A DNA stretch of 64,000 nucleotides, from positions 3,882 to 67,881 of the forward strand of contig JBAZJG010000005.1 in NCBI GenBank assembly GCA_041651455.1, given 5' to 3'. Positions 1-64,000 of the stretch are shown here, in pieces (positions within the stretch are counted from its first letter, which is position 1; the number at the start of each line of letters is the position of its first letter). The stretch comes from Candidatus Omnitrophota bacterium (GTDB lineage: Bacteria > Omnitrophota > Gorgyraeia > Pluralincolimonadales > Pluralincolimonadaceae). Made by a program: the position numbers and the translations under genes. Below the pieces are notes generated by a model that saw only the letters and a program-made list of their open reading frames with translations, was not told the origin of the DNA and did not search any database.

Positions 1-1184
1 TCAGGCCGAACACGCAGAGCGTTTTTGTCAGGGTGTTTGTCAAGGAGCCGGCTCCATCAAGCCGTATAGCATGGCGCGGGACAGGAACAGTGTATCCGCT
101 GGCGTTCCCGCCGCCCACAACGCCGCTTTACTCGGGCAGCAGCAGGCGGATCTATTACTACGATAAGGACGGGAATGACATCAGAAATGCGGATTTGAAC
201 GGAGTCATGGAACCGGAAGTCTATCCTGTGTATGATATAAACGGTAACCCGACATACATATATAACCCTTCGCGCCCGGCCAGCTGGACCCTTGAAAGCA
301 TACCGGCACCCGGAACCTACATCTACTGGCAACCGGAAGCGCCGTTCTGCGGGTGCTGGCTGTTCGCAAAAGGTGTCCAGGATGATACTTGGCCTACGGG
401 GGTCGGAGGGGAGACCTTCACGGCGAGGGGTTTCAAGTCGCTCGTAACGGACAGCCACGGCACGGGTGTTGTAAATACCGAGCCGAAGCCCCTCTATTGC
501 TTCGGTGATGTCAGCGAGATAAGGATGTATTCAAAAATGTATTACTCGCAATTCAATTATTCTGCGGATAAAACATTGGGTATGATTGGTTCAGATAACG
601 GGGCATCAACGTCTTATAGGGCCTGGATTAACGGAAGCATGGGGAGGCTTTCAACTTGGACCCCGACATATCCGGCCGCGAACACGACGATATTCAAATA
701 TGTCGCGAACAATCAGTATCTCGGCTGGGATTGGTCGGATTTCGACAGGGGCCAGTGCACTATTGGCCCTAGCGACTGGGACAAGGCAGGCGCTGTCACG
801 AAGATGCAGACGCACTGGGACAATTTACGCGGGATCCCTGAGAGCGGTTATATAACGTCGACTCCTTTCTACGCGGGATCTTTCGTGAAATGGGGGACGG
901 TTACGTGGTCTCCCCAGACCCAGCCAATGGCAAATACGGCGGTCACCATGTACCTAAGGAAGACATCTACGGCGCTCCCGTCCGCGGATGTCTCGTGGAC
1001 CGCGCTCGCGAACGGCGCGGCGATATCGGGGACGGACCCATGGATTCAGTATAAAGCGGTTCTCTCCACTACAAATATAAGCAGGGACCAGTATGCGGCA
1101 AGTTCAAGGACCCCCGTCCTTGCGGACGTAACGATAACGTATTTGCCCGCGATAAAAATAGAATATTGGAGGGAAGGGCTATGA
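1..1184 (+). CDS. Secreted/cell-surface protein, 5'-partial (C-terminal part of a larger protein running off the window start). It shares the C-terminal ~25-aa tail and a 'WGTxxW' module with the 1038-aa protein at 3437-6553.
   Basis: The frame is open to position 3. There is no signal peptide on the visible part. C-terminus is '...PVLADVTITYLPAIKIEYWREGL' versus '...PVIEDVSITYLPRTQVLYSREF' in ORF 3437-6553. The stop overlaps the next start (ATGA at 1181). Confidence 0.5.
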   Translation, partial: RPNTQSVFVRVFVKEPAPSSRIAWRGTGTVYPLAFPPPTTPLYSGSSRRIYYYDKDGNDIRNADLNGVMEPEVYPVYDINGNPTYIYNPSRPASWTLESIPAPGTYIYWQPEAPFCGCWLFAKGVQDDTWPTGVGGETFTARGFKSLVTDSHGTGVVNTEPKPLYCFGDVSEIRMYSKMYYSQFNYSADKTLGMIGSDNGASTSYRAWINGSMGRLSTWTPTYPAANTTIFKYVANNQYLGWDWSDFDRGQCTIGPSDWDKAGAVTKMQTHWDNLRGIPESGYITSTPFYAGSFVKWGTVTWSPQTQPMANTAVTMYLRKTSTALPSADVSWTALANGAAISGTDPWIQYKAVLSTTNISRDQYAASSRTPVLADVTITYLPAIKIEYWREGL

Positions 1185-2176
1185 CGACGAGGATATTTAT
1201 GGCCGTATTTATAGTTTTTTGCGTGGTGGCTTCGACACGTGCCGACACGGTAGTTCTGCAGAACGGAAGGACACTGGAAGGCAGGATACTTGAACAAACA
1301 GACGACTACATTGAGATAAAACTCGGGTCGGGCAAGATGAAGCTCGGTAAGAAAGACATAAAATCATTCGAGATTAAGGAGCCGGCCGAAGGTTATTCAA
1401 CAGTAGAACTTCCCGATATCGAAGTGATGCCCGAGGAAGCGGCGGTACGGAAGCCGGTTGCTGCGGATATCAAGTTGAAGGCGGAGTATACGAAGGGCAA
1501 GGTCTTCGTGAGCGGCACGAGCTCCTATCCGAACAACACGCCGCTGAGGGTCTATTTTATGCAGGGCGAGAGCGTCGTGATGGTCAAGGAATCCCGCGTC
1601 AAGAGAGGGGAGTTCTATATCGCGTTCGGGCCTTTCGAGAAGGAAATTATGGCGGGCAAGTATTCGGTGCGTGCAGAGGCGACCATAGACGGCTCTAAGG
1701 CCTATTCGGAGCCCTTTGCGCTGGTCATCGGAAGCGGAGAGCGCGTAAAGGTCGACGAGACAAGGGAGAAACAGTACCTGCAGGATAAAGCGCAGGAAGT
1801 GTCGGAACTTTATGCAGAGCTGAACAGGGCGTATGATAACGCAAAGGCCTCTTATGACGGGCGGAAATGGAAGGGGTGGTCGAAGGGATGGCTTGAAAAG
1901 GTAAATTCAGCGGCCGCGGAATTCAACGATGATTCCCGGAAGTACATAGCGTCCGTCCGTCCCGTTTCGCAGAGGAGGCTTCAGTTCTGTTTCCACCAAC
2001 TTCCTCTCCTGCTTCGTGCATATACGATAGAGTTCAATTCAAAGAGCGCAAAATCCCCCGGGCAGGTGCTTCCGGTGCAGGATGCGCAGGCGCTGAGGCA
2101 GTCCTTTGACAGGGCACTGTCCGAGACGGTACAGGACGTATCCGCCGTCGCCGTGGACTTGAACCATACGAGATAA
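1181..2176 (+). CDS. Secreted hypothetical protein with signal peptide. Contains an 'FGPFxKE..G.Y' beta-rich repeat module shared with the next ORF.
   Basis: An RBS-like gggaagggct precedes ATG 1181. N-terminus is 'MTTRIFMAVFIVFCVVASTRADTVVLQNGRTLEGRILEQTDDYIEIKL'. The motif 'YIAFGPFEKEIMAGKYSVRAEA' parallels 'ISFGPFGKELAPGTYTIEAEF' in ORF 2218-3432. Confidence 0.5.
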   Translation: MTTRIFMAVFIVFCVVASTRADTVVLQNGRTLEGRILEQTDDYIEIKLGSGKMKLGKKDIKSFEIKEPAEGYSTVELPDIEVMPEEAAVRKPVAADIKLKAEYTKGKVFVSGTSSYPNNTPLRVYFMQGESVVMVKESRVKRGEFYIAFGPFEKEIMAGKYSVRAEATIDGSKAYSEPFALVIGSGERVKVDETREKQYLQDKAQEVSELYAELNRAYDNAKASYDGRKWKGWSKGWLEKVNSAAAEFNDDSRKYIASVRPVSQRRLQFCFHQLPLLLRAYTIEFNSKSAKSPGQVLPVQDAQALRQSFDRALSETVQDVSAVAVDLNHTR

Positions 2177-2217
2177 TGTGATATATTTATATAGATAGAA
2201 ACGCATCTGACTGTCGG

Positions 2218-3432
2218 GTGGGGGAGTATTCTGTGGGCAAAACGACTTCGTATAAAGCCGTTAGGACTGTAGCATTTCTGACCGGCTTTTTTTGTTTTTT
2301 ATGCCTTGCCCGGGCGGAGGTATTGCCCTCGCCGAAGATCACGATACTGAAAGTCGAGTATAATGTATCAGAAGGGAAGCCTATTATAGAGGTTGAGGGC
2401 GAAACGGACCTTCCGGAAGGCGCAGTGCTTTCGGTCTCCATAAGGAATGGCCCGGAACTTACGGCTTACAAGGATATAAAAGCAGTGCCGGGCAGGTTCA
2501 GCGTAAAACTTGGCCCGCTGGACAAGGAACTTGACGGGGAATACAGCGTGCAGGTCATGCTGGGCCATGAACAGCCGCAGGAGATTATAGACCGCCTTAA
2601 AAGGGACTCTTCGGATCTGTCCCTCAAGAGCATACAGGCGGTATCGCTTTTCAAGGCGGTCGCCGTAAGCCGTGAAAAATCCCCTTACGGGATCGAGGTC
2701 TGGGCATACAACGAGCAGTACGGCAAGCAGGTAATAGTGCATGCGGACGGCAAGACAAGCCTGCCTGACGGCGCGGTCCTTAAGGTATACCTGAAGCGCA
2801 TAGATACTATTATTGTCTTCGGAGAATGCATGGTAGCCGAGGGCTCATTCAGTATTTCGTTCGGGCCTTTCGGAAAAGAGCTGGCGCCGGGGACGTATAC
2901 GATCGAAGCGGAGTTCTTCCCCGACCTGCAGAGGCCCGAGTTCAAGAAGGTTGCCAACAACGAGAAGATACCCGCAGCGAAAAGTTCCTGCGAGGCAGTG
3001 GTAGGAAAGGTCTCGGACGTCTCAAAGGCCGAGAATGCGGCGTGGCAGGAAATCAACTCGGCGGTGATGTCCATCGATGAATTATATTGGGAGTTGAAGG
3101 ATGTCTACGCTCTGTCACAAACGCATTTCGACCCTGCCGCCTGGGACGAATGGTCAGACAGGTGGCGTTTCCACCTTAAGAAGGTAAGCAATAGCCTGAA
3201 AGACGGCACGGGCAGGGACAAGTCCCTGTCGTTGTATCCGGAGGCCGAAAAGGGCCTGCCGCTGGCGGTAAAGTACCTTTCGGAGATATATGTTATAATG
3301 ACCGACACGCTGAAGAACCGCGCCCCGGCAAAAAAGGGGGAGCTCGAAAAGCGCTGTTATGCCCTGGAAAACGAACTGGTAAAGCTTATGAAAAAGATGA
3401 AAGCCGAACTGGCGAACTCGCCGAAGGTGTAA
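2218..3432 (+). CDS. Secreted hypothetical protein, paralogous module to the previous ORF. Alternative start at GTG 2233.
   Basis: Signal-peptide-like 'VAFLTGFFCFLCLARAEV'. Internal duplicated module: 'VKLGPLDKELDGEYSVQVML' and 'ISFGPFGKELAPGTYTIEAEF'. Confidence 0.5.
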   Translation: MGEYSVGKTTSYKAVRTVAFLTGFFCFLCLARAEVLPSPKITILKVEYNVSEGKPIIEVEGETDLPEGAVLSVSIRNGPELTAYKDIKAVPGRFSVKLGPLDKELDGEYSVQVMLGHEQPQEIIDRLKRDSSDLSLKSIQAVSLFKAVAVSREKSPYGIEVWAYNEQYGKQVIVHADGKTSLPDGAVLKVYLKRIDTIIVFGECMVAEGSFSISFGPFGKELAPGTYTIEAEFFPDLQRPEFKKVANNEKIPAAKSSCEAVVGKVSDVSKAENAAWQEINSAVMSIDELYWELKDVYALSQTHFDPAAWDEWSDRWRFHLKKVSNSLKDGTGRDKSLSLYPEAEKGLPLAVKYLSEIYVIMTDTLKNRAPAKKGELEKRCYALENELVKLMKKMKAELANSPKV

Positions 3433-3436
3433 GAGG

Positions 3437-6400
3437 ATGATAAAGAAGGGTGTGGCTATAGTATTTGCGCTCGGTGTCCTGGCGATGCTCTCATTGATCG
3501 GCTCGACGATGGTCCTGTCGGTCATAATGGAGCGGAAGGGGACCGTCAATTCCACCGCAAAGATAAAGGCGAGATATCTCGCCGATGCGGGTGTCGCGCG
3601 GGCTATCGCAGAGCTCAAATACGGCAATCAGGGTGCGCGCAATGATTCGGTCGATACGCTGGCGGAGACGATATTCGCGAGCGGACTGTCCGACAATACG
3701 TTGCTGAACGGCCGCGGCAGCTACAGCGTCACGGTTATCGATTGCGCGAGCCGCATAAACCTCAATGGCGGTAACTGCGACGCGCGCCTGTCTCTGATGC
3801 TCCAGAACCTCAGTACGGTCACTGCGGCGGGGCTTACGGTCGCGGAATGCGATACGATTGCCTCGAGGCGCCCATATGTCTGCATAGAAGAGGTGAAATC
3901 AAGGGCTGGTATATCAAGCACCAAATTCGCAAAAATTGAGAATTTTATCACGGTATTCGGTTATATAGACCCGAAGACCGTGGATCCGCAGAACCTCGCT
4001 TCTCCTTACGTGCTTCAGCCCCGTTCACCCGTCAATGTCAATACCGCTTCGGAGGAGGTCCTCAGGGCGGTGCTTATGGGCATTGAGGCGATCCATTCCT
4101 GCCCCAAGTGCGGCGGCGACGGGTACTACTTTGATGTTCTCGGGAACCATCTCGATTGCCCTTATTGTGATGGGTCGGGTTCGTCGGGCTCAATAACGGG
4201 CAACCTTGTTATAAACTCGACAGAAGCGCAGAACCTCGCACAGTACATTGTGACGCACAGGCCGTACTTGAACTGGGAATCTTTTTATGCTTCTATAAAG
4301 TCGTTCTTCAACAACGGGACGACGTCATCCGACCAGGAAGTGGTCATGGCGAACGCGAACCCGAATACCGGCTTCTCTTGGGTGCGCAACGATGCCTGGG
4401 CATCAAGGCTCGGCTATGTCGGCAAATACGTCATAGATATAAACAAGAACGGGACGGTCGAGGCATCGGATAGGGGCCTTACCAAGAGCACTACGGAATT
4501 TAGTTTCAACTCCGGGGGTTTCTACGAGATAAGGTCTACGGGCGTTTACAGGACGGCAGGCGGAGTTCCGCTGGCCCAGCGCGGTGTCGTGACGATTGTT
4601 AAGCTCTTCGGTACGATCAGGGCGACATCTCAGTCCGATTTCGACGGGGCGGGTAATACGAAGACCAATATCTCGACGTATCCGGAACCGGCAGGCGTGG
4701 GGGTTTCCGCGGCGGCTTATGACGGGCAGATAATGCTCTCGAGGATAAACCGCGCGACTCCGAGCTCGGGCAAATACTTCAGGGCAAATTATAATACTAC
4801 GTTGAATGCCGATGCAGGAGGAGGTAACACTGCCCTGCAGAACCCCCCGAATCCAGGGTCCGGGGTTATAGGCACGAAGCCGAACATAGGCAGTATTGCC
4901 TCATACAGCTCTAGGGGTGAGCTGGTGCCGGACGGGATGCTTGTGGATTCTTACGATGTCGTATGTCCGGACTACCTGCCCTCAAATAATATAACCTATA
5001 ATGCGGGGACGATGGAAGTATGGTTCAAGACGATGTGGAACAGCAACGACACGTTGATGTATAACGATAATTGCAAAGACCGCAAGGTCTATCGCCTCAT
5101 GAGCAGGGACGAGATAACCGGTGCCGGTACGAAGACATGGCCTTTCTCGACTTATGTCTTTTATTCTCAGAATTTCGGAGGAGTACAGAAGGGGTGTTCG
5201 ATAGGCGCCCAGGGTTACGGATACTACCAGAGCGGCAATTGGTCTTATATACCGAACACGCCGGAAGGTTCCGGGGATTATAAGATAGAGTTTTGCAGGA
5301 ATTATGTAGGCACCGAGGCATTGGGGATCTGGAATTCCGGCAAGTGGCGCCATTATGTCATTACATGGAAAGAGCCGCCGAACGGAGGCGCGTGTGACCC
5401 GGCGAATACCGGTAATTGGCCCGGTGTTTATCCGAATGACCTGAAGGTATACATGGACGGTACCGAGAGGAGCGCGGACCAGTATTTCCACCACTTTGAA
5501 TACCTTGACAATACCTCGGCGCAATACCTGATGCTCGGCCATGAATGGTGGGCGGGTTCGGGGTCGGTATCGCATTACGAACGCAACCAGCTGAACGGCG
5601 TAATAGGTTCGGTAAGGATATGGGATACACAGTTGTCCACGGCGCAGATATTGGCCGAATACGGCGCGGGGCTTTTTCAGAAGACCGGGACATATGTCTC
5701 GCCTACACTGGCCGTACCGGCCTCCGACGGCCCGACGGTAGAGTGGGGCACGGCAAGCTGGACAGGCATAGTGCCCAGCAGTGATGAATCGATAACCATG
5801 GGCGTGGATACGAATATCTCAGGGACTTATCACGGCAACTGGACATCTACCGGGACCGGCGAGGCTATTGTCGACGGATCCGGCAACCGGCTCAGGAGCG
5901 GCTCAATACGATTCAGGAGTATTTTAAGTTCCACTAAAGGCACGGCAGCCCAGCCGGACGCGGATATAATGCAGAATTATACCGATCCGACCTTCGAGAC
6001 GCATCCTCCGGGAGCCGGCGGGAATGAAGCGCCGCTTCCTCCGGGGTGGGGCGCCTCCGGAAGCTGGGGCACTTTCCTTTCCACTAAGGGAAGGCCTGTC
6101 CACGGAGGCACGTGGTGCGCCGGAAATTTCGGCAGCGGCAGGACTTTCATAAATATACCGGTCACCGGAGGCAAGTCCTACAAGTTCGTGGGTTACTCAT
6201 ACCTGCCGAGCGACCCGGACACCATAAATTGCTATTATACGATGCGGTTCAACGGGACGGGCGGATATAATAGCGGGGAGGTCTCCATAATGGGGACGCG
6301 GGACGCATGGCTCTATACCCGTATACCCACCAACGGAGGCTGGGTCACAGCGCCGTTGGATGCCACGCAATGTACTATCTCGCTGTGCTCGTGGCATACG

Positions 6401-6553
6401 GGGTCCGGATGGATAGCCGCAAGCTTCGACGACCTTAAGCTTATAGAGCAGGGCGCTACGGTCCTGGTCCCGCTTACGGATACGCCCGTCATAGAGGATG
6501 TCAGCATAACCTACCTGCCCAGGACGCAGGTGTTATACAGCAGGGAATTTTAA
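3437..6553 (+). CDS. Large (1038 aa) GspK/PilX-like minor pseudopilin-type protein with a C4 zinc ribbon and a LamG (concanavalin-like) domain. Candidate pilus/pseudopilus tip adhesin.
   Basis: N-terminus 'MIKKGVAIVFALGVLAMLSLIGSTMVLSV' resembles the GspK/PilX N-terminus. Zinc-ribbon motif 'CPKCGGDGYYFDVLGNHLDCPYCDGSG'. LamG hallmark 'GSVRIWDTQLSTAQILAEYGAG'. C-terminal tail conserved with ORF 1-1184. A terminator follows. Confidence 0.55.
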   Translation: MIKKGVAIVFALGVLAMLSLIGSTMVLSVIMERKGTVNSTAKIKARYLADAGVARAIAELKYGNQGARNDSVDTLAETIFASGLSDNTLLNGRGSYSVTVIDCASRINLNGGNCDARLSLMLQNLSTVTAAGLTVAECDTIASRRPYVCIEEVKSRAGISSTKFAKIENFITVFGYIDPKTVDPQNLASPYVLQPRSPVNVNTASEEVLRAVLMGIEAIHSCPKCGGDGYYFDVLGNHLDCPYCDGSGSSGSITGNLVINSTEAQNLAQYIVTHRPYLNWESFYASIKSFFNNGTTSSDQEVVMANANPNTGFSWVRNDAWASRLGYVGKYVIDINKNGTVEASDRGLTKSTTEFSFNSGGFYEIRSTGVYRTAGGVPLAQRGVVTIVKLFGTIRATSQSDFDGAGNTKTNISTYPEPAGVGVSAAAYDGQIMLSRINRATPSSGKYFRANYNTTLNADAGGGNTALQNPPNPGSGVIGTKPNIGSIASYSSRGELVPDGMLVDSYDVVCPDYLPSNNITYNAGTMEVWFKTMWNSNDTLMYNDNCKDRKVYRLMSRDEITGAGTKTWPFSTYVFYSQNFGGVQKGCSIGAQGYGYYQSGNWSYIPNTPEGSGDYKIEFCRNYVGTEALGIWNSGKWRHYVITWKEPPNGGACDPANTGNWPGVYPNDLKVYMDGTERSADQYFHHFEYLDNTSAQYLMLGHEWWAGSGSVSHYERNQLNGVIGSVRIWDTQLSTAQILAEYGAGLFQKTGTYVSPTLAVPASDGPTVEWGTASWTGIVPSSDESITMGVDTNISGTYHGNWTSTGTGEAIVDGSGNRLRSGSIRFRSILSSTKGTAAQPDADIMQNYTDPTFETHPPGAGGNEAPLPPGWGASGSWGTFLSTKGRPVHGGTWCAGNFGSGRTFINIPVTGGKSYKFVGYSYLPSDPDTINCYYTMRFNGTGGYNSGEVSIMGTRDAWLYTRIPTNGGWVTAPLDATQCTISLCSWHTGSGWIAASFDDLKLIEQGATVLVPLTDTPVIEDVSITYLPRTQVLYSREF

Positions 6554-6566
6554 GTATGTCTTTAAA

Positions 6567-6610
6567 GGCCGGCAGGGTACTTGTTATCCTGGCCGGCCTT
6601 TTTTTGTTTT
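6567..6610 (+). terminator. Rho-independent terminator after the 1038-aa gene.
   Basis: GC-rich inverted repeat aggccggcagg...cctggccggcct followed by the T-tract ttttttgtttt. Confidence 0.6.
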
Positions 6611-6751
6611 CAGCCGTTCCGGAGCGGATGAGATTGTCCCCAGGAAAGATGTCGAATCAATAAAGAAGGAAGCGCTGCCTGAGGGTTATCCCGGGATCCC
6701 GGATAAGGAAGATGAGAAATCTCCCGCCGCGAATTTTAGGGCCATTTTTGC

Positions 6752-6780
6752 TTGACAACATTTTTCGGCGGAGTTATATT
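6752..6780 (+). promoter_or_regulatory. Sigma70-type promoter for the EF-G-like gene.
   Basis: TTGACA (6752-6757), 17-nt spacer, TATATT (6775-6780). RBS aaggaagg lies before ATG 6837. Confidence 0.5.
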
Positions 6781-6836
6781 AACTGATACTTATCTGAAGA
6801 TGGACCTCACCAATAATATATTAAAGGAAGGCTTCC

Positions 6837-8885
6837 ATGGAAAGATACCCCGTTGAGAACATCCGCAACATAATCTTCGTGTCGCACTCCGGTTCGGGCA
6901 AGACCTCGTTGGTCGAGGCGTTGCTCTACGATGCCAAGATGACCACCCGTCTCGGGAAGATCTCGGAAGGCAACACGCATTCCGACTATAACTCCGACGA
7001 AATAGAGCGCAAGATATCCATTAGCTCGAAATTCCTGCACCTCATATGGAAGAATACGAGGGTCCACATACTCGATACGCCCGGTTACGCGGATTTCGTC
7101 GGCGACGTCATATCGCCGATGCGCGCAGCCGACGCGGCCGTGCTGCTGGTAGAGGCGGTCCACGGGATAGAGGTCGGCACCGAGCGCGTATGGGAATTCC
7201 TCGAGCAGAGGGGCCTTCCGCGAATAATATTCATAAACAAGCTGGACAAGGAGAACGCGAATTTCGAGAATACGCTGAACATGATACGCGAGAGGTTCGG
7301 CAGGCAGTGCGTGGCGCTGAACTCGCCTGTCGGCGAGCAGCAGTCGCTGAAATCGGTCGAGAGCGTGCTCGCGAAGGGCGGGAAACTGAAAGAGGACCTG
7401 CTCGATGCAGTCGTGGAGACCGACGATACGCTTACCGAGAAATACCTCGAAGGCAAGGAGCTTTCCGCGGACGAGATAACGAAAGCCCTTAAGTCCGCGT
7501 GCGTATCGGGCAAGATAATACCGGTATTCTGCGGTTCCGCCGTCCAGAACATCGGCGTCCAGGAACTGCTCGACGGCATCACGGGCCTTTTGCCTTCGCC
7601 GGCGGACCGTCCCGCGGTCGAGGGGATAAACCCAAAGACGAAGGAGGCCGTTACGAGAAAACCGTCGGAATCCGAACCGTTCTCGGCTTTCATATTCAAG
7701 GACATATTCGACCCGTATGTAGGGCACCTAACGCTCTTCAGGGTCTACTCCGGCTCGGTGGAGTCGAACACGGGTTTCTATAACTCGTCGAGGGACCTGA
7801 AAGAGAGGATAGGCCAGATATACATCCTGCAGGGCAAGGAACAGGTCCCGGTGCAGAAGGCCGGCGCGGGCGATATCGCGGCGGTCGCGAAGCTCAAGGA
7901 TACGCACAATAACGATACCGTATGCGATGAGAAGAACCCGGTTGTCTTCGAGCCGACCGCCTATCCCGAGCCGTGCATATCGAGCTCGGTAAAGCCGAAG
8001 ACGCGCCAGGACGAAGAGAAGATCATGGGCACGCTCACGCGCCTGGCTTCCGAGGACCCGACGTTCAGGATAAGCCGCGACGAGCAGACGCACGAACTGG
8101 TGATATCCGGCATGGGGGACCTGCATCTCGATGTGATGCTCGACAGGATGAAGAAGCGTTTCGGCGTCGACGTAGAAGTCGGCGTCCCGAAGGTCCCGTA
8201 CAAAGAGACGATAAAGAAGGCCGTAAAGATACAGGGAAAGTTCAAGAGGCAGTCCGGCGGCCGCGGACAGTACGGCGACTGCTGGCTTGAGCTCGAACCC
8301 CTGCCCCACGGGCAGCAGTTCGAGTTCGTGGACAAGGTCGTAGGCGGCGCGATACCGAGGCAGTTCATACCTTCCGTCGAGAAGGGCGTAAAGGAAGCGA
8401 TGACGAAGGGCTTCCTCGCGGGTTATCCTGTCGTCGACGTCAGGGTCACGGTGTTCGACGGCTCGTTCCACGAGGTCGACTCGTCTGATATGGCTTTCCA
8501 GATAGCCGGCTCCATGGCGTTCAAGAACGGCCAGGAGCAGGCGAGCCCGGTCCTGCTCGAGCCGATAATGAGCGTGGAGATAATCGTGCCGAACGATTAC
8601 CTCGGGCAGATAACGGGCGATATCAACTCCCGCCGCGGCAGGATCATGGGCATCGAGGGGAGGGGCAAGCAGGAGTACGTGAAGGCGTCCATACCCCTGT
8701 CCGAGATGTTCAAATACGCCACGGAACTGCGCTCGATGACGGGCGGCCGCGGCTCATATTCGATGAAATTCGACCATTACGAGGAAGTCCCGGCCAAGAT
8801 CACCCAGATCATAGTCGCCAACATGAAGAAGGCGGCTGAGGAAGCTGCCGGGGGCCACGCGGGGCACGGCCACGAGCATAAGTAA
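6837..8885 (+). CDS. Elongation factor G family GTPase paralog (EF-G-like). Switch-II catalytic His is replaced by Tyr. His-rich C-terminal tail.
   Basis: G1 'SHSGSGKTS'. G3 'LDTPGYADF' (canonical is DTPGHVDF). G4 'NKLD'. G5 'CGSAVQNIGVQELLD'. EF-G domain IV/V-like C-terminal half. Tail 'GGHAGHGHEHK'. Confidence 0.8.
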   Translation: MERYPVENIRNIIFVSHSGSGKTSLVEALLYDAKMTTRLGKISEGNTHSDYNSDEIERKISISSKFLHLIWKNTRVHILDTPGYADFVGDVISPMRAADAAVLLVEAVHGIEVGTERVWEFLEQRGLPRIIFINKLDKENANFENTLNMIRERFGRQCVALNSPVGEQQSLKSVESVLAKGGKLKEDLLDAVVETDDTLTEKYLEGKELSADEITKALKSACVSGKIIPVFCGSAVQNIGVQELLDGITGLLPSPADRPAVEGINPKTKEAVTRKPSESEPFSAFIFKDIFDPYVGHLTLFRVYSGSVESNTGFYNSSRDLKERIGQIYILQGKEQVPVQKAGAGDIAAVAKLKDTHNNDTVCDEKNPVVFEPTAYPEPCISSSVKPKTRQDEEKIMGTLTRLASEDPTFRISRDEQTHELVISGMGDLHLDVMLDRMKKRFGVDVEVGVPKVPYKETIKKAVKIQGKFKRQSGGRGQYGDCWLELEPLPHGQQFEFVDKVVGGAIPRQFIPSVEKGVKEAMTKGFLAGYPVVDVRVTVFDGSFHEVDSSDMAFQIAGSMAFKNGQEQASPVLLEPIMSVEIIVPNDYLGQITGDINSRRGRIMGIEGRGKQEYVKASIPLSEMFKYATELRSMTGGRGSYSMKFDHYEEVPAKITQIIVANMKKAAEEAAGGHAGHGHEHK

Positions 8886-8889
8886 ACTA

Positions 8890-8919
8890 TTGCCAATACC
8901 CTCCTAAAAGTGGTATAAT
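8890..8919 (+). promoter_or_regulatory. Sigma70-type promoter upstream of yebC.
   Basis: TTGCCA (8890-8895), 18-nt spacer, TATAAT (8914-8919). Confidence 0.45.
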
Positions 8920-8967
8920 TCCCTATCAAAATCCACAAGACAATCCTAATCGGAGGTATTTTCTGAG

Positions 8968-9717
8968 ATGTCCGGACATTCAAAATGGAAGACACAAAAG
9001 AACAAGAAGGCCGCTGCTGACGCGGTAAAGGGCAGGGCGTTCACGAAGGCGACAAAAGAGATCACCGTAGCCGCGAAAGACGGCGGCGGCGACCCCGATA
9101 CGAACCCGAGGCTGCGTTTCGCGCTGGCAAAAGCCAGGGAAGTGAACATGCCTAAGGATAACATCGAAAAGGCGATAAAAAAGGGCACCGGCGAGCTTCC
9201 CGGCGTCGTTTACGAGACGATCTACTACGAAGTATACGGGCCCGGCGGCGTGGCTATCATAGTCGAGGCGCTTACCGACAACAAGAACAGGGCTTCGGCG
9301 GAAATAAAGAACATCCTTTCGCGCAAGGGCGGCAGCATGGCGGGGACGGGCTCGGTATCGCGCCTGTTCCACAAGAAAGGCCTTATCGTCGTCGAGAAGT
9401 CGAAGATAGACGAGGATAAGCTCATGGATATCGTCCTCAACGCCGGCGCCGAGGACATGGCGACCGAGGATACCGTTTACGAGATAACGACGGACCCGAA
9501 GGATTTCGAAAAGGTAAAGAAGGCGCTTGACGACAACAAGGTCGAATGCCAGAGCGCGGAAGTCACGACGCTGCCGACGATGACGGTGAAGGTGGCGGGA
9601 GCCGCCGCGAAACAGGTGCTCGCGCTCGTCGAGATGCTGGAAGATTACGAGGACGTCCAGAACGTCTACGCGAATTTCGATATTCCCGACGACATACTGG
9701 AGCAGCCCAAGGACTGA
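8968..9717 (+). CDS. yebC: YebC/PmpR family DNA-binding transcriptional regulator.
   Basis: 'MSGHSKWKTQKNKKAAADAVKGRAFTKATKEITVAAKDGGGDPDTNPRLRFALAKAREVNMPKDNIEKAI' is the canonical YebC N-terminus. Confidence 0.9.
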   Translation: MSGHSKWKTQKNKKAAADAVKGRAFTKATKEITVAAKDGGGDPDTNPRLRFALAKAREVNMPKDNIEKAIKKGTGELPGVVYETIYYEVYGPGGVAIIVEALTDNKNRASAEIKNILSRKGGSMAGTGSVSRLFHKKGLIVVEKSKIDEDKLMDIVLNAGAEDMATEDTVYEITTDPKDFEKVKKALDDNKVECQSAEVTTLPTMTVKVAGAAAKQVLALVEMLEDYEDVQNVYANFDIPDDILEQPKD

Positions 9718-9719
9718 TA

Positions 9720-10241
9720 ATGAGGATACTGGGTATCGACCCAGGGTTATGCATAACGGGTTACGGGCTCATAGAAGCCGGCCCGCGCGGCCTCAGACTG
9801 ATAGAGGCGGGCGTGGTAAGGACGTCCGCAAAAGACGATATAGAAGCAAGGCTCGCAAGGATATATGAGGGCCTCGAAGGGCTCGTAAAGGAGCACAGGC
9901 CCGAAGTCTTCGTGCTCGAGCAGCTCTATTCGCATTACAAGCACCCGATGACGGCGATACTTATGGGGCACGCGAGGGGCGTCATATGCCTGCTCGCGAA
10001 GCGGTCGGGCGCTAAGCTCGTAGGGTATCCCGCGACCCGCATCAAGAAGGCTTTGACGGGCGCAGGGCATGCAAGCAAGAACCAGATACAGCGCATGATA
10101 CAGGGCGTCTTCGGCATGGCAGCGATGCCGGAACCGCCCGACATTTCGGACGCGCTGGCACTCGCGGTCGCCCATGCATACATGGCGCAGAAAGAGCCCG
10201 TCACTAAATTAACCCTGAAGGTCAACCGGGGGAACAGATGA
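9720..10241 (+). CDS. ruvC: Holliday junction resolvase RuvC.
   Basis: 'MRILGIDPGLCITGYGLIE...VFVLEQLYSHYKHPMTAILMGHARGVI'. The true ATG is at 9720; the track ORF starts further upstream. Confidence 0.9.
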   Translation: MRILGIDPGLCITGYGLIEAGPRGLRLIEAGVVRTSAKDDIEARLARIYEGLEGLVKEHRPEVFVLEQLYSHYKHPMTAILMGHARGVICLLAKRSGAKLVGYPATRIKKALTGAGHASKNQIQRMIQGVFGMAAMPEPPDISDALALAVAHAYMAQKEPVTKLTLKVNRGNR

Positions 10242-10870
10242 TATCCCATATCCGCGGAAAGATCGCCAAGCGCAAGCCGTCGTCTCTTATCCTCGACGTG
10301 GACGGCGGGTTCTCCTACGAAGTCCTTATACCGGGCTGCGTCATGAAGGCGATAGACGGCAGCACGGCTCCCGACGGAACGGTCAAGCTCATAACGTACC
10401 ACTACCACCATACCGACCCCGCCCGCAGCATACCGGTCCTCATAGGTTTCCTCAACGAGATAGAGAAGGAATTCTTCGAGAAGTTCATAACGGTTTCCGG
10501 CATAGGGCCGAAGGCCGCCGTAAAGGCGCTCAACGCCTCCATACCGCAGGTGGTCAAGGCGATAGCCGACGGCGACCTGTCCACGCTGAAGTCCCTTCCG
10601 GGCATAGGCGAGCAGAGGGCAAAGGAGATAGTCGCGAAACTGCAGAACAAGGTCGGGAAGTTCGGCCTGATACGCGAATACGGCATAGAGGTCACGGTAT
10701 CGAAGGGGCAGGATTTTGTCGAGGAGGCGGTCGATGTCCTGCTGCAGCTGCAGTATACGAAGCAGGAGGCGAAGGATATGGTGCAGAAGGCGCTGCAGCG
10801 TTCGCCGAAGATGGACACCGCCGAGGACCTCCTGAACGAAGTATACAAAAATAAGAAGGGCGCAAAGTGA
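10238..10870 (+). CDS. ruvA: Holliday junction DNA helicase subunit RuvA.
   Basis: 'MISHIRGKI...[31 protein letters not shown]'. ATGA overlap with ruvC. Confidence 0.9.
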
Positions 10871-11919
10871 GCTCCGATAAGGCCAGAGAGGAAGGGCCGC
10901 TGCGCGAGAAACTGGTCGTCGCGCAGGAGGCCGAAGAAGACGCGATACTGAACCTGTCGCTGCGGCCGGCGAAGGTCGGTGATTTCGTCGGGCAGAAGGA
11001 CGTTGTCGATAACGTACTGATAGCTATCGCCGCCGCTAAAGGCCGCAAGGAGCCGCTCGAGCACGTGCTCTTCTCGGGCCCTCCCGGACTCGGCAAGACG
11101 ACGCTCGCCCATATAATCGCGGCCGAGATGGGTACTAAGATAACGGCGACATCGGGGCCCGCCATAGAACGCGCGGGGGACCTTATAGGGATCCTGACGA
11201 ACCTCGGGGAAGGCGATATACTTTTCATAGACGAGATACACCGGCTCTCTAAGGTCGTCGAGGAGTTCCTCTACCCTGCGATGGAGAATTACCAGATAGA
11301 TTTCACCATAGATAAGGGGCCGTACGCGAAAACGATAAAGTTCAACCTTAAGCGTTTCACGCTGATAGGCGCGACGACCCGTTCCGGACTGCTGAGCGCG
11401 CCGATGCGCGGAAGGTTCGGGATGCATTATACGCTGGATTTCTATTCCCCGGAGGACCTTGTCCGGATAGTGAAGAGATCGGCCGATATACTCAAGATCG
11501 GCCTCGATAAGGAGAGCGCCGCGGAGATATCCCGCCGCGCGCGCGGAACCCCGCGTATCGCGAACAGGCTGCTGCGAAGGGTAAGGGATTACGCCGAAGT
11601 CAAGAACGGCGGCAAGGTCGACGCGAATACGGTCGACAGGGCGCTCGCTATGCTCGGCATCGATAACATTGGCCTCGATGCGCTCGACAGGAAAGTGCTC
11701 AAGGCGGTCATAGAGACATACAAGGGCGGGCCGGTCGGCATAGAATCCCTTGCCGCGACGCTGAACGAAGAGCCCGATACGATATCCGACGTCGTCGAAC
11801 CGTTCCTGCTGAAGATTGGGTTCCTGAAACGGACCCCGAGAGGCAGGGAGGCGACGGACGCCGCCTGCGAACACATGAAAGTCCCCTCCAAAAAAGAGCC
11901 CCGGAAGGAGTTATTTTAG
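10867..11919 (+). CDS. ruvB: Holliday junction helicase RuvB (AAA+).
   Basis: '[58 protein letters not shown]'. GTG start overlapping the ruvA stop. Confidence 0.9.
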
Positions 11920-11925
11920 CCGGTC

Positions 11926-13080
11926 ATGCGCAATCGCCTCCTGTTAACCATCCTGACCTTACTCGCAGTTAATCTTACCGACGCGGCAGCCGCGCCGGTG
12001 GTCCGCGTCGCCATAGCGAAGGATTTTGATTCGGTAAAGATATTCATAGCGGGCGATTACAGGGTAACAGACCTCATATCGAAAGCTGTGCTGCTCGAAG
12101 GCAAATATGCGGCCGAGACGGCTTTGGCCGCCGGCGGCGCGGGCGGTTTCAGAATGGGGGATTCCCGCTTATCCGCCGACGCGATAAGCATAGAGCCGCT
12201 CGGGGGCGCGAGGGCATATATAAACGACCGCATATTCAGGGGCGGCATAAGGGTATACAAGAACGCAGGGAAGATCACGGTGGTCAACGCGGTCGACCTC
12301 GAGGAATACCTTTACGGCGTCATACGCAACGAAGTGTCGACCTGGTGGCCGATGGAAGCGCTGAAGGCGCAGGCGATCGCGGCAAGGACATATGCGCTCA
12401 ACCAGATGAAGGAATCGAAGGGCAAGGACTACGACGTGCAGGCGGACGTCAGCTCGCAGGTCTACGGCGGGATATTCTCGGAGAAATGGAGGACGAACAG
12501 GGCGGTCGACCAGACGAAGGGCCTCGTGCTGACATATAACGGCGCGATATTCCCGGCGTTCTTCCACGCGACATGCGGCGGAAGCACCTTCGACGCCGCG
12601 AACCTCTGGAACATAAGCCTGCCCCCGCTCAAGGGGGTCAAATGCGACTGGTGCCGCAAGTCCCCGCATTATTATTGGGAGCGCTGGACGCCCGTGAACG
12701 AGGCGGAGAAGAAGCTTGAGGACGCCGGATACCCCGTCGGAGATATCCTCGGCTTCGAAGTGCTCAGGAAGGACCCGTCCGGCAGGGTACTCGAATTGAG
12801 GGTAAAGGGCAGCAAGGGAGACGCGGTCATGCTCGCAAAGGATTTCAGGAGGATCATCGGTTCGGACATAGTCAGGAGCACGAACTTCAAGGTGACGGTC
12901 GTCGGGGAATACGCCGCTTTTGAGGGGCTCGGCTGGGGGCACGGGGTAGGGTTTTGCCAGTGGGGCGCGTATTACATGTCGCGCGCGGGGAAGAAGGCGG
13001 ACGAGATACTGTATTTTTATTATCCGGGGGCGAAGATAATGGGGGATTACGGGGCCGGCGAGGCCAAGGGGAAGATATGA
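11926..13080 (+). CDS. SpoIID/LytB domain protein (amidase enhancer-like). Has a signal peptide.
   Basis: 'VVNAVDLEEYLYGVIRNEVSTWWPMEALKAQAIAARTYAL...FHATCGGSTFDAANLW' are SpoIID family motifs. Confidence 0.8.
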   Translation: MRNRLLLTILTLLAVNLTDAAAAPVVRVAIAKDFDSVKIFIAGDYRVTDLISKAVLLEGKYAAETALAAGGAGGFRMGDSRLSADAISIEPLGGARAYINDRIFRGGIRVYKNAGKITVVNAVDLEEYLYGVIRNEVSTWWPMEALKAQAIAARTYALNQMKESKGKDYDVQADVSSQVYGGIFSEKWRTNRAVDQTKGLVLTYNGAIFPAFFHATCGGSTFDAANLWNISLPPLKGVKCDWCRKSPHYYWERWTPVNEAEKKLEDAGYPVGDILGFEVLRKDPSGRVLELRVKGSKGDAVMLAKDFRRIIGSDIVRSTNFKVTVVGEYAAFEGLGWGHGVGFCQWGAYYMSRAGKKADEILYFYYPGAKIMGDYGAGEAKGKI

Positions 13081-14120
13081 GGCTCAGCGAATTCGACTAC
13101 AGGCTGCCGGAAGAGCTTATTGCGCAGTATCCCGCGCAGGCACGTGACGCCTCGCGGCTCATGGTGGTCCACAAGATATCCAGGAAGATCGAGCACAGGA
13201 ACTTTTCCGACATCGCGGATTATATAGGCCCGGCGGACTGCGTCGTCGTCAACGATACGAAGGTCATAAAGGCGCGCATACCGGGCAAGCGCGCGGATAC
13301 CGGCGGCAAGGCCGAGGTCATGCTGATAGAGAAGCTCAGCGATAAGCTCTACAAGTGCCTGATAGACACCTCGACGAAGATAAAAGTGGGCACGAAGTTC
13401 GTCTTCGGCAGCGGGGAACTTACGGGAGTGATACGCGGGGAGAGCGAGGGCATCAGGCTCATAGAGTTCAGCATAAACGGCGCGGACTTCAACTCGATAC
13501 TCGAGAAGATAGGCATAGTGCCGCTGCCCCCGTATATCAAGAGGGCGCCCGAGAAGGCGGACGAGGAGAGGTACCAGACCGTCTACGCGAAATCACCCGG
13601 GGCGGTCGCGGCCCCGACGGCGGGCCTGCATTTCACCGGCGATGTCATAAATAAGATCAAGTCTACCGGCGCGTCCGTCGAATCCGTGACGCTGCACGTA
13701 GGGTACGGGACGTTCAAGCCGGTCACGTCCGATGACGTGACGAGGCATAAGGTGGAGCCCGAGCTCTTCGACCTGAAGCCCGAGACAGCCCAGAAGCTCA
13801 ACGGCATCAAGGAGAACGGCGGCAAGATATTCGCCGTCGGTACGACCACATGCAGGGTCCTCGAGAGCCAGGCGCAGCTCGTCAAGGGCTCGAAAAACAG
13901 GGTAGGTCCCGGGAAGGGATGGACGAACCTGTTCATATATCCTCCTTATAACTTCAAGTTCGTTGACGCGCTCGTTACGAATTTCCACCTTCCGAAGACG
14001 ACGCTGCTGATGCTCGTCGCCGCGTTCTGCGGCAGGGAGGTCATGCTGCAGGCGTATGAAGAGGCCGTGAAAGAGAAGTACAGGTTCTACAGCTACGGCG
14101 ATTCGATGCTGATAATATGA
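13078..14120 (+). CDS. queA: S-adenosylmethionine:tRNA ribosyltransferase-isomerase QueA.
   Basis: 'MRLSEFDYRLPEELIAQYPAQARDASRLMVV'. The ATG at 13078 overlaps the spoIID stop; the track ORF start at 12954 is rejected. Confidence 0.9.
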
Positions 14121-15238
14121 AGATAGAGATAATAGCCAGGGATACGCATACGCGCGCAAGGGCCGGCAAGGCGGCCACTTCGCACGGGGAGTTCGAGACG
14201 CCGGCGTTCATGCCGGTCGGCACGCAGGCGACCGTAAAGACGCTTTCTAACGGCGATCTCACGGAATGCGGCGTGCAGATCCTGTTATCGAACGCGTACC
14301 ATTTATACCTGCGGCCGGGCGAAGATATCATAAGGAACGCCGGGGGCCTGCATAAGTTCATGGGCTGGGACAGGCCCATATTGACCGACTCGGGGGGTTT
14401 CCAGGTCTTCAGCCTGGCGGTCCTGCGCAAGGTCACCGATGAGGGCGTCGAGTTCCAGTCGCACATAGACGGCTCGAAGCACTTCCTGACCCCGGAGAAG
14501 ATGGTAGGGTTCCAAACCGCGCTCGGAAGTGATATAATGATGGTCCTTGACGAGTGCGTCCATTACCCGTGCGAACATGAGATGGCGAAGAGCGCGGTAA
14601 AGAGGACGCTCGACTGGGCGAAGCTATCGAAGAAGGCGTTCGACCCCGGAACAAGACAGCACCTCTTCGGCATAGTGCAGGGCGCTTCATACAAGGACCT
14701 GAGGCAGGAATGCGCCGAGGAGCTGGTTAAGATGGATTTTGACGGTTACGCGCTCGGGGGGCTTGCGGTGGGCGAGCCGAAGGAGATAACTGCGGAGATG
14801 ACGGCTTTCACGGCCGCGCTGCTTCCCGAAGGGAAGCCCCGATACCTTATGGGCGTCGGCGAGCCGCAGGATATCCTCGAGGCGGTATCGTCGGGCATAG
14901 ACATGTTCGACTGCGTCGTGCCCACGCGCAACGGGCGCAACGGGACCGCGTTCACGTCGAACGGGCGTTTTTCGGTCAGGAATGCCGCCAATTCGCGGGA
15001 CCTCGGGCCCATCGAAGAGGGATGCGGCTGTTACGCGTGCAGGAACCATACGCGCAGTTATATAAGGCACCTCTTCAATACGGACGAGATACTCGGCTTA
15101 AAGCTCGTCTCGCTGCATAACGTTTATTTTTACCAGAAACTCATGCGCGAGATAAGGCAGGCGATAAAGGACGGGAAGTTCACGGAATACAAAAACGAAA
15201 GGACAGGAAGATGGAACAGCAGGCAGCAGGTTCAGTGA
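14117..15238 (+). CDS. tgt: Queuine tRNA-ribosyltransferase Tgt.
   Basis: 'ARAGKAATSHGEFETPAFMPVGTQATVKT...CGCYACRNHTRSYIRHLF' with the zinc motif. Confidence 0.9.
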   Translation: MKIEIIARDTHTRARAGKAATSHGEFETPAFMPVGTQATVKTLSNGDLTECGVQILLSNAYHLYLRPGEDIIRNAGGLHKFMGWDRPILTDSGGFQVFSLAVLRKVTDEGVEFQSHIDGSKHFLTPEKMVGFQTALGSDIMMVLDECVHYPCEHEMAKSAVKRTLDWAKLSKKAFDPGTRQHLFGIVQGASYKDLRQECAEELVKMDFDGYALGGLAVGEPKEITAEMTAFTAALLPEGKPRYLMGVGEPQDILEAVSSGIDMFDCVVPTRNGRNGTAFTSNGRFSVRNAANSRDLGPIEEGCGCYACRNHTRSYIRHLFNTDEILGLKLVSLHNVYFYQKLMREIRQAIKDGKFTEYKNERTGRWNSRQQVQ

Positions 15239-15504
15239 TCAGTTTTTTGCCCCTGATACTTATATTTGTGGTATTCTATTTTTTACTTATCAAACCGCAG
15301 CAGAAGGAACGCAAACGCCACGAAGAGATGGTCAAGAACCTCGCGAAGAACGATGAGGTGGTCACCTCCGGAGGCATCCACGGCACGATAGTCAACGTCA
15401 AGGAGACGTCCGTGGTGCTGCGCGTCGACGAGAACGCGAAGATGGAAGTCGACAAATACGCGATAGCTTACACAGTGAAGAAGAGGTCAGGAGAAGAGAA
15501 ATGA
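15211..15504 (+). CDS. yajC: Preprotein translocase subunit YajC. Start is possibly at in-frame GTG 15235.
   Basis: 'ISFLPLILIFVVFYFLLIKPQQKERKRHEEMVKNLAKNDEVVTSGGIHGTIVNVKE'. Confidence 0.85.
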   Translation: MEQQAAGSVISFLPLILIFVVFYFLLIKPQQKERKRHEEMVKNLAKNDEVVTSGGIHGTIVNVKETSVVLRVDENAKMEVDKYAIAYTVKKRSGEEK

Positions 15505-17738
15505 AAAAGGGTCTTATCTGGAAATTAGCGCTTGTCCTTTTGCTCGCGGGCGTCTCAGCATGGCTCATAAACCCTGTGCTCGACATCAAGGATAAGGACG
15601 GCAAGGTGGTCAGGGAAGGGAAGATAAACCTCGGCCTCGACCTGCAGGGCGGCATGCATCTCGTGCTGAAGGTCGATACCTCTAAGATACCCGAAGAAGC
15701 GAGGAAGGACGCGGCCGACCGCGCGCTTGAGGTCATCCGCAACAGGATAGACGAGTTCGGCGTGAAGGAACCGCAGATATCCCCGCAGGGCAAGGACGAG
15801 ATAGTCGTCCAGCTGCCGGGCATAACCGACAGGGACAGGGCGCTCCAGCTCATAGGCAAGACGGCGCTCCTCGAGTTCAAGCTTGTTTCCGATGACGCCG
15901 AGGCGATCAAGAAAGCCCTCGGAGGGGAGACGCCGGCCGGTTATGAGCTCAAGGAAGATGAGAACGGCGATAAGATCCTGCTTGAAAAAGAGGCCGTCCT
16001 GACCGGTTCCGCGATCATCACGGCATATATGAGTTTTGACAATTCGCGTTTCAATGAACCGTACGTGGCGCTGGAGTTGAATTCGGAAGGCGCAAAGAAG
16101 TTCGCCGAGATAACGAAGAAATTCTGCAGGAGGGGCGGGATACCGGGCAGGCAGCTTGCCATCGTGCTTGACGGGAAAGTCAAGTCGGCGCCCGAACTGA
16201 AAGATCCCATTACCGACGGCAAGGCCGTGATAACGGGCAGGTTCTCGAAAGAGGACGCCAACGACCTCGCTATAGTGCTTAAGGTCGGCGCGCTTCCGGC
16301 CCCCGTATACATCGAGGAGGAGAGGACCGTCGGCCCGCTGCTCGGGCAGGACTCTATAAATGACGGCATCAGGGCCACGCTTCTCGGCGCGGCTTTCGTC
16401 GGGATTTTCATATTGGTCTATTACCTGTTCGCGGGTTTTGTGGCGGACATCGCGATGGCGCTGAACATACTTTTGCTGTTGGGTGCCATGGCATATTTCA
16501 AGGTAACGATGACGCTGCCCGGCATCGCGGGTATCGTGCTTACCCTCGGCATGGCGGTCGACGCGAACGTGCTTATACAGGAGAGGATGCGCGAAGAGAT
16601 CGAGGCGGGCAAGACGCTCGCTCAGGCCATAAGGCTCGGTTACGACAGGGCCATGAGCGCGATCATCGATTCCAACCTGACGACGGTAGTAGCCGCCATA
16701 TTCCTGTTCCAGTTCGGCACGGGCCCTATACGCGGGTTCGCGCTGACGCTCATAATCGGTCTTCTGATAAGCATGTTCACGTCCGTTTTTGTGACAAGGG
16801 TCATATTCGAGACGCTGTTAGGGCTTAAACTGCTGAAGGGCCTGCCGATGCTCAAGATCATCGGGACCCCGAAGTTCGACTATATAAAGATCCGCTGGAT
16901 ATGCTACGCGCTTTCTATCACGGTGCTCGCGGTAGGCATGGGCACTTATTTCATGAAAGGCCCGGATGTATACGGCGTGGACTTCAGGGGCGGCCAGGTC
17001 CAGGAATTCAAGTTCCGCGATACGGTGGATGCGAAGGACGTGCGCGCGGCGCTCGCGGAGATAAACCTCGGCAACGCCTCCGTCCAGCAGCTAAGGGACG
17101 ACCCCAAGGTCTTCATAATCCGCACCCAGGAAGAGGTCACCGACGAGATATCGAAGAAATTCGCATCGACCTTCAAGGAGAACAAGGCCGAGATAATAAA
17201 GATAGACAAGGTCGGGCCTTCGGTAGGCGGCCAGCTGAGGATGAAAGCTTTATACGCGATCGTCTTTTCGATGCTCGGCATCATGGTATATGTCGCGTTC
17301 AGGTTCAAGCACTGGTATTTCGCGCTTGCGGGCGTCATCGCGCTGTTCCATGACGTATTCGTCGCGATGGGATTCATGGCGCTTTCCGGGCGCGAGATGA
17401 CGCTTCTGATCGTCTCGGCACTGCTGACTATCGCCGGTTTTTCGATAAACGACACTATAGTTATCTATGACAGGATAAGGGAGAACGCGAAGCTGAACCA
17501 TAAGATGTCCCTGAGAGACCTTATAAACCTCAGCGTGAACCAGACGATGTCGAGAACTCTGCTGACATCCTTCACGGTGCTCGTGGTCGTGGCCGTGCTT
17601 TATATGTACGGCGGCGAAGTCCTCAACGATTTCGCGTTCTGTCTTCTCGTAGGGTTCATATCGGGCATCTATTCGACGGTCTTCATCGCGAGCCCGCTGA
17701 TATTGCTGTTCCACGGGAATAAAAAAAGGAACCTATGA
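15501..17738 (+). CDS. secDF: Protein translocase subunit SecDF (fused SecD-SecF, 745 aa).
   Basis: SecD periplasmic domain followed by two six-transmembrane bundles ('GLDLQGGMHLVLKVD', 'GPLLGQDSINDGIRATLLGAAFV', 'SGIYSTVFIASPLILLF'). Confidence 0.9.
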   Translation: MKKGLIWKLALVLLLAGVSAWLINPVLDIKDKDGKVVREGKINLGLDLQGGMHLVLKVDTSKIPEEARKDAADRALEVIRNRIDEFGVKEPQISPQGKDEIVVQLPGITDRDRALQLIGKTALLEFKLVSDDAEAIKKALGGETPAGYELKEDENGDKILLEKEAVLTGSAIITAYMSFDNSRFNEPYVALELNSEGAKKFAEITKKFCRRGGIPGRQLAIVLDGKVKSAPELKDPITDGKAVITGRFSKEDANDLAIVLKVGALPAPVYIEEERTVGPLLGQDSINDGIRATLLGAAFVGIFILVYYLFAGFVADIAMALNILLLLGAMAYFKVTMTLPGIAGIVLTLGMAVDANVLIQERMREEIEAGKTLAQAIRLGYDRAMSAIIDSNLTTVVAAIFLFQFGTGPIRGFALTLIIGLLISMFTSVFVTRVIFETLLGLKLLKGLPMLKIIGTPKFDYIKIRWICYALSITVLAVGMGTYFMKGPDVYGVDFRGGQVQEFKFRDTVDAKDVRAALAEINLGNASVQQLRDDPKVFIIRTQEEVTDEISKKFASTFKENKAEIIKIDKVGPSVGGQLRMKALYAIVFSMLGIMVYVAFRFKHWYFALAGVIALFHDVFVAMGFMALSGREMTLLIVSALLTIAGFSINDTIVIYDRIRENAKLNHKMSLRDLINLSVNQTMSRTLLTSFTVLVVVAVLYMYGGEVLNDFAFCLLVGFISGIYSTVFIASPLILLFHGNKKRNL

Positions 17739-18601
17739 GCAATAACAAGTTTGCCCAGATACGCAAACTGCTCCTGGTCATCCTCGCGCTGAACTGGGGC
17801 GTGGCCATCGCGAAGATCGTATACGGCCACCTGACGAACTCCGTTTCGATGTTCGCGGACGGCATCCATTCGCTCTCGGACGGCTCGTCGAACATAATAG
17901 GGCTGATAGGCATAGGTGTGGCCGCGCGCCCGAGGGACGTCGGGCATCCTTACGGCCACAGGAAGTACGAGACGCTCGCGTCGATGGCGATAGCCGTTGC
18001 GCTCTTTATGATAGCGTTCAGGCTGCTGAGCGATTCGGTCCATAAGTTGTGGCACCAGGAGCTGATAAATCCCGAGGCGAACCTGTTGAGCTTCATCGTT
18101 ATGGGCGTCACGATCGCGGTCAACGTCAGCGTGATGAAGTATGAGCGCAGGAAGGGCAAGGAGCTTAACAGCGATTTCCTCATCGCGGATTCGCTGCATA
18201 CGGGCTCCGACATTCTCGCCTCCGTCATGGTCGTCGTCAGCTTAATAAGCGTAAGGCTCGGCCTGCCCATAATCGACGTCATCGCGGGCATGGTCATATC
18301 GCTTCTGGTCGGCTATGTCGGCGTAAGCATACTCAGGGACAGTTCGAGGGTCCTGACCGATTATGCGGTCATAAATTCCCAGCAGATTACGGAGACCCTG
18401 TCAGACATGAAAGAGGTCATCGGCTGCCACCGCATACGCACGCGCGGCCGCACCGACGATGTCCATGTCGACCTGCACATCACTGTGGACAGGAACATGA
18501 GCGTGGGAAAGGCCCATGACCTCTCCACGGCGATAGAGAAGCGCATACGCGAGAAGTTTTCCGGCGTTACCGACGTGATGGTACACGTCGAGCCCGCGTA
18601 G
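17735..18601 (+). CDS. Cation diffusion facilitator family transporter (CzcD/FieF-like).
   Basis: 'IAKIVYGHLTNSVSMFADGIHSLSDGSSNIIGLIGI...GHPYGHRKYETLAS' plus a C-terminal cytoplasmic domain. Confidence 0.85.
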   Translation: MSNNKFAQIRKLLLVILALNWGVAIAKIVYGHLTNSVSMFADGIHSLSDGSSNIIGLIGIGVAARPRDVGHPYGHRKYETLASMAIAVALFMIAFRLLSDSVHKLWHQELINPEANLLSFIVMGVTIAVNVSVMKYERRKGKELNSDFLIADSLHTGSDILASVMVVVSLISVRLGLPIIDVIAGMVISLLVGYVGVSILRDSSRVLTDYAVINSQQITETLSDMKEVIGCHRIRTRGRTDDVHVDLHITVDRNMSVGKAHDLSTAIEKRIREKFSGVTDVMVHVEPA

Positions 18602-18602
18602 C

Positions 18603-20318
18603 ATGCAGAAGGCCTGGGAGGTAGATTCTCCGGATAAGAATTCCTGCGAAGCCCTCGCGAAAGAACTCAACGTTTCCCCGATTCTCGCCCACCTGCTGGC
18701 AAAAAGGGGAGTTAAGTCCGCCGAAGACGCTCGCGCTTTCCTCGAATGCGGCCTCGATTCACTGCACGACCCGTTCCTCTTCAAGGACATGCCGAAGGCC
18801 GTCTCCCGCATCAACTCCGCCATAGGCAAAAAGGAAAAGATAATAATCTTCGGCGACTACGATGTCGACGGGTTGACCGCCACGGCGCTACTTTATAATA
18901 CGCTTAGGTCATACGGCGCCGACGTCCATAACTACATCCCCGACCGTGTTAAAGAGGGCTATGGCTTGAATCTTTCCGCACTCGAAAAGGCGTGCGACGG
19001 AAAGATGAAACTCGCGATAGCCGTCGATTGCGGCATCACCTCGGCGGAAGAGATAGATTTCCTAAATAAGCACGGCATAGATTCCATAATAATAGACCAT
19101 CACGAACCGGTCGAAGGTAAAATTCCGCACGCGTACGGAATTTTAAACCCGCTGGTGCCGGGCTCAGGATATCCTTATAAGCACCTGGCCAGCGTGGGGC
19201 TGGTTTATAAGCTCTCACAGGCCATGTCCGGGGACTCAAAGCACGCAGGACGGCCCGTAGAAGAGGACCTCGACCTTGTCGCGCTCGGCACGATAGCCGA
19301 TGTCGCTCCGCTGACCGGCGAGAACAGGATCCTCGTAAAGCACGGCCTGAAATACCTTGCTAAGACGAAGAGGCCGGGGCTGCGCGCGCTCATGGAAGTC
19401 GCGGGCATCGGCAGGAAGAAGGAGTTCTATTCCGAGACGGTCGGTTTCATCCTCGGCCCCCGGATAAATGCCTCGGGAAGGATGAACTCTTCCTCGCATT
19501 CGCTGAAACTACTGCTTACCGAAGACAAGGAAGAAGCGATGAAGCTCGCGGAAGAACTCGACAAAAGCAACCGCGAACGGCAGAAGATGGAGGAGGTAAT
19601 ACTTAAGGAAGCCGTCTCGAAGGTCGAGCGCGAAGTCAACTTCAAGGAACATAAGGTAATAGTCCTGCACGGCGACACATGGCACCCCGGCGTTATAGGG
19701 ATAGTCGCATCGCGCATAGTCGAGAGGTTCTACCGTCCCACGATACTCGTCGCGTTCGACGGCGAAGGGGCCGGGCACGGCAAAGGTTCCGGGAGGTCGA
19801 TAAAGAGGTTCCATCTTTTTGACGCCATATCTAAATGCAAGGAACACCTCGTGGAATTTGGCGGGCACGAGCATGCGGCCGGCATAACTATAACGAAGGG
19901 CAACATGGATAATTTCCGCAACGCCTTGAACCTTGTCGCGCATGAGACGCTGCAACCGCTGGACCTCGTGCCGACGCTCGATATAGACGCCTGGATATCC
20001 CTAAAGGACATAACGCCGAAATTGATGAAGGAGCTTGCGCTGCTCGAGCCGTACGGCGTCGGCAACAGGAAGCCGGTCTTTGCGGTAAAGGGGCTGACCC
20101 TGAAGGCCCCGCCGAAGGTCCTCGGCTCGAATACGCTGAAGATATGGGTAACGGACGGGCAGATGACTTATGAGGCGGTGGGTTTCAGGAAAGCCCTGGA
20201 TTATAAACTCGATTCCGCCTCATTGAATTTCGATCTGGCTTTCACGCCATCGGTCAACGTATGGCAGGGGCAGGAGATGGTGCAGTTGCAGCTTAAGGAC
20301 CTGAAAGTAAAGCTTTAG
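18603..20318 (+). CDS. recJ: Single-stranded-DNA-specific exonuclease RecJ.
   Basis: 'KIIIFGDYDVDGLTATALL', DHH and DHHA1 motifs ('IIIDHHEP'). Confidence 0.9.
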   Translation: MQKAWEVDSPDKNSCEALAKELNVSPILAHLLAKRGVKSAEDARAFLECGLDSLHDPFLFKDMPKAVSRINSAIGKKEKIIIFGDYDVDGLTATALLYNTLRSYGADVHNYIPDRVKEGYGLNLSALEKACDGKMKLAIAVDCGITSAEEIDFLNKHGIDSIIIDHHEPVEGKIPHAYGILNPLVPGSGYPYKHLASVGLVYKLSQAMSGDSKHAGRPVEEDLDLVALGTIADVAPLTGENRILVKHGLKYLAKTKRPGLRALMEVAGIGRKKEFYSETVGFILGPRINASGRMNSSSHSLKLLLTEDKEEAMKLAEELDKSNRERQKMEEVILKEAVSKVEREVNFKEHKVIVLHGDTWHPGVIGIVASRIVERFYRPTILVAFDGEGAGHGKGSGRSIKRFHLFDAISKCKEHLVEFGGHEHAAGITITKGNMDNFRNALNLVAHETLQPLDLVPTLDIDAWISLKDITPKLMKELALLEPYGVGNRKPVFAVKGLTLKAPPKVLGSNTLKIWVTDGQMTYEAVGFRKALDYKLDSASLNFDLAFTPSVNVWQGQEMVQLQLKDLKVKL

Positions 20319-20319
20319 T

Positions 20320-20547
20320 CTATGCTTTTACTATCTTACCGGACCTGATGCAGGCGGTACAGACCTTGATCGTCTTTATAACGCCTTTCATGTTGACCTT
20401 GACCTTCTGCAGGTTGGGGGTAAAGCGCCTTATGCTCCTGCCGGTTATCTTGCGCCCGACACCGCCGTCCTTCTTGGCCATACCGCGGCGCTTGATCTTC
20501 ATGCCGGCCATCTTGCCTTTTCCGCATATATCGCATACTTTTGACAT
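20320..20547 (-). CDS. rpmB: 50S ribosomal protein L28.
   Basis: 'MSKVCDICGKGKMAGMKIKRRGMAKKDGGVGRKITGRSIRRFTPNLQKVKV'. Confidence 0.9.
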   Translation of the reverse strand: MSKVCDICGKGKMAGMKIKRRGMAKKDGGVGRKITGRSIRRFTPNLQKVKVNMKGVIKTIKVCTACIRSGKIVKA

Positions 20548-20579
20548 TACTTCCTCCTTAATGTATTATTGAGTGTATA

Positions 20580-22688
20580 ATGATAGCATATATGGATAAA
20601 AACATCAACAGTAAAAAGCAGCCCTTATGCGATATTCCCGTCCGTTTCGTCAAGGGCGTAGGCCCGGCGAGGGCCGAGATACTGAAAAAGCTCGATATCG
20701 TGACTGTCGAGGACCTGCTTTACCATTTCCCGCGAAGGTATGAGGACCGCAGCCGCTTCAATCCGATCAACAAGCTCAAGGAGGGCGAGTACGCCGCCAT
20801 CAGGGGCGAGGTGCTGACGTCGGGCACGCGCAGCGGCAGGCCCCGTTTCGGCCGGGGCAAGGGCATGTCTTTATATAAGATGGCGTTCGGCGACGACACC
20901 GGCATTATCTATGCCGTCTGGTTCAACCAGCCCTATATGCAGGATGTCTTCAAGCAGGGGGATAAGGTCATATTGTACGGCAAAGTCGAGAGGTACAAGG
21001 ACCTCCAGATGTCAAACCCCGAATTCGAGATAATTAACGACGAGGACAAAGAAACGATCCATACAGGTAGGATAGTCCCCATATACCCGCTGACCGAAGG
21101 GGTCAGCCAGAGGGGCATGCGCGGCATAATCAAAAATATGCTCGACAGGTATCTTGGAGACGCGGAGGAGTTCCTGCCAGAAGAGGTCAGGCAGAGGAAT
21201 AACCTGCCAGCGCTGGAGCGGGCCCTTTCCAATATGCATTTCCCCGAGAGCGAGGAGCTGCGCAGGGCCGCGTACGAGAGGGTCGTCTTCGACGAATTCT
21301 TCGTGTTGCAGGTCGCGCTTGCGCAGAGGCGGCAGAAGATAAAAGGGCTCGGCACCGGCGTCGCGCATAAGACGGGCGGTGAGCTGATGGAGTCGTTCAG
21401 GGCCATGCTGCCATTCAAGCTTACCGGTGCGCAGGAGCGGGCCGTAGAAGATATCGAAAAGGACATGGCGAGCGATAAGCCGATGAACCGCCTGCTTGAG
21501 GGCGATGTCGGGTCGGGAAAGACCATAGTTGCCGCCCACGCGCTCGTGCTTACGGTATCGAACGGCTACCAGGGCGCGTTGATGGCGCCGACGCAGATAC
21601 TCGCGCAGCAGCACTTTACCGGCCTTAACAGGCTCCTGAGCCCTCTAGGGATAAATGTGATGCTGCTTCGGGATGAGGCCCGGGAGGAGGCCCTGCGGAT
21701 GATAGAGGAGGGCCGCGCGAATATTGTTGTCGGCACGCACGCGCTCATACAGGAAGGTGTCAGGTTCAAGCGCCTCGGGCTTGCCGTTGTGGACGAGCAG
21801 CATAAGTTCGGCGTCGACCAGAGGGCGCAGCTGAAGCAGAAGGGCATCAATCCCGACATGCTGTTCATGACCGCCACGCCTATACCGCGGACGCTTGCGA
21901 TGACGCTCTACGGCGACCTCGACCTTTCGGTGCTGGATGAGCTGCCGAAAGGCAGGATACCGTCTAAGTCATTCCTTGTCGGGGAGGACAAGCGCGAAGG
22001 CGTATACAAGTTCATAGCGCAGGAGGCCGCCGCCGGCAGCCAGGTATTCATAATATGCCCGCTTATCAAGAAAAAGGATGGCGAGCTGAAAGCGGCTACC
22101 GAGATGTACGACAGGTTCAGGAAAGGGGTCTTCCCGGGGCTCAATGTCGGGCTCATCCACGGGAAGCTCGATAACGACGAGAAAGAGCGCGTGATGCGGG
22201 ATTTCGGGGCAGGGAAGGTGCAGATACTCGTCTCGACCACGGTGGTCGAGGTCGGCATCGATAACCCGAACGTCTCTGTAATGCTTATAGAGAACCCCGA
22301 AAGGTTCGGGCTTAGCCAGCTGCACCAGCTGCGCGGCAGGATCGGAAGGGGCAACCAGCGCTCGTACTGCATAATGATCTCGGATACGGGTTCCGAAACG
22401 GCGCGCAAGCGCATAAAAGCCCTTGTCAGCAACACGAGCGGGTTCAGTATCGCCGAAGAGGACCTGCAGCTGCGCGGCCCGGGGCAGTTCTTCGGGACCA
22501 GGCAGCACGGCCTCCCGGAACTGCGCTACGCAAACCTGCTTGCCAACGTCAGGCAGCTCGAAGCGGCGCGCAGGGAAGCGTTCGGGCTGGTCGGCGCCGA
22601 CGCGGAACTCGCGAAACCCCGGAACAGGCACCTAAAAGAGACCGTCAGGAGGAAGTTCCCCGATGAGGATAACAAGCGGGACTCATAA
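20580..22688 (+). CDS. recG: ATP-dependent DNA helicase RecG.
   Basis: 'VRFVKGVGPARAEILKKLDIVTVEDLLYHFPRRYEDRS', Walker A 'GDVGSGKT', DEQH box 'VVDEQHKFG'. Confidence 0.9.
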   Translation: MIAYMDKNINSKKQPLCDIPVRFVKGVGPARAEILKKLDIVTVEDLLYHFPRRYEDRSRFNPINKLKEGEYAAIRGEVLTSGTRSGRPRFGRGKGMSLYKMAFGDDTGIIYAVWFNQPYMQDVFKQGDKVILYGKVERYKDLQMSNPEFEIINDEDKETIHTGRIVPIYPLTEGVSQRGMRGIIKNMLDRYLGDAEEFLPEEVRQRNNLPALERALSNMHFPESEELRRAAYERVVFDEFFVLQVALAQRRQKIKGLGTGVAHKTGGELMESFRAMLPFKLTGAQERAVEDIEKDMASDKPMNRLLEGDVGSGKTIVAAHALVLTVSNGYQGALMAPTQILAQQHFTGLNRLLSPLGINVMLLRDEAREEALRMIEEGRANIVVGTHALIQEGVRFKRLGLAVVDEQHKFGVDQRAQLKQKGINPDMLFMTATPIPRTLAMTLYGDLDLSVLDELPKGRIPSKSFLVGEDKREGVYKFIAQEAAAGSQVFIICPLIKKKDGELKAATEMYDRFRKGVFPGLNVGLIHGKLDNDEKERVMRDFGAGKVQILVSTTVVEVGIDNPNVSVMLIENPERFGLSQLHQLRGRIGRGNQRSYCIMISDTGSETARKRIKALVSNTSGFSIAEEDLQLRGPGQFFGTRQHGLPELRYANLLANVRQLEAARREAFGLVGADAELAKPRNRHLKETVRRKFPDEDNKRDS

Positions 22689-23229
22689 AAGCAGGATAAT
22701 CAAGGCCCCGGACAGCATAAGGCCCACGCTCGATAACGTCCGGAAAGCCATATTTGACATACTCGGCGAGGGCGTAAAGGGCTCCAGGGTGCTAGACCTT
22801 TTCGCCGGCTCGGGCGCGCTGGGTATTGAAGCCCTCAGCAGGGGGGCGGCCTCATGCACGTTCGTCGACAACAGCCGCGCCTCCATAAAGGCCATAAAGG
22901 CGAACCTTGAGGGTTTGGGGCTCAGCGCCGCCGGGCGCGGGCCGTCGGAAAGCTCCGTCATATACGCCGATTCCGAGGCCGCCATTGGCAGGCTCGCGGA
23001 AGACGGAGCCGCATTCGACATAATACTGATGGACCCCCCCTATTATAAGGAATTAGCCAAAAAAACCTTGTCTTTGCTGGGCAATTGTGATATATTATCC
23101 GGGACTGGCGTAGCGGTTATAGAGCAGTCTAAGCACGATGGCCCACTACCGCCTGTATGCGGGGGCCTAAAGCTCTTGCGTACCGCCAGGTACGGTGATA
23201 CGCTGGTTTCATTTTATCGCAAGGATTAA
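22663..23229 (+). CDS. rsmD: 16S rRNA (guanine966-N2)-methyltransferase RsmD.
   Basis: 'LDLFAGSGALGIEALSRGAASCTFVDNS...MDPPY'. Confidence 0.85.
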   Translation: MRITSGTHKSRIIKAPDSIRPTLDNVRKAIFDILGEGVKGSRVLDLFAGSGALGIEALSRGAASCTFVDNSRASIKAIKANLEGLGLSAAGRGPSESSVIYADSEAAIGRLAEDGAAFDIILMDPPYYKELAKKTLSLLGNCDILSGTGVAVIEQSKHDGPLPPVCGGLKLLRTARYGDTLVSFYRKD

Positions 23230-23237
23230 CGCAAATC

Positions 23238-23717
23238 ATGAAGAATAAGGCAGTCTATCCGGGGACTTTTGACCCTGTAACATTCGGCCATATCGACCTG
23301 ATAAAAAGGGCCCTGAAGATCTTTGATACCGTCATAATAGCCGTTGCGCACAATGCGGACAAGGGGCCGCTATTCGGCGTTGAGGAGCGCATCGCGATGC
23401 TGAGACAGGCGACCGGGGGCATGAAGGGCGTCGTCATAGAGAGCTTTGACGGGCTCGCGGTGGATTACGTCAGGAAGAAGGGTTCCGTCGTCATGGTCCG
23501 CGGCCTAAGGATGCTCTCTGACTTCGAATACGAGTTCCAGATGGCGCTGACGAACAGGAAGCTCGGACAGGATATAGAGACGATATTCATGATGCCTTCG
23601 GAATCCTACTCATACCTTTCATCAAAACTCATCAAGGAGGCGTTCGCGCTCGGCGCAGACGTAAAGGACTTTGTCCCGCCGTTCGTCGCCAAGGCGCTCG
23701 CGAAAAAACTAAGATGA
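23238..23717 (+). CDS. coaD: Phosphopantetheine adenylyltransferase.
   Basis: 'MKNKAVYPGTFDPVTFGHIDLIKRA'. Confidence 0.9.
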   Translation: MKNKAVYPGTFDPVTFGHIDLIKRALKIFDTVIIAVAHNADKGPLFGVEERIAMLRQATGGMKGVVIESFDGLAVDYVRKKGSVVMVRGLRMLSDFEYEFQMALTNRKLGQDIETIFMMPSESYSYLSSKLIKEAFALGADVKDFVPPFVAKALAKKLR

Positions 23718-24160
23718 AGATAAAGATAAACGACATACCGAAGGACGGCATCACGCTGGAAGAGAGACAGGACGCCGCGGCGCTTGACCTCGCGCGCGAC
23801 GACCTCAAGTTCGTGACCCCCGTGGCCCTCTCGGCGTTCCTGACGCGCGATAAGGACGACGTGTACGCGCACGTGAAGGCGAGCGGGCGCATAGAGGCGG
23901 TATGCGGCAGGTGCCTTGCGGCATATACGATAGATTTCGACAAGGAATTCGATTTCAGCTACGATGTGAAGGGCAAGAACATCCTCGACTTGACGGACGA
24001 CATAAGGGCGGAGATAATATTGGAGTATCCGATCAAGCCGCTTTGCAGGGAGAACTGCAAGGGGTTGTGCCAGGTATGCGGCAAGAGCCTCAACGAGGGC
24101 GATTGCGGGCACACACCTGACGCGCAAAAATGGAACGAAGCGAAAAAGAACGGTAATTAA
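23714..24160 (+). CDS. yceD: YceD/DUF177 family protein.
   Basis: Cys motifs 'CGRCLAAY...CQVCGKSLNEGDCGH'. Position immediately upstream of rpmF-plsX. Confidence 0.75.
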   Translation: MKIKINDIPKDGITLEERQDAAALDLARDDLKFVTPVALSAFLTRDKDDVYAHVKASGRIEAVCGRCLAAYTIDFDKEFDFSYDVKGKNILDLTDDIRAEIILEYPIKPLCRENCKGLCQVCGKSLNEGDCGHTPDAQKWNEAKKNGN

Positions 24161-24181
24161 GGAAAGAAGGAGAAGAGATAA

Positions 24182-24379
24182 ATGGCACTGCCAAAGAGAA
24201 AACATTCGAAAGCAAGGCGCGACAAATCCCGCACACACCAGGTACTGTCGGCACCCCAGGTGACGAAGTGCCCGCAATGTTTCGCGTTCGTAAAGACGCA
24301 TTGCGCGTGCCCGAGCTGCGGATATTATAAGGGGCGCAAGGTCCTTGACGTCAAGGTCAAGGAAGAGAAGAAGAAATGA
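24182..24379 (+). CDS. rpmF: 50S ribosomal protein L32.
   Basis: 'MALPKRKHSKARRDKSRTHQ...CPQCFAFVKTHCACPSCGYYKGRKV'. Confidence 0.9.
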   Translation: MALPKRKHSKARRDKSRTHQVLSAPQVTKCPQCFAFVKTHCACPSCGYYKGRKVLDVKVKEEKKK

Positions 24380-25368
24380 GGATAGCCGTAGATGGGATGG
24401 GGGGCGACTACGCGCCTAAGGTAGTCGTCGAAGGCGCCGTAATGGCCGCATCCGAATACGGACATGAGGTAATAATAGTCGGCGACAAGCCGAGGATAGA
24501 CGCGGAACTCGGCAGGATCGGCCCGGTCCCGCAGAGCATCAGCGTCGTGCACGCCTCGGAAGTCATCGATATGCACGAGCCCGGCGCCACGAGCGCTCGC
24601 GCGAAGAAGGACTCCTCGATATGCGTCGCGACGGAGCTTGTGAAGGAAGGCAAGGCCGACGCGGTCGTATCGGCCGGCAATACGGCCGCTTTCGTAAGCG
24701 CGGCGATGCTGTCGCTGCGCAGGCTCCCGGGGGTCGAACGCCCCGGCATCGCGATACCGCTGCCCTCGATCAAGGGGCCGGTAGTGCTGATAGACGTCGG
24801 AGCGACGATAAACCCCGAGCCGGAGCACCTCCTGGGCTTCGCCGTAATGGGCGGCGTATATGCCCGCCATATATTGCGGATGGAAGATCCCTCGATAGGC
24901 CTGTTGAATATCGGCGAGGAGTCATCGAAGGGCCCAGATTACCTTAAGCAGGCGCACCAGTTGCTGGAATCGAGCAACCTGAATTTCAAAGGCAACGCAG
25001 AGGGCAAGGATATATTCGCCGGACATTTCGACGTCGTGGTATGCGACGGTTATACGGGCAACGTGGTGCTGAAGGTATCCGAATCCATTGCGACCACGAT
25101 CTCCTCGTTCATAAAGGACCAGATAAAGAAAGATCCGCTGAGGATAATCGGCGGGCTGCTTACAAAGCCGGCGTTCGAGGCCGTCAAGAAGCAGATAGAC
25201 TATGCCGAATACGGCGGCGCCCCGCTGCTCGGCGTCAACGGCATATGCATAATCAGCCACGGCCGCTCTTCGGCTAAGGCAGTCAAGAACGCGATCAGGG
25301 TCGCGGGCGAGTTCGTAGAGCACAAGGTGAACAACCATATCCTCGAAGCGGTAAAGACCCTCAAATGA
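24376..25368 (+). CDS. plsX: Phosphate acyltransferase PlsX.
   Basis: 'MRIAVDGMGGDYAPKVVVEGAV'. Confidence 0.9.
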   Translation: MRIAVDGMGGDYAPKVVVEGAVMAASEYGHEVIIVGDKPRIDAELGRIGPVPQSISVVHASEVIDMHEPGATSARAKKDSSICVATELVKEGKADAVVSAGNTAAFVSAAMLSLRRLPGVERPGIAIPLPSIKGPVVLIDVGATINPEPEHLLGFAVMGGVYARHILRMEDPSIGLLNIGEESSKGPDYLKQAHQLLESSNLNFKGNAEGKDIFAGHFDVVVCDGYTGNVVLKVSESIATTISSFIKDQIKKDPLRIIGGLLTKPAFEAVKKQIDYAEYGGAPLLGVNGICIISHGRSSAKAVKNAIRVAGEFVEHKVNNHILEAVKTLK

Positions 25369-26381
25369 CGCCAAAACCCAAAACTATAAAGAAAAACCCG
25401 AAGAAGGCGAAAGCCGGCATAATAGGCCTCGGCGCGTACCTTCCGAGCAAGGTCATGACGAACCTCGACCTCGAGAAGCTCGTCGAGACCTCGGACGAAT
25501 GGATACGCACAAGGACCGGCATCTCCGAACGCAGGATAGCCTGCAAGGAAGAGACCACCTCGGACCTTGCGGCATATGCAGCTACGGCGGCTATAAAAGA
25601 CGCGAAGCTCGACCCGAAGGACATAGAGCTAATAATACTCGCTACGATAACCCCGGATATGCCTTTCCCGGCAACGAGCTGTTTTGTGCAGGCGAAGATC
25701 GGCGCGGTGAACGCGGCATGCTTCGATATCAACGCCGCATGTTCCGGTTTTATACATGAACTTACGATAGCGCAGCAGTTCATAGAGAGCGGGATGTATA
25801 AGAATATACTCGTGATAGGGGTGGAACTGCTCTCCCGTTTTGTCGACTGGAAAGACCGTTCGACCTGCGTGCTCTTCGGCGACGGCGCCGGCGCGGCCGT
25901 AATTGCGCCGGTCAAGAAGGGCGGGCTGCTGTCCTCATATATCGGCGCAGACGGGACGAAGAGCAACCTGCTGATGTTCCCGGCCGGCGGTTCCGTGAAT
26001 CCCGCGTCGCACGAGACGGTGACGCAGGGGCTGCATTTCCTGAAGATGGAGGGCAATGAGGTCTTCAAGAACGCCGTACGCGTCATGACGACGGCGGCGG
26101 GCAAGGCAGTAGAGAAGGCGGGGCTTACGATAAAAGATATCGATTGCGTCATACCGCACCAGGCAAATATAAGGATAATCGAAGCGGTCATCGCCCGCGT
26201 CGGTATCCCGCTCGAGAAGGTATTTGTGAACGTTGAAAAATACGGCAACATGTCTGCCGCCTCGGCGATCGTCGCGCTGTTCGAAGCCGTTGAGGCGGGG
26301 CGCGTGAAGAAGGGCGACAAGGTCCTTCTCGTCGCGTTCGGGAGCGGTTTTGTCTGGGGGTCGTGCGTAATAGAATGGTAG
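25365..26381 (+). CDS. fabH: 3-oxoacyl-ACP synthase III FabH (the true start may be internal).
   Basis: 'IIGLGAYLPSKVMTNLDLEKLVETSDEWIRTRTGISERRIA...NAACSGF'. Confidence 0.9.
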   Translation: MTPKPKTIKKNPKKAKAGIIGLGAYLPSKVMTNLDLEKLVETSDEWIRTRTGISERRIACKEETTSDLAAYAATAAIKDAKLDPKDIELIILATITPDMPFPATSCFVQAKIGAVNAACFDINAACSGFIHELTIAQQFIESGMYKNILVIGVELLSRFVDWKDRSTCVLFGDGAGAAVIAPVKKGGLLSSYIGADGTKSNLLMFPAGGSVNPASHETVTQGLHFLKMEGNEVFKNAVRVMTTAAGKAVEKAGLTIKDIDCVIPHQANIRIIEAVIARVGIPLEKVFVNVEKYGNMSAASAIVALFEAVEAGRVKKGDKVLLVAFGSGFVWGSCVIEW

Positions 26382-27310
26382 ATACCGCTATAATATTCCC
26401 CGGCCAGGGGGCCCAGTATGTAGGCATGGGCAAGGAGCTTTACGGGCAGTTTCCCGCCTCGAAGGTAATATTCGAAAAAGCCAACCAGATCCTCAGTTTC
26501 GATATCGCCAAACTCTGTTTCGAAGGGCCCAAGGAAGAACTTACGAGGACCGATATCTGCCAGCCGGCGATCCTTACCGTCTCGATAGCCGCGCTGAGGG
26601 CGCTTGAATCCGCGCTGCCGGTCCAGTTGGCGCCGAAAGCGGTTCTGGGCCTTAGCCTCGGAGAATATACCGCGCTTGTTGCGGCGGGATCGATCGCTTT
26701 CGACGACGCGGTCACGCTCGTAAGGAAACGCGGGCAGTTCATGGAGGAGGCCTCGCGCGAGAACCCCGGCACTATGGCATCGGTCATAGGTTTCCCGCTC
26801 GAAGAGACGAAGAAGGCCTGCGCCGAGACGGGCGCCCAGATAGCGAACCTGAACTCACCCGGTCAGATAGTGATATCCGGTACCAAGGAGAAAGTAGAAG
26901 CGGCCTCTAACCTGGCCAGGGAGAGGGGCGCGAGGAAAGTTATACCGCTCGATGTAAGCGGTGCTTTCCACTCGGACCTCATGGAGCCTGCCGCACGCAG
27001 GCTGAAGGCCGAGGTGGATAATATTGATATAAAGGAACCGAAGATAAAAGTGGTAACGAACGTCAACGCGGGCTATGAATCCTCTCCGGACGAGATCAAG
27101 GCGAACCTTGTGACGCAGGTGAAGTCGTCCGTGCTCTGGGAGGACTCGATAAAGCTCCTCGCGCATGAAGGGATAAAGAGGTATATTGAAGTGGGGCCGG
27201 GAAAGGTGCTCGCAGGGCTGTTACGCAGGATCGACCCGGGGCTCGAGTGCCTTAACGTGGAGACCGCCTCCGACGTTTCAGCCGTAAAAGAAGCGTTGGC
27301 GCAGGGGTAG
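26363..27310 (+). CDS. fabD: Malonyl-CoA:ACP transacylase FabD.
   Basis: 'AIIFPGQGAQYVGMGKELY...GLSLGEYTALVAAG'. Confidence 0.9.
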   Translation: MRNRMVDTAIIFPGQGAQYVGMGKELYGQFPASKVIFEKANQILSFDIAKLCFEGPKEELTRTDICQPAILTVSIAALRALESALPVQLAPKAVLGLSLGEYTALVAAGSIAFDDAVTLVRKRGQFMEEASRENPGTMASVIGFPLEETKKACAETGAQIANLNSPGQIVISGTKEKVEAASNLARERGARKVIPLDVSGAFHSDLMEPAARRLKAEVDNIDIKEPKIKVVTNVNAGYESSPDEIKANLVTQVKSSVLWEDSIKLLAHEGIKRYIEVGPGKVLAGLLRRIDPGLECLNVETASDVSAVKEALAQG

Positions 27311-27323
27311 AGAGGAGAAACGC

Positions 27324-28064
27324 ATGATATTCAAGGACAGGGTGTGCCTCGTGACAGGTGGAGCAAGGGGAATAGGCAGGGAGATAGCGCTTGCGTTCGC
27401 AAAACAGGGCTCGGATATAGCGCTTTGCGACGTGAACCAGGAAGCTCTCGACGTCACGAGCAAGGAGATAGAGGCCCTCGGGCGCAAAGCGGCGACATTC
27501 GTCGTCGACGTGACGAACCTGTCGCAGGTCGAGGATATGGTCAATAAGACGCTTGACAAATTCCAGAAAATCGATATACTGATTAACAACGCAGGCATTA
27601 CCAGAGACGCCTTGATAGTCCGTATGAGCGAGCAGGAGTTCGACTCCGTTATCGCCGTAAACCTAAAGGGGACATTCAATTGCACCAAGGCGTGCTCAAA
27701 GGTAATGATGAAGCAGAGATACGGGAAGATCGTGTCTATAGCTTCGATCATAGGGATAATGGGTAATGCCGGACAAGCCAATTACGCGGCTTCGAAGGCG
27801 GGCATAATAGGGATAACGAAGAGCGTCGCCAAGGAACTGGCGTCAAGGAACGTGAACGTGAACGCGATCGCTCCGGGCTTCATAGAGACCGATATGACGG
27901 CCAAACTTCCCGAGAACGTAAAGGCCCAAATGTTGTCGCTTATCCCTTTGAGCAGGTTCGGAAAAGCCAGCGACGTAGCTGAACTTGCGATGTTCCTGGC
28001 GTCGGAAGCGTCGTCATATATAACCGGACAGGTAATAAAGATCGACGGCGGGATGGTCATGTAG
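27324..28064 (+). CDS. fabG: 3-oxoacyl-ACP reductase FabG.
   Basis: '[16 protein letters not shown]', '[18 protein letters not shown]'. Confidence 0.9.
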
Positions 28065-28086
28065 TCAACCCAACAAGGAGGAGTAC

Positions 28087-28332
28087 ATGTCAGCTGTAGC
28101 AGATAAAGTCAGGGAGATCATAGCAAAGCAGTTAGGCGTAAAACTCGAAGAAGTCACACCCCAGGCGACGTTCATAGACGACCTCGGCGCAGATTCGCTT
28201 GATACGGTCGAGATAGTCATGGCTTTGGAAGAGGAGTTCAAGGCCGAGATACCGGATGAAGATGCCGAAAAGATGAAGACGGTCGGCGAAGCCATCAAAT
28301 ACATCGAAGAAAAATCGGGCGGTAAGGCCTAG
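28087..28332 (+). CDS. acpP: Acyl carrier protein.
   Basis: '[23 protein letters not shown]'. Confidence 0.95.
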
Positions 28333-28382
28333 CCCAGGGGGCAGGCCTACCTAATCCACTAAAGGTAGGGCCTATATTTTTT

Positions 28383-29630
28383 ATGGAAAGAAGAAGAGTC
28401 GTAGTTACCGGCCTTGGCGCCATCACCCCGGTAGGGAACAGCAAAGATGAACTCTGGGCTTCCCTCCTCGCGGGTAAAAGCGGCGCAGGCAGGATAACCC
28501 AATTCGATCCCACGGAATTCGACAGCCAGATAGCCTGCGAGGTCAAGGATTTTGACCCCTCCAAGTATATTGCGAACCAGAAGGACATAAGGAGGATGGA
28601 CAGGTTTGTCCAGTTCGCGGTCAGTTCGACGAAAATGGCTATCGATGATTCCGGGCTGGACATATCGAAAGAGGACCCCTACAGGATCGGCGTGCTTGTC
28701 GGTTCCGGCATAGGCGGCCTCAAGGTCATCCAGGACCAGACCCTCGTCTGGAAGGAGAAAGGCCCCGGAAGGCTCGCCCCTCTTCTGATCCCCATGCTTA
28801 TAGTCAATATGGCCCCCGGCCAGATATCCATACAGTTCGGGCTCAAAGGCCCGAACTCGTGCGTTGCGACGGCATGCGCGACGGGTAACCATTCGATAGG
28901 GGAAGCCCTGAGGCTTATCCAGCACGGGTATGCCGATGTAATGATCGCCGGAGGAACGGAGGCGGCGGTCGTACCTACGGGCGTTGGCGGTTTTTGCGCG
29001 CTGACCGCCCTTTCGAAGAGGAATAACGACCCGGAACACGCGAGCAGGCCGTTCGACAAGAACAGGGACGGTTTCGTCATCGGCGAGGGCTGCGGTATAG
29101 CGGTGCTCGAATCTCTAGAGCATGCGCAGAAGCGCGGCGCGAAGATATACGCCGAGGTCGCCGGATACGGGATGTCGGGCGATGCCTATCATATGACGGC
29201 CCCTGACCCGAACGGCGAAGGCGCGGCGATGTGCATGAAACTCGCGCTTAAGGACGGCGGGTTGGATCTTGGGGACGTCTCCTACATAAATGCCCACGGG
29301 ACTTCCACGGAACTTAACGACAAGATAGAGACGCTCGCGATAAAGAAGGTCTTCGGCGAACTGGCATACAAGATACCGGTCAGCTCGACGAAATCAATGA
29401 CGGGCCACTGCCTCGGCGCGGCCGGCGGCGTGGAATTCGCCGCCTGCGTCATGGCGATAAAGGAGGATATCGTGCCTCCGACCATAAATTACGAGACGCC
29501 CGACCCGGCCTGCGATCTCGATTATGTACCGAATAAGGCAAGGAAGGTCAAGGTCAACGTCGCGATATCCAACGCCTTCGGCTTTGGCGGGCACAATGCG
29601 TGCGTCGCCGTCAAGAAATTCCTGCCTTAA
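28383..29630 (+). CDS. fabF: 3-oxoacyl-ACP synthase II FabF.
   Basis: '[16 protein letters not shown]', '[11 protein letters not shown]', '[11 protein letters not shown]'. Confidence 0.9.
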
Positions 29631-29648
29631 CAATTATGGAGTAAAAAA

Positions 29649-30803
29649 ATGGATTACCTTTTAACCGAACAGCAGATAATGGTGCGCGATCTCGCGCGCA
29701 AGATCGCGAAAGAGAAGATAGCTCCGGTAGCGGCCGAGCATGACGAGAAAGAGACGTTCCCGTGGGAGATAATGAAGGTCATGGCCGAATCCGACCTCTG
29801 CGGCGTATATATAGAGGAGAAGTACGGCGGCCTCGGCGGCGGCGCGATGGAACTCTGCCTCGTGACCGAGGAGCTCTCCCGCGCGTGCGGCGGCATAGCT
29901 ATATGCTTCGCGGCGACTGCGCTCGGCACTTACCCTATAATACTGTTCGGCAATGACGCGCAGAAGCAGAAATACCTGCCGGAGATTGCGAGCGGCAGGA
30001 AGCTCGCGGCTTTTGCCCTGACCGAAGCGGGGGCGGGCTCGGACGCCGGCGCCATCGCCACGACAGCAAGGAAAGAGGGCGACTATTACGTGCTGAACGG
30101 CGTGAAGCAGTGGATAACCAACGGCGGGGAAGCGGAGATATATACGGTCATCGCGATGACCGACAGGGATAAGGGCGCTCGCGGGGCAAGCTTCTTTATA
30201 GTCGAGAAGGGGACTCCCGGTTTTGATTTCGGCAAGAAAGAGAAGAAACTCGGGATCCGCGCCTCGGCGACGCGCGAGCTCATATTCAACGAATGCAAGG
30301 TCCATAAGGATAACCTGCTCGGCCGCGAAGGCATGGGTTTTATAGTCGCCATGAAGACCTTCGACAAGTCGCGCCCGGGTGTCGCGGCGCAGGCCGTGGG
30401 CATTGCGCAGGGCGCATTGGACCACGCGGTCAAGTATTCGCGCGAACGCAAACAGTTCGGCAAGACGATATCGTCGTTCCAGGGCCTCCAGTTCATGCTC
30501 GCGGACATGGCCACGCAGGTAGAGGCGGCGCGCGCGTTGACTTACGCCACCGCGAGGATGGTCGATTCCGGCGCAAGGGATGTCTCGAAGGAATCGGCAA
30601 TGGTGAAATTGTTCGCGTCCGATACGGCGATGAAGGTCACGACCGACGCGATACAGGTCCTCGGCGGTTACGGTTACATGCGCGATTACCCGGTAGAGAA
30701 GTATATGCGCGACGCGAAGATAACCCAGATATACGAAGGCACGAACCAGATACAGCGCAACATAATAGCGCTTGAAGTGCTGAAAGAGCAGCTGAAGAAA
30801 TGA
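29649..30803 (+). CDS. Acyl-CoA dehydrogenase (short-chain/butyryl-CoA dehydrogenase-like).
   Basis: '[39 protein letters not shown]', '[35 protein letters not shown]'. Confidence 0.85.
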
Positions 30804-31606
30804 ACATAATCGTCTGCATAAAACAGGTCCCCGATACGCAGGACATCAGGATAAACCCCGAGACGAACACGCTGATGCGCGAGGGCGTCCAGTCGATAGT
30901 CAACCCGTTCGACATGTACGCGATAGAAGAGGCGCTCAGGATAAAGGAAAAGGCCGGCGCCGCCACGACGAAGGTAACGGTGCTTTCGATGGGCCCGCAG
31001 CAGGCCGAGGAGGCGCTGCGCGAGGCGGTATCGATGGGCGTAGACGAGATGGTGCTGATGTGCGACCGCGCGTTCGCGGGTTCCGACACCTGGGCGACGA
31101 GCTATACCCTTGCCAAGGGCATACAGAAGCTCGGGAAGTTCGACCTTATAATATGCGGCAAACAGGCGATAGACGGCGATACGGCCCAGGTTGGCCCCGG
31201 CATCGCCGCCACGCTTGACATCCCGCAGGTGACTTATGTCAAGAAGACCGAAGAGATCAAGGAAGGTTCCGCGCGTTTCGAGAGGATGACCGAGGAGGGT
31301 TACGAGGTCATAGAGACGCCGCTGCCCTGCCTGATAACGGTCGTAAAAGAGATAAATATCCCGCGCCTCCCGTCCCTGAAAGGGAAGATAAAAGCGAAAC
31401 AGTCGAAGGCAGCGGTCATATGCGCGAAGGACATAGACGCGGACCCGGATAGGCTCGGCCTTAAGGGATCGCCTACCGTGGTCAACAAGATATTTTCCCC
31501 GCCGAAGAGGACGGGCGGCCAGATGCTCCAGGGGGAGGTCCCGGAGATAGTCGGCAAGCTGGCGGATTCCATCAAGGATGTAGTCATATCAGTGAGCAAG
31601 ACATAA
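30800..31606 (+). CDS. etfB: Electron transfer flavoprotein beta subunit.
   Basis: '[30 protein letters not shown]'. Confidence 0.85.
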
Positions 31607-31607
31607 A

Positions 31608-32852
31608 ATGGCTGATAATAATTCAAGGGAATGTTCGATACAGATACTCGCGGATAAATGCACGGGCTGCACGCTCTGCGTGAAGGCGTGCCCGTTCGGC
31701 GCGATATCTATGAAGGATGACGCGCAGGCCAAGAAGGGCAAGCTCGCAGTAATAGATTTCGTTAAATGCACGCTCTGCGGCGCGTGCGTCGAGGCATGCA
31801 AGTTCAACGCGATCGAGAAGACCGTATGCAAAGTCCAGCCGAAGGTGCGGCTCGACGACTATAAGGGCGTATGGGTCTTTGCCGAACAGAAAAAAGGCAA
31901 AGTCCAGAGCGTAGCGTTCGAGCTCCTCGGGAAGGGCAGGGAACTAGCTAACGACCTCGGTGTGGAGCTTGCGGCGGTACTGGTCGGCGATAACGTAGCC
32001 AGCCAGGCGGACGAGCTTTTCTCCCGCGGCGCGGACAAGGTCTACCTTGTCGAAAGCCCGAAGCTCAAGGATTACCAGGACGAGCCCTACACGAACATAA
32101 TTGTAGAGCTCGTGAAGGAGTTCAAGCCCGAGATACTGTTGTACGGGGCTACATCGATAGGAAGGTCCCTCGCGTCGCGCATCGCCGTGAAGATATACAC
32201 GGGCCTCACGGCCGACTGCACAGGCCTCGCGATAGACAAACAGAAGAGATTATTATTGCAGACCCGTCCGGCGTTCGGAGGCAATATAATGGCCACGATC
32301 CTCTGCGAGAACTACCGGCCGCAGATGGCAACGGTGCGCCACAAGGTCTTTAAGGAAGCCGCCGTGGACAAGGCGAAAAAAGGCCAGGTTATCAAGAAGG
32401 ATTACCCGGGCAACATTTACGACTCACGCACGAAGATAACGAACGTCGTGGAAGAGCTGTCGGCCACGGTCAACCTTACCGAGGCGGACATAATCGTCTC
32501 CGGAGGCAGGGGGCTCGGAAAGGCCGAAAACTTCAAGGTAATAGAGGAACTCGCGAAAGTGCTCGGGGGCGCCGTGGGCGCCTCGCGTTCGGCGGTAGAC
32601 GCCGAGTGGATACCTTACTCGCACCAGGTGGGCCAAACGGGCAAGACCGTTTGTCCCAAGATATACATAGCGTGCGGCATCTCGGGGCAGATACAGCATC
32701 TTGCCGGGATGTCTTCCTCGGAGATCATAATCGCGGTCAATAAAGACCCCCAGGCGCCTATATTCTCCGTGGCGACCTACGGGATCGTCGGGGACCTGTT
32801 TGAGGTAGTCCCCGCGCTGACGCAGAAGTTCAAGGAGATCCTTAAAAAGTAG
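31608..32852 (+). CDS. etfA: Electron transfer flavoprotein alpha subunit with an N-terminal 2x[4Fe-4S] ferredoxin domain.
   Basis: Ferredoxin motifs 'CTGCTLCVKACPFGAI' and 'CTLCGACVEACKFNAI', then the EtfA FAD-binding region 'SGQIQHLAGMSSSEIIIAVNKDPQAPIF'. Confidence 0.85.
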   Translation: MADNNSRECSIQILADKCTGCTLCVKACPFGAISMKDDAQAKKGKLAVIDFVKCTLCGACVEACKFNAIEKTVCKVQPKVRLDDYKGVWVFAEQKKGKVQSVAFELLGKGRELANDLGVELAAVLVGDNVASQADELFSRGADKVYLVESPKLKDYQDEPYTNIIVELVKEFKPEILLYGATSIGRSLASRIAVKIYTGLTADCTGLAIDKQKRLLLQTRPAFGGNIMATILCENYRPQMATVRHKVFKEAAVDKAKKGQVIKKDYPGNIYDSRTKITNVVEELSATVNLTEADIIVSGGRGLGKAENFKVIEELAKVLGGAVGASRSAVDAEWIPYSHQVGQTGKTVCPKIYIACGISGQIQHLAGMSSSEIIIAVNKDPQAPIFSVATYGIVGDLFEVVPALTQKFKEILKK

Positions 32853-32876
32853 CTTCTCTTTAACAGGGGGATCCAA

Positions 32877-34454
32877 TTGGCAGAAGTCCCGCTTAGCAGC
32901 ACAAGAGAGAAGATCCCTTTTACCTCAAGCATAAACTTCAGGTTCATCCTCATATTCATCCTGCTCGTCACCGTTACGACATTCCTCAGCGGCATCATAC
33001 TGATATACCAGGGCCAGAGGTCGCTCGAGGACGCGGTCCTCAAGAGGAACCTGACCGCGTGCGAGAATGTCCGCAGCAAGATAGAAAATTTTATACAGGG
33101 GGCCAAATCCTCCGTTGAACTGATGACCCTGATGCCCGGGATAAAAGACCTCGACCTTTTCCAGATAGACAAGATGATGTACGAGGTCATATCGGAGCAT
33201 GAGCGCCTGGACCCCGTGGCGGTCCTCAACGACCAGGGCATAATGATATCCTCGCGCAATCCCGCAGACCAGAACAAGGACATGTCCGGCAGCGATCTTT
33301 TCCTGAAGACCAAGAGCAAGAGCTACATATCGGACATATATTTTTCCTCCGACGGACAGCCGCTGATAACCATAGCGGCGCCGATATTCGATTACGACAG
33401 CTTCGGCAGGAGGATAGGCGTGCTTGTGACTGCCGTCAAACTTCGCAGCCTCTGGCCGACCCTCGACGGGACCAAGGTCGGGGAGAAGGGCATGATAGTG
33501 GTGACGGACAGGAAGGGCGAACTGGTCTACAGGTCCGGAGAAGTGAAGACGGGCAACGTCGGCAATGACAGGACCGTAAAGCTCGCGCTTGAAGGCAGGA
33601 CGGGCAGCGTAAATTACGGGAACATGCTAAGCTCATACATGCCGCTTACCGGGATGGTTACCGGGTCCGTGGTCGTTAAGCAGCCGGCAAGGGAGGCCCT
33701 TTACGGCGTGGCGAAGATGAGGAGCCAATCGATGATCCTGCTGGTCCTGAGCATAATGGTTGCCATCGCGATAGGCCTCGTGTTGTCGAACAGCATGCTC
33801 ATCTCGGTCAGGAAACTTCTTGTAGGTACGAAGATAGTCGCCGAGGGCGACCTCGGATATAAGATAGACATAAAGACGGATGACGAGATCGGCGAGCTCG
33901 CGAGGTCGTTCAACGCGATGACGGTCGAGCTCAAAAAGCAAAGGGAGCGGGCGATAACCGACGAGCTTACGCATCTCTATACGCATTCGTATTTCCTTGA
34001 GACGCTTAAGGCGGAGGTCTACAGGTCGAAGAGGTACAGGGTCCGCCTGTCGCTGATGATGCTCGACATCGACCATTTTAAGTCGTTCAACGACAACTAC
34101 GGGCACCAGGTCGGCGATGAGGTGCTTATCAAGATATCCGATATGCTGAAGTCGAGCCTCAGGGAATCCGATGTCGCGTCAAGGTACGGCGGCGAGGAGC
34201 TCGTCGTGCTCGCGGCCGAGACCGACAAGGAGGGAATATACATACTTGCCGAAAGGGTGCGCAAGAAGATCGCCGAGGACGTGATCGTCGAGTATGAGGA
34301 CAAGAAGCTAAGGGTCACCGTAAGTATAGGCGTCACGACACTTACCGAGGACGACATAAAGAGGGACATATTCCCGGATGACTTCCTGAAGCGGGTCGAT
34401 ATGGCGCTCTATAAGGCAAAGGACAAAGGAAGAAATTGCGTCGTACAATTATAG
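32877..34454 (+). CDS. Membrane-anchored sensor diguanylate cyclase (Cache-like periplasmic domain - HAMP - GGDEF). TTG start.
   Basis: N-terminal transmembrane helix, second transmembrane helix 'LLVLSIMVAIAIGLVL', HAMP 'DEIGELARSFNAMTVEL', GGDEF domain 'LMMLDIDHFKSFNDNYGHQVGD...RYGGEELVVL'. Confidence 0.8.
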   Translation: MAEVPLSSTREKIPFTSSINFRFILIFILLVTVTTFLSGIILIYQGQRSLEDAVLKRNLTACENVRSKIENFIQGAKSSVELMTLMPGIKDLDLFQIDKMMYEVISEHERLDPVAVLNDQGIMISSRNPADQNKDMSGSDLFLKTKSKSYISDIYFSSDGQPLITIAAPIFDYDSFGRRIGVLVTAVKLRSLWPTLDGTKVGEKGMIVVTDRKGELVYRSGEVKTGNVGNDRTVKLALEGRTGSVNYGNMLSSYMPLTGMVTGSVVVKQPAREALYGVAKMRSQSMILLVLSIMVAIAIGLVLSNSMLISVRKLLVGTKIVAEGDLGYKIDIKTDDEIGELARSFNAMTVELKKQRERAITDELTHLYTHSYFLETLKAEVYRSKRYRVRLSLMMLDIDHFKSFNDNYGHQVGDEVLIKISDMLKSSLRESDVASRYGGEELVVLAAETDKEGIYILAERVRKKIAEDVIVEYEDKKLRVTVSIGVTTLTEDDIKRDIFPDDFLKRVDMALYKAKDKGRNCVVQL

Positions 34455-35668
34455 CGTTAGCCGCATTCGTCGCCGTTGCGGCGTTCCTGCCCGCGGAAGT
34501 CCTGGTCCGCGAAAGGGTCCTCAAGAAACCCGAGACGATCCAGAACATCGGCTTCACAAAAGGCACTACGGTGTATTTCGACGAATCCGGCAGGCTGCAA
34601 TTCGCGAGCCTCGGCGCCGACCAGCAGGTCGGGGGCATCAGGTTCGCTAAACGAACGTCCGTTTATTTCGACGGCTCCGGAAGGATCGATTATGTATACC
34701 TCGCCGCCGACCAGCAGGTGCTCGGGGTGGACGTAAGAAAGGGGACCTCGGTATATTTTACCAAGAACGGGAAGCTTGACTACATCATGGTCGCCGGTGA
34801 CGAAGAGATCGGCGGCCTTCTCTGTGCGAATGGCTCAAAGGCGGGTTTCTATGAGTCGGGAAAACTCCGGTATGCCACGCTCGGCAAGGACCAGCAGGTG
34901 CAGGGGATACCGTGCGCTAAGGGCTCAATAGCGGGTTTTTATGAATCGGGGAAACTGCGGCACGGGATATTATCAGATGACTCATGCGTGCAGGGCATAA
35001 TGTTCGCGAAAGGCACCTACCTTCTTTTTTATGAGACGGGCGGCATAAAGAGCGCATACCTCGTTGCGCCTACCGAAATAATGGGCATTACCTGCGCGAA
35101 CGGTCCGAGCGCGAGTTTTTATGAGAACGGTAAACTTGACTGGGCTGTCCTTGCGAACGTAAGCGAGGTCCAGGGGATATCATGCGCGAAGGGTTCGACG
35201 ATCGGGTTTTATAATACCGGAAAGCTCCAGTACGCTACGCTGTCTTACGAACAGGAAATCGACGGCATCGCATGCGCAAAAGGCGCGAAGGCCGGTTTTT
35301 ACCAGTCGGGTAAACTCCAGTTCACGACTCTTGCGGCAGACCAGCAGGTCTTCGGCATTCCTTGCGCAAAGGGCACGGTCGCCGGCCTGTATGAGAACGG
35401 CAAGCTGCAGTATGCGACCCTCAGCTCCGACAGGGAGATAAACAGCATACCCTGCGCGAAGGGAACGAAAGTTGATTTTTATGAGTCCGGAAGCCTGCAG
35501 AATGCTACGCTGTCCAAAGACCACAGGATAGGCAATATCGACTGTCCTAAAGGAGCAGTTGTCGGTATACGCGAATCCGGCACGCTTAAATACCTGATAT
35601 CCGAAGGGTCTAAGGCGAGTTTCGACGAGAACGGAAACCAGAGAGATATCGAAAAGACTGCAGATTGA
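34436..35668 (+). CDS. Secreted tandem-repeat protein, ~14 repeats of 23 aa (MORN_2/YwqK-like repeat). TTG start overlapping the GGDEF gene end.
   Basis: Signal peptide 'RRTIIALAAFVAVAAFLPAEV'. Periodic 'G..(V/A)(Y/G)F(Y/D)E(S/N)GKL(Q/R)YATL..DQQV.GI.CAKG' units. Confidence 0.7.
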   Translation: MRRTIIALAAFVAVAAFLPAEVLVRERVLKKPETIQNIGFTKGTTVYFDESGRLQFASLGADQQVGGIRFAKRTSVYFDGSGRIDYVYLAADQQVLGVDVRKGTSVYFTKNGKLDYIMVAGDEEIGGLLCANGSKAGFYESGKLRYATLGKDQQVQGIPCAKGSIAGFYESGKLRHGILSDDSCVQGIMFAKGTYLLFYETGGIKSAYLVAPTEIMGITCANGPSASFYENGKLDWAVLANVSEVQGISCAKGSTIGFYNTGKLQYATLSYEQEIDGIACAKGAKAGFYQSGKLQFTTLAADQQVFGIPCAKGTVAGLYENGKLQYATLSSDREINSIPCAKGTKVDFYESGSLQNATLSKDHRIGNIDCPKGAVVGIRESGTLKYLISEGSKASFDENGNQRDIEKTAD

Positions 35669-35705
35669 GTTCCCGCCTATTTTTTAGTTTTTCCTTAAAA
35701 AATCC

Positions 35706-35734
35706 TTGACGACCTTCCGTACGCGTAATACAAT
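35706..35734 (+). promoter_or_regulatory. Sigma70-type promoter upstream of the HTH / TolC-like / giant gene operon.
   Basis: TTGACG (35706-35711), 17-nt spacer, TACAAT (35729-35734). RBS ggaggaaggag lies before ATG 35767. Confidence 0.45.
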
Positions 35735-35766
35735 TATATACGAAATATGGAGGAAGGAGAGTCTAT

Positions 35767-35961
35767 ATGGACATAGGCGCGAAATACATAACTATGGAAG
35801 AGGTCGTGAATTACTTAAGCCTTAGCGAGGGCAGTATCCGTAAACTTATACGGGAACAGAGTTTCCCGCACGTAAAGGTGCTCAGGAAATATCTGTTCAA
35901 TAAGCAGGATGTCGACGCGTGGCTTAAGATGCATTCACAGGGCCTAAGGGCAAATAAGTAG
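35767..35961 (+). CDS. Small helix-turn-helix DNA-binding protein (excisionase/MerR-like HTH_17 type).
   Basis: 'ITMEEVVNYLSLSEGSIRKLIREQSFPHVKVLRKYLFNKQDVDAWL' is the typical excisionase-family HTH. Confidence 0.6.
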   Translation: MDIGAKYITMEEVVNYLSLSEGSIRKLIREQSFPHVKVLRKYLFNKQDVDAWLKMHSQGLRANK

Positions 35962-35985
35962 CATTACCTAACTATTAAAGGGGTC

Positions 35986-38900
35986 ATGCTAAGCCAAAAT
36001 TGTAAGAAATATATTATATCATTATCCATCGCGCTCGCGATGTCGTTTCCGTCGATGTCGTGCCCCGGGGAATTAGATTACAATAAGCTTTCGCTTGAAG
36101 CCGCGCTGAACAGGATGTATGAAGTAGACCCCGAAATACAGATAAGCAGACTCGCATGCGATGCGTCCCTCCTCGAGATAAAAGCAAGGAAACTCGATAC
36201 ATTCATGCCGAAGCTCAGCGTCGGCGTCAGTATAGTCAAGCCGGTCGATATCTTCACGAAACTTGACCAGCAAAAAGAGATGTTCTTTGAACAGCAGGTT
36301 ATCATAGAATTCGCCGTGACCTCAAACAGCTTCAACCATATCCTTAAGGACAGGAAAGGGTACGAAGCTAGCATGCTCGAATTGAAGCAGGCGGTTTCCG
36401 AAAGGAGCCGTGAGCTCATCACCGTATATTACGCCGTCGCAAGGGCCCAGGAGAATTACAGGTCCAGCTGCGATAACATCGAGACAGTCGAGAAGGTCCT
36501 GAAGATGGTCGAAAACAGCAATGAATATACGGACGTCGAAAAACTCGAGATAAGGAACTATCTTGCCGTGGTCACGGAAGAGAAGTTAGGCGCGCTGAAT
36601 ACGCTCATCAATACGAGAAGAGACCTCCGCGGGCTTCTCGGTCTGGAGAACAGGGAAGATATCGATATAACCGTCGAGGAACTGCCTGATAATATCAACA
36701 ATGACATCGCCTTCTATGAAAACCCGTTGATAAGGCCGGCGGATTACACCCTCGACATATATAAGAAAAGGGGTGAGGCTGCGGACGTGGCCTCCCGGAT
36801 CAGCGCGTCTCCCTTATTGAAATTTTCTTCCGCGACGATCCTCGGCATCGCCGAGGGCAGGTTCACGAAACTCCAGAAGAAAGTGATAACTGATACGGGA
36901 GTGGAGTTGCATATAACCGACTTTGGCTATACCGGAGGCCTCAATGATGTAAGCAAGATTAATTCGCAGATAGCGAGGTTGGAGGTATTGAAAGCAGAAG
37001 AGGACCTTGAGTATTCGGATTTAATAGCGAACGGCAAACTGGCCGAACTAAGCGGCCTAATAGATAATTACAGGGAATACATAACGAAGACGGAAGACAT
37101 GTTGAGGATGTTCAGGGAACGCCTCTCCTTGCCGGTCATCGAGATAATAAGGATGAACGATAATCTCTATAAGGCCAAGTATGCGATGCAACAGGCGCTC
37201 GTCGATTATACGGTCATGCTCTCGAACCTTAAAGGTGTCGAGCTGAAACCCGAACAGACCAGCCCTCAATACCAGGATATGAGCTTGGAAGACCTGCTTG
37301 CGAGGGGCGAGAGGAGTGACATCCTGACCGTCAAACAGATATCCGAGAAGAAGATGAGGATGGAAAACGTCAGGATCAACGCGACAAAGGCCGGATATTT
37401 CCCGAAGATCACCGGTGCGGCCATACTTGAGAACGCGAACATAGACGGCGTGCCGTCGCAGGCTACGAGGGCTTACGTTGCGCTTGAAGGGCAGCTCTTT
37501 AACTTCAAGAACGGGCAGGCCATCAGGGCAGCGAAGGCCAGCATGGAAGAAATCAGGTACGAGGGCGCCGCGCTGCAGAACGTGGTCGCGGATGAGATAA
37601 TAAAGAACTACCTGTTCATATTAAGGAGCAAGAATACCTTAAAATGGCTGAACGAGATCAAGGGGATAAAAGACGACATAATACGCGATATGCTGGAAAA
37701 TATGGAAGGCAAGGGCCCCAAATATAGTAATTCGGATATACTGCCGCTGGTCCTGCAGCAGATGGAGCTGGACAGGATGATGGCGGATGCCGAGTTCTCG
37801 CTGGCGGTCGTCGAGTATAGCCTCAAGAAATGGACCGGCATACCGCTCAACGAGACGATAAGCGTAAAGGAGCTCCCGGCGTTCGGGGAGGACGAAGGGC
37901 TCTCAGGGTTCATGGCGCTGATCCGGTCCAAGGTGGCGCCGTATTTCGACGGTAAGGCGCCGGTAAAACAAGCCCTGAGCGCCGTCGAAAAGAACAGGGC
38001 GGAAGAGGCGCGGGCCGTCGCGTATGATGGGGCGCTGCTCCAGGTAAAATGCGAGACGAAGGGCATGGAATATAAGGGATGGCATGATCCCGACAGGCAG
38101 GTGTCTTTCAGCGTCTCCGTGCCGTGGGGCGACCGCAGGGAAAAGATAGCCAGGTCTGAGGCGGCGAGGACCCGCATCAAGTCGGAGATCGAGTATTTGA
38201 AGAGCATGGATGCTTATGAAAAAGAGAGGTTATCCGTCAAGACCTCCTACGATTCATCGAAAGCGCTCCTTGAAGACCTGCGCAGCAAGAAGGAGAATAT
38301 GGAATCGCAGTACAGGATAACCGAGGAACTTTACCGGTTCGGCGGCCGGACAAAGAAGCAGATGGTTGATTCCAAGCTGGATTTCATAGTAGCGCAGATG
38401 AGCTATGAGGAAGCCGTCCTTGACAACTATTACCACAATGCGAGGGAGCTGCTGGTAGTGGAGAAAGATGCGGAACCCGAAGGCAGCGAAAGGATATTGC
38501 TGGCCGGATTGCAGGAAGCGATAGACCTTGCCATGCAGAACAGCCGCGAAATAAGGAAATACGAGGAGAGCCTCAAGCTCGAGAAGGAAACATTGGATTA
38601 TTACAAGACGGTGAGGATAAAGGGCGATATCGGAGGGGATTCCTATATAATAGATAACAAGGGCTGGAATGAGACAAAGAGGGTCAAGACCGCGGGGATC
38701 GTCGCGACCGCCGACATTGACCTCGTGAACAAATATATGGTGAAAGTCCAGCAGCGCAGGATCGAGCTTGCCGAAAAGGACCTCGAGCAGGCGAAGTTCG
38801 ACCTGACCCTGAAGGTCGCGGATGCCTACTCGGGCTACCTCGGTTCGCTCGCGGAGACCTCGGAAGTCCGCAAGGAATACGAGAGGCAGAAGACGGTCCT

Positions 38901-39795
38901 GGCGGAAATGGAAGAGCTTTTCAAGGCGAAAGCGATAGCGCATGTGGACCTGCTGAAGCAGAGGGAGTTCGTAGAGAGCCTTCTGCAGAAGTACATCGAC
39001 ACCAACAGGTATACCGAAGGGCACAGGAACAGCCTCGGCATTGCCGTCGGAGGCCTCGACCCGAGGTTTTCGGTCGTGAACACCGAGGTTTACGACAAGT
39101 CCGCCCGGCGCGTCGCGCTTACGGAAGATTTCGAGATCAAGCAGAGGCTGTTGGACGAGCTTACATCCGCGAGGCAGGCGCTCCAGGGACTGCTGCAGGA
39201 TGATCTGCTCAAGCGCGCGGAGATCAAACTCGACATGGCCAGGCTTGATACCCAAGCTATATCAAAACAGGTAAAGACGCTCGCGGTCAACCTCGAGTAC
39301 ATATACCTTACGGATTTCATGGGACTAATAATGAGGGATGAAGCCGCCTTCTCGCGTTATGACAACATGTCGGAGTTTTTCTCGCTGAACTCCATAGACC
39401 AGATATTCAATCCCGCCACCGGGACTAAGGCGAGGATTGCGGCGATAAGCGAGAAGGTCGCGGCATTAAGGTCGAAGTCATATACGAAAAACGTTGTCCA
39501 GGACGCGTTGAGGAGGTTTACCGATTACCAGGTGGCCGTGGCCGATTACGCCAACTACGAGAAGAACGAAACGGTGCTGGAAAACGAGATGGCCGAGAAG
39601 ATGCGTATGGAAGAGGCGGCAGGGAACACGGCCCTGATCAGGCAGAGGGAGCTAAAAGAGACGATACTTAACAACAAGATAAAGAAGATACAGGCATTCT
39701 ACAGGATGATGAAATTTATGAACGAACTGGACCGTTATCTGATAAGATATACTTCAAAAGGCATAGAATCATACGTAACATTCGTCACAAAATGA
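35986..39795 (+). CDS. Unusually long (1269 aa) TolC-like outer-membrane channel protein (OEP family repeats plus extensions).
   Basis: Signal peptide. 'LSLEAALNRMYEVDPEIQISRLA' is a TolC-type N-terminal motif. Recurrent OEP-type coiled-coil/beta segments ('AIRAAKASMEEIRYEGAALQNVVADEIIKNYLFIL', 'EELYRFGGRTKKQMVDSKLDFIVAQMSYEEAVLDNYY'). The stop overlaps the next start (ATGA). Confidence 0.55.
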   Translation: MLSQNCKKYIISLSIALAMSFPSMSCPGELDYNKLSLEAALNRMYEVDPEIQISRLACDASLLEIKARKLDTFMPKLSVGVSIVKPVDIFTKLDQQKEMFFEQQVIIEFAVTSNSFNHILKDRKGYEASMLELKQAVSERSRELITVYYAVARAQENYRSSCDNIETVEKVLKMVENSNEYTDVEKLEIRNYLAVVTEEKLGALNTLINTRRDLRGLLGLENREDIDITVEELPDNINNDIAFYENPLIRPADYTLDIYKKRGEAADVASRISASPLLKFSSATILGIAEGRFTKLQKKVITDTGVELHITDFGYTGGLNDVSKINSQIARLEVLKAEEDLEYSDLIANGKLAELSGLIDNYREYITKTEDMLRMFRERLSLPVIEIIRMNDNLYKAKYAMQQALVDYTVMLSNLKGVELKPEQTSPQYQDMSLEDLLARGERSDILTVKQISEKKMRMENVRINATKAGYFPKITGAAILENANIDGVPSQATRAYVALEGQLFNFKNGQAIRAAKASMEEIRYEGAALQNVVADEIIKNYLFILRSKNTLKWLNEIKGIKDDIIRDMLENMEGKGPKYSNSDILPLVLQQMELDRMMADAEFSLAVVEYSLKKWTGIPLNETISVKELPAFGEDEGLSGFMALIRSKVAPYFDGKAPVKQALSAVEKNRAEEARAVAYDGALLQVKCETKGMEYKGWHDPDRQVSFSVSVPWGDRREKIARSEAARTRIKSEIEYLKSMDAYEKERLSVKTSYDSSKALLEDLRSKKENMESQYRITEELYRFGGRTKKQMVDSKLDFIVAQMSYEEAVLDNYYHNARELLVVEKDAEPEGSERILLAGLQEAIDLAMQNSREIRKYEESLKLEKETLDYYKTVRIKGDIGGDSYIIDNKGWNETKRVKTAGIVATADIDLVNKYMVKVQQRRIELAEKDLEQAKFDLTLKVADAYSGYLGSLAETSEVRKEYERQKTVLAEMEELFKAKAIAHVDLLKQREFVESLLQKYIDTNRYTEGHRNSLGIAVGGLDPRFSVVNTEVYDKSARRVALTEDFEIKQRLLDELTSARQALQGLLQDDLLKRAEIKLDMARLDTQAISKQVKTLAVNLEYIYLTDFMGLIMRDEAAFSRYDNMSEFFSLNSIDQIFNPATGTKARIAAISEKVAALRSKSYTKNVVQDALRRFTDYQVAVADYANYEKNETVLENEMAEKMRMEEAAGNTALIRQRELKETILNNKIKKIQAFYRMMKFMNELDRYLIRYTSKGIESYVTFVTK

Positions 39796-42700
39796 GCGGG
39801 AATATGTCAAAGAGCGGCAAAAAAATAGCCATAGTGCTGGTAGCGGTCGCGGCCATCTTCATCACGGCGCGCTCGTGTATGCACCGTTCCGCGGATGTAC
39901 GGGACGCGGCCGGCACACAGCAACCGATCGCAGCCGGTGCCGCGCGTACAGATAACCCGCTCGACCATGCGCGGCAGCGCGATTCGGCTTTAAATGCCGG
40001 AGAATTGATATCCTTCATATTGGAATGGACCAACCCGGAGACCGGGCTGGTGCCTACAATCATATCAAAGAGCGGGCAAAAGAACCCTTTTGCCGACCTG
40101 TCTTATACGTACGCGCAGGCGGTTGCGCACCAGAACCTCATAATTGCGGGATCAAACGACAGGTCGCAGGCCGCCGCGGAGATATTCAGGCAGAGGGGAG
40201 AGACGAGGGATATACCTAACTGCTTCAACGTCCGGACCGGGTTTAGCGAGGACCCTTTGGTAACTGCCGGGCCAAACGCGTACTGGGGCATAAGTTTCAT
40301 AAGGGAATACAAGGCAACCGGCGACGAAAAGTGGCTTACGGCAGCAAAGAGGCGCGCAGATTTCCTGCTAAAACTGCAGACGGATGACGGCGGGATAAGA
40401 AAGAACCCCTTCCAGGGCAACGCGGAATATAAAGCCAAGTCGACAGAGGAGAACCTCGATTGCTATGCGCTGTTCGTGATGCTTTCCGATATCACAAAGG
40501 AGAATAAGTATGCGGTTGCCGCGTCCGATGTGCTCAAATGGCTTGCGGAAAGCGGTGTATATGACATAGAAGCGGGTTATTTTATCGCAGGCACATCGGA
40601 TGATCAGATGAACCCGTTGTATGCAACAGACGCGAACGCGCTCGCTATCATAATACTCGGCCCTGAGCTGCTCGATTCAGAAGGCAAGGTCCGGTTCGGC
40701 GGGGCCGGCACAAGCCGCAGGATCCTGGACAGCCTTGATGCGGCCAAGGTCAAAGTAGATTATCTCCATCCGTCCGGCGTCACGATAAAAGACCTAGAAG
40801 GATTCGATTTTACCGACAAATTCGGCAGGCCAGGCAGGAAACCAGTCCTGAGCCCCGAGTTCACTTCCCAGGCGGTGCTGGCATATCTGGTAATGGCAAG
40901 GCACGCGAAAGAGAAAGGAGATGCCGAGTATTCGGCCAAGCTGATCGAAGACGCGCGGCGTTATCTCGATAACCTAGGGAGGATGGCAGCGCGCACAGGG
41001 AAGTCGGCGTCACTGCCTTATGCCTCGGAGAAAGGGATTAGGCGTTATCCGTTCGACAACTGGCTGACGCCGCAGGGAGATGCGGATATATCGGCGACAT
41101 GGGCGTCATTCCCATTATCGGGATTCAATCCGTTCGCGCTTGAAGGGTTAGGGCTGCGTGATGCGCTGAAGGACTCCGCGGAATGGATGTCCGATACGGG
41201 TGAGGTCATAAAGCCCGAAAAAGCTTTCGTTATCCCCGAACCGGAGAAGATCATATCCGAAGCAGAGCTCATTGCCCAGCAGGAAGCGGCAAGGGAAGAG
41301 GCGATGAGGAAGCCGATCGTGTATTATAAGGTCCTTTACGACCAGGTCAATAAGGATGCGACTATTGCGAGAAGGAGAGTGATAGCCGTCCTGATGACAA
41401 GCTACAATTGCTGGTTCGACGGCGTGCTGGATACGGCGTCGCGGGACTATGACGTGATCGGCGTTGACGGGAATTATAAGGTTTTCTACAAAAGATTCCA
41501 GGACCTTCCGGAAGCGACAAGGAAAGCCGTGCAATCGGAATATGCCTATTTTGACGAGCCAACCGGCATAAAATGGAGGATGGCCCCGAAATACAATTTG
41601 TATCTAGACGGGCAGTATAAGCCGTATTATGCCTTCGAGATAGACGGCGATTACAACATAATCAGGCAGTTTGCGTCCGAGAGCGACATCCCTGAAGAGA
41701 ACAGGGCCGATCTCAAGAGCGCAAAAGCCCAATTCCAGTCCTCCCGCGGCCTTCCCGAGGGCCATCTTATAGCAAGGTATTTCACCGCGCTCGAAGTGGA
41801 CGACGAGATGAATATAACGAACTATTACGAAGCGATAGATGACCTTCCCGGCCTTGTCTCTAAAGTCCCGATAAGCGAGGATGAGTTCAGGAGGTATATA
41901 AAGGCGAAGGACTGGGAGAGGCTGGACCTGGTCTCTGCTGGCATCATACCTGATGAAAAAGGGATGCTTGCCGTACAGGAGAGAGGTATGTATTACGCAA
42001 GGGTCCTCGGCCTCGATGAGACGAGGAGGCTGCGTGTCGGTGGTGTCTCCGTAGCCAGCGGACGCGAGATAATCATGGGAACGAGGTTCAGTCTTACTAA
42101 CTGGCGCATAGGAGAGGCATCGAAAACTAACGCCGTCAAATACGAGATCGGGCTCATAAAAGGCATGGTCATAAAGCCGCGTGAACAGTTTACCGGAAGC
42201 GGCCCTTCACCGACGCAGCCGCTTTGGATATACCTCGGGGAAGATATGATCGCGTCCGAGACCGCGGAATTCAAGAGAAGGCTCATGAGCTTGTTGAAGC
42301 GCATCAAATCAGAGAAGGATGCGCAGACACGCCTCGAGCTCGTGGAACAATACGACCGGTTGGCCGGAGAGCTCGCCTGGTACGACGAGAACGGGTTCAT
42401 ACATGTTATCTATTATGGTGTAAAAGCTGCCGAAAAGAGGTTCGGGGATTTTGCGTCGGCAAAGGCAAGAGCGGAGAACAGCCTGAGGACCTACGAATCG
42501 ATCCTGGGTAAGGACCAACTCGGGCGGGACCTGCGCGATTCATACGGCCGCGTATGGCTAAAGGTCATAAACGAGGCGACCGGACGCATATTATACGTCG
42601 AGGTCTATGATATGGCGGGAAATCTCGAGACGATATATTCCGGGAAAATCGATATCGACCCGCTAACTAAGGAGGTCAGGTCCGAAATAAGGACCGATCT

Positions 42701-45700
42701 CGAGTACGACAAGGAGACCCTGCAGGTAGTCGGCAGCCACACATACCGCACGGACGAGAACGGGGATTGGGTGTCCGATATATCCGAGAGCATATTCAAA
42801 GGGTATACGCCCGACAAGAAGTATTTCGTTTCGGAGGTGCATATATTCGATAGGGACGAGGACGGCAGGATAATATTCGAGGACGGGAAAGCCAGGTATA
42901 CAAAGAAGATAGAATATTACACGCCTGAAGGCGATATATCGGCCCAGATGGTGAAGAATATAATTACTATAGTCAAGTACGGCGCCAACCATGAGGTCGT
43001 GAAAGAGGTATTTCTCGAGCGGCCCGGAAAGGTCCTGACAGGGGAGAACACGAACCTCGATAACCTGACGCAGGGCCTTGCGTGGGTCCGCAGGTACAAG
43101 ACGACAGGCAAGATCTTGACTTTCAAGGATTCGCTCGTGAAGTCCCTGACATCGCTGCCGGAAGAAGAAAGGGAAACGGCCGCGCTGCTGATATTGAACA
43201 GGCTCGGCGCGGAGAAGGTGGGCAGGATCAGCGATATCCTTATGCTGGAAGAGAACGAGGTCACGAACAACCTGACCGGCGACCCTGCCGCGGCCGGGGA
43301 GGCGCCCTATTTTGTGTTCTATGAACCGGGCGACAGTTTAGGCCGGCAAAGGCTCATAGTGCGCGGCGGTACGATGGAGGTCCCCGTTGACTGGATAGCC
43401 GAGGCCGATATACCTTCGAAGACGCTCACCTTCAACCTTGCCGGTGAATTGGTCTCGATAAGCGATGTCGACAGCTCTGTCCGCGCGGATTCCGTACTGC
43501 CTCCCGGATATATAGAAAGGATGGCGCCGCTCGGTATCAACGCCGATACGCTGCTGCCCCAGATGAAGAAGAGGATATTCAGGATGGTGACCGGCGAGGA
43601 CGGCCTGCCGCATTTCACGAATACGGTGGCCATAACGACGGTCAGCTACATGATACCCGACGACGTTCTCGGCAGGGAGCTCTTGAATGTCAAGTTTGTC
43701 ATGCTCGGGGACGAGACGACGCTCCACAGCGGCAGCGCGCTGAAGCTCAAGCGAAATATATTCGGCAGGGACACGCTTATCGAGTCGTGGAAGGACGAAA
43801 GGGGCGAGGCCCGCACCCGTGCTATAGCCAAGAAAGAGGATACCGTAGTATATGAATGGTATAAGGAAGGCCTCGGCACCGGCGAGCTGCGAGAGCGCCT
43901 GAAGTCCGAATGCGGCAAGATCGTGAAACGCAAGATACTGGAAGAGGCGCTTGAGAACGTCGCGGAGGCGCCGTTCGGCACAATGCCCGGCTATCACGTC
44001 ATAAAGCCGAACGGGCGTATAGGCGAGATCAAATATTTCTCCGGCACAGTCGAATATCCGCGCAGCGTCTTCAGTCATCCCGGGGTAAAGGTGCCTTATG
44101 AGACGGAAGCGCCGCCGTTCAAGCTTCCGGACGGTCCCCTGATAAGGGGAGTGAAATACGGCGTGTTGAATTCCGATTACGCGTTCTATGACGTGCATTC
44201 GCTCAGCGGCCAGCTGATAGTCCTCGAACGCCGTTTCATAATCCTGCGCCTCATGAACATACTGCCGGTGCAGGGCGGCAGGCAGACTGAATATTATGAC
44301 CCGCTCGTCCCGTATTCATACCTGAGGCCGATAAAGATAGAAAGGGATTTCAGGCCCGGCACACAACCCGAGGGCACGCAGCCGGGCACCCAGATCGTTG
44401 CGGTCTTTATCGGCGATGCGAGCATCTACCACCGTAACGGATGGCAGACCCAGACTTTCCTCGAGAGGAGGCCGTTCGATATAGAGCACTGGATACGCTC
44501 TGATTACGAGTTCGACGATAACGGCGTATATAAGTTCAAGAAAGAGCATATCGAAAGCAGTTCGATATACCTGATGAGGTCTATAAAATGGCAGAAGCCG
44601 CTAGCTTTCTTCGCGTTTGTGGCAGGCCTCTTCTTCCTGGCCGGGTATGTCTCGCGCAGCAGGCTTAAGGCAGGTAAGAGGTCCAGGATGGCTGTCGCGC
44701 GTGCGGCATCGCGGCCGTTCAGCAGGGAAGTGCTTGCGCGGCTCTCGGTACCTGAAGAGCTGAAAGCCGCCTGTATAAGGGTTTATGAAGGACATGAGCC
44801 GGTATCGGAACTCTTCGCCGCATCCGAAAAGGTCTTCAGGCCCAGGATCGAGGAATGCCTTCGCGGTTTCGGGGCCGACCCTGCCGGACATACGGCAAGC
44901 GTAAATGTCCTGCTGGACAGGATCGCGTGCCGGATCGGAAGGGAGGATATAAATTTAAGCAACCTGTTCGCAGTTGAAGCGAAAGAGTTCGGGGAATGGT
45001 CTAAGAAGAACGGGCATTCCGTCAACATTGCCGCAGGCAGGCCCGGCAGGGACGACCTGTCGGTGATAGTCCTCTTCAGGCTGGTATTCGACGAATCGAT
45101 GGAATTCAGGGCCGCCGTCACCGGGTTCAGGAATTACCTGCTCGATAAGTCGCTCGGGCTCCTTGACGAAGGCAGGAAAGGCGATATATTGCGCGAGATA
45201 CGCGGCGATACTCTCGCTTTCCTCGAGGCCTTAAGGCCTGGTTATGACAGGAAGCTCGGGCTCACTAAGGAATATATATTCACGTATGATGACATGAGCG
45301 AGCTCTTTGAAGGAAAGAGGCCAGGTTTCATCGCCTCATTCTCCCAGCTGGCAGGAAAGACCGCCGAGCAAAAACTCTCCTGGCTCGCGTCAAGGGCGGG
45401 CAAGGATGCCGCCGCGGACGTGAAGTCATACAAGAGCTACATATGGCTCAAGACGTTCCCTGATAAGGCCGGCGTTCCGCAGTTCGTCTGGAACCTTAGG
45501 CGCTTCTGGGAATTTCTCGTGCCGATGTTCGCGGCAGTGACTCTGGGCGGCGTAGCGATAGCCCTGAAACGGATACCGTTCGCCCAACGCCTCTCCGGTG
45601 CGATGGGCCCGATAGGAGCCACCTTTGTCGAGGTAACGGCCCTGATATTTATCGGCCTCATCATAACTATGGCCTTCAAGAGGCGGACACTCGGCGATTA

Positions 45701-48700
45701 CAGGCCCGCGCTGAGGGATGCGGCCGGGAGCAAGGAGCTCAGGCGCTCGATCAGGCTGTTCTGGATAATGTTCGGCTCGGCTTCTTATCTCTGGGGCCTC
45801 TTCAGCATATTCGTGATAATCTGGACCGTCAGGATCATAAGCAAACTCACGTTCGTGAGCGCCGGATGGGGCCTGTTCATCAACGTGAGCGCGCTGCTGC
45901 TCACCTTCACGTTCATACTGTCGAGCTTCTTCTCGCTCTTTTATATCATAATAGCGTTGATAGGGTTTTACCGCGGCAAGAGGGAAGGCATCGGCCAGGT
46001 CATATCATGGGCCCAGATGAGGAGGAAGTTCGAGGCATCCAGGCGGTGCTTCGGGCAGATCATCACTCCGTCCGAAGCGTTTTGGAAATCATATTGGAAT
46101 TCCATGATAACGGAACTCTACGATTATTATGTCATCAGTGCCGCGGAGAGGGATGGGCTGGTTTATTCGGAAAAGAACGCGGTGCCGAAGCTATCCTCAC
46201 AGCCGCGTGCCGAAGAGGCCTCCGAAAGGATGCGCCTGTACGTAAACAGCTGGCTTATGGAGATGCCGAAGGCATGCTCCTGGAACGACCTGCCGACCTT
46301 CACGGCAATGGTAACGGCTTTCAATGAGCCGGTAAGCTTCTCGTTCGACGAGCTGAACGGCTGCGACAGGGGGGCCGAGGTCACGAGGCTTAACCACCTG
46401 ATCGGGTTCTATAGGCCGCAGTGGGAAGAATTTGTCGGCAGGCTAAATTCCGCCGACCTCGGGCATTATATCACGAGGGAACAGCTAAAGCTGCTCTTCG
46501 GCCTGAAGAAGCTGCCCGAAGGGCTCCCTGAACAACTGAAGGAAAAGATCAGGAAGTGGGCAAACCTGACGGTCCAGTGCGTCGAGAAGACGGCCGTGGA
46601 GGTATACAGGATACGCGACGCTTTCGCGGCATACGCACGGGCCTGCTATCCCGGAATCTCCGAGAAGGCGGTATCGGAGATGGTCTCTGATAAGGTCCAG
46701 ATACTGCTGAATTACGAGGGCTACCACAGCGCCGCGACCCGCGATTCCGACAAGGAGGCCCTGAGGAGGATCATGAAGGAGCTCCCGTTCCTTGACGTAT
46801 ACTGGGCGGCGCCGGAAGGCGACGAGAAGGGAACGGACCGCGGGCTCCACCGCTATAACCCGTCGACAGACAGCATAGAGCTTATAGAGACCGCGCCGTT
46901 CACCTCCACGGTCAAGAAAGGCAAGCCGAGCGGGCTGAACCAGGCGCTGCCGTTCGTGAAGGGCGAGACGGTCCTTTTCTTCGACGCGAACTGCTCGGTC
47001 AGGATAGAGGACGCCCTGAAACTGCCCGTCGCGCTTTCCGAGTTCGCGGACGACCCGTCGCTCGGCGAAGTCCTGTTCGCGGAATACATATTCAACAAGA
47101 ACTACTCCTGGATCTCCCAGGCGATAGGTTTCAACGAGGAGACCTTCGTTTCGGTGACCCAGAGGACGCTTAACATCTTCCAGGCCTGCGGTTTCTACGG
47201 CCACAGCGCGATAATAAAGACAGACATGATAACCGCGGCCTGCGGCCTGCCGCAGGATTACATATCGGAGGACATACTCCTTGCCACGGCATTATGGAAA
47301 AAGGGCCTGAGGACCTCGCACAAAGAATACCTGACCTTCGGGAAGGGCAGGGAGACCTCGTATTTCACGAGCCTCGTGCCGCTGACGAAGTGGGCGATGG
47401 GTTCTTCCGACGCCGCGATAGGCCGCGTCATGCGCGGCATACTCGATTCGAGGAATGTCCATGTCGCGCAGAAGTTCATGCTGATGTTCGGGTTCTCGTT
47501 CTTCTACCAGACCCCGCTGATGTTCGTGATAAACTTCCTTTACCTGTGGCTGATGATCTGCTGGGGCATAAACGGTTTCATGGCGGTCCCGTACCCGATA
47601 GTCTTCGGTATCCTCGGCCTGCTCTTCAACCAGGCGATAACCGCTACCGGCGTCGCGTACCTCGTGGAACATTACGGTTTCAGGAAGTCCTTCTCCGCAT
47701 ACATGAAGCTTGTCGCGAAGAACCATTTCTTTTACGCGTCGGTCATACCCGCGTACGCGTTCGGTTTCCTCGCAGGCCTGAAGGGAAAGGCAGTCTTTAT
47801 CATAAGCCCGAAGGGATGGAACCTGGGCCACCTGCCCCTCAAGACGATATGGGGGGAGAAGAGGGCCATACTGAAGGCGGCGCTCTTCAGCACCATGGTA
47901 GGCCTTCCGCTCGCATACCTGTTCGTGTCGACCGAGACGGTCCCGTTATGGATAAGCCCGTTCATACCGTTCCTGCCGTTCGCCGTAGTTGCGGCTATGT
48001 ACTTGGCCGGCCTCAGGTGGAAAGAGACGGGATTGGGTTTCCTGAAGGATTGGCGCGACGAGATAGTCCCCGACGGCGACATCCGCAAGATGTCCGTCAT
48101 AAAGCTGCAGATGATATACGCGATGGTCTTGCTTGTCTTCACGGGAGTCGGCTTCGTCATGTGGGGCCTTATATTCTCATCCCTGGCGGTCAAGGCGCTG
48201 TTCATATTCTCGGTCCTTTACATAAGCACGACGCTGTCGTTCATAATAATGCCGCTCTTTGCGCATTCGCAGCCGGTCGCGCTGTTCAAGGAGATAACGA
48301 TATCCAAGTTCTGGAATTACGCGGTGATACCGATGCTGCTGGCGAGCATTGTTCTCGGCGCGGTCTCTATAATGTCGAGCCCCGCGACGGCATCGCCCGA
48401 ATCCGTCGTCTATACGCTTCTCGGCATATCGATGCTTGTCGGATGGGCGCTGCTTAAGTGGAAGCTCAGCGGGTATGCGAGGCTTGACAGGTGGCTCAGG
48501 CAGAACCTGGCCGGATACGCATCCTCTTCGCCGGTACGCAAAGCCGACCTCATGGATGACATATACTTCGCTCACCAGGAGTTGATCCAGAGCGACAGGC
48601 AGGAGGAGCTTAAATACAGCAGGAAGGCCGGGAAGGCCAAAGCCGTGTTCGTGTTCACGCTGTCGGCCGCGTTGCTGATGTATTTCACGTCGGAATTCTA

Positions 48701-49019
48701 CCCGAGGTTCTTCAGCAACTGGATATGGATCGTTATCGCGATCGAGGCGGTCTACCTGCTGATATTGAACGTCGAGCATACTAAGGGCGACAGGATATAC
48801 CTGGGCAAGTTATTCAGCGAAATAATGATTAATGATTTCAACAGGCTCAATGAGAATGTCAGGGCCATGGAAGACATCTGGAAGAAACTGGACAGGATAT
48901 ACAAGGCCAAGCTTATCAGGACCTATGAGGACGAAGTCAGGGCCAAGAGGGCGATGACCGTTTACATGTCCAGGTGCATAAGGTCGTGGGAGGCGGGACA
49001 GCAGCAGAAGCCTACTTAG
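39792..49019 (+). CDS. Giant (3075 aa) membrane protein fusing an exported region to an OpgH/MdoH-like GT2 glucan synthase. Order: N-terminal signal-anchor, exported region with an (alpha/alpha)6-like module, re-entrant transmembrane segment, cytoplasmic linker, transmembrane cluster, GT2 catalytic core, C-terminal multi-transmembrane bundle.
   Basis: N-terminus 'KKIAIVLVAVAAIFITA'. (alpha/alpha)6-like helical hairpins ('YWGISFIREYKATGDEKWLTAAKRRADFLLKLQTDDGG'). Transmembrane segment at aa ~1598 'PLAFFAFVAGLFFLAGYV'. GT2 motifs 'TAFNEP', 'GKPSGLNQAL', 'LFFDANCS', 'GHSAIIK', 'SEDILLATALWKKGLRT', 'TKWAMG'. About 8 C-terminal transmembrane helices. Confidence 0.7.
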   Translation: MSGNMSKSGKKIAIVLVAVAAIFITARSCMHRSADVRDAAGTQQPIAAGAARTDNPLDHARQRDSALNAGELISFILEWTNPETGLVPTIISKSGQKNPFADLSYTYAQAVAHQNLIIAGSNDRSQAAAEIFRQRGETRDIPNCFNVRTGFSEDPLVTAGPNAYWGISFIREYKATGDEKWLTAAKRRADFLLKLQTDDGGIRKNPFQGNAEYKAKSTEENLDCYALFVMLSDITKENKYAVAASDVLKWLAESGVYDIEAGYFIAGTSDDQMNPLYATDANALAIIILGPELLDSEGKVRFGGAGTSRRILDSLDAAKVKVDYLHPSGVTIKDLEGFDFTDKFGRPGRKPVLSPEFTSQAVLAYLVMARHAKEKGDAEYSAKLIEDARRYLDNLGRMAARTGKSASLPYASEKGIRRYPFDNWLTPQGDADISATWASFPLSGFNPFALEGLGLRDALKDSAEWMSDTGEVIKPEKAFVIPEPEKIISEAELIAQQEAAREEAMRKPIVYYKVLYDQVNKDATIARRRVIAVLMTSYNCWFDGVLDTASRDYDVIGVDGNYKVFYKRFQDLPEATRKAVQSEYAYFDEPTGIKWRMAPKYNLYLDGQYKPYYAFEIDGDYNIIRQFASESDIPEENRADLKSAKAQFQSSRGLPEGHLIARYFTALEVDDEMNITNYYEAIDDLPGLVSKVPISEDEFRRYIKAKDWERLDLVSAGIIPDEKGMLAVQERGMYYARVLGLDETRRLRVGGVSVASGREIIMGTRFSLTNWRIGEASKTNAVKYEIGLIKGMVIKPREQFTGSGPSPTQPLWIYLGEDMIASETAEFKRRLMSLLKRIKSEKDAQTRLELVEQYDRLAGELAWYDENGFIHVIYYGVKAAEKRFGDFASAKARAENSLRTYESILGKDQLGRDLRDSYGRVWLKVINEATGRILYVEVYDMAGNLETIYSGKIDIDPLTKEVRSEIRTDLEYDKETLQVVGSHTYRTDENGDWVSDISESIFKGYTPDKKYFVSEVHIFDRDEDGRIIFEDGKARYTKKIEYYTPEGDISAQMVKNIITIVKYGANHEVVKEVFLERPGKVLTGENTNLDNLTQGLAWVRRYKTTGKILTFKDSLVKSLTSLPEEERETAALLILNRLGAEKVGRISDILMLEENEVTNNLTGDPAAAGEAPYFVFYEPGDSLGRQRLIVRGGTMEVPVDWIAEADIPSKTLTFNLAGELVSISDVDSSVRADSVLPPGYIERMAPLGINADTLLPQMKKRIFRMVTGEDGLPHFTNTVAITTVSYMIPDDVLGRELLNVKFVMLGDETTLHSGSALKLKRNIFGRDTLIESWKDERGEARTRAIAKKEDTVVYEWYKEGLGTGELRERLKSECGKIVKRKILEEALENVAEAPFGTMPGYHVIKPNGRIGEIKYFSGTVEYPRSVFSHPGVKVPYETEAPPFKLPDGPLIRGVKYGVLNSDYAFYDVHSLSGQLIVLERRFIILRLMNILPVQGGRQTEYYDPLVPYSYLRPIKIERDFRPGTQPEGTQPGTQIVAVFIGDASIYHRNGWQTQTFLERRPFDIEHWIRSDYEFDDNGVYKFKKEHIESSSIYLMRSIKWQKPLAFFAFVAGLFFLAGYVSRSRLKAGKRSRMAVARAASRPFSREVLARLSVPEELKAACIRVYEGHEPVSELFAASEKVFRPRIEECLRGFGADPAGHTASVNVLLDRIACRIGREDINLSNLFAVEAKEFGEWSKKNGHSVNIAAGRPGRDDLSVIVLFRLVFDESMEFRAAVTGFRNYLLDKSLGLLDEGRKGDILREIRGDTLAFLEALRPGYDRKLGLTKEYIFTYDDMSELFEGKRPGFIASFSQLAGKTAEQKLSWLASRAGKDAAADVKSYKSYIWLKTFPDKAGVPQFVWNLRRFWEFLVPMFAAVTLGGVAIALKRIPFAQRLSGAMGPIGATFVEVTALIFIGLIITMAFKRRTLGDYRPALRDAAGSKELRRSIRLFWIMFGSASYLWGLFSIFVIIWTVRIISKLTFVSAGWGLFINVSALLLTFTFILSSFFSLFYIIIALIGFYRGKREGIGQVISWAQMRRKFEASRRCFGQIITPSEAFWKSYWNSMITELYDYYVISAAERDGLVYSEKNAVPKLSSQPRAEEASERMRLYVNSWLMEMPKACSWNDLPTFTAMVTAFNEPVSFSFDELNGCDRGAEVTRLNHLIGFYRPQWEEFVGRLNSADLGHYITREQLKLLFGLKKLPEGLPEQLKEKIRKWANLTVQCVEKTAVEVYRIRDAFAAYARACYPGISEKAVSEMVSDKVQILLNYEGYHSAATRDSDKEALRRIMKELPFLDVYWAAPEGDEKGTDRGLHRYNPSTDSIELIETAPFTSTVKKGKPSGLNQALPFVKGETVLFFDANCSVRIEDALKLPVALSEFADDPSLGEVLFAEYIFNKNYSWISQAIGFNEETFVSVTQRTLNIFQACGFYGHSAIIKTDMITAACGLPQDYISEDILLATALWKKGLRTSHKEYLTFGKGRETSYFTSLVPLTKWAMGSSDAAIGRVMRGILDSRNVHVAQKFMLMFGFSFFYQTPLMFVINFLYLWLMICWGINGFMAVPYPIVFGILGLLFNQAITATGVAYLVEHYGFRKSFSAYMKLVAKNHFFYASVIPAYAFGFLAGLKGKAVFIISPKGWNLGHLPLKTIWGEKRAILKAALFSTMVGLPLAYLFVSTETVPLWISPFIPFLPFAVVAAMYLAGLRWKETGLGFLKDWRDEIVPDGDIRKMSVIKLQMIYAMVLLVFTGVGFVMWGLIFSSLAVKALFIFSVLYISTTLSFIIMPLFAHSQPVALFKEITISKFWNYAVIPMLLASIVLGAVSIMSSPATASPESVVYTLLGISMLVGWALLKWKLSGYARLDRWLRQNLAGYASSSPVRKADLMDDIYFAHQELIQSDRQEELKYSRKAGKAKAVFVFTLSAALLMYFTSEFYPRFFSNWIWIVIAIEAVYLLILNVEHTKGDRIYLGKLFSEIMINDFNRLNENVRAMEDIWKKLDRIYKAKLIRTYEDEVRAKRAMTVYMSRCIRSWEAGQQQKPT

Positions 49020-50391
49020 TATTGTAGCTTTCTTTCAAAACCTCGTGGTAGTAGAGCCAATCGTCGCTAACCTTCTTCATCGCGCTGTAGAGGTTCCTGT
49101 AATCGTCGTAGATATCGCATTCGAACTCGATATTACGCCTTCCGCTCAGGAAATGCGCGAAGAGCTTGTAGTTCATCTCCTTGCGCAGGAAGTTCTTCTT
49201 CTTGAGGGCATAGAAGAGCGATCCGCTGCCTTCGAAGCAGTTCATTATCCTTACCCATTCGCAGGCGATGAATATGCAGTTCTTGTAGCTTCCGAACAGG
49301 TCGACCGTGTCGCAGTCGATGAATACGCATGATTCGAGCTTGCTCGACGGTTTTATCTTCTTGCTCCTGACGAAATAGTTGCCGTTCTCGTCCGGTTTGG
49401 ATATCTGCGCGGTCAGCTTGCGCAGCAATTCGAGATATGTCATTATGTTTGACGCCCAGTCGATCCAGTAGCCCCTGGCGATGGCGCCGCCGACGCTTAT
49501 CTCGTATTGCTGAAGGCATTCCCTCATTGCGAGCTGTATCTTCGATAGCGCCTTCTTCTCCAGGACGAGCGACTCGCAGACCAGCTTGTTGAAGCTCCAT
49601 TCGGTCGCGTTCAGGTGCGCGATGAAGTCCTTGTTCTTCTCCTTGGAGCAGAAGAGGTCGACCGCGTTCTGCAGCTTATCCAGGCTGTCTTTTGTGGTGA
49701 ATAGCTGGAACGTATTCGCGAGCGTCATACCCTTTGTATATTTAGGTATCAATTTTTCGTCGAAGGTCTTTTCGTAAAAAGAGGATATGCCGTTATTAGA
49801 GTCGAGCTTAGCCGTGCCGAGGCTCCCGAGGGCCCTGTTTATCTGTATCGGGGTCAGCAGCATGGAAGCCGTATGCGAGTTAAGCGATCTCAGCAGGCCG
49901 TTTATGTCCACATCGGCGTAATCGAAACACTGGTCGATCGGAAGTATGATAACCGTGTTCTTCAAAAGCGGGATGCTCTTGGCGATGCACGGAAGAAGCA
50001 TGTCCGGCGCCCGGCCTTCGGGGAACCTTATGCTCGCCTTTGACGGCGTGCCGAATTCATAAGAGAGGGGGAATATCCTCGTGGCGAGGCCGGCGTCATG
50101 GATATATACAATAGTATCGAAGGAATCAAGCTTCTTCTTGGAAAGGAGCCTCTTTATACGCTCGTGGGTCTTGAGGTAACCGGTAAGGTTACCGCGGGTC
50201 TGGCCCATCTCGGCCATCCCGACAAGCTCGACGTCTATCGTCTTGTTATACCGCTCCCTGAGCTTCTTCTTGAAGAGCTGTTTGAGGTCGAGAGAGAACT
50301 CAAGCTTATCATAAGAGTTCAGTACGAGCAGTACCCTGTCCGCGACCTCATTTTTTACTTTTAGGTTCTCCAGTACGGTAGTCTTAGCCAT
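49012..50391 (-). CDS. Hypothetical protein, convergent to and overlapping the giant gene end by 8 nt. The C-terminal region has hexapeptide-repeat-like (left-handed beta-helix) character. Possibly sugar-nucleotide related. Visibly lower GC than its neighbours.
   Basis: 'MAKTTVLENLKVKNEVADRVLLVLNSYDKLEF...'. C-terminal 'CVFIDCDTVDLFGSYKNCIFIACEWVRI'. K/N/F/Y-rich composition. Confidence 0.45.
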   Translation of the reverse strand: MAKTTVLENLKVKNEVADRVLLVLNSYDKLEFSLDLKQLFKKKLRERYNKTIDVELVGMAEMGQTRGNLTGYLKTHERIKRLLSKKKLDSFDTIVYIHDAGLATRIFPLSYEFGTPSKASIRFPEGRAPDMLLPCIAKSIPLLKNTVIILPIDQCFDYADVDINGLLRSLNSHTASMLLTPIQINRALGSLGTAKLDSNNGISSFYEKTFDEKLIPKYTKGMTLANTFQLFTTKDSLDKLQNAVDLFCSKEKNKDFIAHLNATEWSFNKLVCESLVLEKKALSKIQLAMRECLQQYEISVGGAIARGYWIDWASNIMTYLELLRKLTAQISKPDENGNYFVRSKKIKPSSKLESCVFIDCDTVDLFGSYKNCIFIACEWVRIMNCFEGSGSLFYALKKKNFLRKEMNYKLFAHFLSGRRNIEFECDIYDDYRNLYSAMKKVSDDWLYYHEVLKESYNTK

Positions 50392-50398
50392 TTACGAA

Positions 50399-50427
50399 AA
50401 TATACCCTTTTTTATTAAAAAAGTCAA
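50399..50427 (-). promoter_or_regulatory. Sigma70-type promoter on the minus strand for the 49012-50391 gene. The -10 lies ~7 nt from the ATG (leaderless-type).
   Basis: Minus strand reads TTGACT, 17 nt, TATATT, ttcgtaa, ATG. Plus-strand coordinates: -35 at 50422-50427, -10 at 50399-50404. Confidence 0.4.
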
Positions 50428-50442
50428 GCATTTTGGCCTGCC

Positions 50443-50471
50443 TTGACATTTCTAACCCTATGTGGTATACT
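50443..50471 (+). promoter_or_regulatory. Sigma70-type promoter for cvpA.
   Basis: TTGACA (50443-50448), 17-nt spacer, TATACT (50466-50471). RBS aggag lies before ATG 50492. Confidence 0.5.
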
Positions 50472-50491
50472 TGCTTCCAAATATCAGGAGA

Positions 50492-51028
50492 ATGATCTTG
50501 CCGGAAGCGGTCCAGCGTATAAATTGGGTTGATGTCTTAACCGTAATCCTTTTGCTAAGAACATGTTATATCGGCGCCAGGACCGGCCTATCGGAAGAGG
50601 TCTTCAGGATGATAGGCGTCATTTTCGCCCTGTATATTTCAATGAGTTTTTACTCTCCGCTCGGGAGCAGGATCAATGCGAGTTTTTCCCTGCCTCAGGA
50701 ACTTGTCGACGGGGTTTCTTTTTTAATTCTAATTTTACTGTCTATGTTAAGTCTTAAGTTAGTCGCCCTCGGCGTGACGAAGGTGGTCAAGCTCGCGTTC
50801 GCCGACAAGATAAACCAGTGGGGCGGGTTCATATCGGGATTGCTGAGGGGCGCTTTACTCCTCAGCCTGCTCTTCACGCTGTTCGGGATATTGCAGGTGG
50901 ATTACCTCGTGAAGTCGGTCGAAGAACGTTCCCTGACCGGCCCGTATATAAGCAAGATCGCGCCGTACGCATACCAGGTTGTCGTAAGGAACTCCCCCGA
51001 AGCAATAAAAATAGAAGAACAAAAATAA
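50492..51028 (+). CDS. cvpA: CvpA family membrane protein (colicin V production protein-like).
   Basis: 'MILPEAVQRINWVDVLTVILLLRTCYIGARTGLSEEVFRMIGVIFALYI' and four transmembrane segments. The ATG at 50492 after the RBS is preferred over track start 50462. Confidence 0.75.
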   Translation: MILPEAVQRINWVDVLTVILLLRTCYIGARTGLSEEVFRMIGVIFALYISMSFYSPLGSRINASFSLPQELVDGVSFLILILLSMLSLKLVALGVTKVVKLAFADKINQWGGFISGLLRGALLLSLLFTLFGILQVDYLVKSVEERSLTGPYISKIAPYAYQVVVRNSPEAIKIEEQK

Positions 51029-51040
51029 CAGGAGGATGAG

Positions 51041-52000
51041 TTGAAATTATCGAAGATCTATGATCTCGTGGTAAGGGAAGGTATTGCCGCCGACCCGCGC
51101 GGAAAAGATGCGGTCGCGAAAGTCCTCTCGAAAGCCGGTAGGGATTACGAGGCGCTGAAGGAGAAGGATAAGCAGTATTTCGACAAGGAGAGGCTGCGGA
51201 ACCCTTACGCGGACACGAGGATACTTTACGGCAGCGGCTCTACGGAGGTCAAGCGTATAATCGTAGGCGTCGATATGGAAGTGGGCGAGGTCGTCCTGGC
51301 CGACAGGCTCAGGGAGAAAGGGATGAAGATAGACCTCATACTGGCCCACCACCCGGAAGGCCGCGCATGGGCGAATTTTTATGAGGTGATGAATATGCAG
51401 CCGGACATATGGGCGAAGTTCGGCGTACCGATAAATGTCGCGGAAGGGATAATGAAGGACAGGGTAAAAGAGGTCGAGCGCAGGGTCATGCCGGCCAACC
51501 ATACGCGCACGGTCGACGCCGCGAGATTGCTCGACATCCCCATGATGTGCGCGCATACGGTGGCGGACAACCATGTCGTCTCGTATTTGCAGAAGCTCAT
51601 GGACTCGAAAGCGCCGGACACGGTTGCCGAGGTCATAGACATACTGAAAGAGATACCCGAATACCAGCAAGCGATGAAGGTCAACGCCGGGCCGCGCGTA
51701 TTTTTCGGGGATCCGAAGAACAGGGCGGGCAAGGTCTTCGTGGACATGACCGGAGGCACCGAAGGCCCGACCAACATGTTCGAGAAGCTCGAAGACGCCG
51801 GGGTCGGCACGATCGTCGCGATGCACCTCGGAGAGGACCACCTGAAGAACGCGCAGAAAGGCCACCTGAACGTGGTCATCGCAGGGCACATATCGAGCGA
51901 TAACCTCGGCCTGAACCTGCTCTTCGACAAGCTCGCGAAAGAGGAAAAGCTTGAGTTCATCGGTTGTTCGGGCTTCGAAAGGGTAAGCCGCGGCAAATAA
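51041..52000 (+). CDS. Nif3-like dinuclear metal centre protein (YqfO/YbgI family), tentative.
   Basis: 'LILAHHPEG' and 'VVIAGHISSD' are Nif3-type His motifs. It sits next to dnaG-rpoD as in Firmicutes. Confidence 0.45.
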   Translation: MKLSKIYDLVVREGIAADPRGKDAVAKVLSKAGRDYEALKEKDKQYFDKERLRNPYADTRILYGSGSTEVKRIIVGVDMEVGEVVLADRLREKGMKIDLILAHHPEGRAWANFYEVMNMQPDIWAKFGVPINVAEGIMKDRVKEVERRVMPANHTRTVDAARLLDIPMMCAHTVADNHVVSYLQKLMDSKAPDTVAEVIDILKEIPEYQQAMKVNAGPRVFFGDPKNRAGKVFVDMTGGTEGPTNMFEKLEDAGVGTIVAMHLGEDHLKNAQKGHLNVVIAGHISSDNLGLNLLFDKLAKEEKLEFIGCSGFERVSRGK

Positions 52001-53772
52001 TGGCGTTTTCGGAACAGGTATTAGAAGAGATACAGAGCAAGTCCGATATCGTCGAGATCATCGGAAGCTACATACCGCTCAGGCGCGCCGGAAGGAATTA
52101 CAAGGCGAACTGCCCGTTCCATAAGGAAAAGACCCCGTCATTCATGATTAGCCCCGCGAAACAGATCTTCCATTGTTTCGGGTGCGGCGCGGGCGGGAAC
52201 GTCTTCGGGTTCGTGATGAAGATGGAGAACATAGATTTCCCGGAGGCGGTAAGGACCCTGGCGGAAAAAGCCGGCGTAAAACTCCCGAGCTTCACGCGCA
52301 GCCAGTTCGAGACGAGCAGTTACGCGGTGCAGATATACAAGACGAACGAGATGGCAGCGGCATATTACCGTTCTATGCTGTTGAGCACGGATGCCGGAAA
52401 GCGCGCGGCGGCATACCTGAAGAACCGCGGCATAAGCGAAGAGGCAGCTAAGAAGGCGGGCCTCGGGTTCGCGCCGGACGAATGGAGCGGGCTCATAAAC
52501 TACGCGAAGGGCAAGGGCGTAGACATAGCGGTGCTCGAGCGTTCGGGCCTCGTCGTCCCGAAAGAGGGAGGCGGGCACTACGACAGGTTCAGGAACAAGG
52601 TCATCTTCCCGATATTTGACATAAAGGACAGGGTTGTCGCTTTCGGCGCAAGGGTGCTGGACAACTCGGTCCCGAAGTACATAAATTCTCCCGAGACTGA
52701 GGTCTATATAAAGAGCAGGCACCTCTACGGCCTTAACTTTTCGGTCAAGGAGGTAAAGGAGAAGGACCTCTGCATAATCGTGGAGGGCTATCTCGATTTC
52801 CTTGTGCCATACGATATGGGCGCCGGGAATATCGCGGCTTCCCTCGGGACGAGCCTCACGGACTCGCAGGCGAGGCTTATCAAAAGATATACGAAGAACG
52901 TGGTCATGCTCTATGACGGGGATTCCGCAGGCGAGGCAGCGTCGTTGCGCGGACTGGATGTTTTCCTCCAGGAGAACATCACCGTGAAGGTCGCGGTTCT
53001 GCCGAAGGGTTTCGACCCGGATTCCTTCATAAGGGGCAAAGGACTCGCGGCGTTCGAGGCGCTCATCTCGTCGGCTTCGGACCTGTTCGATTACAAGTTA
53101 GGGATATTGTCGTCGAGATACGACGGCCGCACTTCATCGGGCAAGGCGAAGATATGCTCCGAGATGCTGCCGACGATAGCGAAGGTCTCCGACGCGGTAC
53201 TGAAGTTCGAGTTCATAAGGAGGCTGTCGGAGAAGCTCCAGATACGGGAAGAGGCGCTCCTTTCGGAGATAAAGAAGGTAAAGCCCCAGGACCGCGGCTA
53301 TGAGCTCCCGGAGGAGTTCGCCTCAGAGAGCAGGCCGCAGGCCGCGATGGCCGAGAAGATAATTGTCGGGCTTATGCTCGAGGACCCGGACGTCATAGCC
53401 GAGGTAAAGGGAAAGCTGAAACCCTCGGATTTCGAGGACCAGGCGGCCAGGAAGGTCGTCGAGGAGATATTCGCGAATTACGGCGACGGGAAGTCGTTCA
53501 ACCCTTCCCGGCTCATAAACAAATTGTCGGACCCGGAACTTACGAGGCTCATTGCGGAGTCGACAAGCCTGATCGAAGATATAAAGGACAAGCAGAAGAA
53601 CCTCGAGGATTGCATCAGGTGGATGGCGGCCAAGCACGCGAAGGCGCGGCTCGCGGAATTACAGAACCTTATTAAGGCGGCCCAGGTCATGGGCGACGAA
53701 GGCAAGGTAAACCAGCTCGTCGCCGAATACAGCGGCCTGATAAAATACCAGAAAGAATTTGCCAGGAGATGA
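52000..53772 (+). CDS. dnaG: DNA primase DnaG.
   Basis: Zinc finger '[36 protein letters not shown]' and TOPRIM domain 'IVEGYLDFL...[12 protein letters not shown]'. ATG 52000 overlaps the upstream TAA. Confidence 0.9.
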
Positions 53773-55364
53773 CTGCAGTGAAGAAGACGGACATTAGGAA
53801 AAGGATAAAGGGCCTTGAGAAGCTCATAGCCCTCGGCAAGGAGAAGGGGCACCTCACTTTCGAGGAGGTAAACAACCTGCTTCCCGAGGAAGTGACGTCC
53901 TCCGAGGATATCGACGAGATATTCGCGGTCCTCGACAAGGAGAAGATCGAGATAATCGACTCCGAAGAGGAGAAGGAGCTCAAGGAAGAGGCGATGGAGG
54001 AGGAGAAGGAAGAGCACCATAAGCACGAGGCAGAGGCAGAAGAGCTCCCCCGCATGGCCGTCATGGAAGACCCTGTCCGCATGTACCTGAAGCAGATGGG
54101 GCAGATCTCGCTCTTGACGCGCGAGCAGGAGTTAGAGCTCGCGAAGAAGATAAAAGAAGCGGAGTTCAGGTTCCGCGAAGCGGTCTTCGAGTGCAAGTTC
54201 TGCAGGAGGGAGATCCTCCAGCTCGTAAACGATATCCTCGCGAGGCAGGTCAACATAGACGAGGTCGTCGATATAGACCCGACCGAGAAGATAGAGAAGG
54301 TCGTGAAGAAGATGCAGCGCCTGACCAAGAGGCTGCGCGGCGCAAAGAAGACGACGAACCTCGTGCCGCTTCTGATGGAATTCAGGTTCTCGACTTCCGT
54401 GGTCGAAGACCTTTCGAACATGATGAAATACCTTGTCGCCGACATAGAGAAGATAGACAGGGACGTCGTCAGGTTAAGGGGCAGGGCGCCGAGGGGGCAT
54501 ATCTCCGGGATCAAGGAGAGGAAGCGCAAGATACTCCGCGATTTCGGCGAGCCGCTGCTGAAGATAAAGGACAGGTTGGCTTACGTTAGGCGCCGCGAAA
54601 GGCAGTTCGAGAGCGCGCAGAAGAAACTCGTCGAGGCGAACCTCAGGCTCGTTGTGTCGATCGCTAAAAAATACACGAACAGGGGCTTATCGTTCCTCGA
54701 CCTCATACAGGAAGGCAATATCGGCCTGATGCGCGCGGTCGACAAGTTCGAATACGAGCGCGGATACAAGTTCTCGACGTACGCGACGTGGTGGATAAGG
54801 CAGGCGATAACCCGCGCTATTGCGGACCAGGCGCGCACTATCAGGATCCCGGTCCATATGACCGAGACGATAAACAAGCTCATACGCGTATCGCGCAACC
54901 TCGTGCAGGAGACAGGCCGCGAGCCGCTTCCCGAGGAGATCGCGCACGAGATGAGGATGGCGACCGAGAAGGTGCGCGGTATCCTCAAGATAGCTCAGGA
55001 ACCCATATCCCTGCAGACGCCGGTCGGCGACGAGGGAGATACGCATTTCGGCGATTTCATCGAGGACAAACGTGCCGTCTCCCCTGCAAATGCCACGGCA
55101 TATTCGATGCTCAAGGAACAGCTCGAGGACGTGCTGACCACGCTGACCGAAAGGGAGAAGAAGGTACTGAAGCTCCGTTTCGGCATCGGCGACGGCTGCC
55201 CGAGGACGCTCGAAGAGGTCGGCTCGATATTCAATGTCACGAGGGAGAGGGTAAGACAGATAGAAGCTAAGGCCCTGCGCAAGCTGCGCCATCCGATACG
55301 CTCGAAGAAGCTCAAGACGTTCCTCGAGATGGGATTGGGCCTGGGAGAGGAGAGTGCTTCCTAA
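53769..55364 (+). CDS. rpoD: RNA polymerase sigma factor RpoD (sigma-70).
   Basis: '[28 protein letters not shown]', region 2 '[50 protein letters not shown]', region 4 '[28 protein letters not shown]'. Confidence 0.95.
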
Positions 55365-56325
55365 GGGTTTGAAGTTATCGCGTCGCAGGTTCATGAGGTA
55401 TTCCTTTGCCGGACTGGCTTTCCTAGCAGCCGGCAGTTTTATTTCCGGGGCCCGCCCGCTTCTCGCGCAATCGGGCGCTTCTAGCGGACGTCCGAAAAAG
55501 AGAATAAAAGGCGAACACGATCTCGTGTGCGCCAGGAATTCGGACCCGTATTCGATGACCGTAAAAGCCATAGGCGCGATGGGCGGGATGGAGAGGTTCG
55601 TGAAGAAAGGCAGCACGGTCGTCGTGAAGCCGAACATCGGCTGGGACCGCACGCCGGAACAGGCGGCGAACACGAACCCGCTTGTTGTCGCCGCGGTCGT
55701 AGAGCTCTGCTTCAAGGCCGGCGCGAAGAAGGTGAACGTATTCGATAATACCTGCAACGACCCGCGCCGCTGTTATGATTCGAGCGGCATCCGGGAGGCG
55801 GCAAAGGGGAAGGGCGCGAACGTATTCTTCCCGGACCTTAAGGACACCGTCCCCGCGAAGTTCCCTTACGAGAGCCCTATGGAGGGCTGGCCGATACTGC
55901 GCGCGGCGCTCGAATGCGATACTTTCATAAACGTCCCCGTGTTGAAACACCACGGCGGACCGGGGCTCACGCTCTCTATGAAGAACCTCATGGGTGTCTG
56001 CTCGGGCAGCCGCGGGCTTATGCATGACGGCCTTGGCAGGAAGATAGTCGACCTGACGGACTTCATAAATCCCGAACTTACGGTGATCGACGGCATAAAA
56101 TACCTCGAGAGGCACGGCCCGACCGGCGGCAGCCTTTCGGATGTGCGCGAGCTCAATACGGTGATCGTCTCGACGGACCCGACGCTCGCGGATGCCTACG
56201 CGTCGGACGCGGCAGGAAAGGGCCCGCTGTTCCTCGAAAGCGTCAGAATAGCCGCGCAACGCAAGCTTGGTAACGCTGATATCGGCAAGGCCGATATACT
56301 TGTAATGGACCCGCGGCTCGTATGA
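55354..56325 (+). CDS. DUF362 domain protein with a twin-arginine (Tat) signal.
   Basis: Tat signal '[31 protein letters not shown]'. DUF362-type body ('[10 protein letters not shown]...[10 protein letters not shown]'). Confidence 0.7.
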
Positions 56326-57731
56326 AAGCCAGAAAGTGGGTCGCCATCCGCAGGTCCTCCCAGATACTTTCCTTTTTGCTTTTCACGGCCATTCTCTGGT
56401 CGACGACTTACCCTCTTAAGGGCGGCCCCGTGCCCCCCGAAACATTATTCAGACTCGACCCGCTCGTGATCTTCATCACTTCGCTGAGCGAGAGGGTCCT
56501 GCTGCCGGGCATCGTACTATCCTCGATGATGATATTGCTGACCTTGATATTCGGCAGGTTCTTTTGCGGATGGGTATGCCCGCTCGGCGCGGCTTTCGAC
56601 CTTGCAGGCCTGGCGGCAAGGAAGAGGGAAAAGGAGAACGGGAAAGCCAACGCGAGGAACAGGAAGCTCAAATATGTCATACTGGCCGCCGTCGTGTTGT
56701 CCGCCCTTTTCGGCATCCAGGCGGCATGGGTGCTCGACCCGCTCGGTATAATGTCGCGGTTCCTTTCGCTCTCGTTCATACCGTCAGTATCGTCGGCGCT
56801 GCGGGTGCAGTTCAACAATACGTTCATCAATACGCAGTCCATGTCCGTACTGTTCCTCGTCGCTGCCGCCACGGTCCTGGTAAAAAAGCGTTTCTGGTGC
56901 CGCAGCGTATGCCCGCTCGGCGCGATATATGCACTTACGGCAAAAGCCGCGTTACTGAACCGCAGGGTCCGCGGGTGCAGCGATTGCGGGGCGTGCGCGG
57001 CGAACTGCAGGATGGGTGCGATCAGGGATGACTTCAGCTATTCGAAAGGGGAGTGCATCCTCTGCATGGACTGCGTTTATGACTGCCCGGCCGCCGGGAC
57101 GAAATTCGCGTTCGGCGGACAAGACGGGACGCGCGGTGCCGGTACTGACGCGTCGAGGAGGAATATCCTGATATTGATATCGTCCTCGGTGTTGTTGTCG
57201 GGGTTCGGGAGACTCAGGTTTCCCGCGCGCGCTCGCACGGTCATAAGGCCGCCTGCCGCGCTGCCGGAGGATGAGTTCGTCGACCGGTGTATCAGGTGCG
57301 GCAACTGCATGAGGGTATGTATAACGAACGGCCTGCAGCCCGCAATGGGAGAGTGCGGCGTTACAGGCATATGGACGCCGAAACTTGTTCCTGAGATAGG
57401 GTATTGCGAGTATAATTGTACGTTGTGCGGCAACACATGCCCGACCGGCGCGATACGCAGGATATCGCTCGCGCAGAAGCACGATACGGATCTCGGGCTC
57501 GCCGTTGTGGACCGCGAAAGGTGTATATCGTGGGCCGACGGGAAACAGTGCATGGTATGCGAGGAACACTGCCCCGTTCCGCGGAAAGCGATCAAGGCGG
57601 TAGAAGAGGCCGTCAACGGCAGGGTAATACGAAAGCCGGTAGTAGACGGCAACCTCTGCGTCGGCTGCGGCATCTGCCAGAACAAATGCCCGGTGGACCC
57701 CGTAAGGGCCATCAGGGTCAGGCCATTCTGA
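56322..57731 (+). CDS. Membrane-bound polyferredoxin (NapH/MauN-like, multiple 4Fe-4S clusters).
   Basis: Transmembrane helices with 'CGWVCPLGA' and 'CRSVCPLGA', then C-x2-C-x2-C-x3-CP motifs ('CSDCGACAANCR', 'CILCMDCVYDCP', 'CIRCGNCMRVC', 'CTLCGNTCP', 'CVGCGICQNKCP'). Confidence 0.8.
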   Translation: MKARKWVAIRRSSQILSFLLFTAILWSTTYPLKGGPVPPETLFRLDPLVIFITSLSERVLLPGIVLSSMMILLTLIFGRFFCGWVCPLGAAFDLAGLAARKREKENGKANARNRKLKYVILAAVVLSALFGIQAAWVLDPLGIMSRFLSLSFIPSVSSALRVQFNNTFINTQSMSVLFLVAAATVLVKKRFWCRSVCPLGAIYALTAKAALLNRRVRGCSDCGACAANCRMGAIRDDFSYSKGECILCMDCVYDCPAAGTKFAFGGQDGTRGAGTDASRRNILILISSSVLLSGFGRLRFPARARTVIRPPAALPEDEFVDRCIRCGNCMRVCITNGLQPAMGECGVTGIWTPKLVPEIGYCEYNCTLCGNTCPTGAIRRISLAQKHDTDLGLAVVDRERCISWADGKQCMVCEEHCPVPRKAIKAVEEAVNGRVIRKPVVDGNLCVGCGICQNKCPVDPVRAIRVRPF

Positions 57732-57745
57732 AAGGAGAGCGAAAA

Positions 57746-58867
57746 ATGTTCGGAAGGAGAGCAGTGCCGAAGGTAAAATCATCCGATACGATCTACGCTT
57801 ACCTTAAACGCGGGATAAGGGAAGGCGCATCCGATATCCACTGGGAGCCGTACAACGACGGAAACAGGGAGAGCATAGTGATACGCTTCAGGGTAGACGG
57901 GATCCTGAAGGATGCGGGTAAGCTCTCCAGCGAGACGTTCTCGAGCACCGTAATAAACGCGATAAAGATAATGTCCGCGATGGACCCTACGAAGAAGCGC
58001 ACCAACCAGGACGGCCGCTTCAATTTTACGCAGGACGGCACCGGATACGACGTAAGGGTCGCTATCATGCCGACGATATCCGGCGAGAAGGTCGTCATGA
58101 GGATAACGAACAGGGGCACTTACTGCAAGAACATCTCCGAGCTCGGCATGGGCGGGGAAGCCCTGAAAAATTTCGAACAGATGATACACAGGCCGGAAGG
58201 CTTCGTGCTGATAACCGGCCCGTCCGGCGCCGGCAAGACGACGACGCTCTATTCGATACTGCAGAACGTCTACAGGCGCGAGATAAACATCTGCACGATC
58301 GAGGACCCGGTCGAGCTGCAGTTCGCCGGGATAAACCAGATACAGGTCAACTACGAATACGGCATGACGTTCGTCACGGGACTGCGCGCGATAATGAGGC
58401 AGGACCCCAATATAGTGGCGGTAGGCGAGATAAGGGACCTCGAGACAGTCCGGATAGCGTTCCAGGCGTCGCTCGCCGGCTCCATGGTGTTCTCGACGCT
58501 GCACGCGAGGGACGCGGTCAACACCGTGACGAGGCTCATGGACATGGGAGTCGAGCCGTTCTTCATTGCGACCGCGCTGACCGGCATAGTATCGCAGCGG
58601 CTCATCCGCCTCACATGCCGCGACTGCAGCGGCCAGGGCTGCAAACAGTGCAACTTTACCGGGTTCAGGAAGAGGATAGGCGTCTTCGAAGTGCTCCGCA
58701 TGAACGATCCCCTGAGGCAGCTGATATTGAAACGGCCGAATTTCGAGGAACTGAAGGCCGCGGCGATAGGCCAGGGGATGGTGCCGTTCGCGTCGCTTAT
58801 AGAGCCGATGATAAAGCAGGGCCTGACCACTGCCGAAGAGGTCAACAGGGTCCTCGCGCTGGAATAA
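57746..58867 (+). CDS. GspE/PilB-family secretion ATPase, short form lacking N-terminal domains.
   Basis: Walker A 'LITGPSGAGKTTTLYS'. Asp box, His box 'VFSTLHA'. Tetracysteine 'CRDCSGQGCKQCNFTG'. The true ATG is at 57746 after the RBS aaaggagag. Confidence 0.8.
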   Translation: MFGRRAVPKVKSSDTIYAYLKRGIREGASDIHWEPYNDGNRESIVIRFRVDGILKDAGKLSSETFSSTVINAIKIMSAMDPTKKRTNQDGRFNFTQDGTGYDVRVAIMPTISGEKVVMRITNRGTYCKNISELGMGGEALKNFEQMIHRPEGFVLITGPSGAGKTTTLYSILQNVYRREINICTIEDPVELQFAGINQIQVNYEYGMTFVTGLRAIMRQDPNIVAVGEIRDLETVRIAFQASLAGSMVFSTLHARDAVNTVTRLMDMGVEPFFIATALTGIVSQRLIRLTCRDCSGQGCKQCNFTGFRKRIGVFEVLRMNDPLRQLILKRPNFEELKAAAIGQGMVPFASLIEPMIKQGLTTAEEVNRVLALE

Positions 58868-58875
58868 GCCGCCCC

Positions 58876-58897
58876 GGCGCGCCGCGCGCCTTATTTT
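58876..58897 (+). terminator. Rho-independent terminator after the GspE-like gene.
   Basis: Palindrome ggcgcg-ccg-cgcgcc followed by ttatttt. Confidence 0.5.
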
Positions 58898-58942
58898 GGG
58901 CTTGCTAAATCCGACTTAAAATAGTATCATATCTATCACTTT

Positions 58943-59019
58943 GGGCCCATAGCTCAGTTGGTTAGAGCAGCTGACTCATAATCAGCGGGTCATAGGTTCA
59001 AGTCCTATTGGGCCCACCA
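58943..59019 (+). tRNA. tRNA-Met (anticodon CAT; elongator-type, or possibly tRNA-Ile2).
   Basis: Cloverleaf parses as GGGCCCA/TGGGCCC acceptor stem, D-loop AGTTGGTTA, anticodon loop CTCATAA, T-loop TTCAAGT, 3' CCA encoded. G1-C72 pairs, so it is not initiator-like. Confidence 0.85.
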
Positions 59020-59027
59020 AATTTTTC

Positions 59028-59104
59028 GGGCGATTGGCTCAGTTGGTTAGAGCGCCACATTCACATTGTGGAGGTCAAAGGTTCGAATCCTTTATCGCCC
59101 ACCA
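59028..59104 (+). tRNA. tRNA-Val (anticodon CAC).
   Basis: GGGCGAT/ATCGCCC acceptor stem, anticodon loop TTCACAT, T-loop TTCGAAT, CCA encoded. It lies 8 nt after tRNA-Met. Confidence 0.85.
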
Positions 59105-59126
59105 TCTCACACCCCGGGAGCGCCAC

Positions 59127-59861
59127 ATGCAAAAGATTAATGTTGAAGAGCAGATAGGCTACCTGAAAAAACTCCAGGCCGTCGACGGCGATATCTTCCG
59201 GCTGCGCAGGGATAGGGCGTCGAAGCCCAAGCTTATCGAGGACCTCGAAGCGCGCCGTAACGACGAGCAGGCCGCGGTCAGGGGCATCGAGGAGAAGATA
59301 AAGGCGAACCAGGTAAAGCGCAAACAGCGCGAGCTCGACCTGCAGGCGAAAGAGGACGGGGTCAAGAAGCTCCAGGCCCAGCTCTACCAGCTGAAGACGA
59401 ATAAAGAATACCAGACGATGCAGCAGGAGATAGAGGGCCATAAGGCGGACAAGTCCCGCGTCGAGGACGACATACTCGTGCTTATGGAAGAGGCGGACAC
59501 GCTGAATAGGGACCTCGCGAAGGAGAGGGCGCTTTTTGCCGACGCGGAGAAGCACCTGAACGAGGACAAGAAGGTCATAGAGGACGAGATCGCCGCGCTC
59601 GACAAACGGATCGCGGAACTCGAGGCGGAACGCGCCGCCGCGGCCGCTCAGGTCGATAAGAAGGTCCTCGCGCATTACGAGAAGGTATTGTCGGGCAGGG
59701 ACGGTGTCGCGATAGTCGCCGTAAAAGACAACGCGTGCCAGGGTTGCTTCATGAACCTTCCGCCGCAGATGATAAACGAGATCAAGATGAACGACAAGGT
59801 CATCACCTGCGAGAGCTGCGCGCGCATATTGTACATTGAGAAAGAAGCCGATGCGTCATAA
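59127..59861 (+). CDS. Coiled-coil protein with C-terminal C4 zinc ribbon (DUF164/zf-RING_7 family, usual partner of Nif3 and RNase H).
   Basis: Long coiled-coil region, then 'CQGCFMNLPPQMINEIKMNDKVITCESCARILY'. The track start 59034 lies inside tRNA-Val, so ATG 59127 is used. Confidence 0.7.
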   Translation: MQKINVEEQIGYLKKLQAVDGDIFRLRRDRASKPKLIEDLEARRNDEQAAVRGIEEKIKANQVKRKQRELDLQAKEDGVKKLQAQLYQLKTNKEYQTMQQEIEGHKADKSRVEDDILVLMEEADTLNRDLAKERALFADAEKHLNEDKKVIEDEIAALDKRIAELEAERAAAAAQVDKKVLAHYEKVLSGRDGVAIVAVKDNACQGCFMNLPPQMINEIKMNDKVITCESCARILYIEKEADAS

Positions 59862-60267
59862 GCGCCTCGTCATATATACGGACGGCGGTTCCCACGGTAA
59901 TCCAGGGCCGTCGGGCATAGGCGTCATCCTGTGCGCCGAAGGCGGAGAGACCGTAAAGAATATATCGAAGTATATCGGAGAGACGACGAACAACGTCGCG
60001 GAATACATGGCGCTGATATACGGCCTTCAGGAGGCCTTGATTTTAAGGGCCGATGAGGTTATAATCAATTCGGATTCGGAATTGCTTGTAAGGCAGCTGA
60101 AAAAGGAATATAAGGTAAAAGACAGGGACCTTAAGGTGCTCAACGGACAGGTAGAGCACCTGTTGTCGGGTTTCAGGAAATACGAGATAAACCATATCGA
60201 CCGTTCCCTTAACAAGGGCGCGGACAGGCTGGCCGATAAGGCCGTAGGCCAGGAGTCGCTCTTTTAG
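59836..60267 (+). CDS. rnhA: Ribonuclease HI-type RNase H.
   Basis: 'LVIYTDGGSHGNPGPSGIGVIL...TNNVAEYMALIYGLQEA...INSDSELLVRQ'. Confidence 0.8.
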   Translation: MRKKPMRHKRLVIYTDGGSHGNPGPSGIGVILCAEGGETVKNISKYIGETTNNVAEYMALIYGLQEALILRADEVIINSDSELLVRQLKKEYKVKDRDLKVLNGQVEHLLSGFRKYEINHIDRSLNKGADRLADKAVGQESLF

Positions 60268-60281
60268 ATCACAGGATTTGG

Positions 60282-60606
60282 GCAGGCCGGATGGTCGCTT
60301 CCAGCGATGGAGGAGGAAAGTCCGAGCTCCAAAGGACAGCGTAGCGGGTAACGCCCGTCTGCCGTAAGGCAAGGATCAGAGCCACAGTGACGAACAATCC
60401 CATGCGGGAGGCCAGACGGCCTTAACGCCGGGACGAAGTGAAACGCGGCAATCTCTACGCGGAGCAAGGCCAAATAGGCGCATCTCCTGGGGCTGTCCGC
60501 CCCAAGCCCGCAAGGGCGGATGCGCGGGTTGGCTGCTTGAGCCCCGGAGCAATCCGGGGTCTAGATGGATGATCATCGAACACAAAACTCGGCTTATAGG
60601 CCTGCC
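60282..60606 (+). ncRNA. rnpB: RNase P RNA (bacterial type A).
   Basis: Conserved P4/CR-I 'GGAGGAAAGTCCGAGCTCC', 3' CR-V 'ACAAAACTCGGCTTATAG'. P1 pairing GGCAGGCC...GGCCTGCC. Confidence 0.8.
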
Positions 60607-60630
60607 CAAAATAATTTTCAGGAGAAGGAA

Positions 60631-61002
60631 TTGGCTATAGAAAGCCGCGCCGGCATAAGGGTTAAGATAGACGCGACCATAATGGTCGAGATCGACACGG
60701 GCATGAAGGACAAGATCCGCATAATCCGCGAGCCCCAGAAGGCCGTCGTCGTAGATATAAGCATCATCGGGCTTGGCGTGATATCGCCGATATTCCTTCC
60801 GAAAGGCGCCATTCTCGTCATTCAGCTCGATGCCTCGATATTCAATATCGGCAAACCCGCGAGGGTCATAGGAGAGGTCCGGTATTGCAGGCCGTCGAAG
60901 AACAAGGATTACAGGACCGGCGTAAAGTTCCTGGACATAGACAATGTCCTTCTGGCGAAGATAAAGGAATACGTCGAGCAGTATAAGCATAACGCGGTAT
61001 GA
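60631..61002 (+). CDS. PilZ domain protein (c-di-GMP binding). TTG start.
   Basis: 'ESRAGIRVKID' (RxxxR-like) and 'VVDISIIGLGV' (D/NxSxxG-like) PilZ motifs. RBS ggagaagg lies before TTG 60631. The ORF's upstream part overlaps the RNase P RNA, so it is trimmed. Confidence 0.6.
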   Translation: MAIESRAGIRVKIDATIMVEIDTGMKDKIRIIREPQKAVVVDISIIGLGVISPIFLPKGAILVIQLDASIFNIGKPARVIGEVRYCRPSKNKDYRTGVKFLDIDNVLLAKIKEYVEQYKHNAV

Positions 61003-61027
61003 ATCTACGGGAGACGCGGCACGGCAT

Positions 61028-62128
61028 ATGGACATAAAAACGATATTCAAATCAATGGTAGATACCGGGGCTTCCGACATCTTCTTCAAGGTGGGAAGCC
61101 CCGTTAATTTTCGCGTGGATGGGCTGCTGGTCCCGCAGGGTTCCGAAGCCCTTACCGAAAAAGACATCTCGAAAATGATCGACGATGTCCTGGGCGCGGA
61201 GCAGAAGAAGGCTTTTGAAAGGGACCGCGAGATAGATTTCGGCGTAAACTTCGAGGGGCTCGGAAGGTTCCGCGGAAGCATATTCCACCAGAACGGCCTG
61301 CCCGGCGCCGTCTTCAGGTTCATAAAGGGCAAGATAGAGGCGTTCGACCCGCTGAACCTGCCGTCGAAAGTGCTCAGCAAACTCGCGCTCGAGAAGAGGG
61401 GCCTGATACTTGTCACGGGCGCGACCGGAAGCGGCAAGTCCACGACTATCGCGAGCATAATTGAATATATCAACCAGAACCTCCCGTCCCATATAGTCAC
61501 GATCGAGGACCCGATAGAGTTTGTCTTCGAGGACAAGAGGTCTCTTGTCGAACAGCGCGAACTCGGCCTCGATACGCCGTCTTACATCGACGCGCTGAAG
61601 CATGTCATGTACCAGAGCCCGGACGTAATATTCATCGGCAACATACGCGACATGGAGACGATGGCGGCCGCCATGACAGCCGCCGAGACAGGCCAGCTCG
61701 TCGTGAGCACGATCCATTCCGTTAACGCTATACAGACCGTCGAGAGGATAGTGAATTTCTACCCGCCCCACCAGCATGAGGAGATACGCATGCAGCTCTC
61801 GCTGTTGCTGAAAGGCGTCATCTCGCAGAGGCTGATCCCCGTAAAGGAAGGCAAGGGCAGGATGCCTGCCTGCGAGGTCATGCTTAATACCCCGACTATC
61901 TCCGCCCTCATCAGGGAAGGCAAGACGAACGAACTTCTGCATTATATAGAGGAAGGCGGAATATTCGGCATGCAGACATTCGACCAGTGCCTCGCCAAGC
62001 TTTGCCTCGACGGCCGCATCTCCGTCGAAGAGGCAAAGCGATTCTGCGATTCCGTCGCGATACTCGACCTCGCCCTCAAAGGCATCAAGCGCACAGAGCG
62101 CGGCACCCCGTTCACCCCCAACCGCTAA
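61028..62128 (+). CDS. pilT: Type IV pilus retraction ATPase PilT/PilU family.
   Basis: 'MDIKTIFKSMVDTGASDIFFKVGSP', Walker A 'ILVTGATGSGKSTT', 'AETGQLVVSTIHS'. Confidence 0.85.
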   Translation: MDIKTIFKSMVDTGASDIFFKVGSPVNFRVDGLLVPQGSEALTEKDISKMIDDVLGAEQKKAFERDREIDFGVNFEGLGRFRGSIFHQNGLPGAVFRFIKGKIEAFDPLNLPSKVLSKLALEKRGLILVTGATGSGKSTTIASIIEYINQNLPSHIVTIEDPIEFVFEDKRSLVEQRELGLDTPSYIDALKHVMYQSPDVIFIGNIRDMETMAAAMTAAETGQLVVSTIHSVNAIQTVERIVNFYPPHQHEEIRMQLSLLLKGVISQRLIPVKEGKGRMPACEVMLNTPTISALIREGKTNELLHYIEEGGIFGMQTFDQCLAKLCLDGRISVEEAKRFCDSVAILDLALKGIKRTERGTPFTPNR

Positions 62129-62236
62129 TTTAGGAGCCACTAGTCTGGTCCAGAGGGACACCCTAAGATAATAAAGGACGGAGTCTGTCCAGCATGTCCC
62201 CTCGGAGGATGGCTCCTACTACTACTATTATTTCCC

Positions 62237-62265
62237 TTGACATGAGTGGGGGAGGGGTGTATACT
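62237..62265 (+). promoter_or_regulatory. Sigma70-type promoter of the mraZ/dcw cluster.
   Basis: TTGACA (62237-62242), 17-nt spacer, TATACT (62260-62265). Confidence 0.55.
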
Positions 62266-62277
62266 TTGTAGCGTCAG

Positions 62278-62317
62278 GTGGAGTAAAGTGGTTTAAAGTG
62301 GAGAATATGGTTGTGGG
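62278..62317 (+). promoter_or_regulatory. Candidate MraZ operator: direct repeats of GTGG with 10-nt periodicity just downstream of the -10.
   Basis: GTGGagtaaa GTGGtttaaa GTGGagaata TGGttGTGGG. This is analogous to the E. coli MraZ TGGGN direct-repeat operator. Confidence 0.4.
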
Positions 62318-62445
62318 TCCAAATTAGCCTTTGTCGGGGAGCCCTCGCAAGAGGGAAAGGCAAAGCAAAAAGGGTCCAGCCGGTCCTTATAAATTTTGGG
62401 CCCACAACCTTTTATTCTTGTCTTCGCTATTTGGGGGGATGATAG

Positions 62446-62892
62446 ATGTTTTACGGAGAATACGAACATACTATCGACAGGAAGGGCAGGATCATAATAC
62501 CCTCCAAGTTCCGCGAGGTCTTCAAGGAAAATTTCGTCGAAAAATTCTACGTGACGCGCGGCCTCGACAAGTGCCTCTTCGTTTTCACCGAGGAAGAATG
62601 GAAGCTCGCCGAGCAGAAGTTCAAAGGCATGTCTTTCACTAAAGCCGATTCGAGGAAGTTCAACCGCCTGTTCTTCTCGGGCGCCGTCGACGTCACATGC
62701 GACAAGCAGGGAAGGGTCCTGCTGCCGCAGTACCTGAAGGATTACGCGGGGATCAAGCGGGACGTGATGATAGTCGGCGTCTCGAACAGGATGGAGATCT
62801 GGTCGAAGGAGGAGTGGAACAGGTACTACGATAACGCGGCGCCTTCGTTCGAGAAGACCGCGGAGAATCTTTTGGAACTTGACAATACATAA
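62446..62892 (+). CDS. mraZ: Transcriptional regulator MraZ.
   Basis: 'MFYGEYEHTIDRKGRIIIPSKFREVF' and duplicated 'DxxxR' MraZ halves. Confidence 0.9.
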   Translation: MFYGEYEHTIDRKGRIIIPSKFREVFKENFVEKFYVTRGLDKCLFVFTEEEWKLAEQKFKGMSFTKADSRKFNRLFFSGAVDVTCDKQGRVLLPQYLKDYAGIKRDVMIVGVSNRMEIWSKEEWNRYYDNAAPSFEKTAENLLELDNT

Positions 62893-63778
62893 GCCCGTTC
62901 TTTTGAAAGAGGTTCTTGAGGCGCTTGAGCCCGCGCCGGGAAAGACGATAGTCGACTGCACGGTCGGCCTCGGAGGACATGCCGAGGCGATTGTTGCGGC
63001 GATATCGCCCGGAGGGCGGCTGGTCGGAATTGACAGGGACGCGCAGGCGCTTGAGATAGCGAAGGAGAGATTAGGGAGGCCCGGGGAGAGGGTAGACCTG
63101 ATCAAGGGAAGGTTTGACGAGCTCGACGCGATCTTTGAGAAGGCCGGGATAAAAGGGGCCGACGGTTTCCTGTTCGACCTCGGCGTATCCTCGATGCAGT
63201 TCGATGAGGCGGCCCGCGGGTTCAGTTTCCGCGCCGACGCCCCTCTCGATATGCGCATGGATACGGCTGCGGCAAAAGACGCCGCCGAGGTCGTCAATAC
63301 CGCGAGCGAGGCGGAGCTGGACCGCATACTCGACGAATACGGAGAGGAGAGGTTCCACCGGAGGATCGCCGCGGCGATAGTAGAGGAGAGGAAGAAGGCC
63401 CGGATAGAGACGACCGGAAGGCTTGTCGATATAATCGTGCACGCGATGCCTTATAAGATGAGGCACGGCAGGGTGCATGCGGCGACAAGGAGCTTCCAGG
63501 CGTTCAGGATAGCGGTGAACGACGAGCTGGGGGCGCTCGAAAGGGCGCTGGACCAGGCTATAGGGCTGCTGAACACGGCGGGTGTCATATGCGTGATATC
63601 CTACCACTCGCTGGAAGACAGGATAGTGAAGAACAAGTTCAGGGAAGCCAAGGCCCGAAAGATATTGGAATTGAAGAGCAAGAAGCCGGTGACGCCGACG
63701 GAGCAGGAGATAGGCGATAATCCGCGGGCACGCAGCGCAAAGATGCGCGCCGCAGCCAAAATGGCGGCAAGCGGCTAG
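62879..63778 (+). CDS. rsmH: 16S rRNA (cytosine1402-N4)-methyltransferase RsmH (MraW). TTG start.
   Basis: 'HKPVLLKEVLEALEPAPGKTIVDCTVGLGGHAEAIV', 'DLGVSSMQFDEAARGFSF'. Confidence 0.9.
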   Translation: MTIHKPVLLKEVLEALEPAPGKTIVDCTVGLGGHAEAIVAAISPGGRLVGIDRDAQALEIAKERLGRPGERVDLIKGRFDELDAIFEKAGIKGADGFLFDLGVSSMQFDEAARGFSFRADAPLDMRMDTAAAKDAAEVVNTASEAELDRILDEYGEERFHRRIAAAIVEERKKARIETTGRLVDIIVHAMPYKMRHGRVHAATRSFQAFRIAVNDELGALERALDQAIGLLNTAGVICVISYHSLEDRIVKNKFREAKARKILELKSKKPVTPTEQEIGDNPRARSAKMRAAAKMAASG

Positions 63779-63811
63779 GACGCCGCAAAACGGCGTCCAG
63801 ACAGGGGAGAG

Positions 63812-64000
63812 ATGAGAGTTTATAAGTTCCTTATAATGACGGTATCGGTCACGGCGGTTGCGCTGGTCTATGTGACGCAGCAGACCTCGCTGATACGCCT
63901 AAGCTACGACATAAAAGCCAAGGAGCAGGCCTACTCGGAGCTCCTTGACCGCAATAAGATACTGCTGTATAATGTGAGGCAGCTGGAATCCCCGGCGCGT
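63812..64000 (+). CDS. ftsL: Cell division protein FtsL-like, 3'-partial at the window end.
   Basis: 'MRVYKFLIMTVSVTAVALVYVTQQTSLIRLSYDIKAKEQAYSELLDRNKILLYNVRQLESPA' is a single transmembrane helix plus coiled coil. Position after rsmH. Confidence 0.6.
   Translation, partial: MRVYKFLIMTVSVTAVALVYVTQQTSLIRLSYDIKAKEQAYSELLDRNKILLYNVRQLESPAR

Follow-up and report, generated by a model that had tools for sequence, protein, structure and literature searches.

GspK-like proteins with carbohydrate-binding modules and a shared C-terminal strand, probable tip subunits of a minor-pilin operon in an uncultured Omnitrophota bacterium

The opening region of the window, the whole 64,000-nucleotide stretch analysed here, is probably the distal end of a minor-pilin (minor-pseudopilin) operon from an uncultured Omnitrophota bacterium. 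Two of its genes, K1 and K2, likely encode paralogous 'K' subunits of the GspK/PilX class located at a filament tip. The upstream DNA was obtained from contig L008, which is 99.9% identical to the window (8 mismatches in 12176 nt). It carries, in order, the end of an rRNA operon, a promoter of consensus type, prepilin genes resembling gspH, gspI and gspJ, and the full-length K1 gene. The order is promoter, gspH-like, gspI-like, gspJ-like, K1, A1, A2, K2 and the scar of a lost A3-K3 pair. The genes referred to below are:

1..1184, + strand: 3' part of K1 (last 393 codons and stop; full gene at 2293-5178 of L008)
1181..2176, + strand: A1 (331 aa), its start overlapping the K1 stop (ATGA); Lepto_7_Nterm E 6.9e-11, with a predicted layout given below
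2218..3432, + strand: A2 (up to 404 aa; start uncertain, placed at 2323 by one gene caller), identified by paralogy to A1
3437..6553, + strand: K2 (1038 aa), GspK-like and a probable tip pseudopilin, bearing LamG and CBM modules; assigned from HMMs, AF2 and Foldseek
6556..6760, + strand: deletion scar, in which the opening part of a third accessory gene (with signal peptide; frameshifted) runs into the final ~15 nt of a third K gene
57416..58867, + strand: GspE/PilB-family assembly ATPase (start uncertain), 51 kb downstream; Pfam T2SSE E 7e-102

The initial annotation had predicted that a piliated apparatus continues upstream. The recovered sequence does hold pilus-related prepilin genes, and the products of the gspH-, gspI- and gspJ-like genes carry G|FTLIE prepilin motifs both in L008 and in relatives. 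The core apparatus is missing from this upstream stretch, where an rRNA operon is found instead; no gene for a secretin, platform protein, major pilin or prepilin peptidase lies near the operon. The sole core type IV filament component within the window is the ATPase at 57416..58867, whose NCBIfam matches, to GspE at E 2e-120 and to PilB at E 1e-112, fall short of the equivalog cutoffs, and which is a possible motor for the K system. T4aP are near-universal in Omnitrophota (PMC10066038). The ATGA coupling reported at 1181 was confirmed, the overlap spanning 1181-1184 with the stop codon of K1 at 1182-1184. Relatives hold an intact pair of genes, for 358-aa and 1020-aa proteins, at the position of the scar, and the same gap is present in the independent assembly L008.

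K2 was dissected into the following parts:

3437..3622, + strand: residues 1-62, MIKKG/VAIVFALGVL..., a class-III-signal-like hydrophobic N-terminus leading into a long alpha-1 helix (HMMs, AF2)
3686..4624, + strand: residues 84-396, an alpha-domain made up of two helix-hairpin-helix (HhH) units (INLN..., PVNVNTASEEVL) set between pilin-type strands at 84-102 and 346-396 (profile, AF2)
4097..4174, + strand: residues ~221-246, paired CxxCxGxG motifs (DnaJ-type zinc finger) within the second HhH unit (sequence)
4934..5671, + strand: residues ~500-745, LamG/ConA-like jelly roll (Laminin_G_3 E 2.8e-3, PF13385 on homologs, AF2 strands)
5714..5941, + strand: residues ~760-835, strands one to four of the beta-sandwich at the C-terminus (VEWGTASWT ... 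IRFRSILSS) (AF2; profile hit split into a terminal and an internal part)
5984..6466, + strand: residues ~850-1010, CBM4/9/16/22-like jelly roll inserted in the beta-sandwich before its last strand (Foldseek)
6470..6550, + strand: shared tail PLTDTPVIEDVSITYLPRTQVLYSREF (AF2 pLDDT about 90; alignments)

The earlier description of this protein as GspK/PilX-like with a LamG jelly roll is borne out by HMM matches that all fall under the curated family cutoffs. In Pfam these are PilX_N (E 2.6e-4), T2SSK (E 0.014) and Laminin_G_3 (E 2.8e-3, residues 630-738, including VRIWDTQLSTAQILAEYG), and in NCBIfam T2SS_GspK (E 2.9e-9, 36.9 bits against a cutoff of 130). PilX_N, T2SSK and T2SSK_1st, as well as PF13385, are also precomputed on homologs. 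A profile of the family aligns with 190 residues of XcpX (5vtm_X) at E 0.004 and with the ComEA HhH at E 4.4e-8. The AF2 model (pLDDT 80, pTM 0.73) has the order expected of GspK: alpha-1 helix, two strands, alpha-domain, four strands. At the N-terminus there is a Gly at -1 and no Glu at +5, and G5 is almost invariant in the family; PilX_N covers residues 4-54, T2SS_GspK aligns over profile positions 2-104 and the AF2 helix runs from 2 to 62. The feature previously called a C4 zinc ribbon is indeed a zinc finger, although it consists rather of two DnaJ-type CxxCxGxG motifs, CPKCGGDG and CPYCDGSG; it is confined to a subfamily and unconserved across the broad family. The jelly roll is modelled with low confidence at 555-627. 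For the CBM-like module, Foldseek returned CBM16 and CBM22 with TM scores of 0.6-0.75, normalised to the target, and the K3 paralog of relatives matches CBM_4_9 at E 1.2e-5. The suggestion of a pilus or pseudopilus tip adhesin is a credible one.

The K1 protein is 961 aa in full. Its last 393 residues open the window, and its PA14 module lies outside. The T2SS_GspK model is matched, again below its cutoff, by K1 from L008 (E 6.6e-8) and by the ortholog from L001 (E 1.7e-9); the latter also gave Pfam matches to PA14 (E 1e-7, above cutoff) and T2SSK_1st (E 2.7e-4). The possibility that the 5'-partial ORF encodes a different kind of protein that merely shares a tag was rejected, as its N-terminal 190 aa, situated just beyond the edge of the window, match K2 at E 7e-17. 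The two proteins can be aligned only over this N-terminal region and the tail (13/22), with nothing in between. K1 is thus a second GspK-like paralog, and the tail is therefore common to both by descent. Its part in K1 is as follows:

882..1181, + strand: beta-sandwich module at the C-terminus of K1 (FVKWGTVTW ... IQYKAVLS ... TPVLADVTITY), together with the terminal strand (alignment; profile search)
1110..1181, + strand: shared tail of K1, TPVLADVTITYLPAIKIEYWREGL (BLASTP, motif scan, homolog alignment)

The genomic setting agrees with a K subunit. In the window's own locus, as in two related ones (L029 and L007), gspH-I-J are immediately followed by K genes, and a distant tail-bearing relative occupies the exact K position of the array T2SSE(MshEN)-T2SSE(355 aa, no MshEN; PilT-sized)-T2SSE(MshEN)-GspF-3xGspG-GspH-x-GspI-GspJ-K-accessory. 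Several K genes of relatives are orphans, without H-I-J, inside glycan-utilisation clusters. Such K-accessory pairs, with GH5, GH2, cellulase, LacI and ABC sugar transporter genes as neighbours, could mean that these proteins are not filament subunits at all, and that a GspK-like N-terminus has been co-opted as a membrane anchor for periplasmic or surface carbohydrate-binding proteins which work with the accessory proteins in polysaccharide capture. The nature of the modules (CBM, LamG, PA14) would suit that role, as would the lack of core machinery adjoining the operon. We regard it as very unlikely: the whole GspK pilin fold and HhH alpha-domain are kept, with INLN and NVNTA signatures, and not the helix alone; the position after gspH-I-J speaks against it; and the orphans could use H-I-J sets located elsewhere in the same genome.

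The tails TPVLADVTITYLPAIKIEYWREGL (ORF 3-1184, 393 aa) and TPVIEDVSITYLPRTQVLYSREF (ORF 3437-6553, 1038 aa) share 13 of 22 residues (BLASTP E 7e-5), in keeping with the near identity first noticed. The motif V(K/E)WGT(V/A)(T/S)W, also reported as common to the two proteins, is present in both and forms the first strand of a module of ~90 aa, of which the tail is the closing part. When the whole window was scanned in six frames for the tail motif, it stood at the end of a long ORF in K1 and K2 only; two further matches to the pattern lie at 56763 (+ strand) and 4440 (- strand). Beyond the window the tail is widespread. It was kept in all 56 homologs of the first search, including distant ones that align to the query only in part. 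A profile search with the C-terminal module against 1.84 billion proteins gave 612 hits (cluster representatives), and a scan for the tail pattern in 185,579 species genomes gave 64 loci, all from Omnitrophota or Planctomycetota to judge from record titles or contig identity. One related genome has at least nine copies. The K family has hundreds of members, so far from these two phyla only.

The tail is composed of two parts. TPV(L/I)xDVxITY is the last strand of the ~90-aa beta-sandwich, and the final ~10 residues, xxx(I/V)LY(W/S)RE, are a strand found in the GspK-like family only. The module lies at the extreme C-terminus, with the last 10 residues, in 172 collected proteins. Another 43 proteins contain 121 internal copies, which end at profile position ~82, just past ITY. 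The terminal strand accompanies every one of the 172 terminal copies and only two of the internal ones. By a strict regular expression 74 of the 93 full-length terminal-module proteins have a GspK-like N-terminus, and the remainder that were inspected differ only through the strictness of the expression.

These data bear on the proposal that the tail is a sorting tag comparable to PEP-CTERM, the T9SS CTD or LPXTG. Here the tail would be a C-terminal sorting or secretion signal read by dedicated export, anchoring or processing machinery (cf. PEP-CTERM/exosortase, LPXTG/sortase), and the proteins would be surface adhesins outside a pilus. The tail is indeed the family's most conserved segment and almost always at the extreme C-terminus; it has an LPxT-like turn (LPRT, LPKT or LPQT), and the C-terminal module is a beta-sandwich of ~90 aa, as are T9SS CTDs. 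However, unrelated giant proteins contain TPVLxDVxITY internally and in tandem, one of them with as many as 29 copies, and it is therefore a domain strand rather than a signal. Past the LPxT turn about 8 residues remain, with neither a hydrophobic segment nor a basic tail, and no NCBIfam sorting model (PEP-CTERM, Por_Secre_tail, LPXTG) was matched at E < 0.1. The tail also travels with the GspK-like N-terminus, and K genes follow gspHIJ, in the place of K, in the main locus and in several related ones. A sorting signal is accordingly unsupported and given the least credence of the readings considered. K1 and K2 are sister GspK-type copies that carry different sugar-binding modules, so the tail is a structural element common to that family, not a new sorting signal.

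In the AF2 model of K2, residues 1018-1027 are the strand that closes the beta-sandwich and 1031-1037 the family-specific terminal strand. We infer, by analogy with GspK and CpaL, that the latter could be an in-cis 'C-beta' strand which completes the sheet of the K subunit and is recognised by GspJ, docking on GspI/J. GspK and CpaL supply a C-terminal strand of ~10 aa in cis, even across a 470-aa insertion, whereas PilY1/PilC supply theirs in trans, and this strand licenses assembly of the tip complex (Ellison et al. 2026, PMC13533445). The idea of an assembly tag may therefore survive, only in this other sense: the final ~10 residues are family-specific and fit the published strand, with docking putative. 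The last two strands are only three residues (P-R-T) apart, as in a tight beta-hairpin, and the terminal strand may do no more than fold back onto the beta-sandwich and cap its open edge, with no docking on the pilin domain or GspI/J. Conservation of the tail would then merely follow from that of the domain, and the proteins would still be GspK-like tip subunits. In the distant members P0055 and P0056, 10-25 acidic residues follow the strand, so it need not be terminal. The C-terminus of the GspK HMM shows no match to its sequence, nor did the score against that HMM rise when the tail was appended to the N-domain. Covariation analysis of the family had a Meff of about 65. A purely structural strand is nevertheless rather unlikely. 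The strand is nearly confined to terminal copies of the domain; the consensus ILYWRE is hydrophobic on both faces, which suits a buried strand better than an exposed edge; for a protein of six domains, a pTM of 0.73 points to a compact, closed arrangement; and the docked architecture has experimental precedent in CpaL and GspK (PMC13533445).

The two ORFs between K1 and K2 had been taken for signal-peptide paralogs sharing an FGPFxKE..G.Y beta module, and this holds. A1 and A2 are related at E 1e-16, both have signal-peptide-like N-termini, and in the common strand region F145, P151, F152 and Y161 are invariant. The product of A1 from the ATG at 1181 is 100% identical to a database protein. 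Its predicted layout is a signal peptide, an Sm/SH3-like barrel (22-64), a disordered linker, an Ig-like beta-sandwich (97-183) and a four-helix bundle (186-321). A2 has two copies of the FGPFxKE beta-sandwich and a helical C-terminal half, and is without the Sm/SH3-like domain. Genes of this family lie at or overlap the stop of a K gene in about 30 loci. We take these co-encoded, secreted proteins to be obligate partners of K; a dedicated periplasmic chaperone or a tip co-factor is our guess as to their role.

On the preferred reading, the K proteins would be processed by a prepilin peptidase and anchored in the inner membrane by the class-III-type N-terminal helix (Gly -1 and no Glu +5, as in GspK). 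K would dock on a GspI-GspJ dimer, prime growth of the filament and end at its tip, capping the H-I-J-K initiation complex of a type IV filament. There the carbohydrate-binding modules may act as an adhesin for a host or prey cell, or for polysaccharide. K paralogs with different modules would be alternative tips on one common H-I-J set, and this would account for the restriction of their conservation to the tail and the pilin/HhH region at the N-terminus.

Among known systems, the K minor pseudopilin of T2SS, GspK/XcpX (PDB 3CI0, 5VTM), also has a Gly(-1) hydrophobic N-terminus that lacks Glu+5, an alpha-domain of two HhH units, with (I/F)NLN and NVNTA signatures, breaking up the pilin strands, a gene directly after gspH-I-J, and significant HMM or profile matches to the proteins described here. 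Its last beta-strand is supplied in cis (PMC13533445). The K proteins are three times the size, some 640 additional residues (LamG, beta-sandwich, CBM or PA14) separating pilin fold and terminal strand, and they score far under the equivalog cutoff (37 against 130 bits). There are two to three paralogs per operon, and at least nine per genome, instead of one, and each K is paired with an accessory gene absent from canonical T2SS. Unlike T2SS GspK, they are probably adhesive and not secretory.

The Verru_Chthon cassette is a prepilin set of the PVC group accompanied by a very large protein A. Its models for proteins D, B and C (TIGR02596/02598/02599) are weakly matched by the upstream H-, I- and J-like proteins at E 1e-5 to 1e-10, far under the cutoffs; the model for protein A was not matched by the K proteins. 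PilC of Streptococcus sanguinis likewise combines a pilin moiety with an Ig-like module and a ConA/LamG-type lectin module, binds glycans and is found at the pilus tip with an I-like partner (PMC9934059). It differs in coming from a monoderm T4P, in its much smaller size (53 kDa) and in its canonical class III signal peptide; it lacks both the GspK-type HhH alpha-domain and a conserved terminal tail, and is not multi-paralogous.

In type IVa and MSHA pili, PilX (PilK) with PilY1/PilC, and MshP with MshQ, would do a similar job, a large tip adhesin being held on the H-I-J-K primer by a C-terminal strand of ~10 residues; PilX_N is also the Pfam match at the N-terminus of K2. No PilY1 beta-propeller was detected in the K proteins and no PilY1-like gene in the operon. 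In K1 and K2 a single polypeptide would be both adhesin and K subunit, and the strand would work in cis where that of PilY1/PilC works in trans. A further parallel in architecture is CpaL/TadG of Tad pili, together with other K homologs with large insertions (Thermus, V. cholerae competence pili), in which a large middle region separates an N-terminal minor-pilin-like domain from a beta-strand at the extreme C-terminus; this strand returns to complete the sheet of that domain, and assembly requires it (PMC13533445). A sequence relationship was not detected, the Pfam and NCBIfam hits including no TadE/TadG-type family. The modules in the middle are different ones, and the operon is of the GspHIJK and not the Tad type. 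With strand docking drawn from this analogy, we propose that the K proteins share the CpaL/TadG type of architecture, with a C-terminal strand returning to the N-terminal domain.

The first 6,553 nt of the window contain four tightly packed ORFs, all read in the same direction:

up to 1184, + strand, K1, a 5'-truncated ORF
1181-2176, + strand, ORF2, 331 aa
2218-3432, + strand, ORF3, up to 404 aa
3437-6553, + strand, K2, 1038 aa

The ATGA coupling at 1181 reported in the initial annotation is real, the end of K1 and the start of ORF2 overlapping at 1181-1184. Homologs of K2 carry the annotation Candidatus Omnitrophota, and an Omnitrophota MAG encodes a protein with 100% identity to ORF2. The same annotation had expected a piliated apparatus to continue upstream of the window, and pilus genes were found there on L008, an independent contig that overlaps the window by 12,176 nt with 8 mismatches. 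The upstream order on L008 is the 3' end of a 23S rRNA gene and a 5S rRNA gene, a promoter, three prepilin genes and the gene of the 961-aa K1. The three prepilins have G/FTLIE motifs (the slash marks the cleavage site) and match the GspH, GspI/PilV and GspJ models. A K gene is thus directly 3' of gspH, gspI and gspJ homologs in the window's own population, and it also follows them in the loci L001-L005, L007 and L029; the same gene order is seen in relatives at 50-92% identity. A distant member with the same tail fills the K slot in the complete series T2SSE(MshEN)-T2SSE-T2SSE(MshEN)-GspF-GspGx3-GspH-x-GspI-GspJ-K, where the second T2SSE has 355 aa, lacks MshEN and is PilT-sized.

The L008 promoter matches the sigma-70 consensus at 12/12 positions and has an extended -10 element. 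Within L008 1-605, a hairpin with a T-run comes after the rRNA genes, which were recognised by eye through sequence signatures, and precedes the perfect TTGACA-16-TGGTATAAT promoter. Since the promoter ends only 7 nt 5' of the gspH-like start codon, the sequence suggests a transcript that is leaderless or has a very short leader.

Downstream of the operon lie EF-G, YebC, RuvCAB, SpoIID and other housekeeping genes. Pilus machinery was sought in the rest of the window and one gene was found:

57416-58867, + strand, GspE/PilB-type ATPase (T2SSE, E 7e-102)

Its ORF overlaps an upstream ferredoxin-like gene, so the true start is probably later. This lone ATPase adjoins a CT398-like coiled-coil/zinc-ribbon protein at 59034-59861. 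Elsewhere, a 1269-aa ORF with a TolC/OEP domain (35986-39795, +) is directly 5' of a 3075-aa ORF (39792-49019, +) having a GH76-like region (residues 162-271), GT2_3 and a 1,3-beta-glucan-synthase domain of FKS/GT48 type (PF02364, E 2.4e-24, residues 2139-2587). A glucan synthase of FKS type is an unusual find in a bacterium.

K1 begins NNRGVALLMAIGVLGLLSLIG..., and its start aligns with the N-terminal 190 residues of K2 (E 7e-17); outside those residues and the tail no alignment between the two proteins was obtained. The N-termini, MIKKG/VAIVFALGVL... in K2 and NNRG/VALLMAIGVL... in K1, have Gly at -1 of the predicted cleavage site and Phe or Met at +5, and that Gly is conserved in at least 90% of the family. 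Gly at -1 without Glu at +5 is a hallmark of GspK. The GFTLxE motif is indeed lacking from the 1038-aa protein, as had been noted, and its lack is expected of a K subunit. The search of K2 for the GspK/PilX and LamG domains proposed for it gave both, together with T2SSK and a DnaJ-type zinc finger, but all four Pfam matches (PilX_N, Laminin_G_3, T2SSK and the zinc finger) are sub-threshold. NCBIfam NF037980 (T2SS_GspK) gave E 2.9e-9 for K2 and 1.7e-9 for the K1 ortholog in locus L001, and Pfam gave PilX_N at E 2.6e-4 for K2 and T2SSK_1st at E 2.7e-4 for the same ortholog; these GspK/PilX scores are all under the curated cutoffs (36.9 against 130, 21.3 against 25.5 and 22.1 against 26.2). Several homologs have precomputed PF03934 or PF14341 matches. 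A profile built from 71 members of the family can be aligned with 190 residues of XcpX, a GspK homolog of solved structure (5vtm_X, XcpX 22-217), at E 0.004, across the (I/F)NLN and NVNTA signatures, and with the ComEA helix-hairpin-helix at E 4e-8. The AF2 model of K2 (pLDDT 80, pTM 0.73) has the following elements, by residue:

2-62, alpha-1 helix
84-102, strands
115-325, helical domain with a small CxxCxGxG zinc-finger insert
346-396, strands
about 500-745, LamG-like region
768-832, beta-sandwich
864-1004, jelly roll
1018-1027 and 1031-1037, two terminal strands

Profile and element order together support a pilin fold interrupted by an alpha-domain in which helix-hairpin-helix units stand in tandem. 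Two CxxCxGxG motifs of the DnaJ-type zinc finger (window 4097-4174, K2 residues 221-246) lie inside the second of these units; the pair belongs to an exported protein, is conserved in the close subfamily only, and may bind metal or else form disulfides outside the cytoplasm.

The modules that follow are candidate adhesin modules. PA14 is above the Pfam cutoff in the K1 ortholog of L001. Laminin_G_3 (PF13385) matches K2 at E 2.8e-3, with 18.2 bits against a cutoff of 27.6, and is precomputed on nine homologs; the corresponding region of the model is all-beta, with low confidence at residues 555-627. Foldseek matched the jelly roll to CBM16/CBM22 at E 1e-6 to 5e-7 (TM 0.6-0.75 normalised to the target), and PF02018 (CBM_4_9) is above cutoff, at E 1.2e-5, on K3, a paralog kept in relatives. 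The jelly roll as modelled is a CBM4/9/16/22-type module and a predicted carbohydrate binder; it is inserted within the C-terminal beta-sandwich, ahead of the last strand. Our conclusion is that the paralogs K1 and K2 are tip pseudopilins of the GspK/PilX class, fused to putative carbohydrate-binding modules.

The shared C-terminal tail which had first drawn attention to K1 and K2 is genuine. The two ends, TPVLADVTITYLPAIKIEYWREGL and TPVIEDVSITYLPRTQVLYSREF, have 13/22 identities in BLASTP (E 7e-5), and in a six-frame scan of the window only K1 and K2 are long ORFs ending in it, the pattern having two other matches elsewhere. A profile of the tail module (the last ~100 residues) was searched exhaustively by HMM against 1.84 billion representative proteins and found 612; a word-indexed homolog search with the same profile found short contig-end fragments only. 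Simple local duplication, which would have confined the tail to this locus, is rejected because the tail is conserved over hundreds of proteins in two phyla.

The anatomy of the tail was re-analysed on 215 collected sequences. In 172 the module is at the extreme C-terminus, the match reaching the profile end, in proteins of 670-1770 aa. A strict GspK-like N-terminus expression is matched by 74 of the 93 full-length proteins with a terminal module, and those inspected among the other 19 deviate only through its strictness. The remaining 43 sequences are unrelated giant proteins (up to 5081 aa, with up to 29 copies each and 121 internal copies in all), three of them with prepilin N-termini. Internal copies end at about profile position 82, directly after ...ITY. 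Since terminal copies run to the profile end and internal ones stop short of it, the tail is composite. Its first part, (D/E)TPV(L/F)(D/E)D(V/I)(T/S)(I/V)TY, closes a widespread beta-sandwich as its last strand; its second part, the last ~10 residues (LPxTxILYWRE), is specific to the GspK-like family. The sandwich, of about 80 aa and ending ...RY(I/L)QYR..L.T.D...TP.L.D(V/I).I.Y, is a widespread repeat of giant secreted proteins (P0084, P0085, P0090, P0137, P0144 and others), often C-terminal to GH16, ConA-like or GH59-lectin domains. At the tested positions it falls outside every Pfam family, and it seems to be a domain family not yet described.

The tail had been compared with sorting tags such as PEP-CTERM, LPXTG and the T9SS CTD. 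That comparison is not supported: the NCBIfam models for the three (Por_Secre_tail for the last) do not match the tail proteins at E <0.1, only ~8 non-hydrophobic residues and no hydrophobic anchor follow the LPxT-like turn, and the motif core is a domain strand that recurs in internal copies. The locus reveals no new protein-sorting system.

A role in the pilin fold was also considered. In PilC/PilY1 the last ~10 residues form a beta-strand which is added to the PilK sheet and cradled by PilJ, while GspK and CpaL provide the strand in cis, CpaL across a ~470-residue insertion; the strand is required for filament initiation (Ellison et al., PNAS 2026, PMC13533445). The K family is built like the cis-strand proteins of that study. 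A return of the whole tail to the pilin fold is rejected, because its first strand belongs to the beta-sandwich with internal repeat copies. The family-specific terminal strand is present, and the K-type N-domain and this strand are all that the paralogs K1 and K2 have in common; the K paralogs would have to work with one and the same H-I-J set. By analogy with GspK and CpaL, we give about an even chance to the proposal that the terminal strand completes the K sheet in cis, where it would touch the J subunit. Covariation between tail and N-terminal domain (APC-corrected mutual information, 89 members, Meff ~65) gave only noise-level or phylogenetic signals. Joining the tail in silico to the N-domain left the score against the GspK HMM at the value that the N-domain has by itself, so the tail has no sequence-level equivalence to the GspK C-terminus. 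With a turn of only 3 residues between the last two strands of K2, the terminal strand may also be a plain hairpin on the beta-sandwich.

ORF2 and ORF3 are paralogs (E 1e-16), as the initial annotation had it. In the model of ORF2 (pLDDT 77) a signal peptide leads into an Sm/SH3-like barrel (22-64), which a disordered linker connects to an Ig-like sandwich containing FGPFxKE (97-183); a four-helix bundle (186-321) comes last. In ORF3 the sandwich occurs twice, along with the bundle. A fold search with the accessory protein gave generic Ig-like and Sm-like matches only (E ~1e-3). The start of ORF3 is ambiguous (window 2218-2323): the gene caller chose 2323, cutting off the signal peptide, and the GTG at 2218 gives an N-terminus like that of orthologs with a signal peptide. 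An accessory homolog is found at, or overlapping, the K-gene stop in ~30 loci, distant ones included, and its reading frame often opens right at that stop. K plus accessory is a conserved two-gene cassette, and the locus marks out an uncharacterised family of accessory proteins closely tied to the K proteins.

With the tail itself as the search pattern, a scan of 185,579 species genomes gave 64 loci. Record titles or contig identity place every one of them in MAGs of Omnitrophota or Planctomycetota, a few automated labels differing. Of the genomes in that scan, the one nearest to the window's (92% identity) encodes at least nine K proteins with the tail, spread over five loci, of which one reads as a second prepilin x2 + J-like-K-x-K-acc-K-acc, and the others include orphan K-accessory pairs beside glycan-utilisation genes. 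The related genome also encodes, at L023 4548-5873, two small proteins whose C-termini (…LLLGSGLVGILGFARRKKA) are typical of PEP-CTERM signals; their genes are just 5' of an orphan pair of K and accessory genes and a cluster for ABC sugar transport. The window itself has lost a cassette. Positions 6556-6760 are a deletion scar in which the start of a third accessory gene, with its signal-peptide codons, runs directly into what is left of the K3 gene, its last ~15 nt; relatives have an intact pair of 358 and 1020 aa at this site, ~3.9 kb having been lost compared with L001 13346-17244. The independent assembly L008 has the same deletion. K genes are present in many copies per genome, and their content differs between close strains. 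In the Planctomycetota MAG DASPJR01 (L060, L061 and L062) the members have 1650-1700 aa and each is followed by one or two secreted proteins of ~145-225 aa ending RRRGGI/GGL, a cassette design that differs from the Omnitrophota pair; the ORFs 5' of the member in L061 and L062 resemble an ECF sigma factor and an anti-sigma protein (N-termini, by eye).

Omnitrophota are uncultured nanobacteria thought to be attached to, or to prey on, other cells. Their few conserved 'symbiosis' traits include type IV pili, and T4aP genes are near-universal in them (PMC10066038). The locus offers a testable candidate through which these pili may recognise a host or glycans. We also consider, as an unlikely proposal, that the K-accessory pair is a swappable tip cassette. 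The co-encoded accessory protein, acting as a dedicated periplasmic chaperone/loader, would bind the LPxT...YWRE terminal hairpin first and pass alternative giant K adhesins to a single GspH-I-J primer. The ultra-small cell could then switch pilus-tip specificity among at least nine lectin-type heads, and strains would gain and lose cassettes, the scar in the window exemplifying loss. If true, such cassettes would be a determinant of host or prey range without a known parallel among type IV filaments. The K family further lends itself to testing the beta-strand-addition model of tip licensing put forward in 2026, with hundreds of homologs, insertions of 300-1400 residues and one short terminal strand always kept.

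The nearest known proteins are GspK/XcpX, the CpaL-type K analogs, PilX plus PilY1, and the lectin-bearing modular pilin PilC of S. sanguinis. PilY1/PilC is a separate non-pilin protein encoded after pilX, whereas K1 and K2 have pilin-like N-termini of their own, and the PilY1/PilC family (C-terminal beta-propeller) is absent from their Pfam matches. GspK, pseudopilins and K-adhesin fusions are mentioned in neither of two Omnitrophota genomics papers, one of them PMC10066038. Compared with these systems, the proteins described here belong to a large, lineage-restricted family of putative K-subunit/adhesin fusions with interchangeable PA14, LamG and CBM heads, and what sets them apart are the fusions themselves, the family-wide terminal strand, the multi-paralog cassettes and the dedicated accessory partner.

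What the first reader, a model, noticed from the sequence alone, without database searches (positions are those of the whole stretch)
35706..50427. Locus organisation: promoter, excisionase-type HTH, TolC-like, giant synthase, and a convergent lower-GC gene
Clean -35/-10 hexamers (TTGACG, 17 nt, TACAAT) precede a 64-aa HTH protein of the excisionase/MerR type. The 1269-aa gene follows 24 nt later, and then the 3075-aa gene with a 4-nt overlap. This is consistent with one ~13.3-kb transcript, with a putative small regulator gene leading the operon.

The locus is bounded downstream by a convergent gene (49012-50391). That gene overlaps the giant gene's last 8 nt and looks compositionally distinct: AT-richer, with K/N/F/Y-rich protein. 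Possibly a sugar-nucleotide-related beta-helix protein, acquired separately.

The flanks (MORN/GGDEF upstream, cvpA/nif3/dnaG downstream) are core genes. The locus therefore looks like an accessory insertion, without recognisable integrase or transposase.
Basis: partly seen in the sequence, partly recalled or inferred. Interest (0 to 1): 0.65.

Follow-up and report, generated by a model that had tools for sequence, protein, structure and literature searches.

The report
Bacterial FKS-like glucan synthase export module
This is a conserved gene set in Candidatus Omnitrophota, not a recently inserted island, built around a 3075-residue membrane enzyme whose catalytic core resembles the fungal and plant beta-1,3-glucan synthase, together with a triple-length TolC-type outer-membrane channel, a sugar-nucleotide-forming enzyme and a cyclic-di-GMP cyclase.

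Summary

The evolutionary reading fails.
- The 459-aa gene has native GC3 (0.74) and native codon usage. It is 89% identical where DnaG is 78%. It lies by the synthase gene in four different gene orders and in a second phylum.
- The "core flank" genes (dCache-HAMP-GGDEF and a MORN-repeat protein) travel with the TolC-like and giant genes in every clade.
- Only the HTH gene is clade-specific.

What the parts are:
- The giant protein is a complete FKS1/GT48-like synthase. Its family profile hits FKS1 at E 7e-20 and BcsA at 2e-4. Twelve of 15 FKS1 active-site residues are identical. It sits behind a ~1570-aa periplasmic domain.
- The TolC-like protein holds three protomer equivalents in one chain.
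- The 459-aa protein has an ADP-glucose-pyrophosphorylase fold (pLDDT 89.6).

Best reading: a cyclic-di-GMP-linked, envelope-spanning glucan synthesis and export machine. The polymer, the c-di-GMP control and the single-chain channel are inferred. I found no description of it in the searchable literature. Novelty: new variant of a known kind.

The parts
32877..34454 (+). Membrane diguanylate cyclase of 525 aa. It has two transmembrane segments, a periplasmic dCache_1 domain, a HAMP domain and a GGDEF domain. The active-site motif is GGEEL, with an RESD (RxxD) inhibition-site motif five residues upstream.
   Evidence: Pfam GGDEF 1.1e-42, dCache_1 6.6e-17, HAMP 4.8e-10. Transmembrane segments. 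The gene is adjacent to the synthase gene in every clade: 86, 65-70, 49 and 43-44% identity.
34436..35668 (+). Exported protein of 410 aa made of about twelve 30-residue MORN_2-type repeats. It has an N-terminal signal peptide or membrane anchor, and its gene overlaps the cyclase gene by 19 nt.
   Evidence: Pfam MORN_2 35.4 bits against a cutoff of 29.6. Hydrophobic segment at aa 1-26. The gene always lies directly after the GGDEF gene in relatives.
35706..35734 (+). Sigma-70-type promoter, TTGACG-17 nt-TACAAT, upstream of the HTH gene.
   Evidence: Both hexamers and the stretch from the -10 hexamer to the Shine-Dalgarno sequence are identical in L004 although dS exceeds 1.2.
35767..35961 (+). 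Small 64-aa HTH_17 (excisionase/MerR-type) DNA-binding protein. It is present only in the window's clade.
   Evidence: Pfam HTH_17 1.5e-11 and TIGR01764 8.3e-12. It is 75-95% identical across clade A, with dN/dS 0.09. It is absent from clades B, C and D.
35986..39795 (+). TolC-type outer-membrane protein of 1269 aa with a signal peptide and three tandem protomer-equivalents (aa 1-428, 429-835, 836-1269).
   Evidence: Pfam OEP 8.8e-23 for the whole protein. Each third alone passes the OEP model: 48.5, 36.3 and 35.7 bits against a cutoff of 22, each starting near profile position 1. It is always directly upstream of the synthase gene.
39792..49019 (+). Giant synthase of 3075 aa. The likelier start is 39804, giving 3071 aa.
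39888..41201 (+). Giant protein aa 33-470: periplasmic (alpha/alpha)6-type domain with a partial GH76 match.
   Evidence: Pfam Glyco_hydro_76 1.3e-10 over aa 162-271. PDB alpha-1,6-mannanases at 2e-5 over 87 residues.
41202..44594 (+). Giant protein aa 471-1601: conserved periplasmic region of unknown fold.
   Evidence: No Pfam or PDB match. Column identity is 0.67-0.71, as high as in the glycosyltransferase domain. The AlphaFold model was unusable, with pLDDT 44.5.
44595..49016 (+). Giant protein aa 1602-3075: FKS1/GT48-like module. It comprises a transmembrane segment, a cytosolic accessory-like domain (1623-1904), about six transmembrane segments, the glycosyltransferase domain (2062-2560; nt 45975-47471), about 10-12 further transmembrane segments and a C-terminal tail.
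   Evidence: Pfam Glucan_synthase 2.4e-24, 86.1 bits against a cutoff of 37.2. The family profile hits FKS1 at E 7e-20 over FKS1 residues 694-1273, and BcsA at 2e-4. Twelve of 15 FKS1 active-site residues are identical. Hydropathy.
49012..50391 (-). NDP-sugar pyrophosphorylase-like protein of 459 aa, with a nucleotidyltransferase domain and a C-terminal beta-strand domain.
   Evidence: AlphaFold model pLDDT 89.6. Foldseek top hits are ADP-glucose and GDP-mannose pyrophosphorylases, E 6e-10 over about 450 columns. Eleven of 20 family members hit Pfam NTP_transferase. Invariant residues include A-G-x-x-x-R-x-F-P-L, K118, D153 and E207-K208.
50399..50427 (-). Sigma-70-type promoter of the 459-aa gene, TTGACT-17 nt-TATATT. 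It ends 7 nt before the ATG, so the mRNA would have essentially no leader.
   Evidence: It is conserved in L004 and L020.

Best explanation
The window carries a conserved six-gene module of Candidatus Omnitrophota that most likely makes a glucan and passes it through the whole cell envelope.

**Proposed mechanism**
1. The 459-aa enzyme activates a hexose-1-phosphate to an NDP-sugar.
2. The cytosolic GT48/FKS1-like domain of the giant inner-membrane protein polymerises the sugar and threads the chain through its own transmembrane channel.
3. The ~1570-aa periplasmic part of the same protein, which includes a GH76-like alpha/alpha barrel, receives, guides or trims the chain.
4. The 1269-aa TolC-type protein provides the outer-membrane exit. 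Its three protomer-equivalents in one chain would form a whole channel from a single polypeptide.
5. The adjacent dCache-HAMP-GGDEF cyclase, paired with a periplasmic MORN-repeat protein, senses something outside the cytoplasm and sets local cyclic-di-GMP, which switches the machine on.
6. In the window's clade, a 64-aa HTH_17 protein with its own conserved promoter has been inserted in front of the TolC-like gene. It probably acts as a small transcription regulator.

**Shown here**
- The gene coordinates and the conserved promoters.
- The domain families, the FKS1-like active site and the pyrophosphorylase fold.
- Three OEP units in one chain.
- Gene linkage across clades and purifying selection on every gene.

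**Inferred**
- The polymer.
- Cyclic-di-GMP control and its receptor.
- The single-chain channel.
- The adaptor role of the periplasmic domain.
- Co-transcription and the role of the HTH protein.
For: **Synthase**
- Pfam Glucan_synthase scores 86.1 bits against a cutoff of 37.2, while GT2_3 falls just under its cutoff.
- A profile of 12 homologs hits FKS1 at E 7e-20 across FKS1 residues 694-1273, which spans the last transmembrane helix before the GT domain and the whole GT domain. Cellulose synthase BcsA scores 2e-4.
- FKS1 residues E851, K1082, D1102, N1104, E1155, E1173, H1195, E1221, D1222, K1246, R1248 and K1261 are functionally implicated in PMC10499315. They are identical in the window protein and invariant or nearly invariant in its family.
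- Hydropathy gives a membrane anchor, about 1570 exported residues, then a cytosolic domain, about six transmembrane segments, the GT domain and 10-12 more segments, as in FKS1.

**Substrate supply**
- The 459-aa protein has a confident ADP-glucose-pyrophosphorylase fold.
- In clades C and D a phosphoglucomutase gene lies beside the module.

**Exit channel**
- Three independent OEP units lie in one chain, and the gene is always immediately upstream of the synthase gene.

**Linkage**
- The GGDEF, MORN, TolC-like and synthase genes occur together in all four clades found, in two orders and in different genomic neighbourhoods.
- The 459-aa gene is next to the synthase gene in three Omnitrophota clades and in Candidatus Auribacterota, where the locus tags are JW728_00555 and JW728_00560.

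**Selection**
- dN/dS is 0.03-0.09 for every gene for which it could be computed, including the HTH gene.

**Precedents**
- Rhizobial BgsBA needs TolC and cyclic-di-GMP for beta-glucan production (PMC13438883).
- A cellulose synthase-HlyD-TolC model has been proposed in cyanobacteria (PMC12430437).
Against: - No biochemical or expression data exist, and the organism is known only from metagenome bins.
- No PilZ domain or other recognisable cyclic-di-GMP receptor is present in the giant protein, so the link to the cyclase rests on gene neighbourhood only.
- Three of the 15 FKS1 active-site residues differ (D1080 to K, K1172 to N, N1220 to S). The sugar and the linkage cannot be read from sequence.
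- No membrane-fusion adaptor gene lies in the 64-kb window, unlike the Bgs and Xcs systems.
- The three TolC-like units resemble each other only weakly (hhalign E 0.01-0.09), and no structure model of this protein could be made.
- The periplasmic domain could not be modelled (pLDDT 44.5).
- The GH76 match covers only about a quarter of that fold, and no catalytic carboxylate pair could be shown.
- Clade B loci have no 459-aa gene nearby.
Confidence: 0.62

Rival explanations
1. The stretch 35706-50427 is an accessory island inserted between core genes (MORN/GGDEF on one side, cvpA/nif3/dnaG on the other). It is led by an excisionase-type regulator, and the convergent gene was acquired separately.
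For: - GC dips at both ends of the stretch: 0.46-0.49 around 35.0-37.0 kb and 0.49-0.51 around 48.5-51.0 kb.
- The HTH gene belongs to a family named after excisionases and has low GC3 (0.60).
- The module sits in different genomic neighbourhoods in distant clades.
Against: - GC3 of the three large genes (0.70, 0.72, 0.74) and their codon usage match the window.
- Gene order from ETF to DnaG is identical in all clade-A loci with giant-protein identity of 74-90%, including seven GTDB species representatives.
- The GGDEF and MORN genes move with the module rather than staying with the flanks.
- The 459-aa gene is more conserved than DnaG and is linked to the synthase gene in another phylum.
- No integrase, transposase or repeats mark the borders.
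Confidence: 0.06
2. The gene products are as assigned, but the machine does not export an extracellular glucan under cyclic-di-GMP control. Alternatives are a periplasmic or cell-wall-associated glycan, a polymer of another sugar, or a role in attachment to or attack on host cells. In this reading the GGDEF gene is a neighbour that uses the module only as one of several outputs, or is itself regulated by it.
For: - No cyclic-di-GMP receptor domain was found in the synthase.
- Three active-site positions differ from FKS1.
- The huge conserved periplasmic domain with a glycoside-hydrolase-like barrel suggests work done in the periplasm or on a partner cell.
- The same GT48-like module is embedded in Omnitrophota proteins of 5600-7900 aa. 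Such proteins have been discussed in connection with predation (bioRxiv 10.1101/2023.11.21.568195).
Against: - The strict adjacency of a TolC-type channel gene in all clades argues for passage across the outer membrane.
- The strict adjacency of the cyclase, with overlapping start and stop codons in L008, argues for a dedicated signalling input.
- The active site is closest to a UDP-glucose-using beta-glucan synthase.
Confidence: 0.22
3. The 64-aa HTH gene is a decaying remnant of a mobile element (an orphan excisionase) with no role in the locus.
For: - The family assignment is TIGR01764 'excisionase family'.
- The gene is present only in clade A.
- GC3 is 0.60 and codon usage deviates, although the gene is short.
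Against: - It is 75-95% identical across clade A, 81% where DnaG is 78%, with dN/dS 0.09.
- Its promoter and leader are conserved where synonymous sites are saturated.
- Its position between the MORN and TolC-like genes is fixed.
- No integrase or attachment repeats are nearby.
Confidence: 0.05

Closest known systems
Fungal FKS1/GSC2 and plant callose synthases (CAZy family GT48, beta-1,3-glucan synthases)
   Same: - The glycosyltransferase domain is clearly homologous: Pfam PF02364 above its cutoff, and the family profile hits FKS1 at E 7e-20 across FKS1 residues 694-1273.
- Twelve of 15 active-site residues are identical.
- The overall order is similar: cytosolic accessory domain, about six transmembrane segments, GT domain, many further transmembrane segments.
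- A faint collinear match exists to the FKS1 segment just before its first transmembrane helix.
   Different: - It is bacterial, from a double-membrane cell.
- It is preceded by a membrane anchor and about 1570 exported residues that FKS1 lacks.
- No Rho1 partner exists; the gene lies beside a cyclic-di-GMP cyclase instead.
- It is paired with an outer-membrane channel gene.
- Three active-site residues differ.
- The product is unknown.
Bacterial cellulose synthase BcsA-BcsB-BcsC and other cyclic-di-GMP-dependent, synthase-dependent exopolysaccharide systems
   Same: - The logic is the same: an inner-membrane processive synthase that is also the translocon, a large periplasmic partner, an outer-membrane exit, and a linked diguanylate cyclase.
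- BcsA is a detectable but distant relative (E 2e-4).
   Different: - The synthase is of GT48 type, not GT2.
- It has no PilZ domain.
- The periplasmic partner is fused to the synthase.
- The exit is TolC-type rather than a TPR-plus-beta-barrel porin.
Rhizobial mixed-linkage beta-glucan system BgsBA with TolC, and the proposed cyanobacterial XcsAB-TolC cellulose system
   Same: A beta-glucan synthase is coupled to a TolC-type channel and controlled by cyclic-di-GMP (PMC13438883, PMC12430437).
   Different: - Those use GT2 synthases, a separate HlyD-type adaptor, and the ordinary housekeeping trimeric TolC encoded elsewhere.
- Here no adaptor gene lies in the window.
- Here the channel gene is dedicated, adjacent and three times the normal length.
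TolC / outer membrane factor family (PF02321)
   Same: It has a signal peptide and OEP repeats above the Pfam cutoff, and public records name it 'TolC family protein'.
   Different: It has three protomer-equivalents in one 1269-aa chain, whereas TolC is a homotrimer of chains of about 450 aa. I found no description of such a fusion in a broad review of these systems (PMC8277102; only the first 300,000 characters are held).
ADP-glucose pyrophosphorylase GlgC and related sugar-1-phosphate nucleotidyltransferases
   Same: - The predicted two-domain fold is the same.
- Counterparts of the nucleotide-binding loop, the catalytic Asp and the E-K sugar-phosphate motif are invariant in the family. The mapping onto GlgC residues is from my own knowledge.
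   Different: - Only 12-14% identity.
- The window protein itself misses the Pfam NTP_transferase model, and the glgC equivalog model scores 13.5 bits against a cutoff of 424.9.
- It forms a small separate family of 22 clusters, found almost only next to GT48-like or GT2 synthase genes.
Small stand-alone HTH_17 / excisionase-family proteins
   Same: Same domain and size. Some members, such as Streptomyces BldC, act as transcription regulators rather than excisionases (own knowledge, not tested here).
   Different: No integrase partner, a chromosomal operon context, and no PDB relative detectable by sequence.

Membership tests
GT48 (FKS1 / callose synthase) | Match to the family model PF02364 above the curated cutoff | tested here: met
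   86.1 bits against a cutoff of 37.2, aa 2139-2587, profile positions 4-496 of 819. All 12 full-length homologs carry a precomputed PF02364 hit.
GT48 (FKS1 / callose synthase) | Closer to solved GT48 enzymes than to GT2 processive synthases | tested here: met
   Family profile: FKS1 at 7e-20 and GSC2 at 5.5e-19, against BcsA at 2e-4. Single sequence: 5e-10 against 1.5e-5.
GT48 (FKS1 / callose synthase) | Active-site residues shown to matter in FKS1 (PMC10499315) | tested here: met
   Twelve of 15 are identical: E2179, K2378, D2398, N2400, E2431, E2449, H2471, E2493, D2494, K2518, R2520, K2533. Three differ: K2376, N2448, S2492.
GT48 (FKS1 / callose synthase) | Architecture: cytosolic accessory domain, six transmembrane helices, GT domain, about eleven further helices | tested here: inconclusive
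   Hydropathy gives a compatible pattern, and there is a faint collinear match to FKS1 434-465. The helices were not counted with a dedicated predictor, and no structure model of this part was made.
GT48 (FKS1 / callose synthase) | Synthesis of beta-1,3-glucan from UDP-glucose | not testable with these tools
   This needs an enzyme assay and linkage analysis.
TolC / outer membrane factor | OEP repeats and an export signal | tested here: met
   PF02321 8.8e-23. The N-terminal sequence MLSQNCKKYIISLSIALAMSFPSMSC has the form of a signal peptide.
TolC / outer membrane factor | One protomer of about 450 aa with two OEP repeats, assembling as a homotrimer | tested here: not met
   Three protomer-length units lie in one chain. 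Each passes the OEP model on its own, and five of the six expected repeats were detected.
TolC / outer membrane factor | 12-stranded barrel plus helical tunnel | not tested
Sugar-1-phosphate nucleotidyltransferase (GlgC-like) | Nucleotidyltransferase fold followed by a C-terminal beta-helix domain | tested here: met
   Model pLDDT 89.6. There are 220 PDB matches at E <= 0.001, the top ones being ADP-glucose and GDP-mannose pyrophosphorylases over about 450 columns.
Sugar-1-phosphate nucleotidyltransferase (GlgC-like) | Match to PF00483 or to the glgC equivalog model | tested here: inconclusive
   The window protein has no PF00483 hit, but 11 of 20 family members do (best 2.2e-8). The glgC model scores 13.5 bits against a cutoff of 424.9, so it is not a GlgC equivalog. 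The family profile hits E. coli GlgC residues 134-210 at 0.002.
Sugar-1-phosphate nucleotidyltransferase (GlgC-like) | Pyrophosphorylase activity and sugar or nucleotide specificity | not testable with these tools
   This needs an enzyme assay.
Excisionase (recombination directionality factor) | HTH_17 / TIGR01764 domain | tested here: met
Excisionase (recombination directionality factor) | Partner integrase and attachment sites of a mobile element | tested here: not met
   No integrase or transposase family is listed among genes within 10 kb on either side. No flanking repeats were found.
Cyclic-di-GMP-controlled synthase-dependent exopolysaccharide systems | Dedicated diguanylate cyclase linked to the synthase | tested here: met
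   The GGDEF gene is adjacent in all four clades.
Cyclic-di-GMP-controlled synthase-dependent exopolysaccharide systems | Recognisable cyclic-di-GMP receptor (PilZ or equivalent) on the synthase or a partner | tested here: not met
   No PilZ Pfam hit and no RxxxR...D/NxSxxG motif in the giant protein. A non-canonical site cannot be excluded.
Genomic island / accessory insertion | Deviating codon usage, mobility genes, and presence or absence among close relatives | tested here: not met
   GC3 and codon usage are native. No mobility genes are present. The module is present in the same place in all clade-A loci.

The most novel reading that the evidence does not exclude
Omnitrophota (and Auribacterota) hold a large, so far undescribed bacterial branch of the FKS/callose-synthase (GT48) family. 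It comprises hundreds of clusters at 50% identity, many inside giant proteins. In this locus the enzyme is the motor of a new type of envelope-spanning secretion machine. That machine has a self-contained periplasmic bridge and a single-chain, pseudo-trimeric TolC channel, and is switched by cyclic-di-GMP through a receptor that is not a PilZ domain. If these bacterial enzymes branch at the base of the eukaryotic family, they would give a prokaryotic origin for the enzyme that builds fungal walls and plant callose.
Probability: 0.3. Interest if true: 0.85.

Novelty: new variant of a known kind. Interest (0 to 1): 0.62.

Why it matters
- **Family range.** Beta-1,3-glucan synthases of the FKS/callose type are treated in the literature I could search as eukaryotic enzymes regulated by Rho GTPases. 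They are the target of echinocandin antifungals. A bacterial relative with a nearly intact active site would be a tractable model for the family and a lead on its evolutionary origin.
- **New solutions to export.** The locus suggests two new ways to move a polymer across two membranes. One is a synthase with its own 1570-residue periplasmic extension in place of a separate adaptor. The other is a TolC-type channel made from one chain.
- **Omnitrophota biology.** These are tiny, uncultured and possibly host-dependent cells known for giant genes. The module gives a concrete, testable function to one recurrent giant-protein domain.
- **Annotation.** Public records call these proteins 'glycoside hydrolase family 76', 'glycosyltransferase family 2' or 'hypothetical'. 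These names miss the main feature.

Tried and rejected
1. **AlphaFold model of the periplasmic part of the giant protein** (aa 401-1600, 12-sequence alignment). Mean pLDDT was 44.5, so it was unusable and not searched.
3. **Internal similarity of the three TolC-like units by hhalign.** It was in register but weak (E 0.01-0.09). The claim rests on the Pfam hits per third instead.
4. **PDB sequence search for the HTH protein.** Only chance hits to Pumilio.
5. **PDB sequence searches for the 459-aa and TolC-like proteins.** Nothing significant. The gp41 hits of the 459-aa family profile are chance matches to a short Trp-rich helix.
6. **Operator-like repeats around the HTH promoter.** Only short chance-level repeats.
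7. **Hairpin joining the HTH stop codon to the TolC-like start codon.** It is no more stable than shuffled sequence (z = -1.07).
8. **The 2809-aa protein next to a distant 459-aa homolog (L010).** It is unrelated to the giant synthase.
9. **PilZ-type motif in the giant protein.** None found.
10. **Adaptor (HlyD), GT2, phosphoglucomutase, ABC or small OEP genes of the other clades.** None is present in the 64-kb window.
11. **GTDB scan.** It used only N-terminal peptide patterns, so it returned only close full-length relatives. It says nothing about the wider family.
12. **GH76 catalytic Asp-Asp pair.** The HMMER alignment starts after the place where I expect it, so its presence could not be decided.
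13. **Literature searches** for GT48 in bacteria, glucan synthase in Omnitrophota, and fused TolC found no description. The library lacks most subscription journals.

Full report
**1. The observation**

The ORF table confirms four ORFs:
- 35767-35961 (64 aa)
- 35986-39795 (1269 aa)
- 39792-49019 (3075 aa)
- 49012-50391 on the minus strand (459 aa)

The stated 24-nt gap, 4-nt overlap and 8-nt overlap of the convergent ends are all present. The consensus scan finds TTGACG-17-TACAAT at 35706-35734. It also finds a minus-strand TTGACT-17-TATATT at 50427..50399 in front of the convergent gene.

Such consensus matches are only mildly enriched in the region: 21 found against 12.5 +/- 3.5 expected. 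The real support comes from comparison with a relative (locus L004) whose giant protein is 74% identical and whose synonymous sites are saturated (dS 1.2-3.4). In L004 both hexamers and the stretch from the -10 hexamer to the ribosome-binding site are identical. The spacer keeps its length but has changed, and the DNA further upstream has diverged. The intergenic region between the 459-aa gene and cvpA is conserved in the same way.

One correction to the spacing is likely.
- ATG 39792 has no ribosome-binding site.
- ATG 39804 has GGGA just upstream.
- ATG 39804 is the start used in the public record (3071 aa).
- It also coincides with the conserved N-terminus of the homologs.

The TolC-like and giant genes are therefore probably separated by 8 nt rather than overlapping.

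**2. Organism and relatives**

The giant protein is 100% identical to a protein of a Candidatus Omnitrophota metagenome bin. It has eleven further full-length relatives (42-88% identity), all from Omnitrophota or unnamed metagenomes. A scan of one genome per GTDB species found eight loci in seven genomes. All are Omnitrophota by content, although two are titled 'uncultured Planctomycetia'.

**3. What the proteins are**

*HTH protein.* It matches Pfam HTH_17 (1.5e-11) and TIGR01764 'excisionase family' (8e-12).

*TolC-like protein.* The 1269-aa protein matches the outer-membrane efflux protein model (8.8e-23). When cut into thirds, each third passes the model on its own, at 48.5, 36.3 and 35.7 bits against a cutoff of 22. 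Each match starts at the beginning of the profile. An ordinary TolC protomer is about 450 aa and trimerises. This chain therefore holds the equivalent of a whole trimer.

*Giant protein.* Its layout and matches are as follows.
- **Layout.** It has an N-terminal membrane anchor and about 1570 exported residues. A second membrane segment is followed by a strongly basic stretch, and the C-terminal half is rich in membrane segments.
- **Single-sequence matches.** The C-terminal half matches Pfam Glucan_synthase (PF02364, 86.1 bits against a cutoff of 37.2). The GT2_3 model falls just below its cutoff.
- **Family-profile matches.** A profile of the twelve homologs hits yeast FKS1 at E 7e-20 over FKS1 residues 694-1273. 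That is the last transmembrane helix before the catalytic domain plus the entire catalytic domain. Bacterial cellulose synthase BcsA scores 2e-4.
- **Active site.** Of the 15 FKS1 residues that Zhao et al. assign to the active site and test by mutation (PMC10499315), 12 are identical in the window protein. They are invariant or nearly invariant in its family.
- **N-terminal part.** It has a partial match to GH76 alpha-1,6-mannanases (Pfam 1.3e-10; PDB 2e-5 over 87 residues). The next 1100 residues match nothing, yet are as conserved as the catalytic domain.

*459-aa protein.*
- **Sequence.** The protein itself has no Pfam hit, but 11 of 20 members of its family hit NTP_transferase.
- **Structure.** An AlphaFold model is confident (pLDDT 89.6). 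Its best structural matches over its whole length are ADP-glucose and GDP-mannose pyrophosphorylases (E 6e-10).
- **Invariant residues.** The family alignment shows A-G-x-x-x-R-x-F-P-L, K118, D153 and E207-K208 as invariant. From my own knowledge of GlgC and RmlA, I take these as the nucleotide loop, the catalytic lysine and aspartate, and the sugar-phosphate E-K motif.

**4. The neighbours belong to the module**

I fetched contigs encoding homologs and compared them by tblastn. Four arrangements emerged.

| Clade | Giant identity to window | Gene order |
|---|---|---|
| A | 74-90% | ETF - GGDEF - MORN - HTH - TolC-like - synthase - 459 (convergent) - CvpA - NIF3 - DnaG |
| B | 55-56% | GGDEF - MORN - TolC-like - synthase |
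| C | 42-43% | 459 - (small OEP, opposite strand) - TolC-like - synthase - GGDEF - MORN |
| D | 49% | synthase - GGDEF - short MORN - 459 |

- **Clade A:** the order is identical to the window in every locus that is long enough.
- **Clade B:** start and stop codons overlap in L008. There is no HTH gene and no 459-aa gene nearby, and the flanks differ.
- **Clade C:** the module lies next to phosphoglucomutase and ATP synthase genes.
- **Clade D:** the module again lies next to phosphoglucomutase.
- **A second phylum:** in a Candidatus Auribacterota bin, a 459-aa homolog and a short (1447-aa) GT48-like gene carry consecutive locus tags.

Four genes thus always travel together: the cyclase, the MORN-repeat protein, the TolC-like protein and the synthase. 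The 459-aa gene joins them in most lineages. The HTH gene joins them in one.

**5. Composition and selection**

- **Convergent gene.** Its total GC is low (0.508). Its GC3 is 0.741 and its synonymous codon usage is typical, with a Kullback-Leibler distance of 0.045 from the window. The shift lies in codon positions 1 and 2 and reflects a protein rich in K, N, F, Y and I.
- **Large genes.** The giant gene (GC3 0.72) and the TolC-like gene (0.70) are also native.
- **HTH gene.** It deviates (GC3 0.60), but it has only 64 codons.
- **Identity.** Between the window and L004, the values are 89% for the 459-aa protein, 86% for the cyclase and 81% for the HTH protein. They are 78-79% for DnaG, 74-76% for the giant, and about 62% for the TolC-like and MORN proteins.
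- **dN/dS.** It is 0.03-0.09 wherever dS could be estimated.
- **Mobility genes.** No integrase or transposase appears among the genes within 10 kb on either side, and the wider window is housekeeping. It holds EF-G, RuvABC, SecDF, ETF, DnaG, RpoD, MraZ and PBP genes.

Over deeper time the module has changed place in the genome, as operons do.

**6. How it most likely works**

The parts fit the logic of synthase-dependent exopolysaccharide secretion.
- An NDP-hexose is made by the 459-aa enzyme. In two clades a phosphoglucomutase gene lies alongside.
- The FKS-like domain polymerises it on the cytoplasmic face and threads it through the enzyme's own membrane channel, as in FKS1 and BcsA.
- The chain is handed to the large periplasmic domain.
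- It leaves through the dedicated TolC-type channel.

Precedents for coupling a beta-glucan synthase to TolC and to cyclic-di-GMP exist. One is the rhizobial BgsBA system (PMC13438883). The other is the proposed cyanobacterial XcsAB-TolC system (PMC12430437).

This module differs from those precedents in four ways.
- The synthase is of the GT48 type.
- No HlyD-type adaptor gene lies in the window. I therefore infer that the fused periplasmic domain takes that role.
- The channel is a triple fusion.
- No PilZ domain or motif is present, so the receptor for the cyclase's signal is unknown.

The cyclase has an intact GGEEL motif and an RxxD site at the canonical distance (for neighbouring sequence; for the protein). 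The HTH protein has a conserved promoter and is under purifying selection. It is best read as a small regulator added in one lineage, but its target is unknown.

**7. How wide the family is, and whether it is known**

I ran an exhaustive HMMER search with the last 1200 residues against 1.84 billion cluster representatives. It found 392 proteins at E <= 0.001, 194 at <= 1e-10 and 60 at <= 1e-30. Many are 2000-7900 aa long. Of ten looked up, eight carry a source name. Six of these are Omnitrophota, one is labelled only 'bacterium' with a Candidatus Auribacterota cluster member, and one has a truncated Candidatus label. Nearly all are called 'hypothetical protein'.

Full-text searches gave no paper describing such proteins. 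The searches covered:
- GT48 together with bacteria or prokaryotes;
- glucan synthase together with Omnitrophota;
- the two Omnitrophota giant-gene preprints;
- fused TolC.

Recent FKS reviews contrast FKS1 with bacterial enzymes only through BcsA. The searchable library lacks most subscription journals, and Pfam hits to PF02364 are already stored for these proteins in public resources. The claim is therefore 'undescribed as far as I could search', not 'unknown to databases'.

**8. Verdict**

The functional labels are mostly right. The evolutionary interpretation (an island, a separately acquired convergent gene, core flanks) is wrong. What is there is a conserved, probably cyclic-di-GMP-linked, envelope-spanning polysaccharide synthesis and export module. 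It is built on a bacterial FKS-like synthase and a single-chain TolC-type channel. This is a new variant of a known kind of system, with an interesting evolutionary angle.

Noticed in passing
window 39792-39806: The giant gene probably starts at ATG 39804, which has GGGA upstream, is conserved in homologs and is used in the public record. It probably does not start at ATG 39792. The TolC-like and giant genes would then be 8 nt apart rather than overlapping by 4 nt.
   Followed up: partly
window 50389-50427 (minus strand): The promoter of the 459-aa gene ends 7 nt before the start codon, and there is no ribosome-binding site. The mRNA would be essentially leaderless. The whole divergent intergenic region up to the cvpA promoter (50443-50471) is conserved in relatives.
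   Followed up: partly
window 35959-35991: An inverted repeat pairs the HTH stop codon region with the ribosome-binding site and start codon of the TolC-like gene. The predicted hairpin (-11.8 kcal/mol) is no better than shuffled sequence (z = -1.07).
   Followed up: yes
P0040, P0047, P0074 and others: The same GT48-like module sits inside much larger proteins of 5600-7900 aa. P0047 is named Omnitrophota, while the names of the other two are truncated or absent. It may therefore be a recurrent building block of the 'giant genes' of Omnitrophota.
   Followed up: partly
L018 and L022 (isolate STD1_86): One metagenome bin holds two copies of the whole locus on different contigs, both about 79-80% identical to the window. 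They are either paralogs or two strains binned together.
   Followed up: no
L016, L020; P0199: Two GTDB records titled 'uncultured Planctomycetia' and one 'Dehalococcoidales' TolC protein (77% identical) carry this Omnitrophota locus. This is probably mislabelling or mis-binning.
   Followed up: no
L010 1416-11290: In another Omnitrophota bin, a distant (36%) homolog of the 459-aa protein lies directly after a 2809-aa ORF. That ORF has no Pfam hit and no similarity to the giant synthase.
   Followed up: partly
L012 3360-12716: A 43% homolog of the 459-aa protein lies in a polysaccharide locus of a different kind. The locus has UDP-glucose dehydrogenase, alginate lyase, OEP, a membrane-fusion protein and a GT2 synthase. 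This suggests that the family serves synthase-plus-TolC systems in general.
   Followed up: no
L001 22214-23614, L007 22231-23631, L023 11670-13082: A phosphoglucomutase/phosphomannomutase gene lies beside the module in clades C and D. This fits a supply line from hexose-6-phosphate to the NDP-sugar. No such gene is in the window.
   Followed up: partly
window 58943-59104 and 60279-60612: tRNA-Met (CAT), tRNA-Val (CAC) and a bacterial class A RNase P RNA (215.5 bits) lie downstream of the locus.
   Followed up: yes
window about 60565-61002: By correspondence with locus L014, a stand-alone 145-aa PilZ gene lies between two T2SSE-type ATPase genes, about 10 kb downstream of the module. Its called start would overlap the end of the RNase P RNA. 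It is not conserved with the module.
   Followed up: no
window 3437-6553: A 1038-aa ORF upstream of EF-G has no Pfam family on record.
   Followed up: no

Follow-up and report, generated by a model that had tools for sequence, protein, structure and literature searches.

The window analyzed here, a 64-kb stretch of DNA (64,000 nucleotides) from a Candidatus Omnitrophota bacterium, contains an open reading frame for a triple-length OEP/TolC-family protein (herein the duct; positions 35986 through 39795, + strand; ATG start, 1269 aa), assigned using Pfam, AlphaFold2 (AF2), and Foldseek. The gene that follows it encodes a 3075-aa protein (herein the synthase; 39792 through 49019, + strand), which was characterized by Pfam, matches of its profile to the Protein Data Bank (PDB), and hydropathy. 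Directly 5′ of the duct gene lies the gene for a 64-aa HTH_17 (excisionase/MerR-like) protein (35767 through 35961, + strand; Pfam E = 1.5e-11), preceded by a sigma-70-like promoter candidate, TTGACG-17-TACAAT (35706 through 35734, + strand), a pattern match only, with 10 of 12 consensus positions. Judged from its sequence, this element is likely to mark the start of a transcription unit comprising the HTH, duct, and synthase genes. The same small HTH gene precedes the triple TolC in L001 through L003 and in a 38%-identical relative (L005); its product is a possible local regulator. Pfam also identifies a dCache-HAMP-GGDEF diguanylate cyclase at 32877 through 34454 (+ strand).

The N terminus of the duct, MLSQNCKKYIISLSIALAMSFPSMSC, read directly from the sequence, has the basic n-region and hydrophobic core of a signal peptide (residues 1 through 26, ending SMSC; 35986 through 36063, + strand). 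Family members with a credible start carry a basic/hydrophobic leader as well, and in the window protein a hydropathy scan finds no segment beyond the leader with a 19-residue mean above 1.6. Homologs P0002 through P0005 begin at the same long start as the window ORF; the NCBI model P0001 (1251 aa) begins 18 residues further in, so that the signal peptide would be lost. Cys26, conserved in the subclade of the window only, might be a lipidation site. The ORF, its 1269-aa length, its signal peptide, and its similarity to OEP/TolC proteins had all been proposed in the initial annotation, and all are real.

The duct belongs to a rare family: among 1.84 billion representative proteins there were 11 matches, with about eight full-length clusters of 1266 through 1369 aa. 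The eight full-length representatives are collinear over their whole length, even at identities as low as 27%. Nearly all members are labeled Omnitrophota, and the loci found among GTDB species representatives (six of six) are in Omnitrophota-type MAGs. In the literature we searched, we came across no fused TolC. Relatives also keep ordinary OEP genes of 423 through 476 aa, and the triple form is therefore a specialized extra.

A chance ORF was considered and is ruled out by collinear full-length homologs at 27 to 88% identity on many independent contigs. Frameshifts or chimeric MAG assembly can fuse tandem paralogs, and on that basis three neighboring TolC genes might have been joined by misassembly or miscalling; an unbroken frame of 1266 through 1369 aa, recurring on more than 20 independent contigs that differ in sample, assembler, and lineage, maintained down to 27% identity and with a lone signal peptide at the N terminus, effectively refutes this explanation.

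Six OEP Repeats and the Predicted Fold of the Duct

Pfam OEP (PF02321) matches the whole protein in five stretches (E = 8.8e-23; score 81.5 bits, cutoff 22). When the protein is cut into sixths of ∼210 aa, pieces 1 through 5 each match OEP singly, and the sixth piece does so in collinear relatives only (L005, L006, and L009). The repeat count, which the initial annotation had suggested obtaining with this Pfam model, is six, the last of them found via relatives. These six OEP repeats are three TolC protomer-equivalents (∼399, 406, and 432 aa) in each chain. The earlier description of the protein as double-length is wrong, and the accompanying estimate of 2.7 times the length of TolC, although nearer, falls short of the true figure of three times the protomer. 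The length of OMF-family proteins is 472 ± 30 aa across ∼5,000 members (PMC4827864).

The first unit (residues 33 through 431; 36082 through 37278, + strand) comprises repeats 1 and 2 and starts with the OMF N-terminal motif LSLEAAL; its isolated sixths match OEP with E = 9.2e-9 and 3.7e-3, and its hairpins are predicted by AF2 at residues 76 through 112 and 278 through 311. The second (residues 432 through 837; 37279 through 38496, + strand) comprises repeats 3 and 4 and starts MSLEDLL; its isolated sixths match with E = 2.3e-5 and 4.9e-4, its predicted hairpins span residues 474 through 504 and 683 through 715, and hhalign aligns it in register with unit 1 over 329 columns (E = 2.5e-3). The third (residues 838 through 1269; 38497 through 39792, + strand) comprises repeats 5 and 6 and starts GLQEAIDLAM; repeat 5 matches OEP with E = 5.2e-10, hairpins are predicted at residues 876 through 912 and 1098 through 1141, and the profile of the unit matches CmeC (2.8e-5) and OprJ (3.8e-4). 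The profiles of units 1 and 2 reached none of the solved OMFs by sequence. All unit-to-unit profile alignments are in register, with weak similarity (hhalign probabilities of 5 to 30%), and conservation is equal across the three units. As the units are almost unrecognizable to one another and all six periplasmic tips differ, the duct is strongly asymmetric.

The monomer was modeled with AF2 from a divergent alignment of 13 sequences, trimmed at residue 1232, giving a pLDDT of 82.7 and a pTM of 0.74; an earlier attempt with seven near-identical sequences had a pLDDT of 41.6. The model contains exactly 12 long β-strands, arranged as six hairpins, and six helices of 62 through 68 residues, each followed by a return helix of 30 through 37 residues (the trim truncates the last of these). 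Alternating hydrophobicity is strong in 8 of the 12 strands. The top 43 Foldseek matches in the PDB are all OMF protomers, including TolC, OprM/N/J, CusC, SilC, CmeC, VceC, MtrE, and ST50, with alignments of 354 through 472 columns (mostly 406 through 472). TM scores normalized to the target are 0.62 through 0.75 for 39 well-fitting matches and 0.46 through 0.49 for four CusC conformer chains; normalized to the query they are 0.15 through 0.28, mostly ∼0.27. A whole OMF protomer therefore fits one third of the model. With the OEP matches and the predicted hairpins and strands, the TolC-like identity given in the initial annotation stands; had it been mistaken, OEP would have gone unmatched or the predicted fold would have been wholly helical, lacking a barrel.

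It had further been proposed that the extra ∼700 aa form a coiled-coil stretch across a wider periplasm, or a cap. Each added unit has two β-hairpins and tunnel helices of canonical length (62 through 68 residues), and we therefore reject a longer tunnel or a cap; the extra sequence is instead two more complete protomer-equivalents. A pTM of 0.74 for a 1200-residue monomer implies, at the level of the model, a confident and self-contained arrangement, and together with the strand count and the protomer superpositions it leads us to infer that one chain closes as a single 12-stranded barrel. All characterized OMFs are trimers and our AF2 run was on the monomer, so oligomerization of the chain (e.g., as a trimer), giving either a much larger pore or three clustered ducts, was also weighed. 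We regard it as very improbable: a single chain already supplies a full TolC complement of 12 strands and 12 tunnel helices, in a confidently predicted monomer, and its units are nonequivalent yet equally conserved, as expected for fixed positions in a single barrel.

The Paired Synthase and Neighboring Genes

At all 20 loci with enough downstream DNA, a Glucan_synthase ORF of 3038 through 3170 aa lies directly 3′ of the triple TolC, down to 27% identity. In the window the stop codon of the duct gene overlaps the start of the synthase gene (ATGA; 39792 through 39795, + strand), as the initial annotation had reported, and no Shine-Dalgarno sequence is present ahead of the synthase ATG. The same 4-bp overlap is found at 10 of 13 junctions examined, the other three having gaps of 3 through 33 nt. 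The co-occurrence of the two genes in related genomes, suggested earlier as a check, is borne out at these triple-TolC loci.

The synthase has an N-terminal transmembrane (TM) anchor (residues 12 through 30), a periplasmic module of ∼1570 aa (residues 31 through 1602; 39882 through 44597, + strand; delimited by hydropathy), a second TM segment (residues 1603 through 1621), and a processive glycosyltransferase resembling FKS1/BcsA, whose channel region has multiple TM segments. The catalytic core (residues 2139 through 2587; 46206 through 47552, + strand) matches Pfam Glucan_synthase (PF02364, GT48/FKS-like) with E = 2.4e-24 and 86.1 bits against a cutoff of 37.2, and it matches FKS1 (7yuy, 2.6e-8) and BcsA (4hg6, 5.6e-6) in the PDB. 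It aligns with FKS1 residues ∼809 through 1273, including the DAN and ED motifs, and is flanked by ∼15 predicted TM segments. Identity across the family is 60 to 83% in this region, whose core is invariant. Pfam, the PDB profile matches, and TM topology agree with the earlier reading of the giant gene as an inner-membrane glucan synthase and place it as FKS/GT48-like. A GH16 gene (beta-1,3/1,4-glucanase family) upstream of the pair in L011 is the sole hint of a beta-1,3-glucan product.

The periplasmic module is better conserved than the duct (43 to 78% identity). It contains a GH76-like (α/α)6 segment (residues 162 through 271; 40275 through 40604; Pfam GH76, 1.5e-9), and the family profile matches alpha-1,6-mannanases in the PDB (1.3e-7). 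Outside this segment, Pfam and profile searches against the PDB find no recognizable domain, and none that is adaptor-like.

This last result bears on whether the pair is part of a conventional tripartite system, in which the triple TolC would need a separate HlyD/MFP adaptor encoded elsewhere and the module of the synthase would, for example, trim or bind the polymer. A module with a GH76-like domain only would suit such an arrangement, and both known glucan-TolC systems (XcsAB-TolC and BgsBA-TolC) use an MFP. In L006 through L008, moreover, the pair is closely preceded by genes for a GT2, a canonical OEP protein, and a weakly matching BSH_CzcB (MFP-like) protein. The MFP-like gene of L006 has, however, a GT2 gene and a canonical OEP gene of its own alongside and looks like part of a separate system. 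The ORFs scanned across the 64-kb window include no MFP/HlyD gene, and no MFP gene lies beside the pair in L001 through L005, L009, L011, or L013. MFPs are symmetric hexamers suited to a threefold-symmetric TolC, whereas the duct has six different tips. We consider a separate adaptor unlikely.

No pump gene is adjacent to the duct gene; the conserved partner is the glucan synthase. The dCache-HAMP-GGDEF architecture encoded in the window recurs directly downstream of the synthase in L006 through L008, L009, and L027. This neighbor is found in three lineages and is not universal, being absent beside the pair in L011, L013, and L023. A c-di-GMP input to the pair is possible, although a Pfam scan of the synthase detected no PilZ or other c-di-GMP receptor domain.

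A Putative Single-Chain Duct for Polymer Export

TolC-type ducts are textbook obligate homotrimers, each chain giving four strands to a shared 12-stranded barrel. Here, three TolC protomer-equivalents appear fused head to tail behind a single signal peptide, such that one polypeptide would provide all 12 β-strands of the barrel and the 12 helices of a canonical-length (∼100 Å) periplasmic tunnel. The reading we favor, and consider probable, is that the protein forms a pseudo-trimeric duct from a single chain and partners a monomeric synthase in a 1:1 ratio. The polymer produced by the coupled synthase, a presumed monomeric, processive FKS/GT48-like enzyme of the inner membrane, would leave across the outer membrane by this asymmetric, dedicated duct. 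One duct chain per synthase chain is in keeping with the stop/start overlap. The ∼1570-residue periplasmic module of the synthase, with its GH76-like domain, probably spans the periplasm and docks on the duct, replacing an HlyD-type adaptor, and the neighboring dCache-HAMP-GGDEF sensor may supply c-di-GMP control. The analysis establishes the six repeats, the fold as predicted, how rare the family is, and the constant gene order; closure of the barrel in a single chain, docking, working without an adaptor, the nature of the polymer, and its regulation are inferred.

Because the pairing is conserved at every locus with enough downstream DNA, the dedicated export route put forward in the initial annotation is supported, and it suggests a so far undescribed passage for polysaccharide across both membranes. 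The same annotation held that a partnership between a synthase and TolC departs from the usual; it is unusual, yet it has precedents. The novelty here lies in three features: a duct fused into a single chain, a partner of FKS type, and no gene for a separate adaptor nearby.

The passage of glucan through the duct is read from gene context, and the triple TolC might instead be an outer-membrane tether or anchor for the module of the giant protein, or a co-transcribed general efflux duct. Strict adjacency across deep divergence, with frequent overlap coupling, argues for a stoichiometric partnership; ordinary OEP genes are kept for general efflux; and the AF2 model retains all channel elements, with 12 strands and full-length tunnel helices. 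A nonconduit role is accordingly improbable in our estimation.

In a more specific form of the single-chain duct reading, the pair would be a two-gene trans-envelope machine that has no adaptor and in which a monomeric FKS-type synthase extrudes glucan via its own ∼1570-residue periplasmic conduit into an asymmetric single-chain TolC, whose units have diverged to dock a partner that lacks threefold symmetry, with the 1:1 ratio set by translational coupling. We put forward this fuller scheme tentatively, judging its chances to be somewhat below even.

If correct, the scheme would provide the first example in nature of a TolC made as a single chain, as well as the first case in bacteria of a eukaryote-type (GT48) glucan synthase coupled with an outer-membrane duct. 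Naturally fused, individually diverged protomers would show that the TolC fold can come from one chain. They would also provide a natural system for assigning roles in gating and partner docking to each position, as a mutation in a homotrimer appears three times, and they pose the problem of how BAM would fold a chain of this kind. The pairing points to an undescribed way for polysaccharide to cross the diderm envelope, using neither an HlyD adaptor nor a BcsC-type porin, and draws attention to the relatives that the fungal echinocandin target and plant callose synthase have in bacteria. For Omnitrophota, an uncultured phylum of ultra-small, possibly host-dependent bacteria, it offers a concrete hypothesis about the cell surface.

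Comparison with Known Systems

The duct shares its repeat family with the OMF/TolC proteins (TolC, OprM, CusC, CmeC, and VceC; PF02321; TCDB 1.B.17), together with the N-terminal signal peptide, the predicted alternation of β-hairpins with long antiparallel helices, and a motif of the type L-S/T-L-x-E-A-L at the start of each unit. It differs in having six repeats and diverged units within a single 1269-aa chain, whereas OMFs have two OEP repeats per chain and form symmetric homotrimers. The partners of OMFs are RND, ABC, or MFS pumps acting via an MFP adaptor; that of the duct is a polysaccharide synthase.

Two tripartite systems secrete glucan through TolC: XcsA-XcsB(HlyD-like)-TolC in cyanobacteria (Maeda et al. 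2018, as cited in PMC12430437) and BgsA-BgsB(MFP)-TolC in Sinorhizobium meliloti, which secretes a mixed-linkage beta-glucan (PMC13438883). Both resemble the present pair, as we read it, in having a processive inner-membrane beta-glucan synthase and a TolC-type exit rather than a BcsC/PgaA-type porin; c-di-GMP is involved in both and may be in the present pair. They have a GT2 synthase, a separate HlyD-type adaptor, and a housekeeping homotrimeric TolC encoded elsewhere. The pair described here has a GT48/FKS-like synthase with a fused ∼1570-aa periplasmic module, no nearby adaptor gene, and a dedicated, overlap-coupled duct.

The Bcs, Pga, Alg, and Pel systems are similar in combining an inner-membrane synthase/translocase, a periplasmic glycoside hydrolase-like part, an outer-membrane exit, and a nearby diguanylate cyclase. 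BcsZ and PslG are the periplasmic glycoside hydrolases with which the module can be compared in synthase-dependent systems. The exit in Bcs, Pga, Alg, and Pel is a 16- to 18-stranded porin with a fused or associated TPR scaffold (BcsC, PgaA, AlgE/AlgK, and PelB), whereas in the duct/synthase pair Pfam detected no TPR, porin, or PilZ domain and the outer-membrane component is OEP-type.

With fungal Fks1 and plant callose synthase (GT48 beta-1,3-glucan synthases) the likeness lies in the core of the synthase, which passes the Pfam Glucan_synthase threshold and aligns with FKS1; the partner is, in contrast, bacterial, carries the large periplasmic module, and is paired with an outer-membrane duct, and its possible regulatory context is c-di-GMP rather than Rho1. 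Twelve-stranded autotransporter barrels are built either from three chains of four strands (trimeric) or from a single chain (classical). The duct would be the single-chain counterpart of the 3 × 4 TolC barrel; the autotransporter families are unrelated, and the analogy is architectural only.

A triple-length member of the TolC family

The ATG-initiated ORF at 35986-39795 (+) encodes a 1269-aa protein (herein the duct) whose N terminus (MLSQNCKKYIISLSIALAMSFPSMSC) is a signal peptide. The long start is common to its homologs; NCBI's gene model P0001 (1251 aa), for the identical protein, begins 18 codons late and so loses the leader. Cys26 might be a lipidation site, although it is not kept beyond the window's subclade. 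Pfam OEP (PF02321), the outer membrane factor (OMF, TolC) family, scores 81.5 bits on the whole protein, in five stretches (cutoff 22; E 8.8e-23). The initial annotation of a TolC-like protein with a signal peptide and OEP repeats is borne out; its "double-length" label is wrong, the protein being triple-length.

A canonical OMF protomer comprises two OEP repeats. The duct was cut into six pieces of ~210 aa and each was run separately against OEP. Pieces 1 through 5 match alone (E 9.2e-9, 3.7e-3, 2.3e-5, 4.9e-4, and 5.2e-10); the sixth has no OEP match in the window protein and is matched in collinear, divergent relatives from three related loci (L005, 9.2e-5; L006, 1.9e-5; L009, 1.3e-3). The N terminus of the OEP model aligns at residues ~37, ~436, and ~842, at the OMF start motifs LSLEAAL, MSLEDLL, and GLQEAIDLAM, respectively, which defines three units (U1 through U3) of about 399, 406, and 432 aa. 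The duct very probably carries six OEP repeats on a single chain. The reported length of OMF proteins is 472 ± 30 aa across about 5000 members (PMC4827864).

A first AlphaFold2 run with 7 near-identical sequences gave a pLDDT of 41.6. An exhaustive search yielded relatives down to 23-38% identity, and with the resulting 13-sequence alignment residues 33 through 1232 were modeled at a mean pLDDT of 82.7 and a pTM of 0.74. The model has exactly 12 long β-strands arranged as six hairpins (residues 76-112, 278-311, 474-504, 683-715, 876-912, and 1098-1141), with strong hydrophobic alternation in 8 of the 12. Its six long helices measure 62-68 residues, and a return helix of 30-37 residues comes after each; the sixth return helix is shortened by the trim at residue 1232. 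Set against the TolC structure 1EK9, these elements amount to three protomers' worth of strands and helices, and the tunnel helices are canonical in length.

The first 43 Foldseek matches of the model in the PDB are all OMF protomers (TolC, ST50, OprM/N/J, SilC, CusC, CmeC, VceC, MtrE, and TOprJ1), aligned over 354-472 columns, mostly 406-472. Target-normalized TM scores are 0.62-0.75 in 39 well-fitting matches and 0.46-0.49 in four CusC conformer chains, whereas query-normalized scores are 0.15-0.28, mostly about 0.27. One whole solved protomer therefore fits one third of the model, so that the extra ~800 aa correspond to two more protomer-equivalents. The initial annotation had suggested that the additional residues could span an enlarged periplasm or form a cap; a longer tunnel or a cap is ruled out by the canonical helix lengths and the count of 12 strands.

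Divergent units in a rare family

Self-BLASTP of the duct detected no internal repeat, and hhalign comparison of the units with 7 close sequences found nothing. With 10 divergent sequences, hhalign aligned all unit pairs in register, if weakly (U1-U3, E 5.4e-4; U1-U2, E 2.5e-3 over 329 columns; U2-U3, E 8.6e-3). Judged by sequence, the three units are barely recognizable as mutual homologs, and their fusion is old. Conservation within the family is equal across them (mean column identity 52-54%). In canonical TolC the helix-turn-helix tips are the site of adaptor docking. The six tips of the duct differ from one another, each with its own family-conserved motif (for example, PKY..(D/E)ILP in tip 3, G(G/A)RT in tip 4, and GAI(T/A)..DYLK in tip 5), and the units seem to occupy fixed positions in the duct that are not equivalent. 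A phmmer search of the PDB with the whole duct returned no match and the U1 and U2 profiles no relevant one; the U3 profile alone reached solved OMFs. Against one canonical 423-aa OEP protein (from L006), the unit profiles gave partial alignments only, at too low a probability to be informative.

Among 1.84 billion representative proteins, HMMER found only 11 matches at E ≤ 1e-3. Eight of these, of 1266-1369 aa, span the full length, are collinear from residue 2 to residue 1200, and have 27-88% identity; just one canonical-size OEP protein is among the significant matches (E 9e-4). Further word-indexed homolog searches added few. A scan of 185,579 GTDB species representatives, with a 4-sequence alignment whose reach is limited to closer relatives, gave six duct loci, four labeled Omnitrophota/Omnitrophica and two "uncultured Planctomycetia". 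The window protein itself has Candidatus Omnitrophota as its database source label and is named merely "TolC family protein". One family member labeled Dehalococcoidales and two loci labeled "uncultured Planctomycetia" (P0006, L016, and L018) have 76-77% and 62% identity to Omnitrophota despite these labels, which are probably binning or labeling errors.

The paired synthase and its surroundings

The stop codon of the duct gene overlaps the ATG of a 3075-aa ORF (39792-49019, +) as ATGA, confirming the overlap with a giant gene that had been noted initially. Co-occurrence with this gene extends to homologs: the duct is followed by a Glucan_synthase ORF of 3038-3170 aa at every one of the 20 loci whose downstream DNA is long enough (the window, L001-L003, L005-L009, L011, L013-L019, L022, L023, and L026), and in L004 and L010 the beginning of the synthase gene is visible before the contig ends. 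ATGA overlaps occur at 10 of the 13 junctions examined, and gaps of 3-33 nt at the other three. Upstream of the window's synthase ATG there is no Shine-Dalgarno sequence, and the junction is consistent with termination-reinitiation coupling.

The synthase has a transmembrane (TM) segment at residues 12-30, behind a basic N terminus, and the following one at 1603-1621, so that about 1570 residues lie on the periplasmic side. The chain then continues with ~285 aa in the cytoplasm, a cluster of TM segments, the glycosyltransferase (GT) domain, also cytoplasmic, and more TM segments. The GT domain passes the Pfam Glucan_synthase threshold (E 2.4e-24; 86.1 bits against 37.2) and aligns with yeast FKS1 (7yuy, 2.6e-8), whose DAN and ED motifs are matched; its alignment with BcsA is weaker (5.6e-6). 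The sole recognizable part of the periplasmic module is a GH76-like (α/α)6 segment. Across the family the module is better conserved than the duct (43-78% versus 27-62% identity).

At L020, from a Candidatus Aureabacteria MAG (GCA_016933315.1), the partner is split into a 1605-aa GH76-containing protein (57-4874) and, after it, a separate Glucan_synthase gene (4921-7162); the periplasmic module is thus separable from the synthase module, the two being fused in the window's lineage. Distant relatives of the GT core (44-46% identity) lie in far larger reading frames at L028 (61-13017), L029, L030, and L031, one of 4318 aa and three open over the whole 17.7-20.8 kb locus (>5908, >6915, and >6941 aa), so that the "giant genes" reported for Omnitrophota include some with an FKS/GT48-like domain. 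The visible part of these four loci, which does not extend to the upstream regions, has no match to the triple-TolC HMM.

Ahead of the duct gene come a promoter-like site (35706-35734) and a small HTH_17 gene (64 aa), which the relative L005 (38% identity) has as well. The pair recurrently neighbors a dCache-HAMP-GGDEF gene: in the window this lies upstream by two genes, and at L006-L008, L009, and L027 it is directly 3' of the synthase; it is absent at L011, L013, and L023. Between the GGDEF gene, whose end it overlaps by 19 nt, and the HTH/duct/synthase unit sits a gene for a 410-aa MORN_2-repeat protein (34436-35668, +), kept in the close relatives L001-L003. Convergent to the synthase gene and overlapping its last 8 bases is an ORF of 459 aa, unmatched in Pfam (49012-50391, -), which has its own promoter-like site (50427-50399) and the same position in L001-L003. 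Elsewhere, Pfam matches nothing at E ≤ 1e-5 in four successive ORFs (383, 336, 404, and 1038 aa) at 33-6553 (+), and downstream in the window come two genes for secretion ATPases of the T2SSE/PilB-PilT type (57416-58867 and 61028-62128, +); the vicinity of giant genes in Omnitrophota is reported to include type II/IV secretion-like loci (bioRxiv 10.1101/2023.11.21.568195). The remainder is housekeeping (EF-G, RuvCAB, Tgt/QueA, SecDF, RecJ, RecG, fab genes, ETF, DnaG, and RpoD).

No gene for an HlyD-type periplasmic adaptor (MFP) was found among the window ORFs scanned. Relatives also carry ordinary OEP genes (423-476 aa). Directly upstream of the pair, L006 (3606-9681; also L007 and L008) has a conventional-looking set comprising a 510-aa GT2 synthase, a weak BSH_CzcB/MFP-like protein of 342 aa, two unknown proteins, and, on the opposite strand, the canonical 423-aa OEP; possibly, a tripartite glucan system of the Xcs/Bgs type here adjoins the unconventional one. 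In L011, a 28%-identical relative, the region immediately 5' of the duct-synthase pair (5023-9107) contains a GH16 gene as well as a histidine kinase/response regulator pair; GH16 is a β-1,3/1,4-glucanase family, and the gene also weakly matches SKN1/KRE6.

Proposed export route and known systems

One duct chain would form the whole 12-stranded barrel and tunnel, removing the threefold symmetry of a homotrimer. Such asymmetry would make sense if the partner works as an asymmetric monomer extruding a single polymer chain; apo Fks1 has been reported to be monomeric (PMC12715860). Given the stop/start coupling, a 1:1 ratio fits better than the 3:1 of a homotrimer. The ~1570-residue periplasmic module would be the obvious candidate for a bridge across the periplasm in place of an HlyD-type adaptor, engaging the six distinct duct tips, and polymerization would itself drive extrusion, as in BcsA-type synthases. 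GT48 enzymes of eukaryotes make β-1,3-glucan, and the GH16 gene upstream of the pair in L011 hints that the polymer here is a β-glucan. On balance we favor a duct dedicated to the product of the synthase; adaptor-less 1:1 docking of the two proteins is put forward tentatively.

In the literature covered, which lies largely outside subscription journals, we found no description of a fused, single-chain, or pseudo-trimeric TolC or of the duct-synthase pair, including in searches on TolC in Omnitrophota and bacterial GT48 and in papers on Omnitrophota biology and giant genes; an earlier account may exist elsewhere. The duct belongs to the OMF superfamily by repeat family and predicted fold but departs from its defining feature, a two-repeat protomer that forms a homotrimer. 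Functionally closest are XcsAB-TolC of cyanobacteria and BgsBA-TolC of S. meliloti, in which a GT2 glucan synthase works with a separate HlyD adaptor and an ordinary trimeric TolC whose gene lies elsewhere. The GH76-like domain of the partner has a parallel in the periplasmic hydrolases of Bcs and Psl systems. Exit in classical synthase-dependent systems is instead via TPR-porin proteins.
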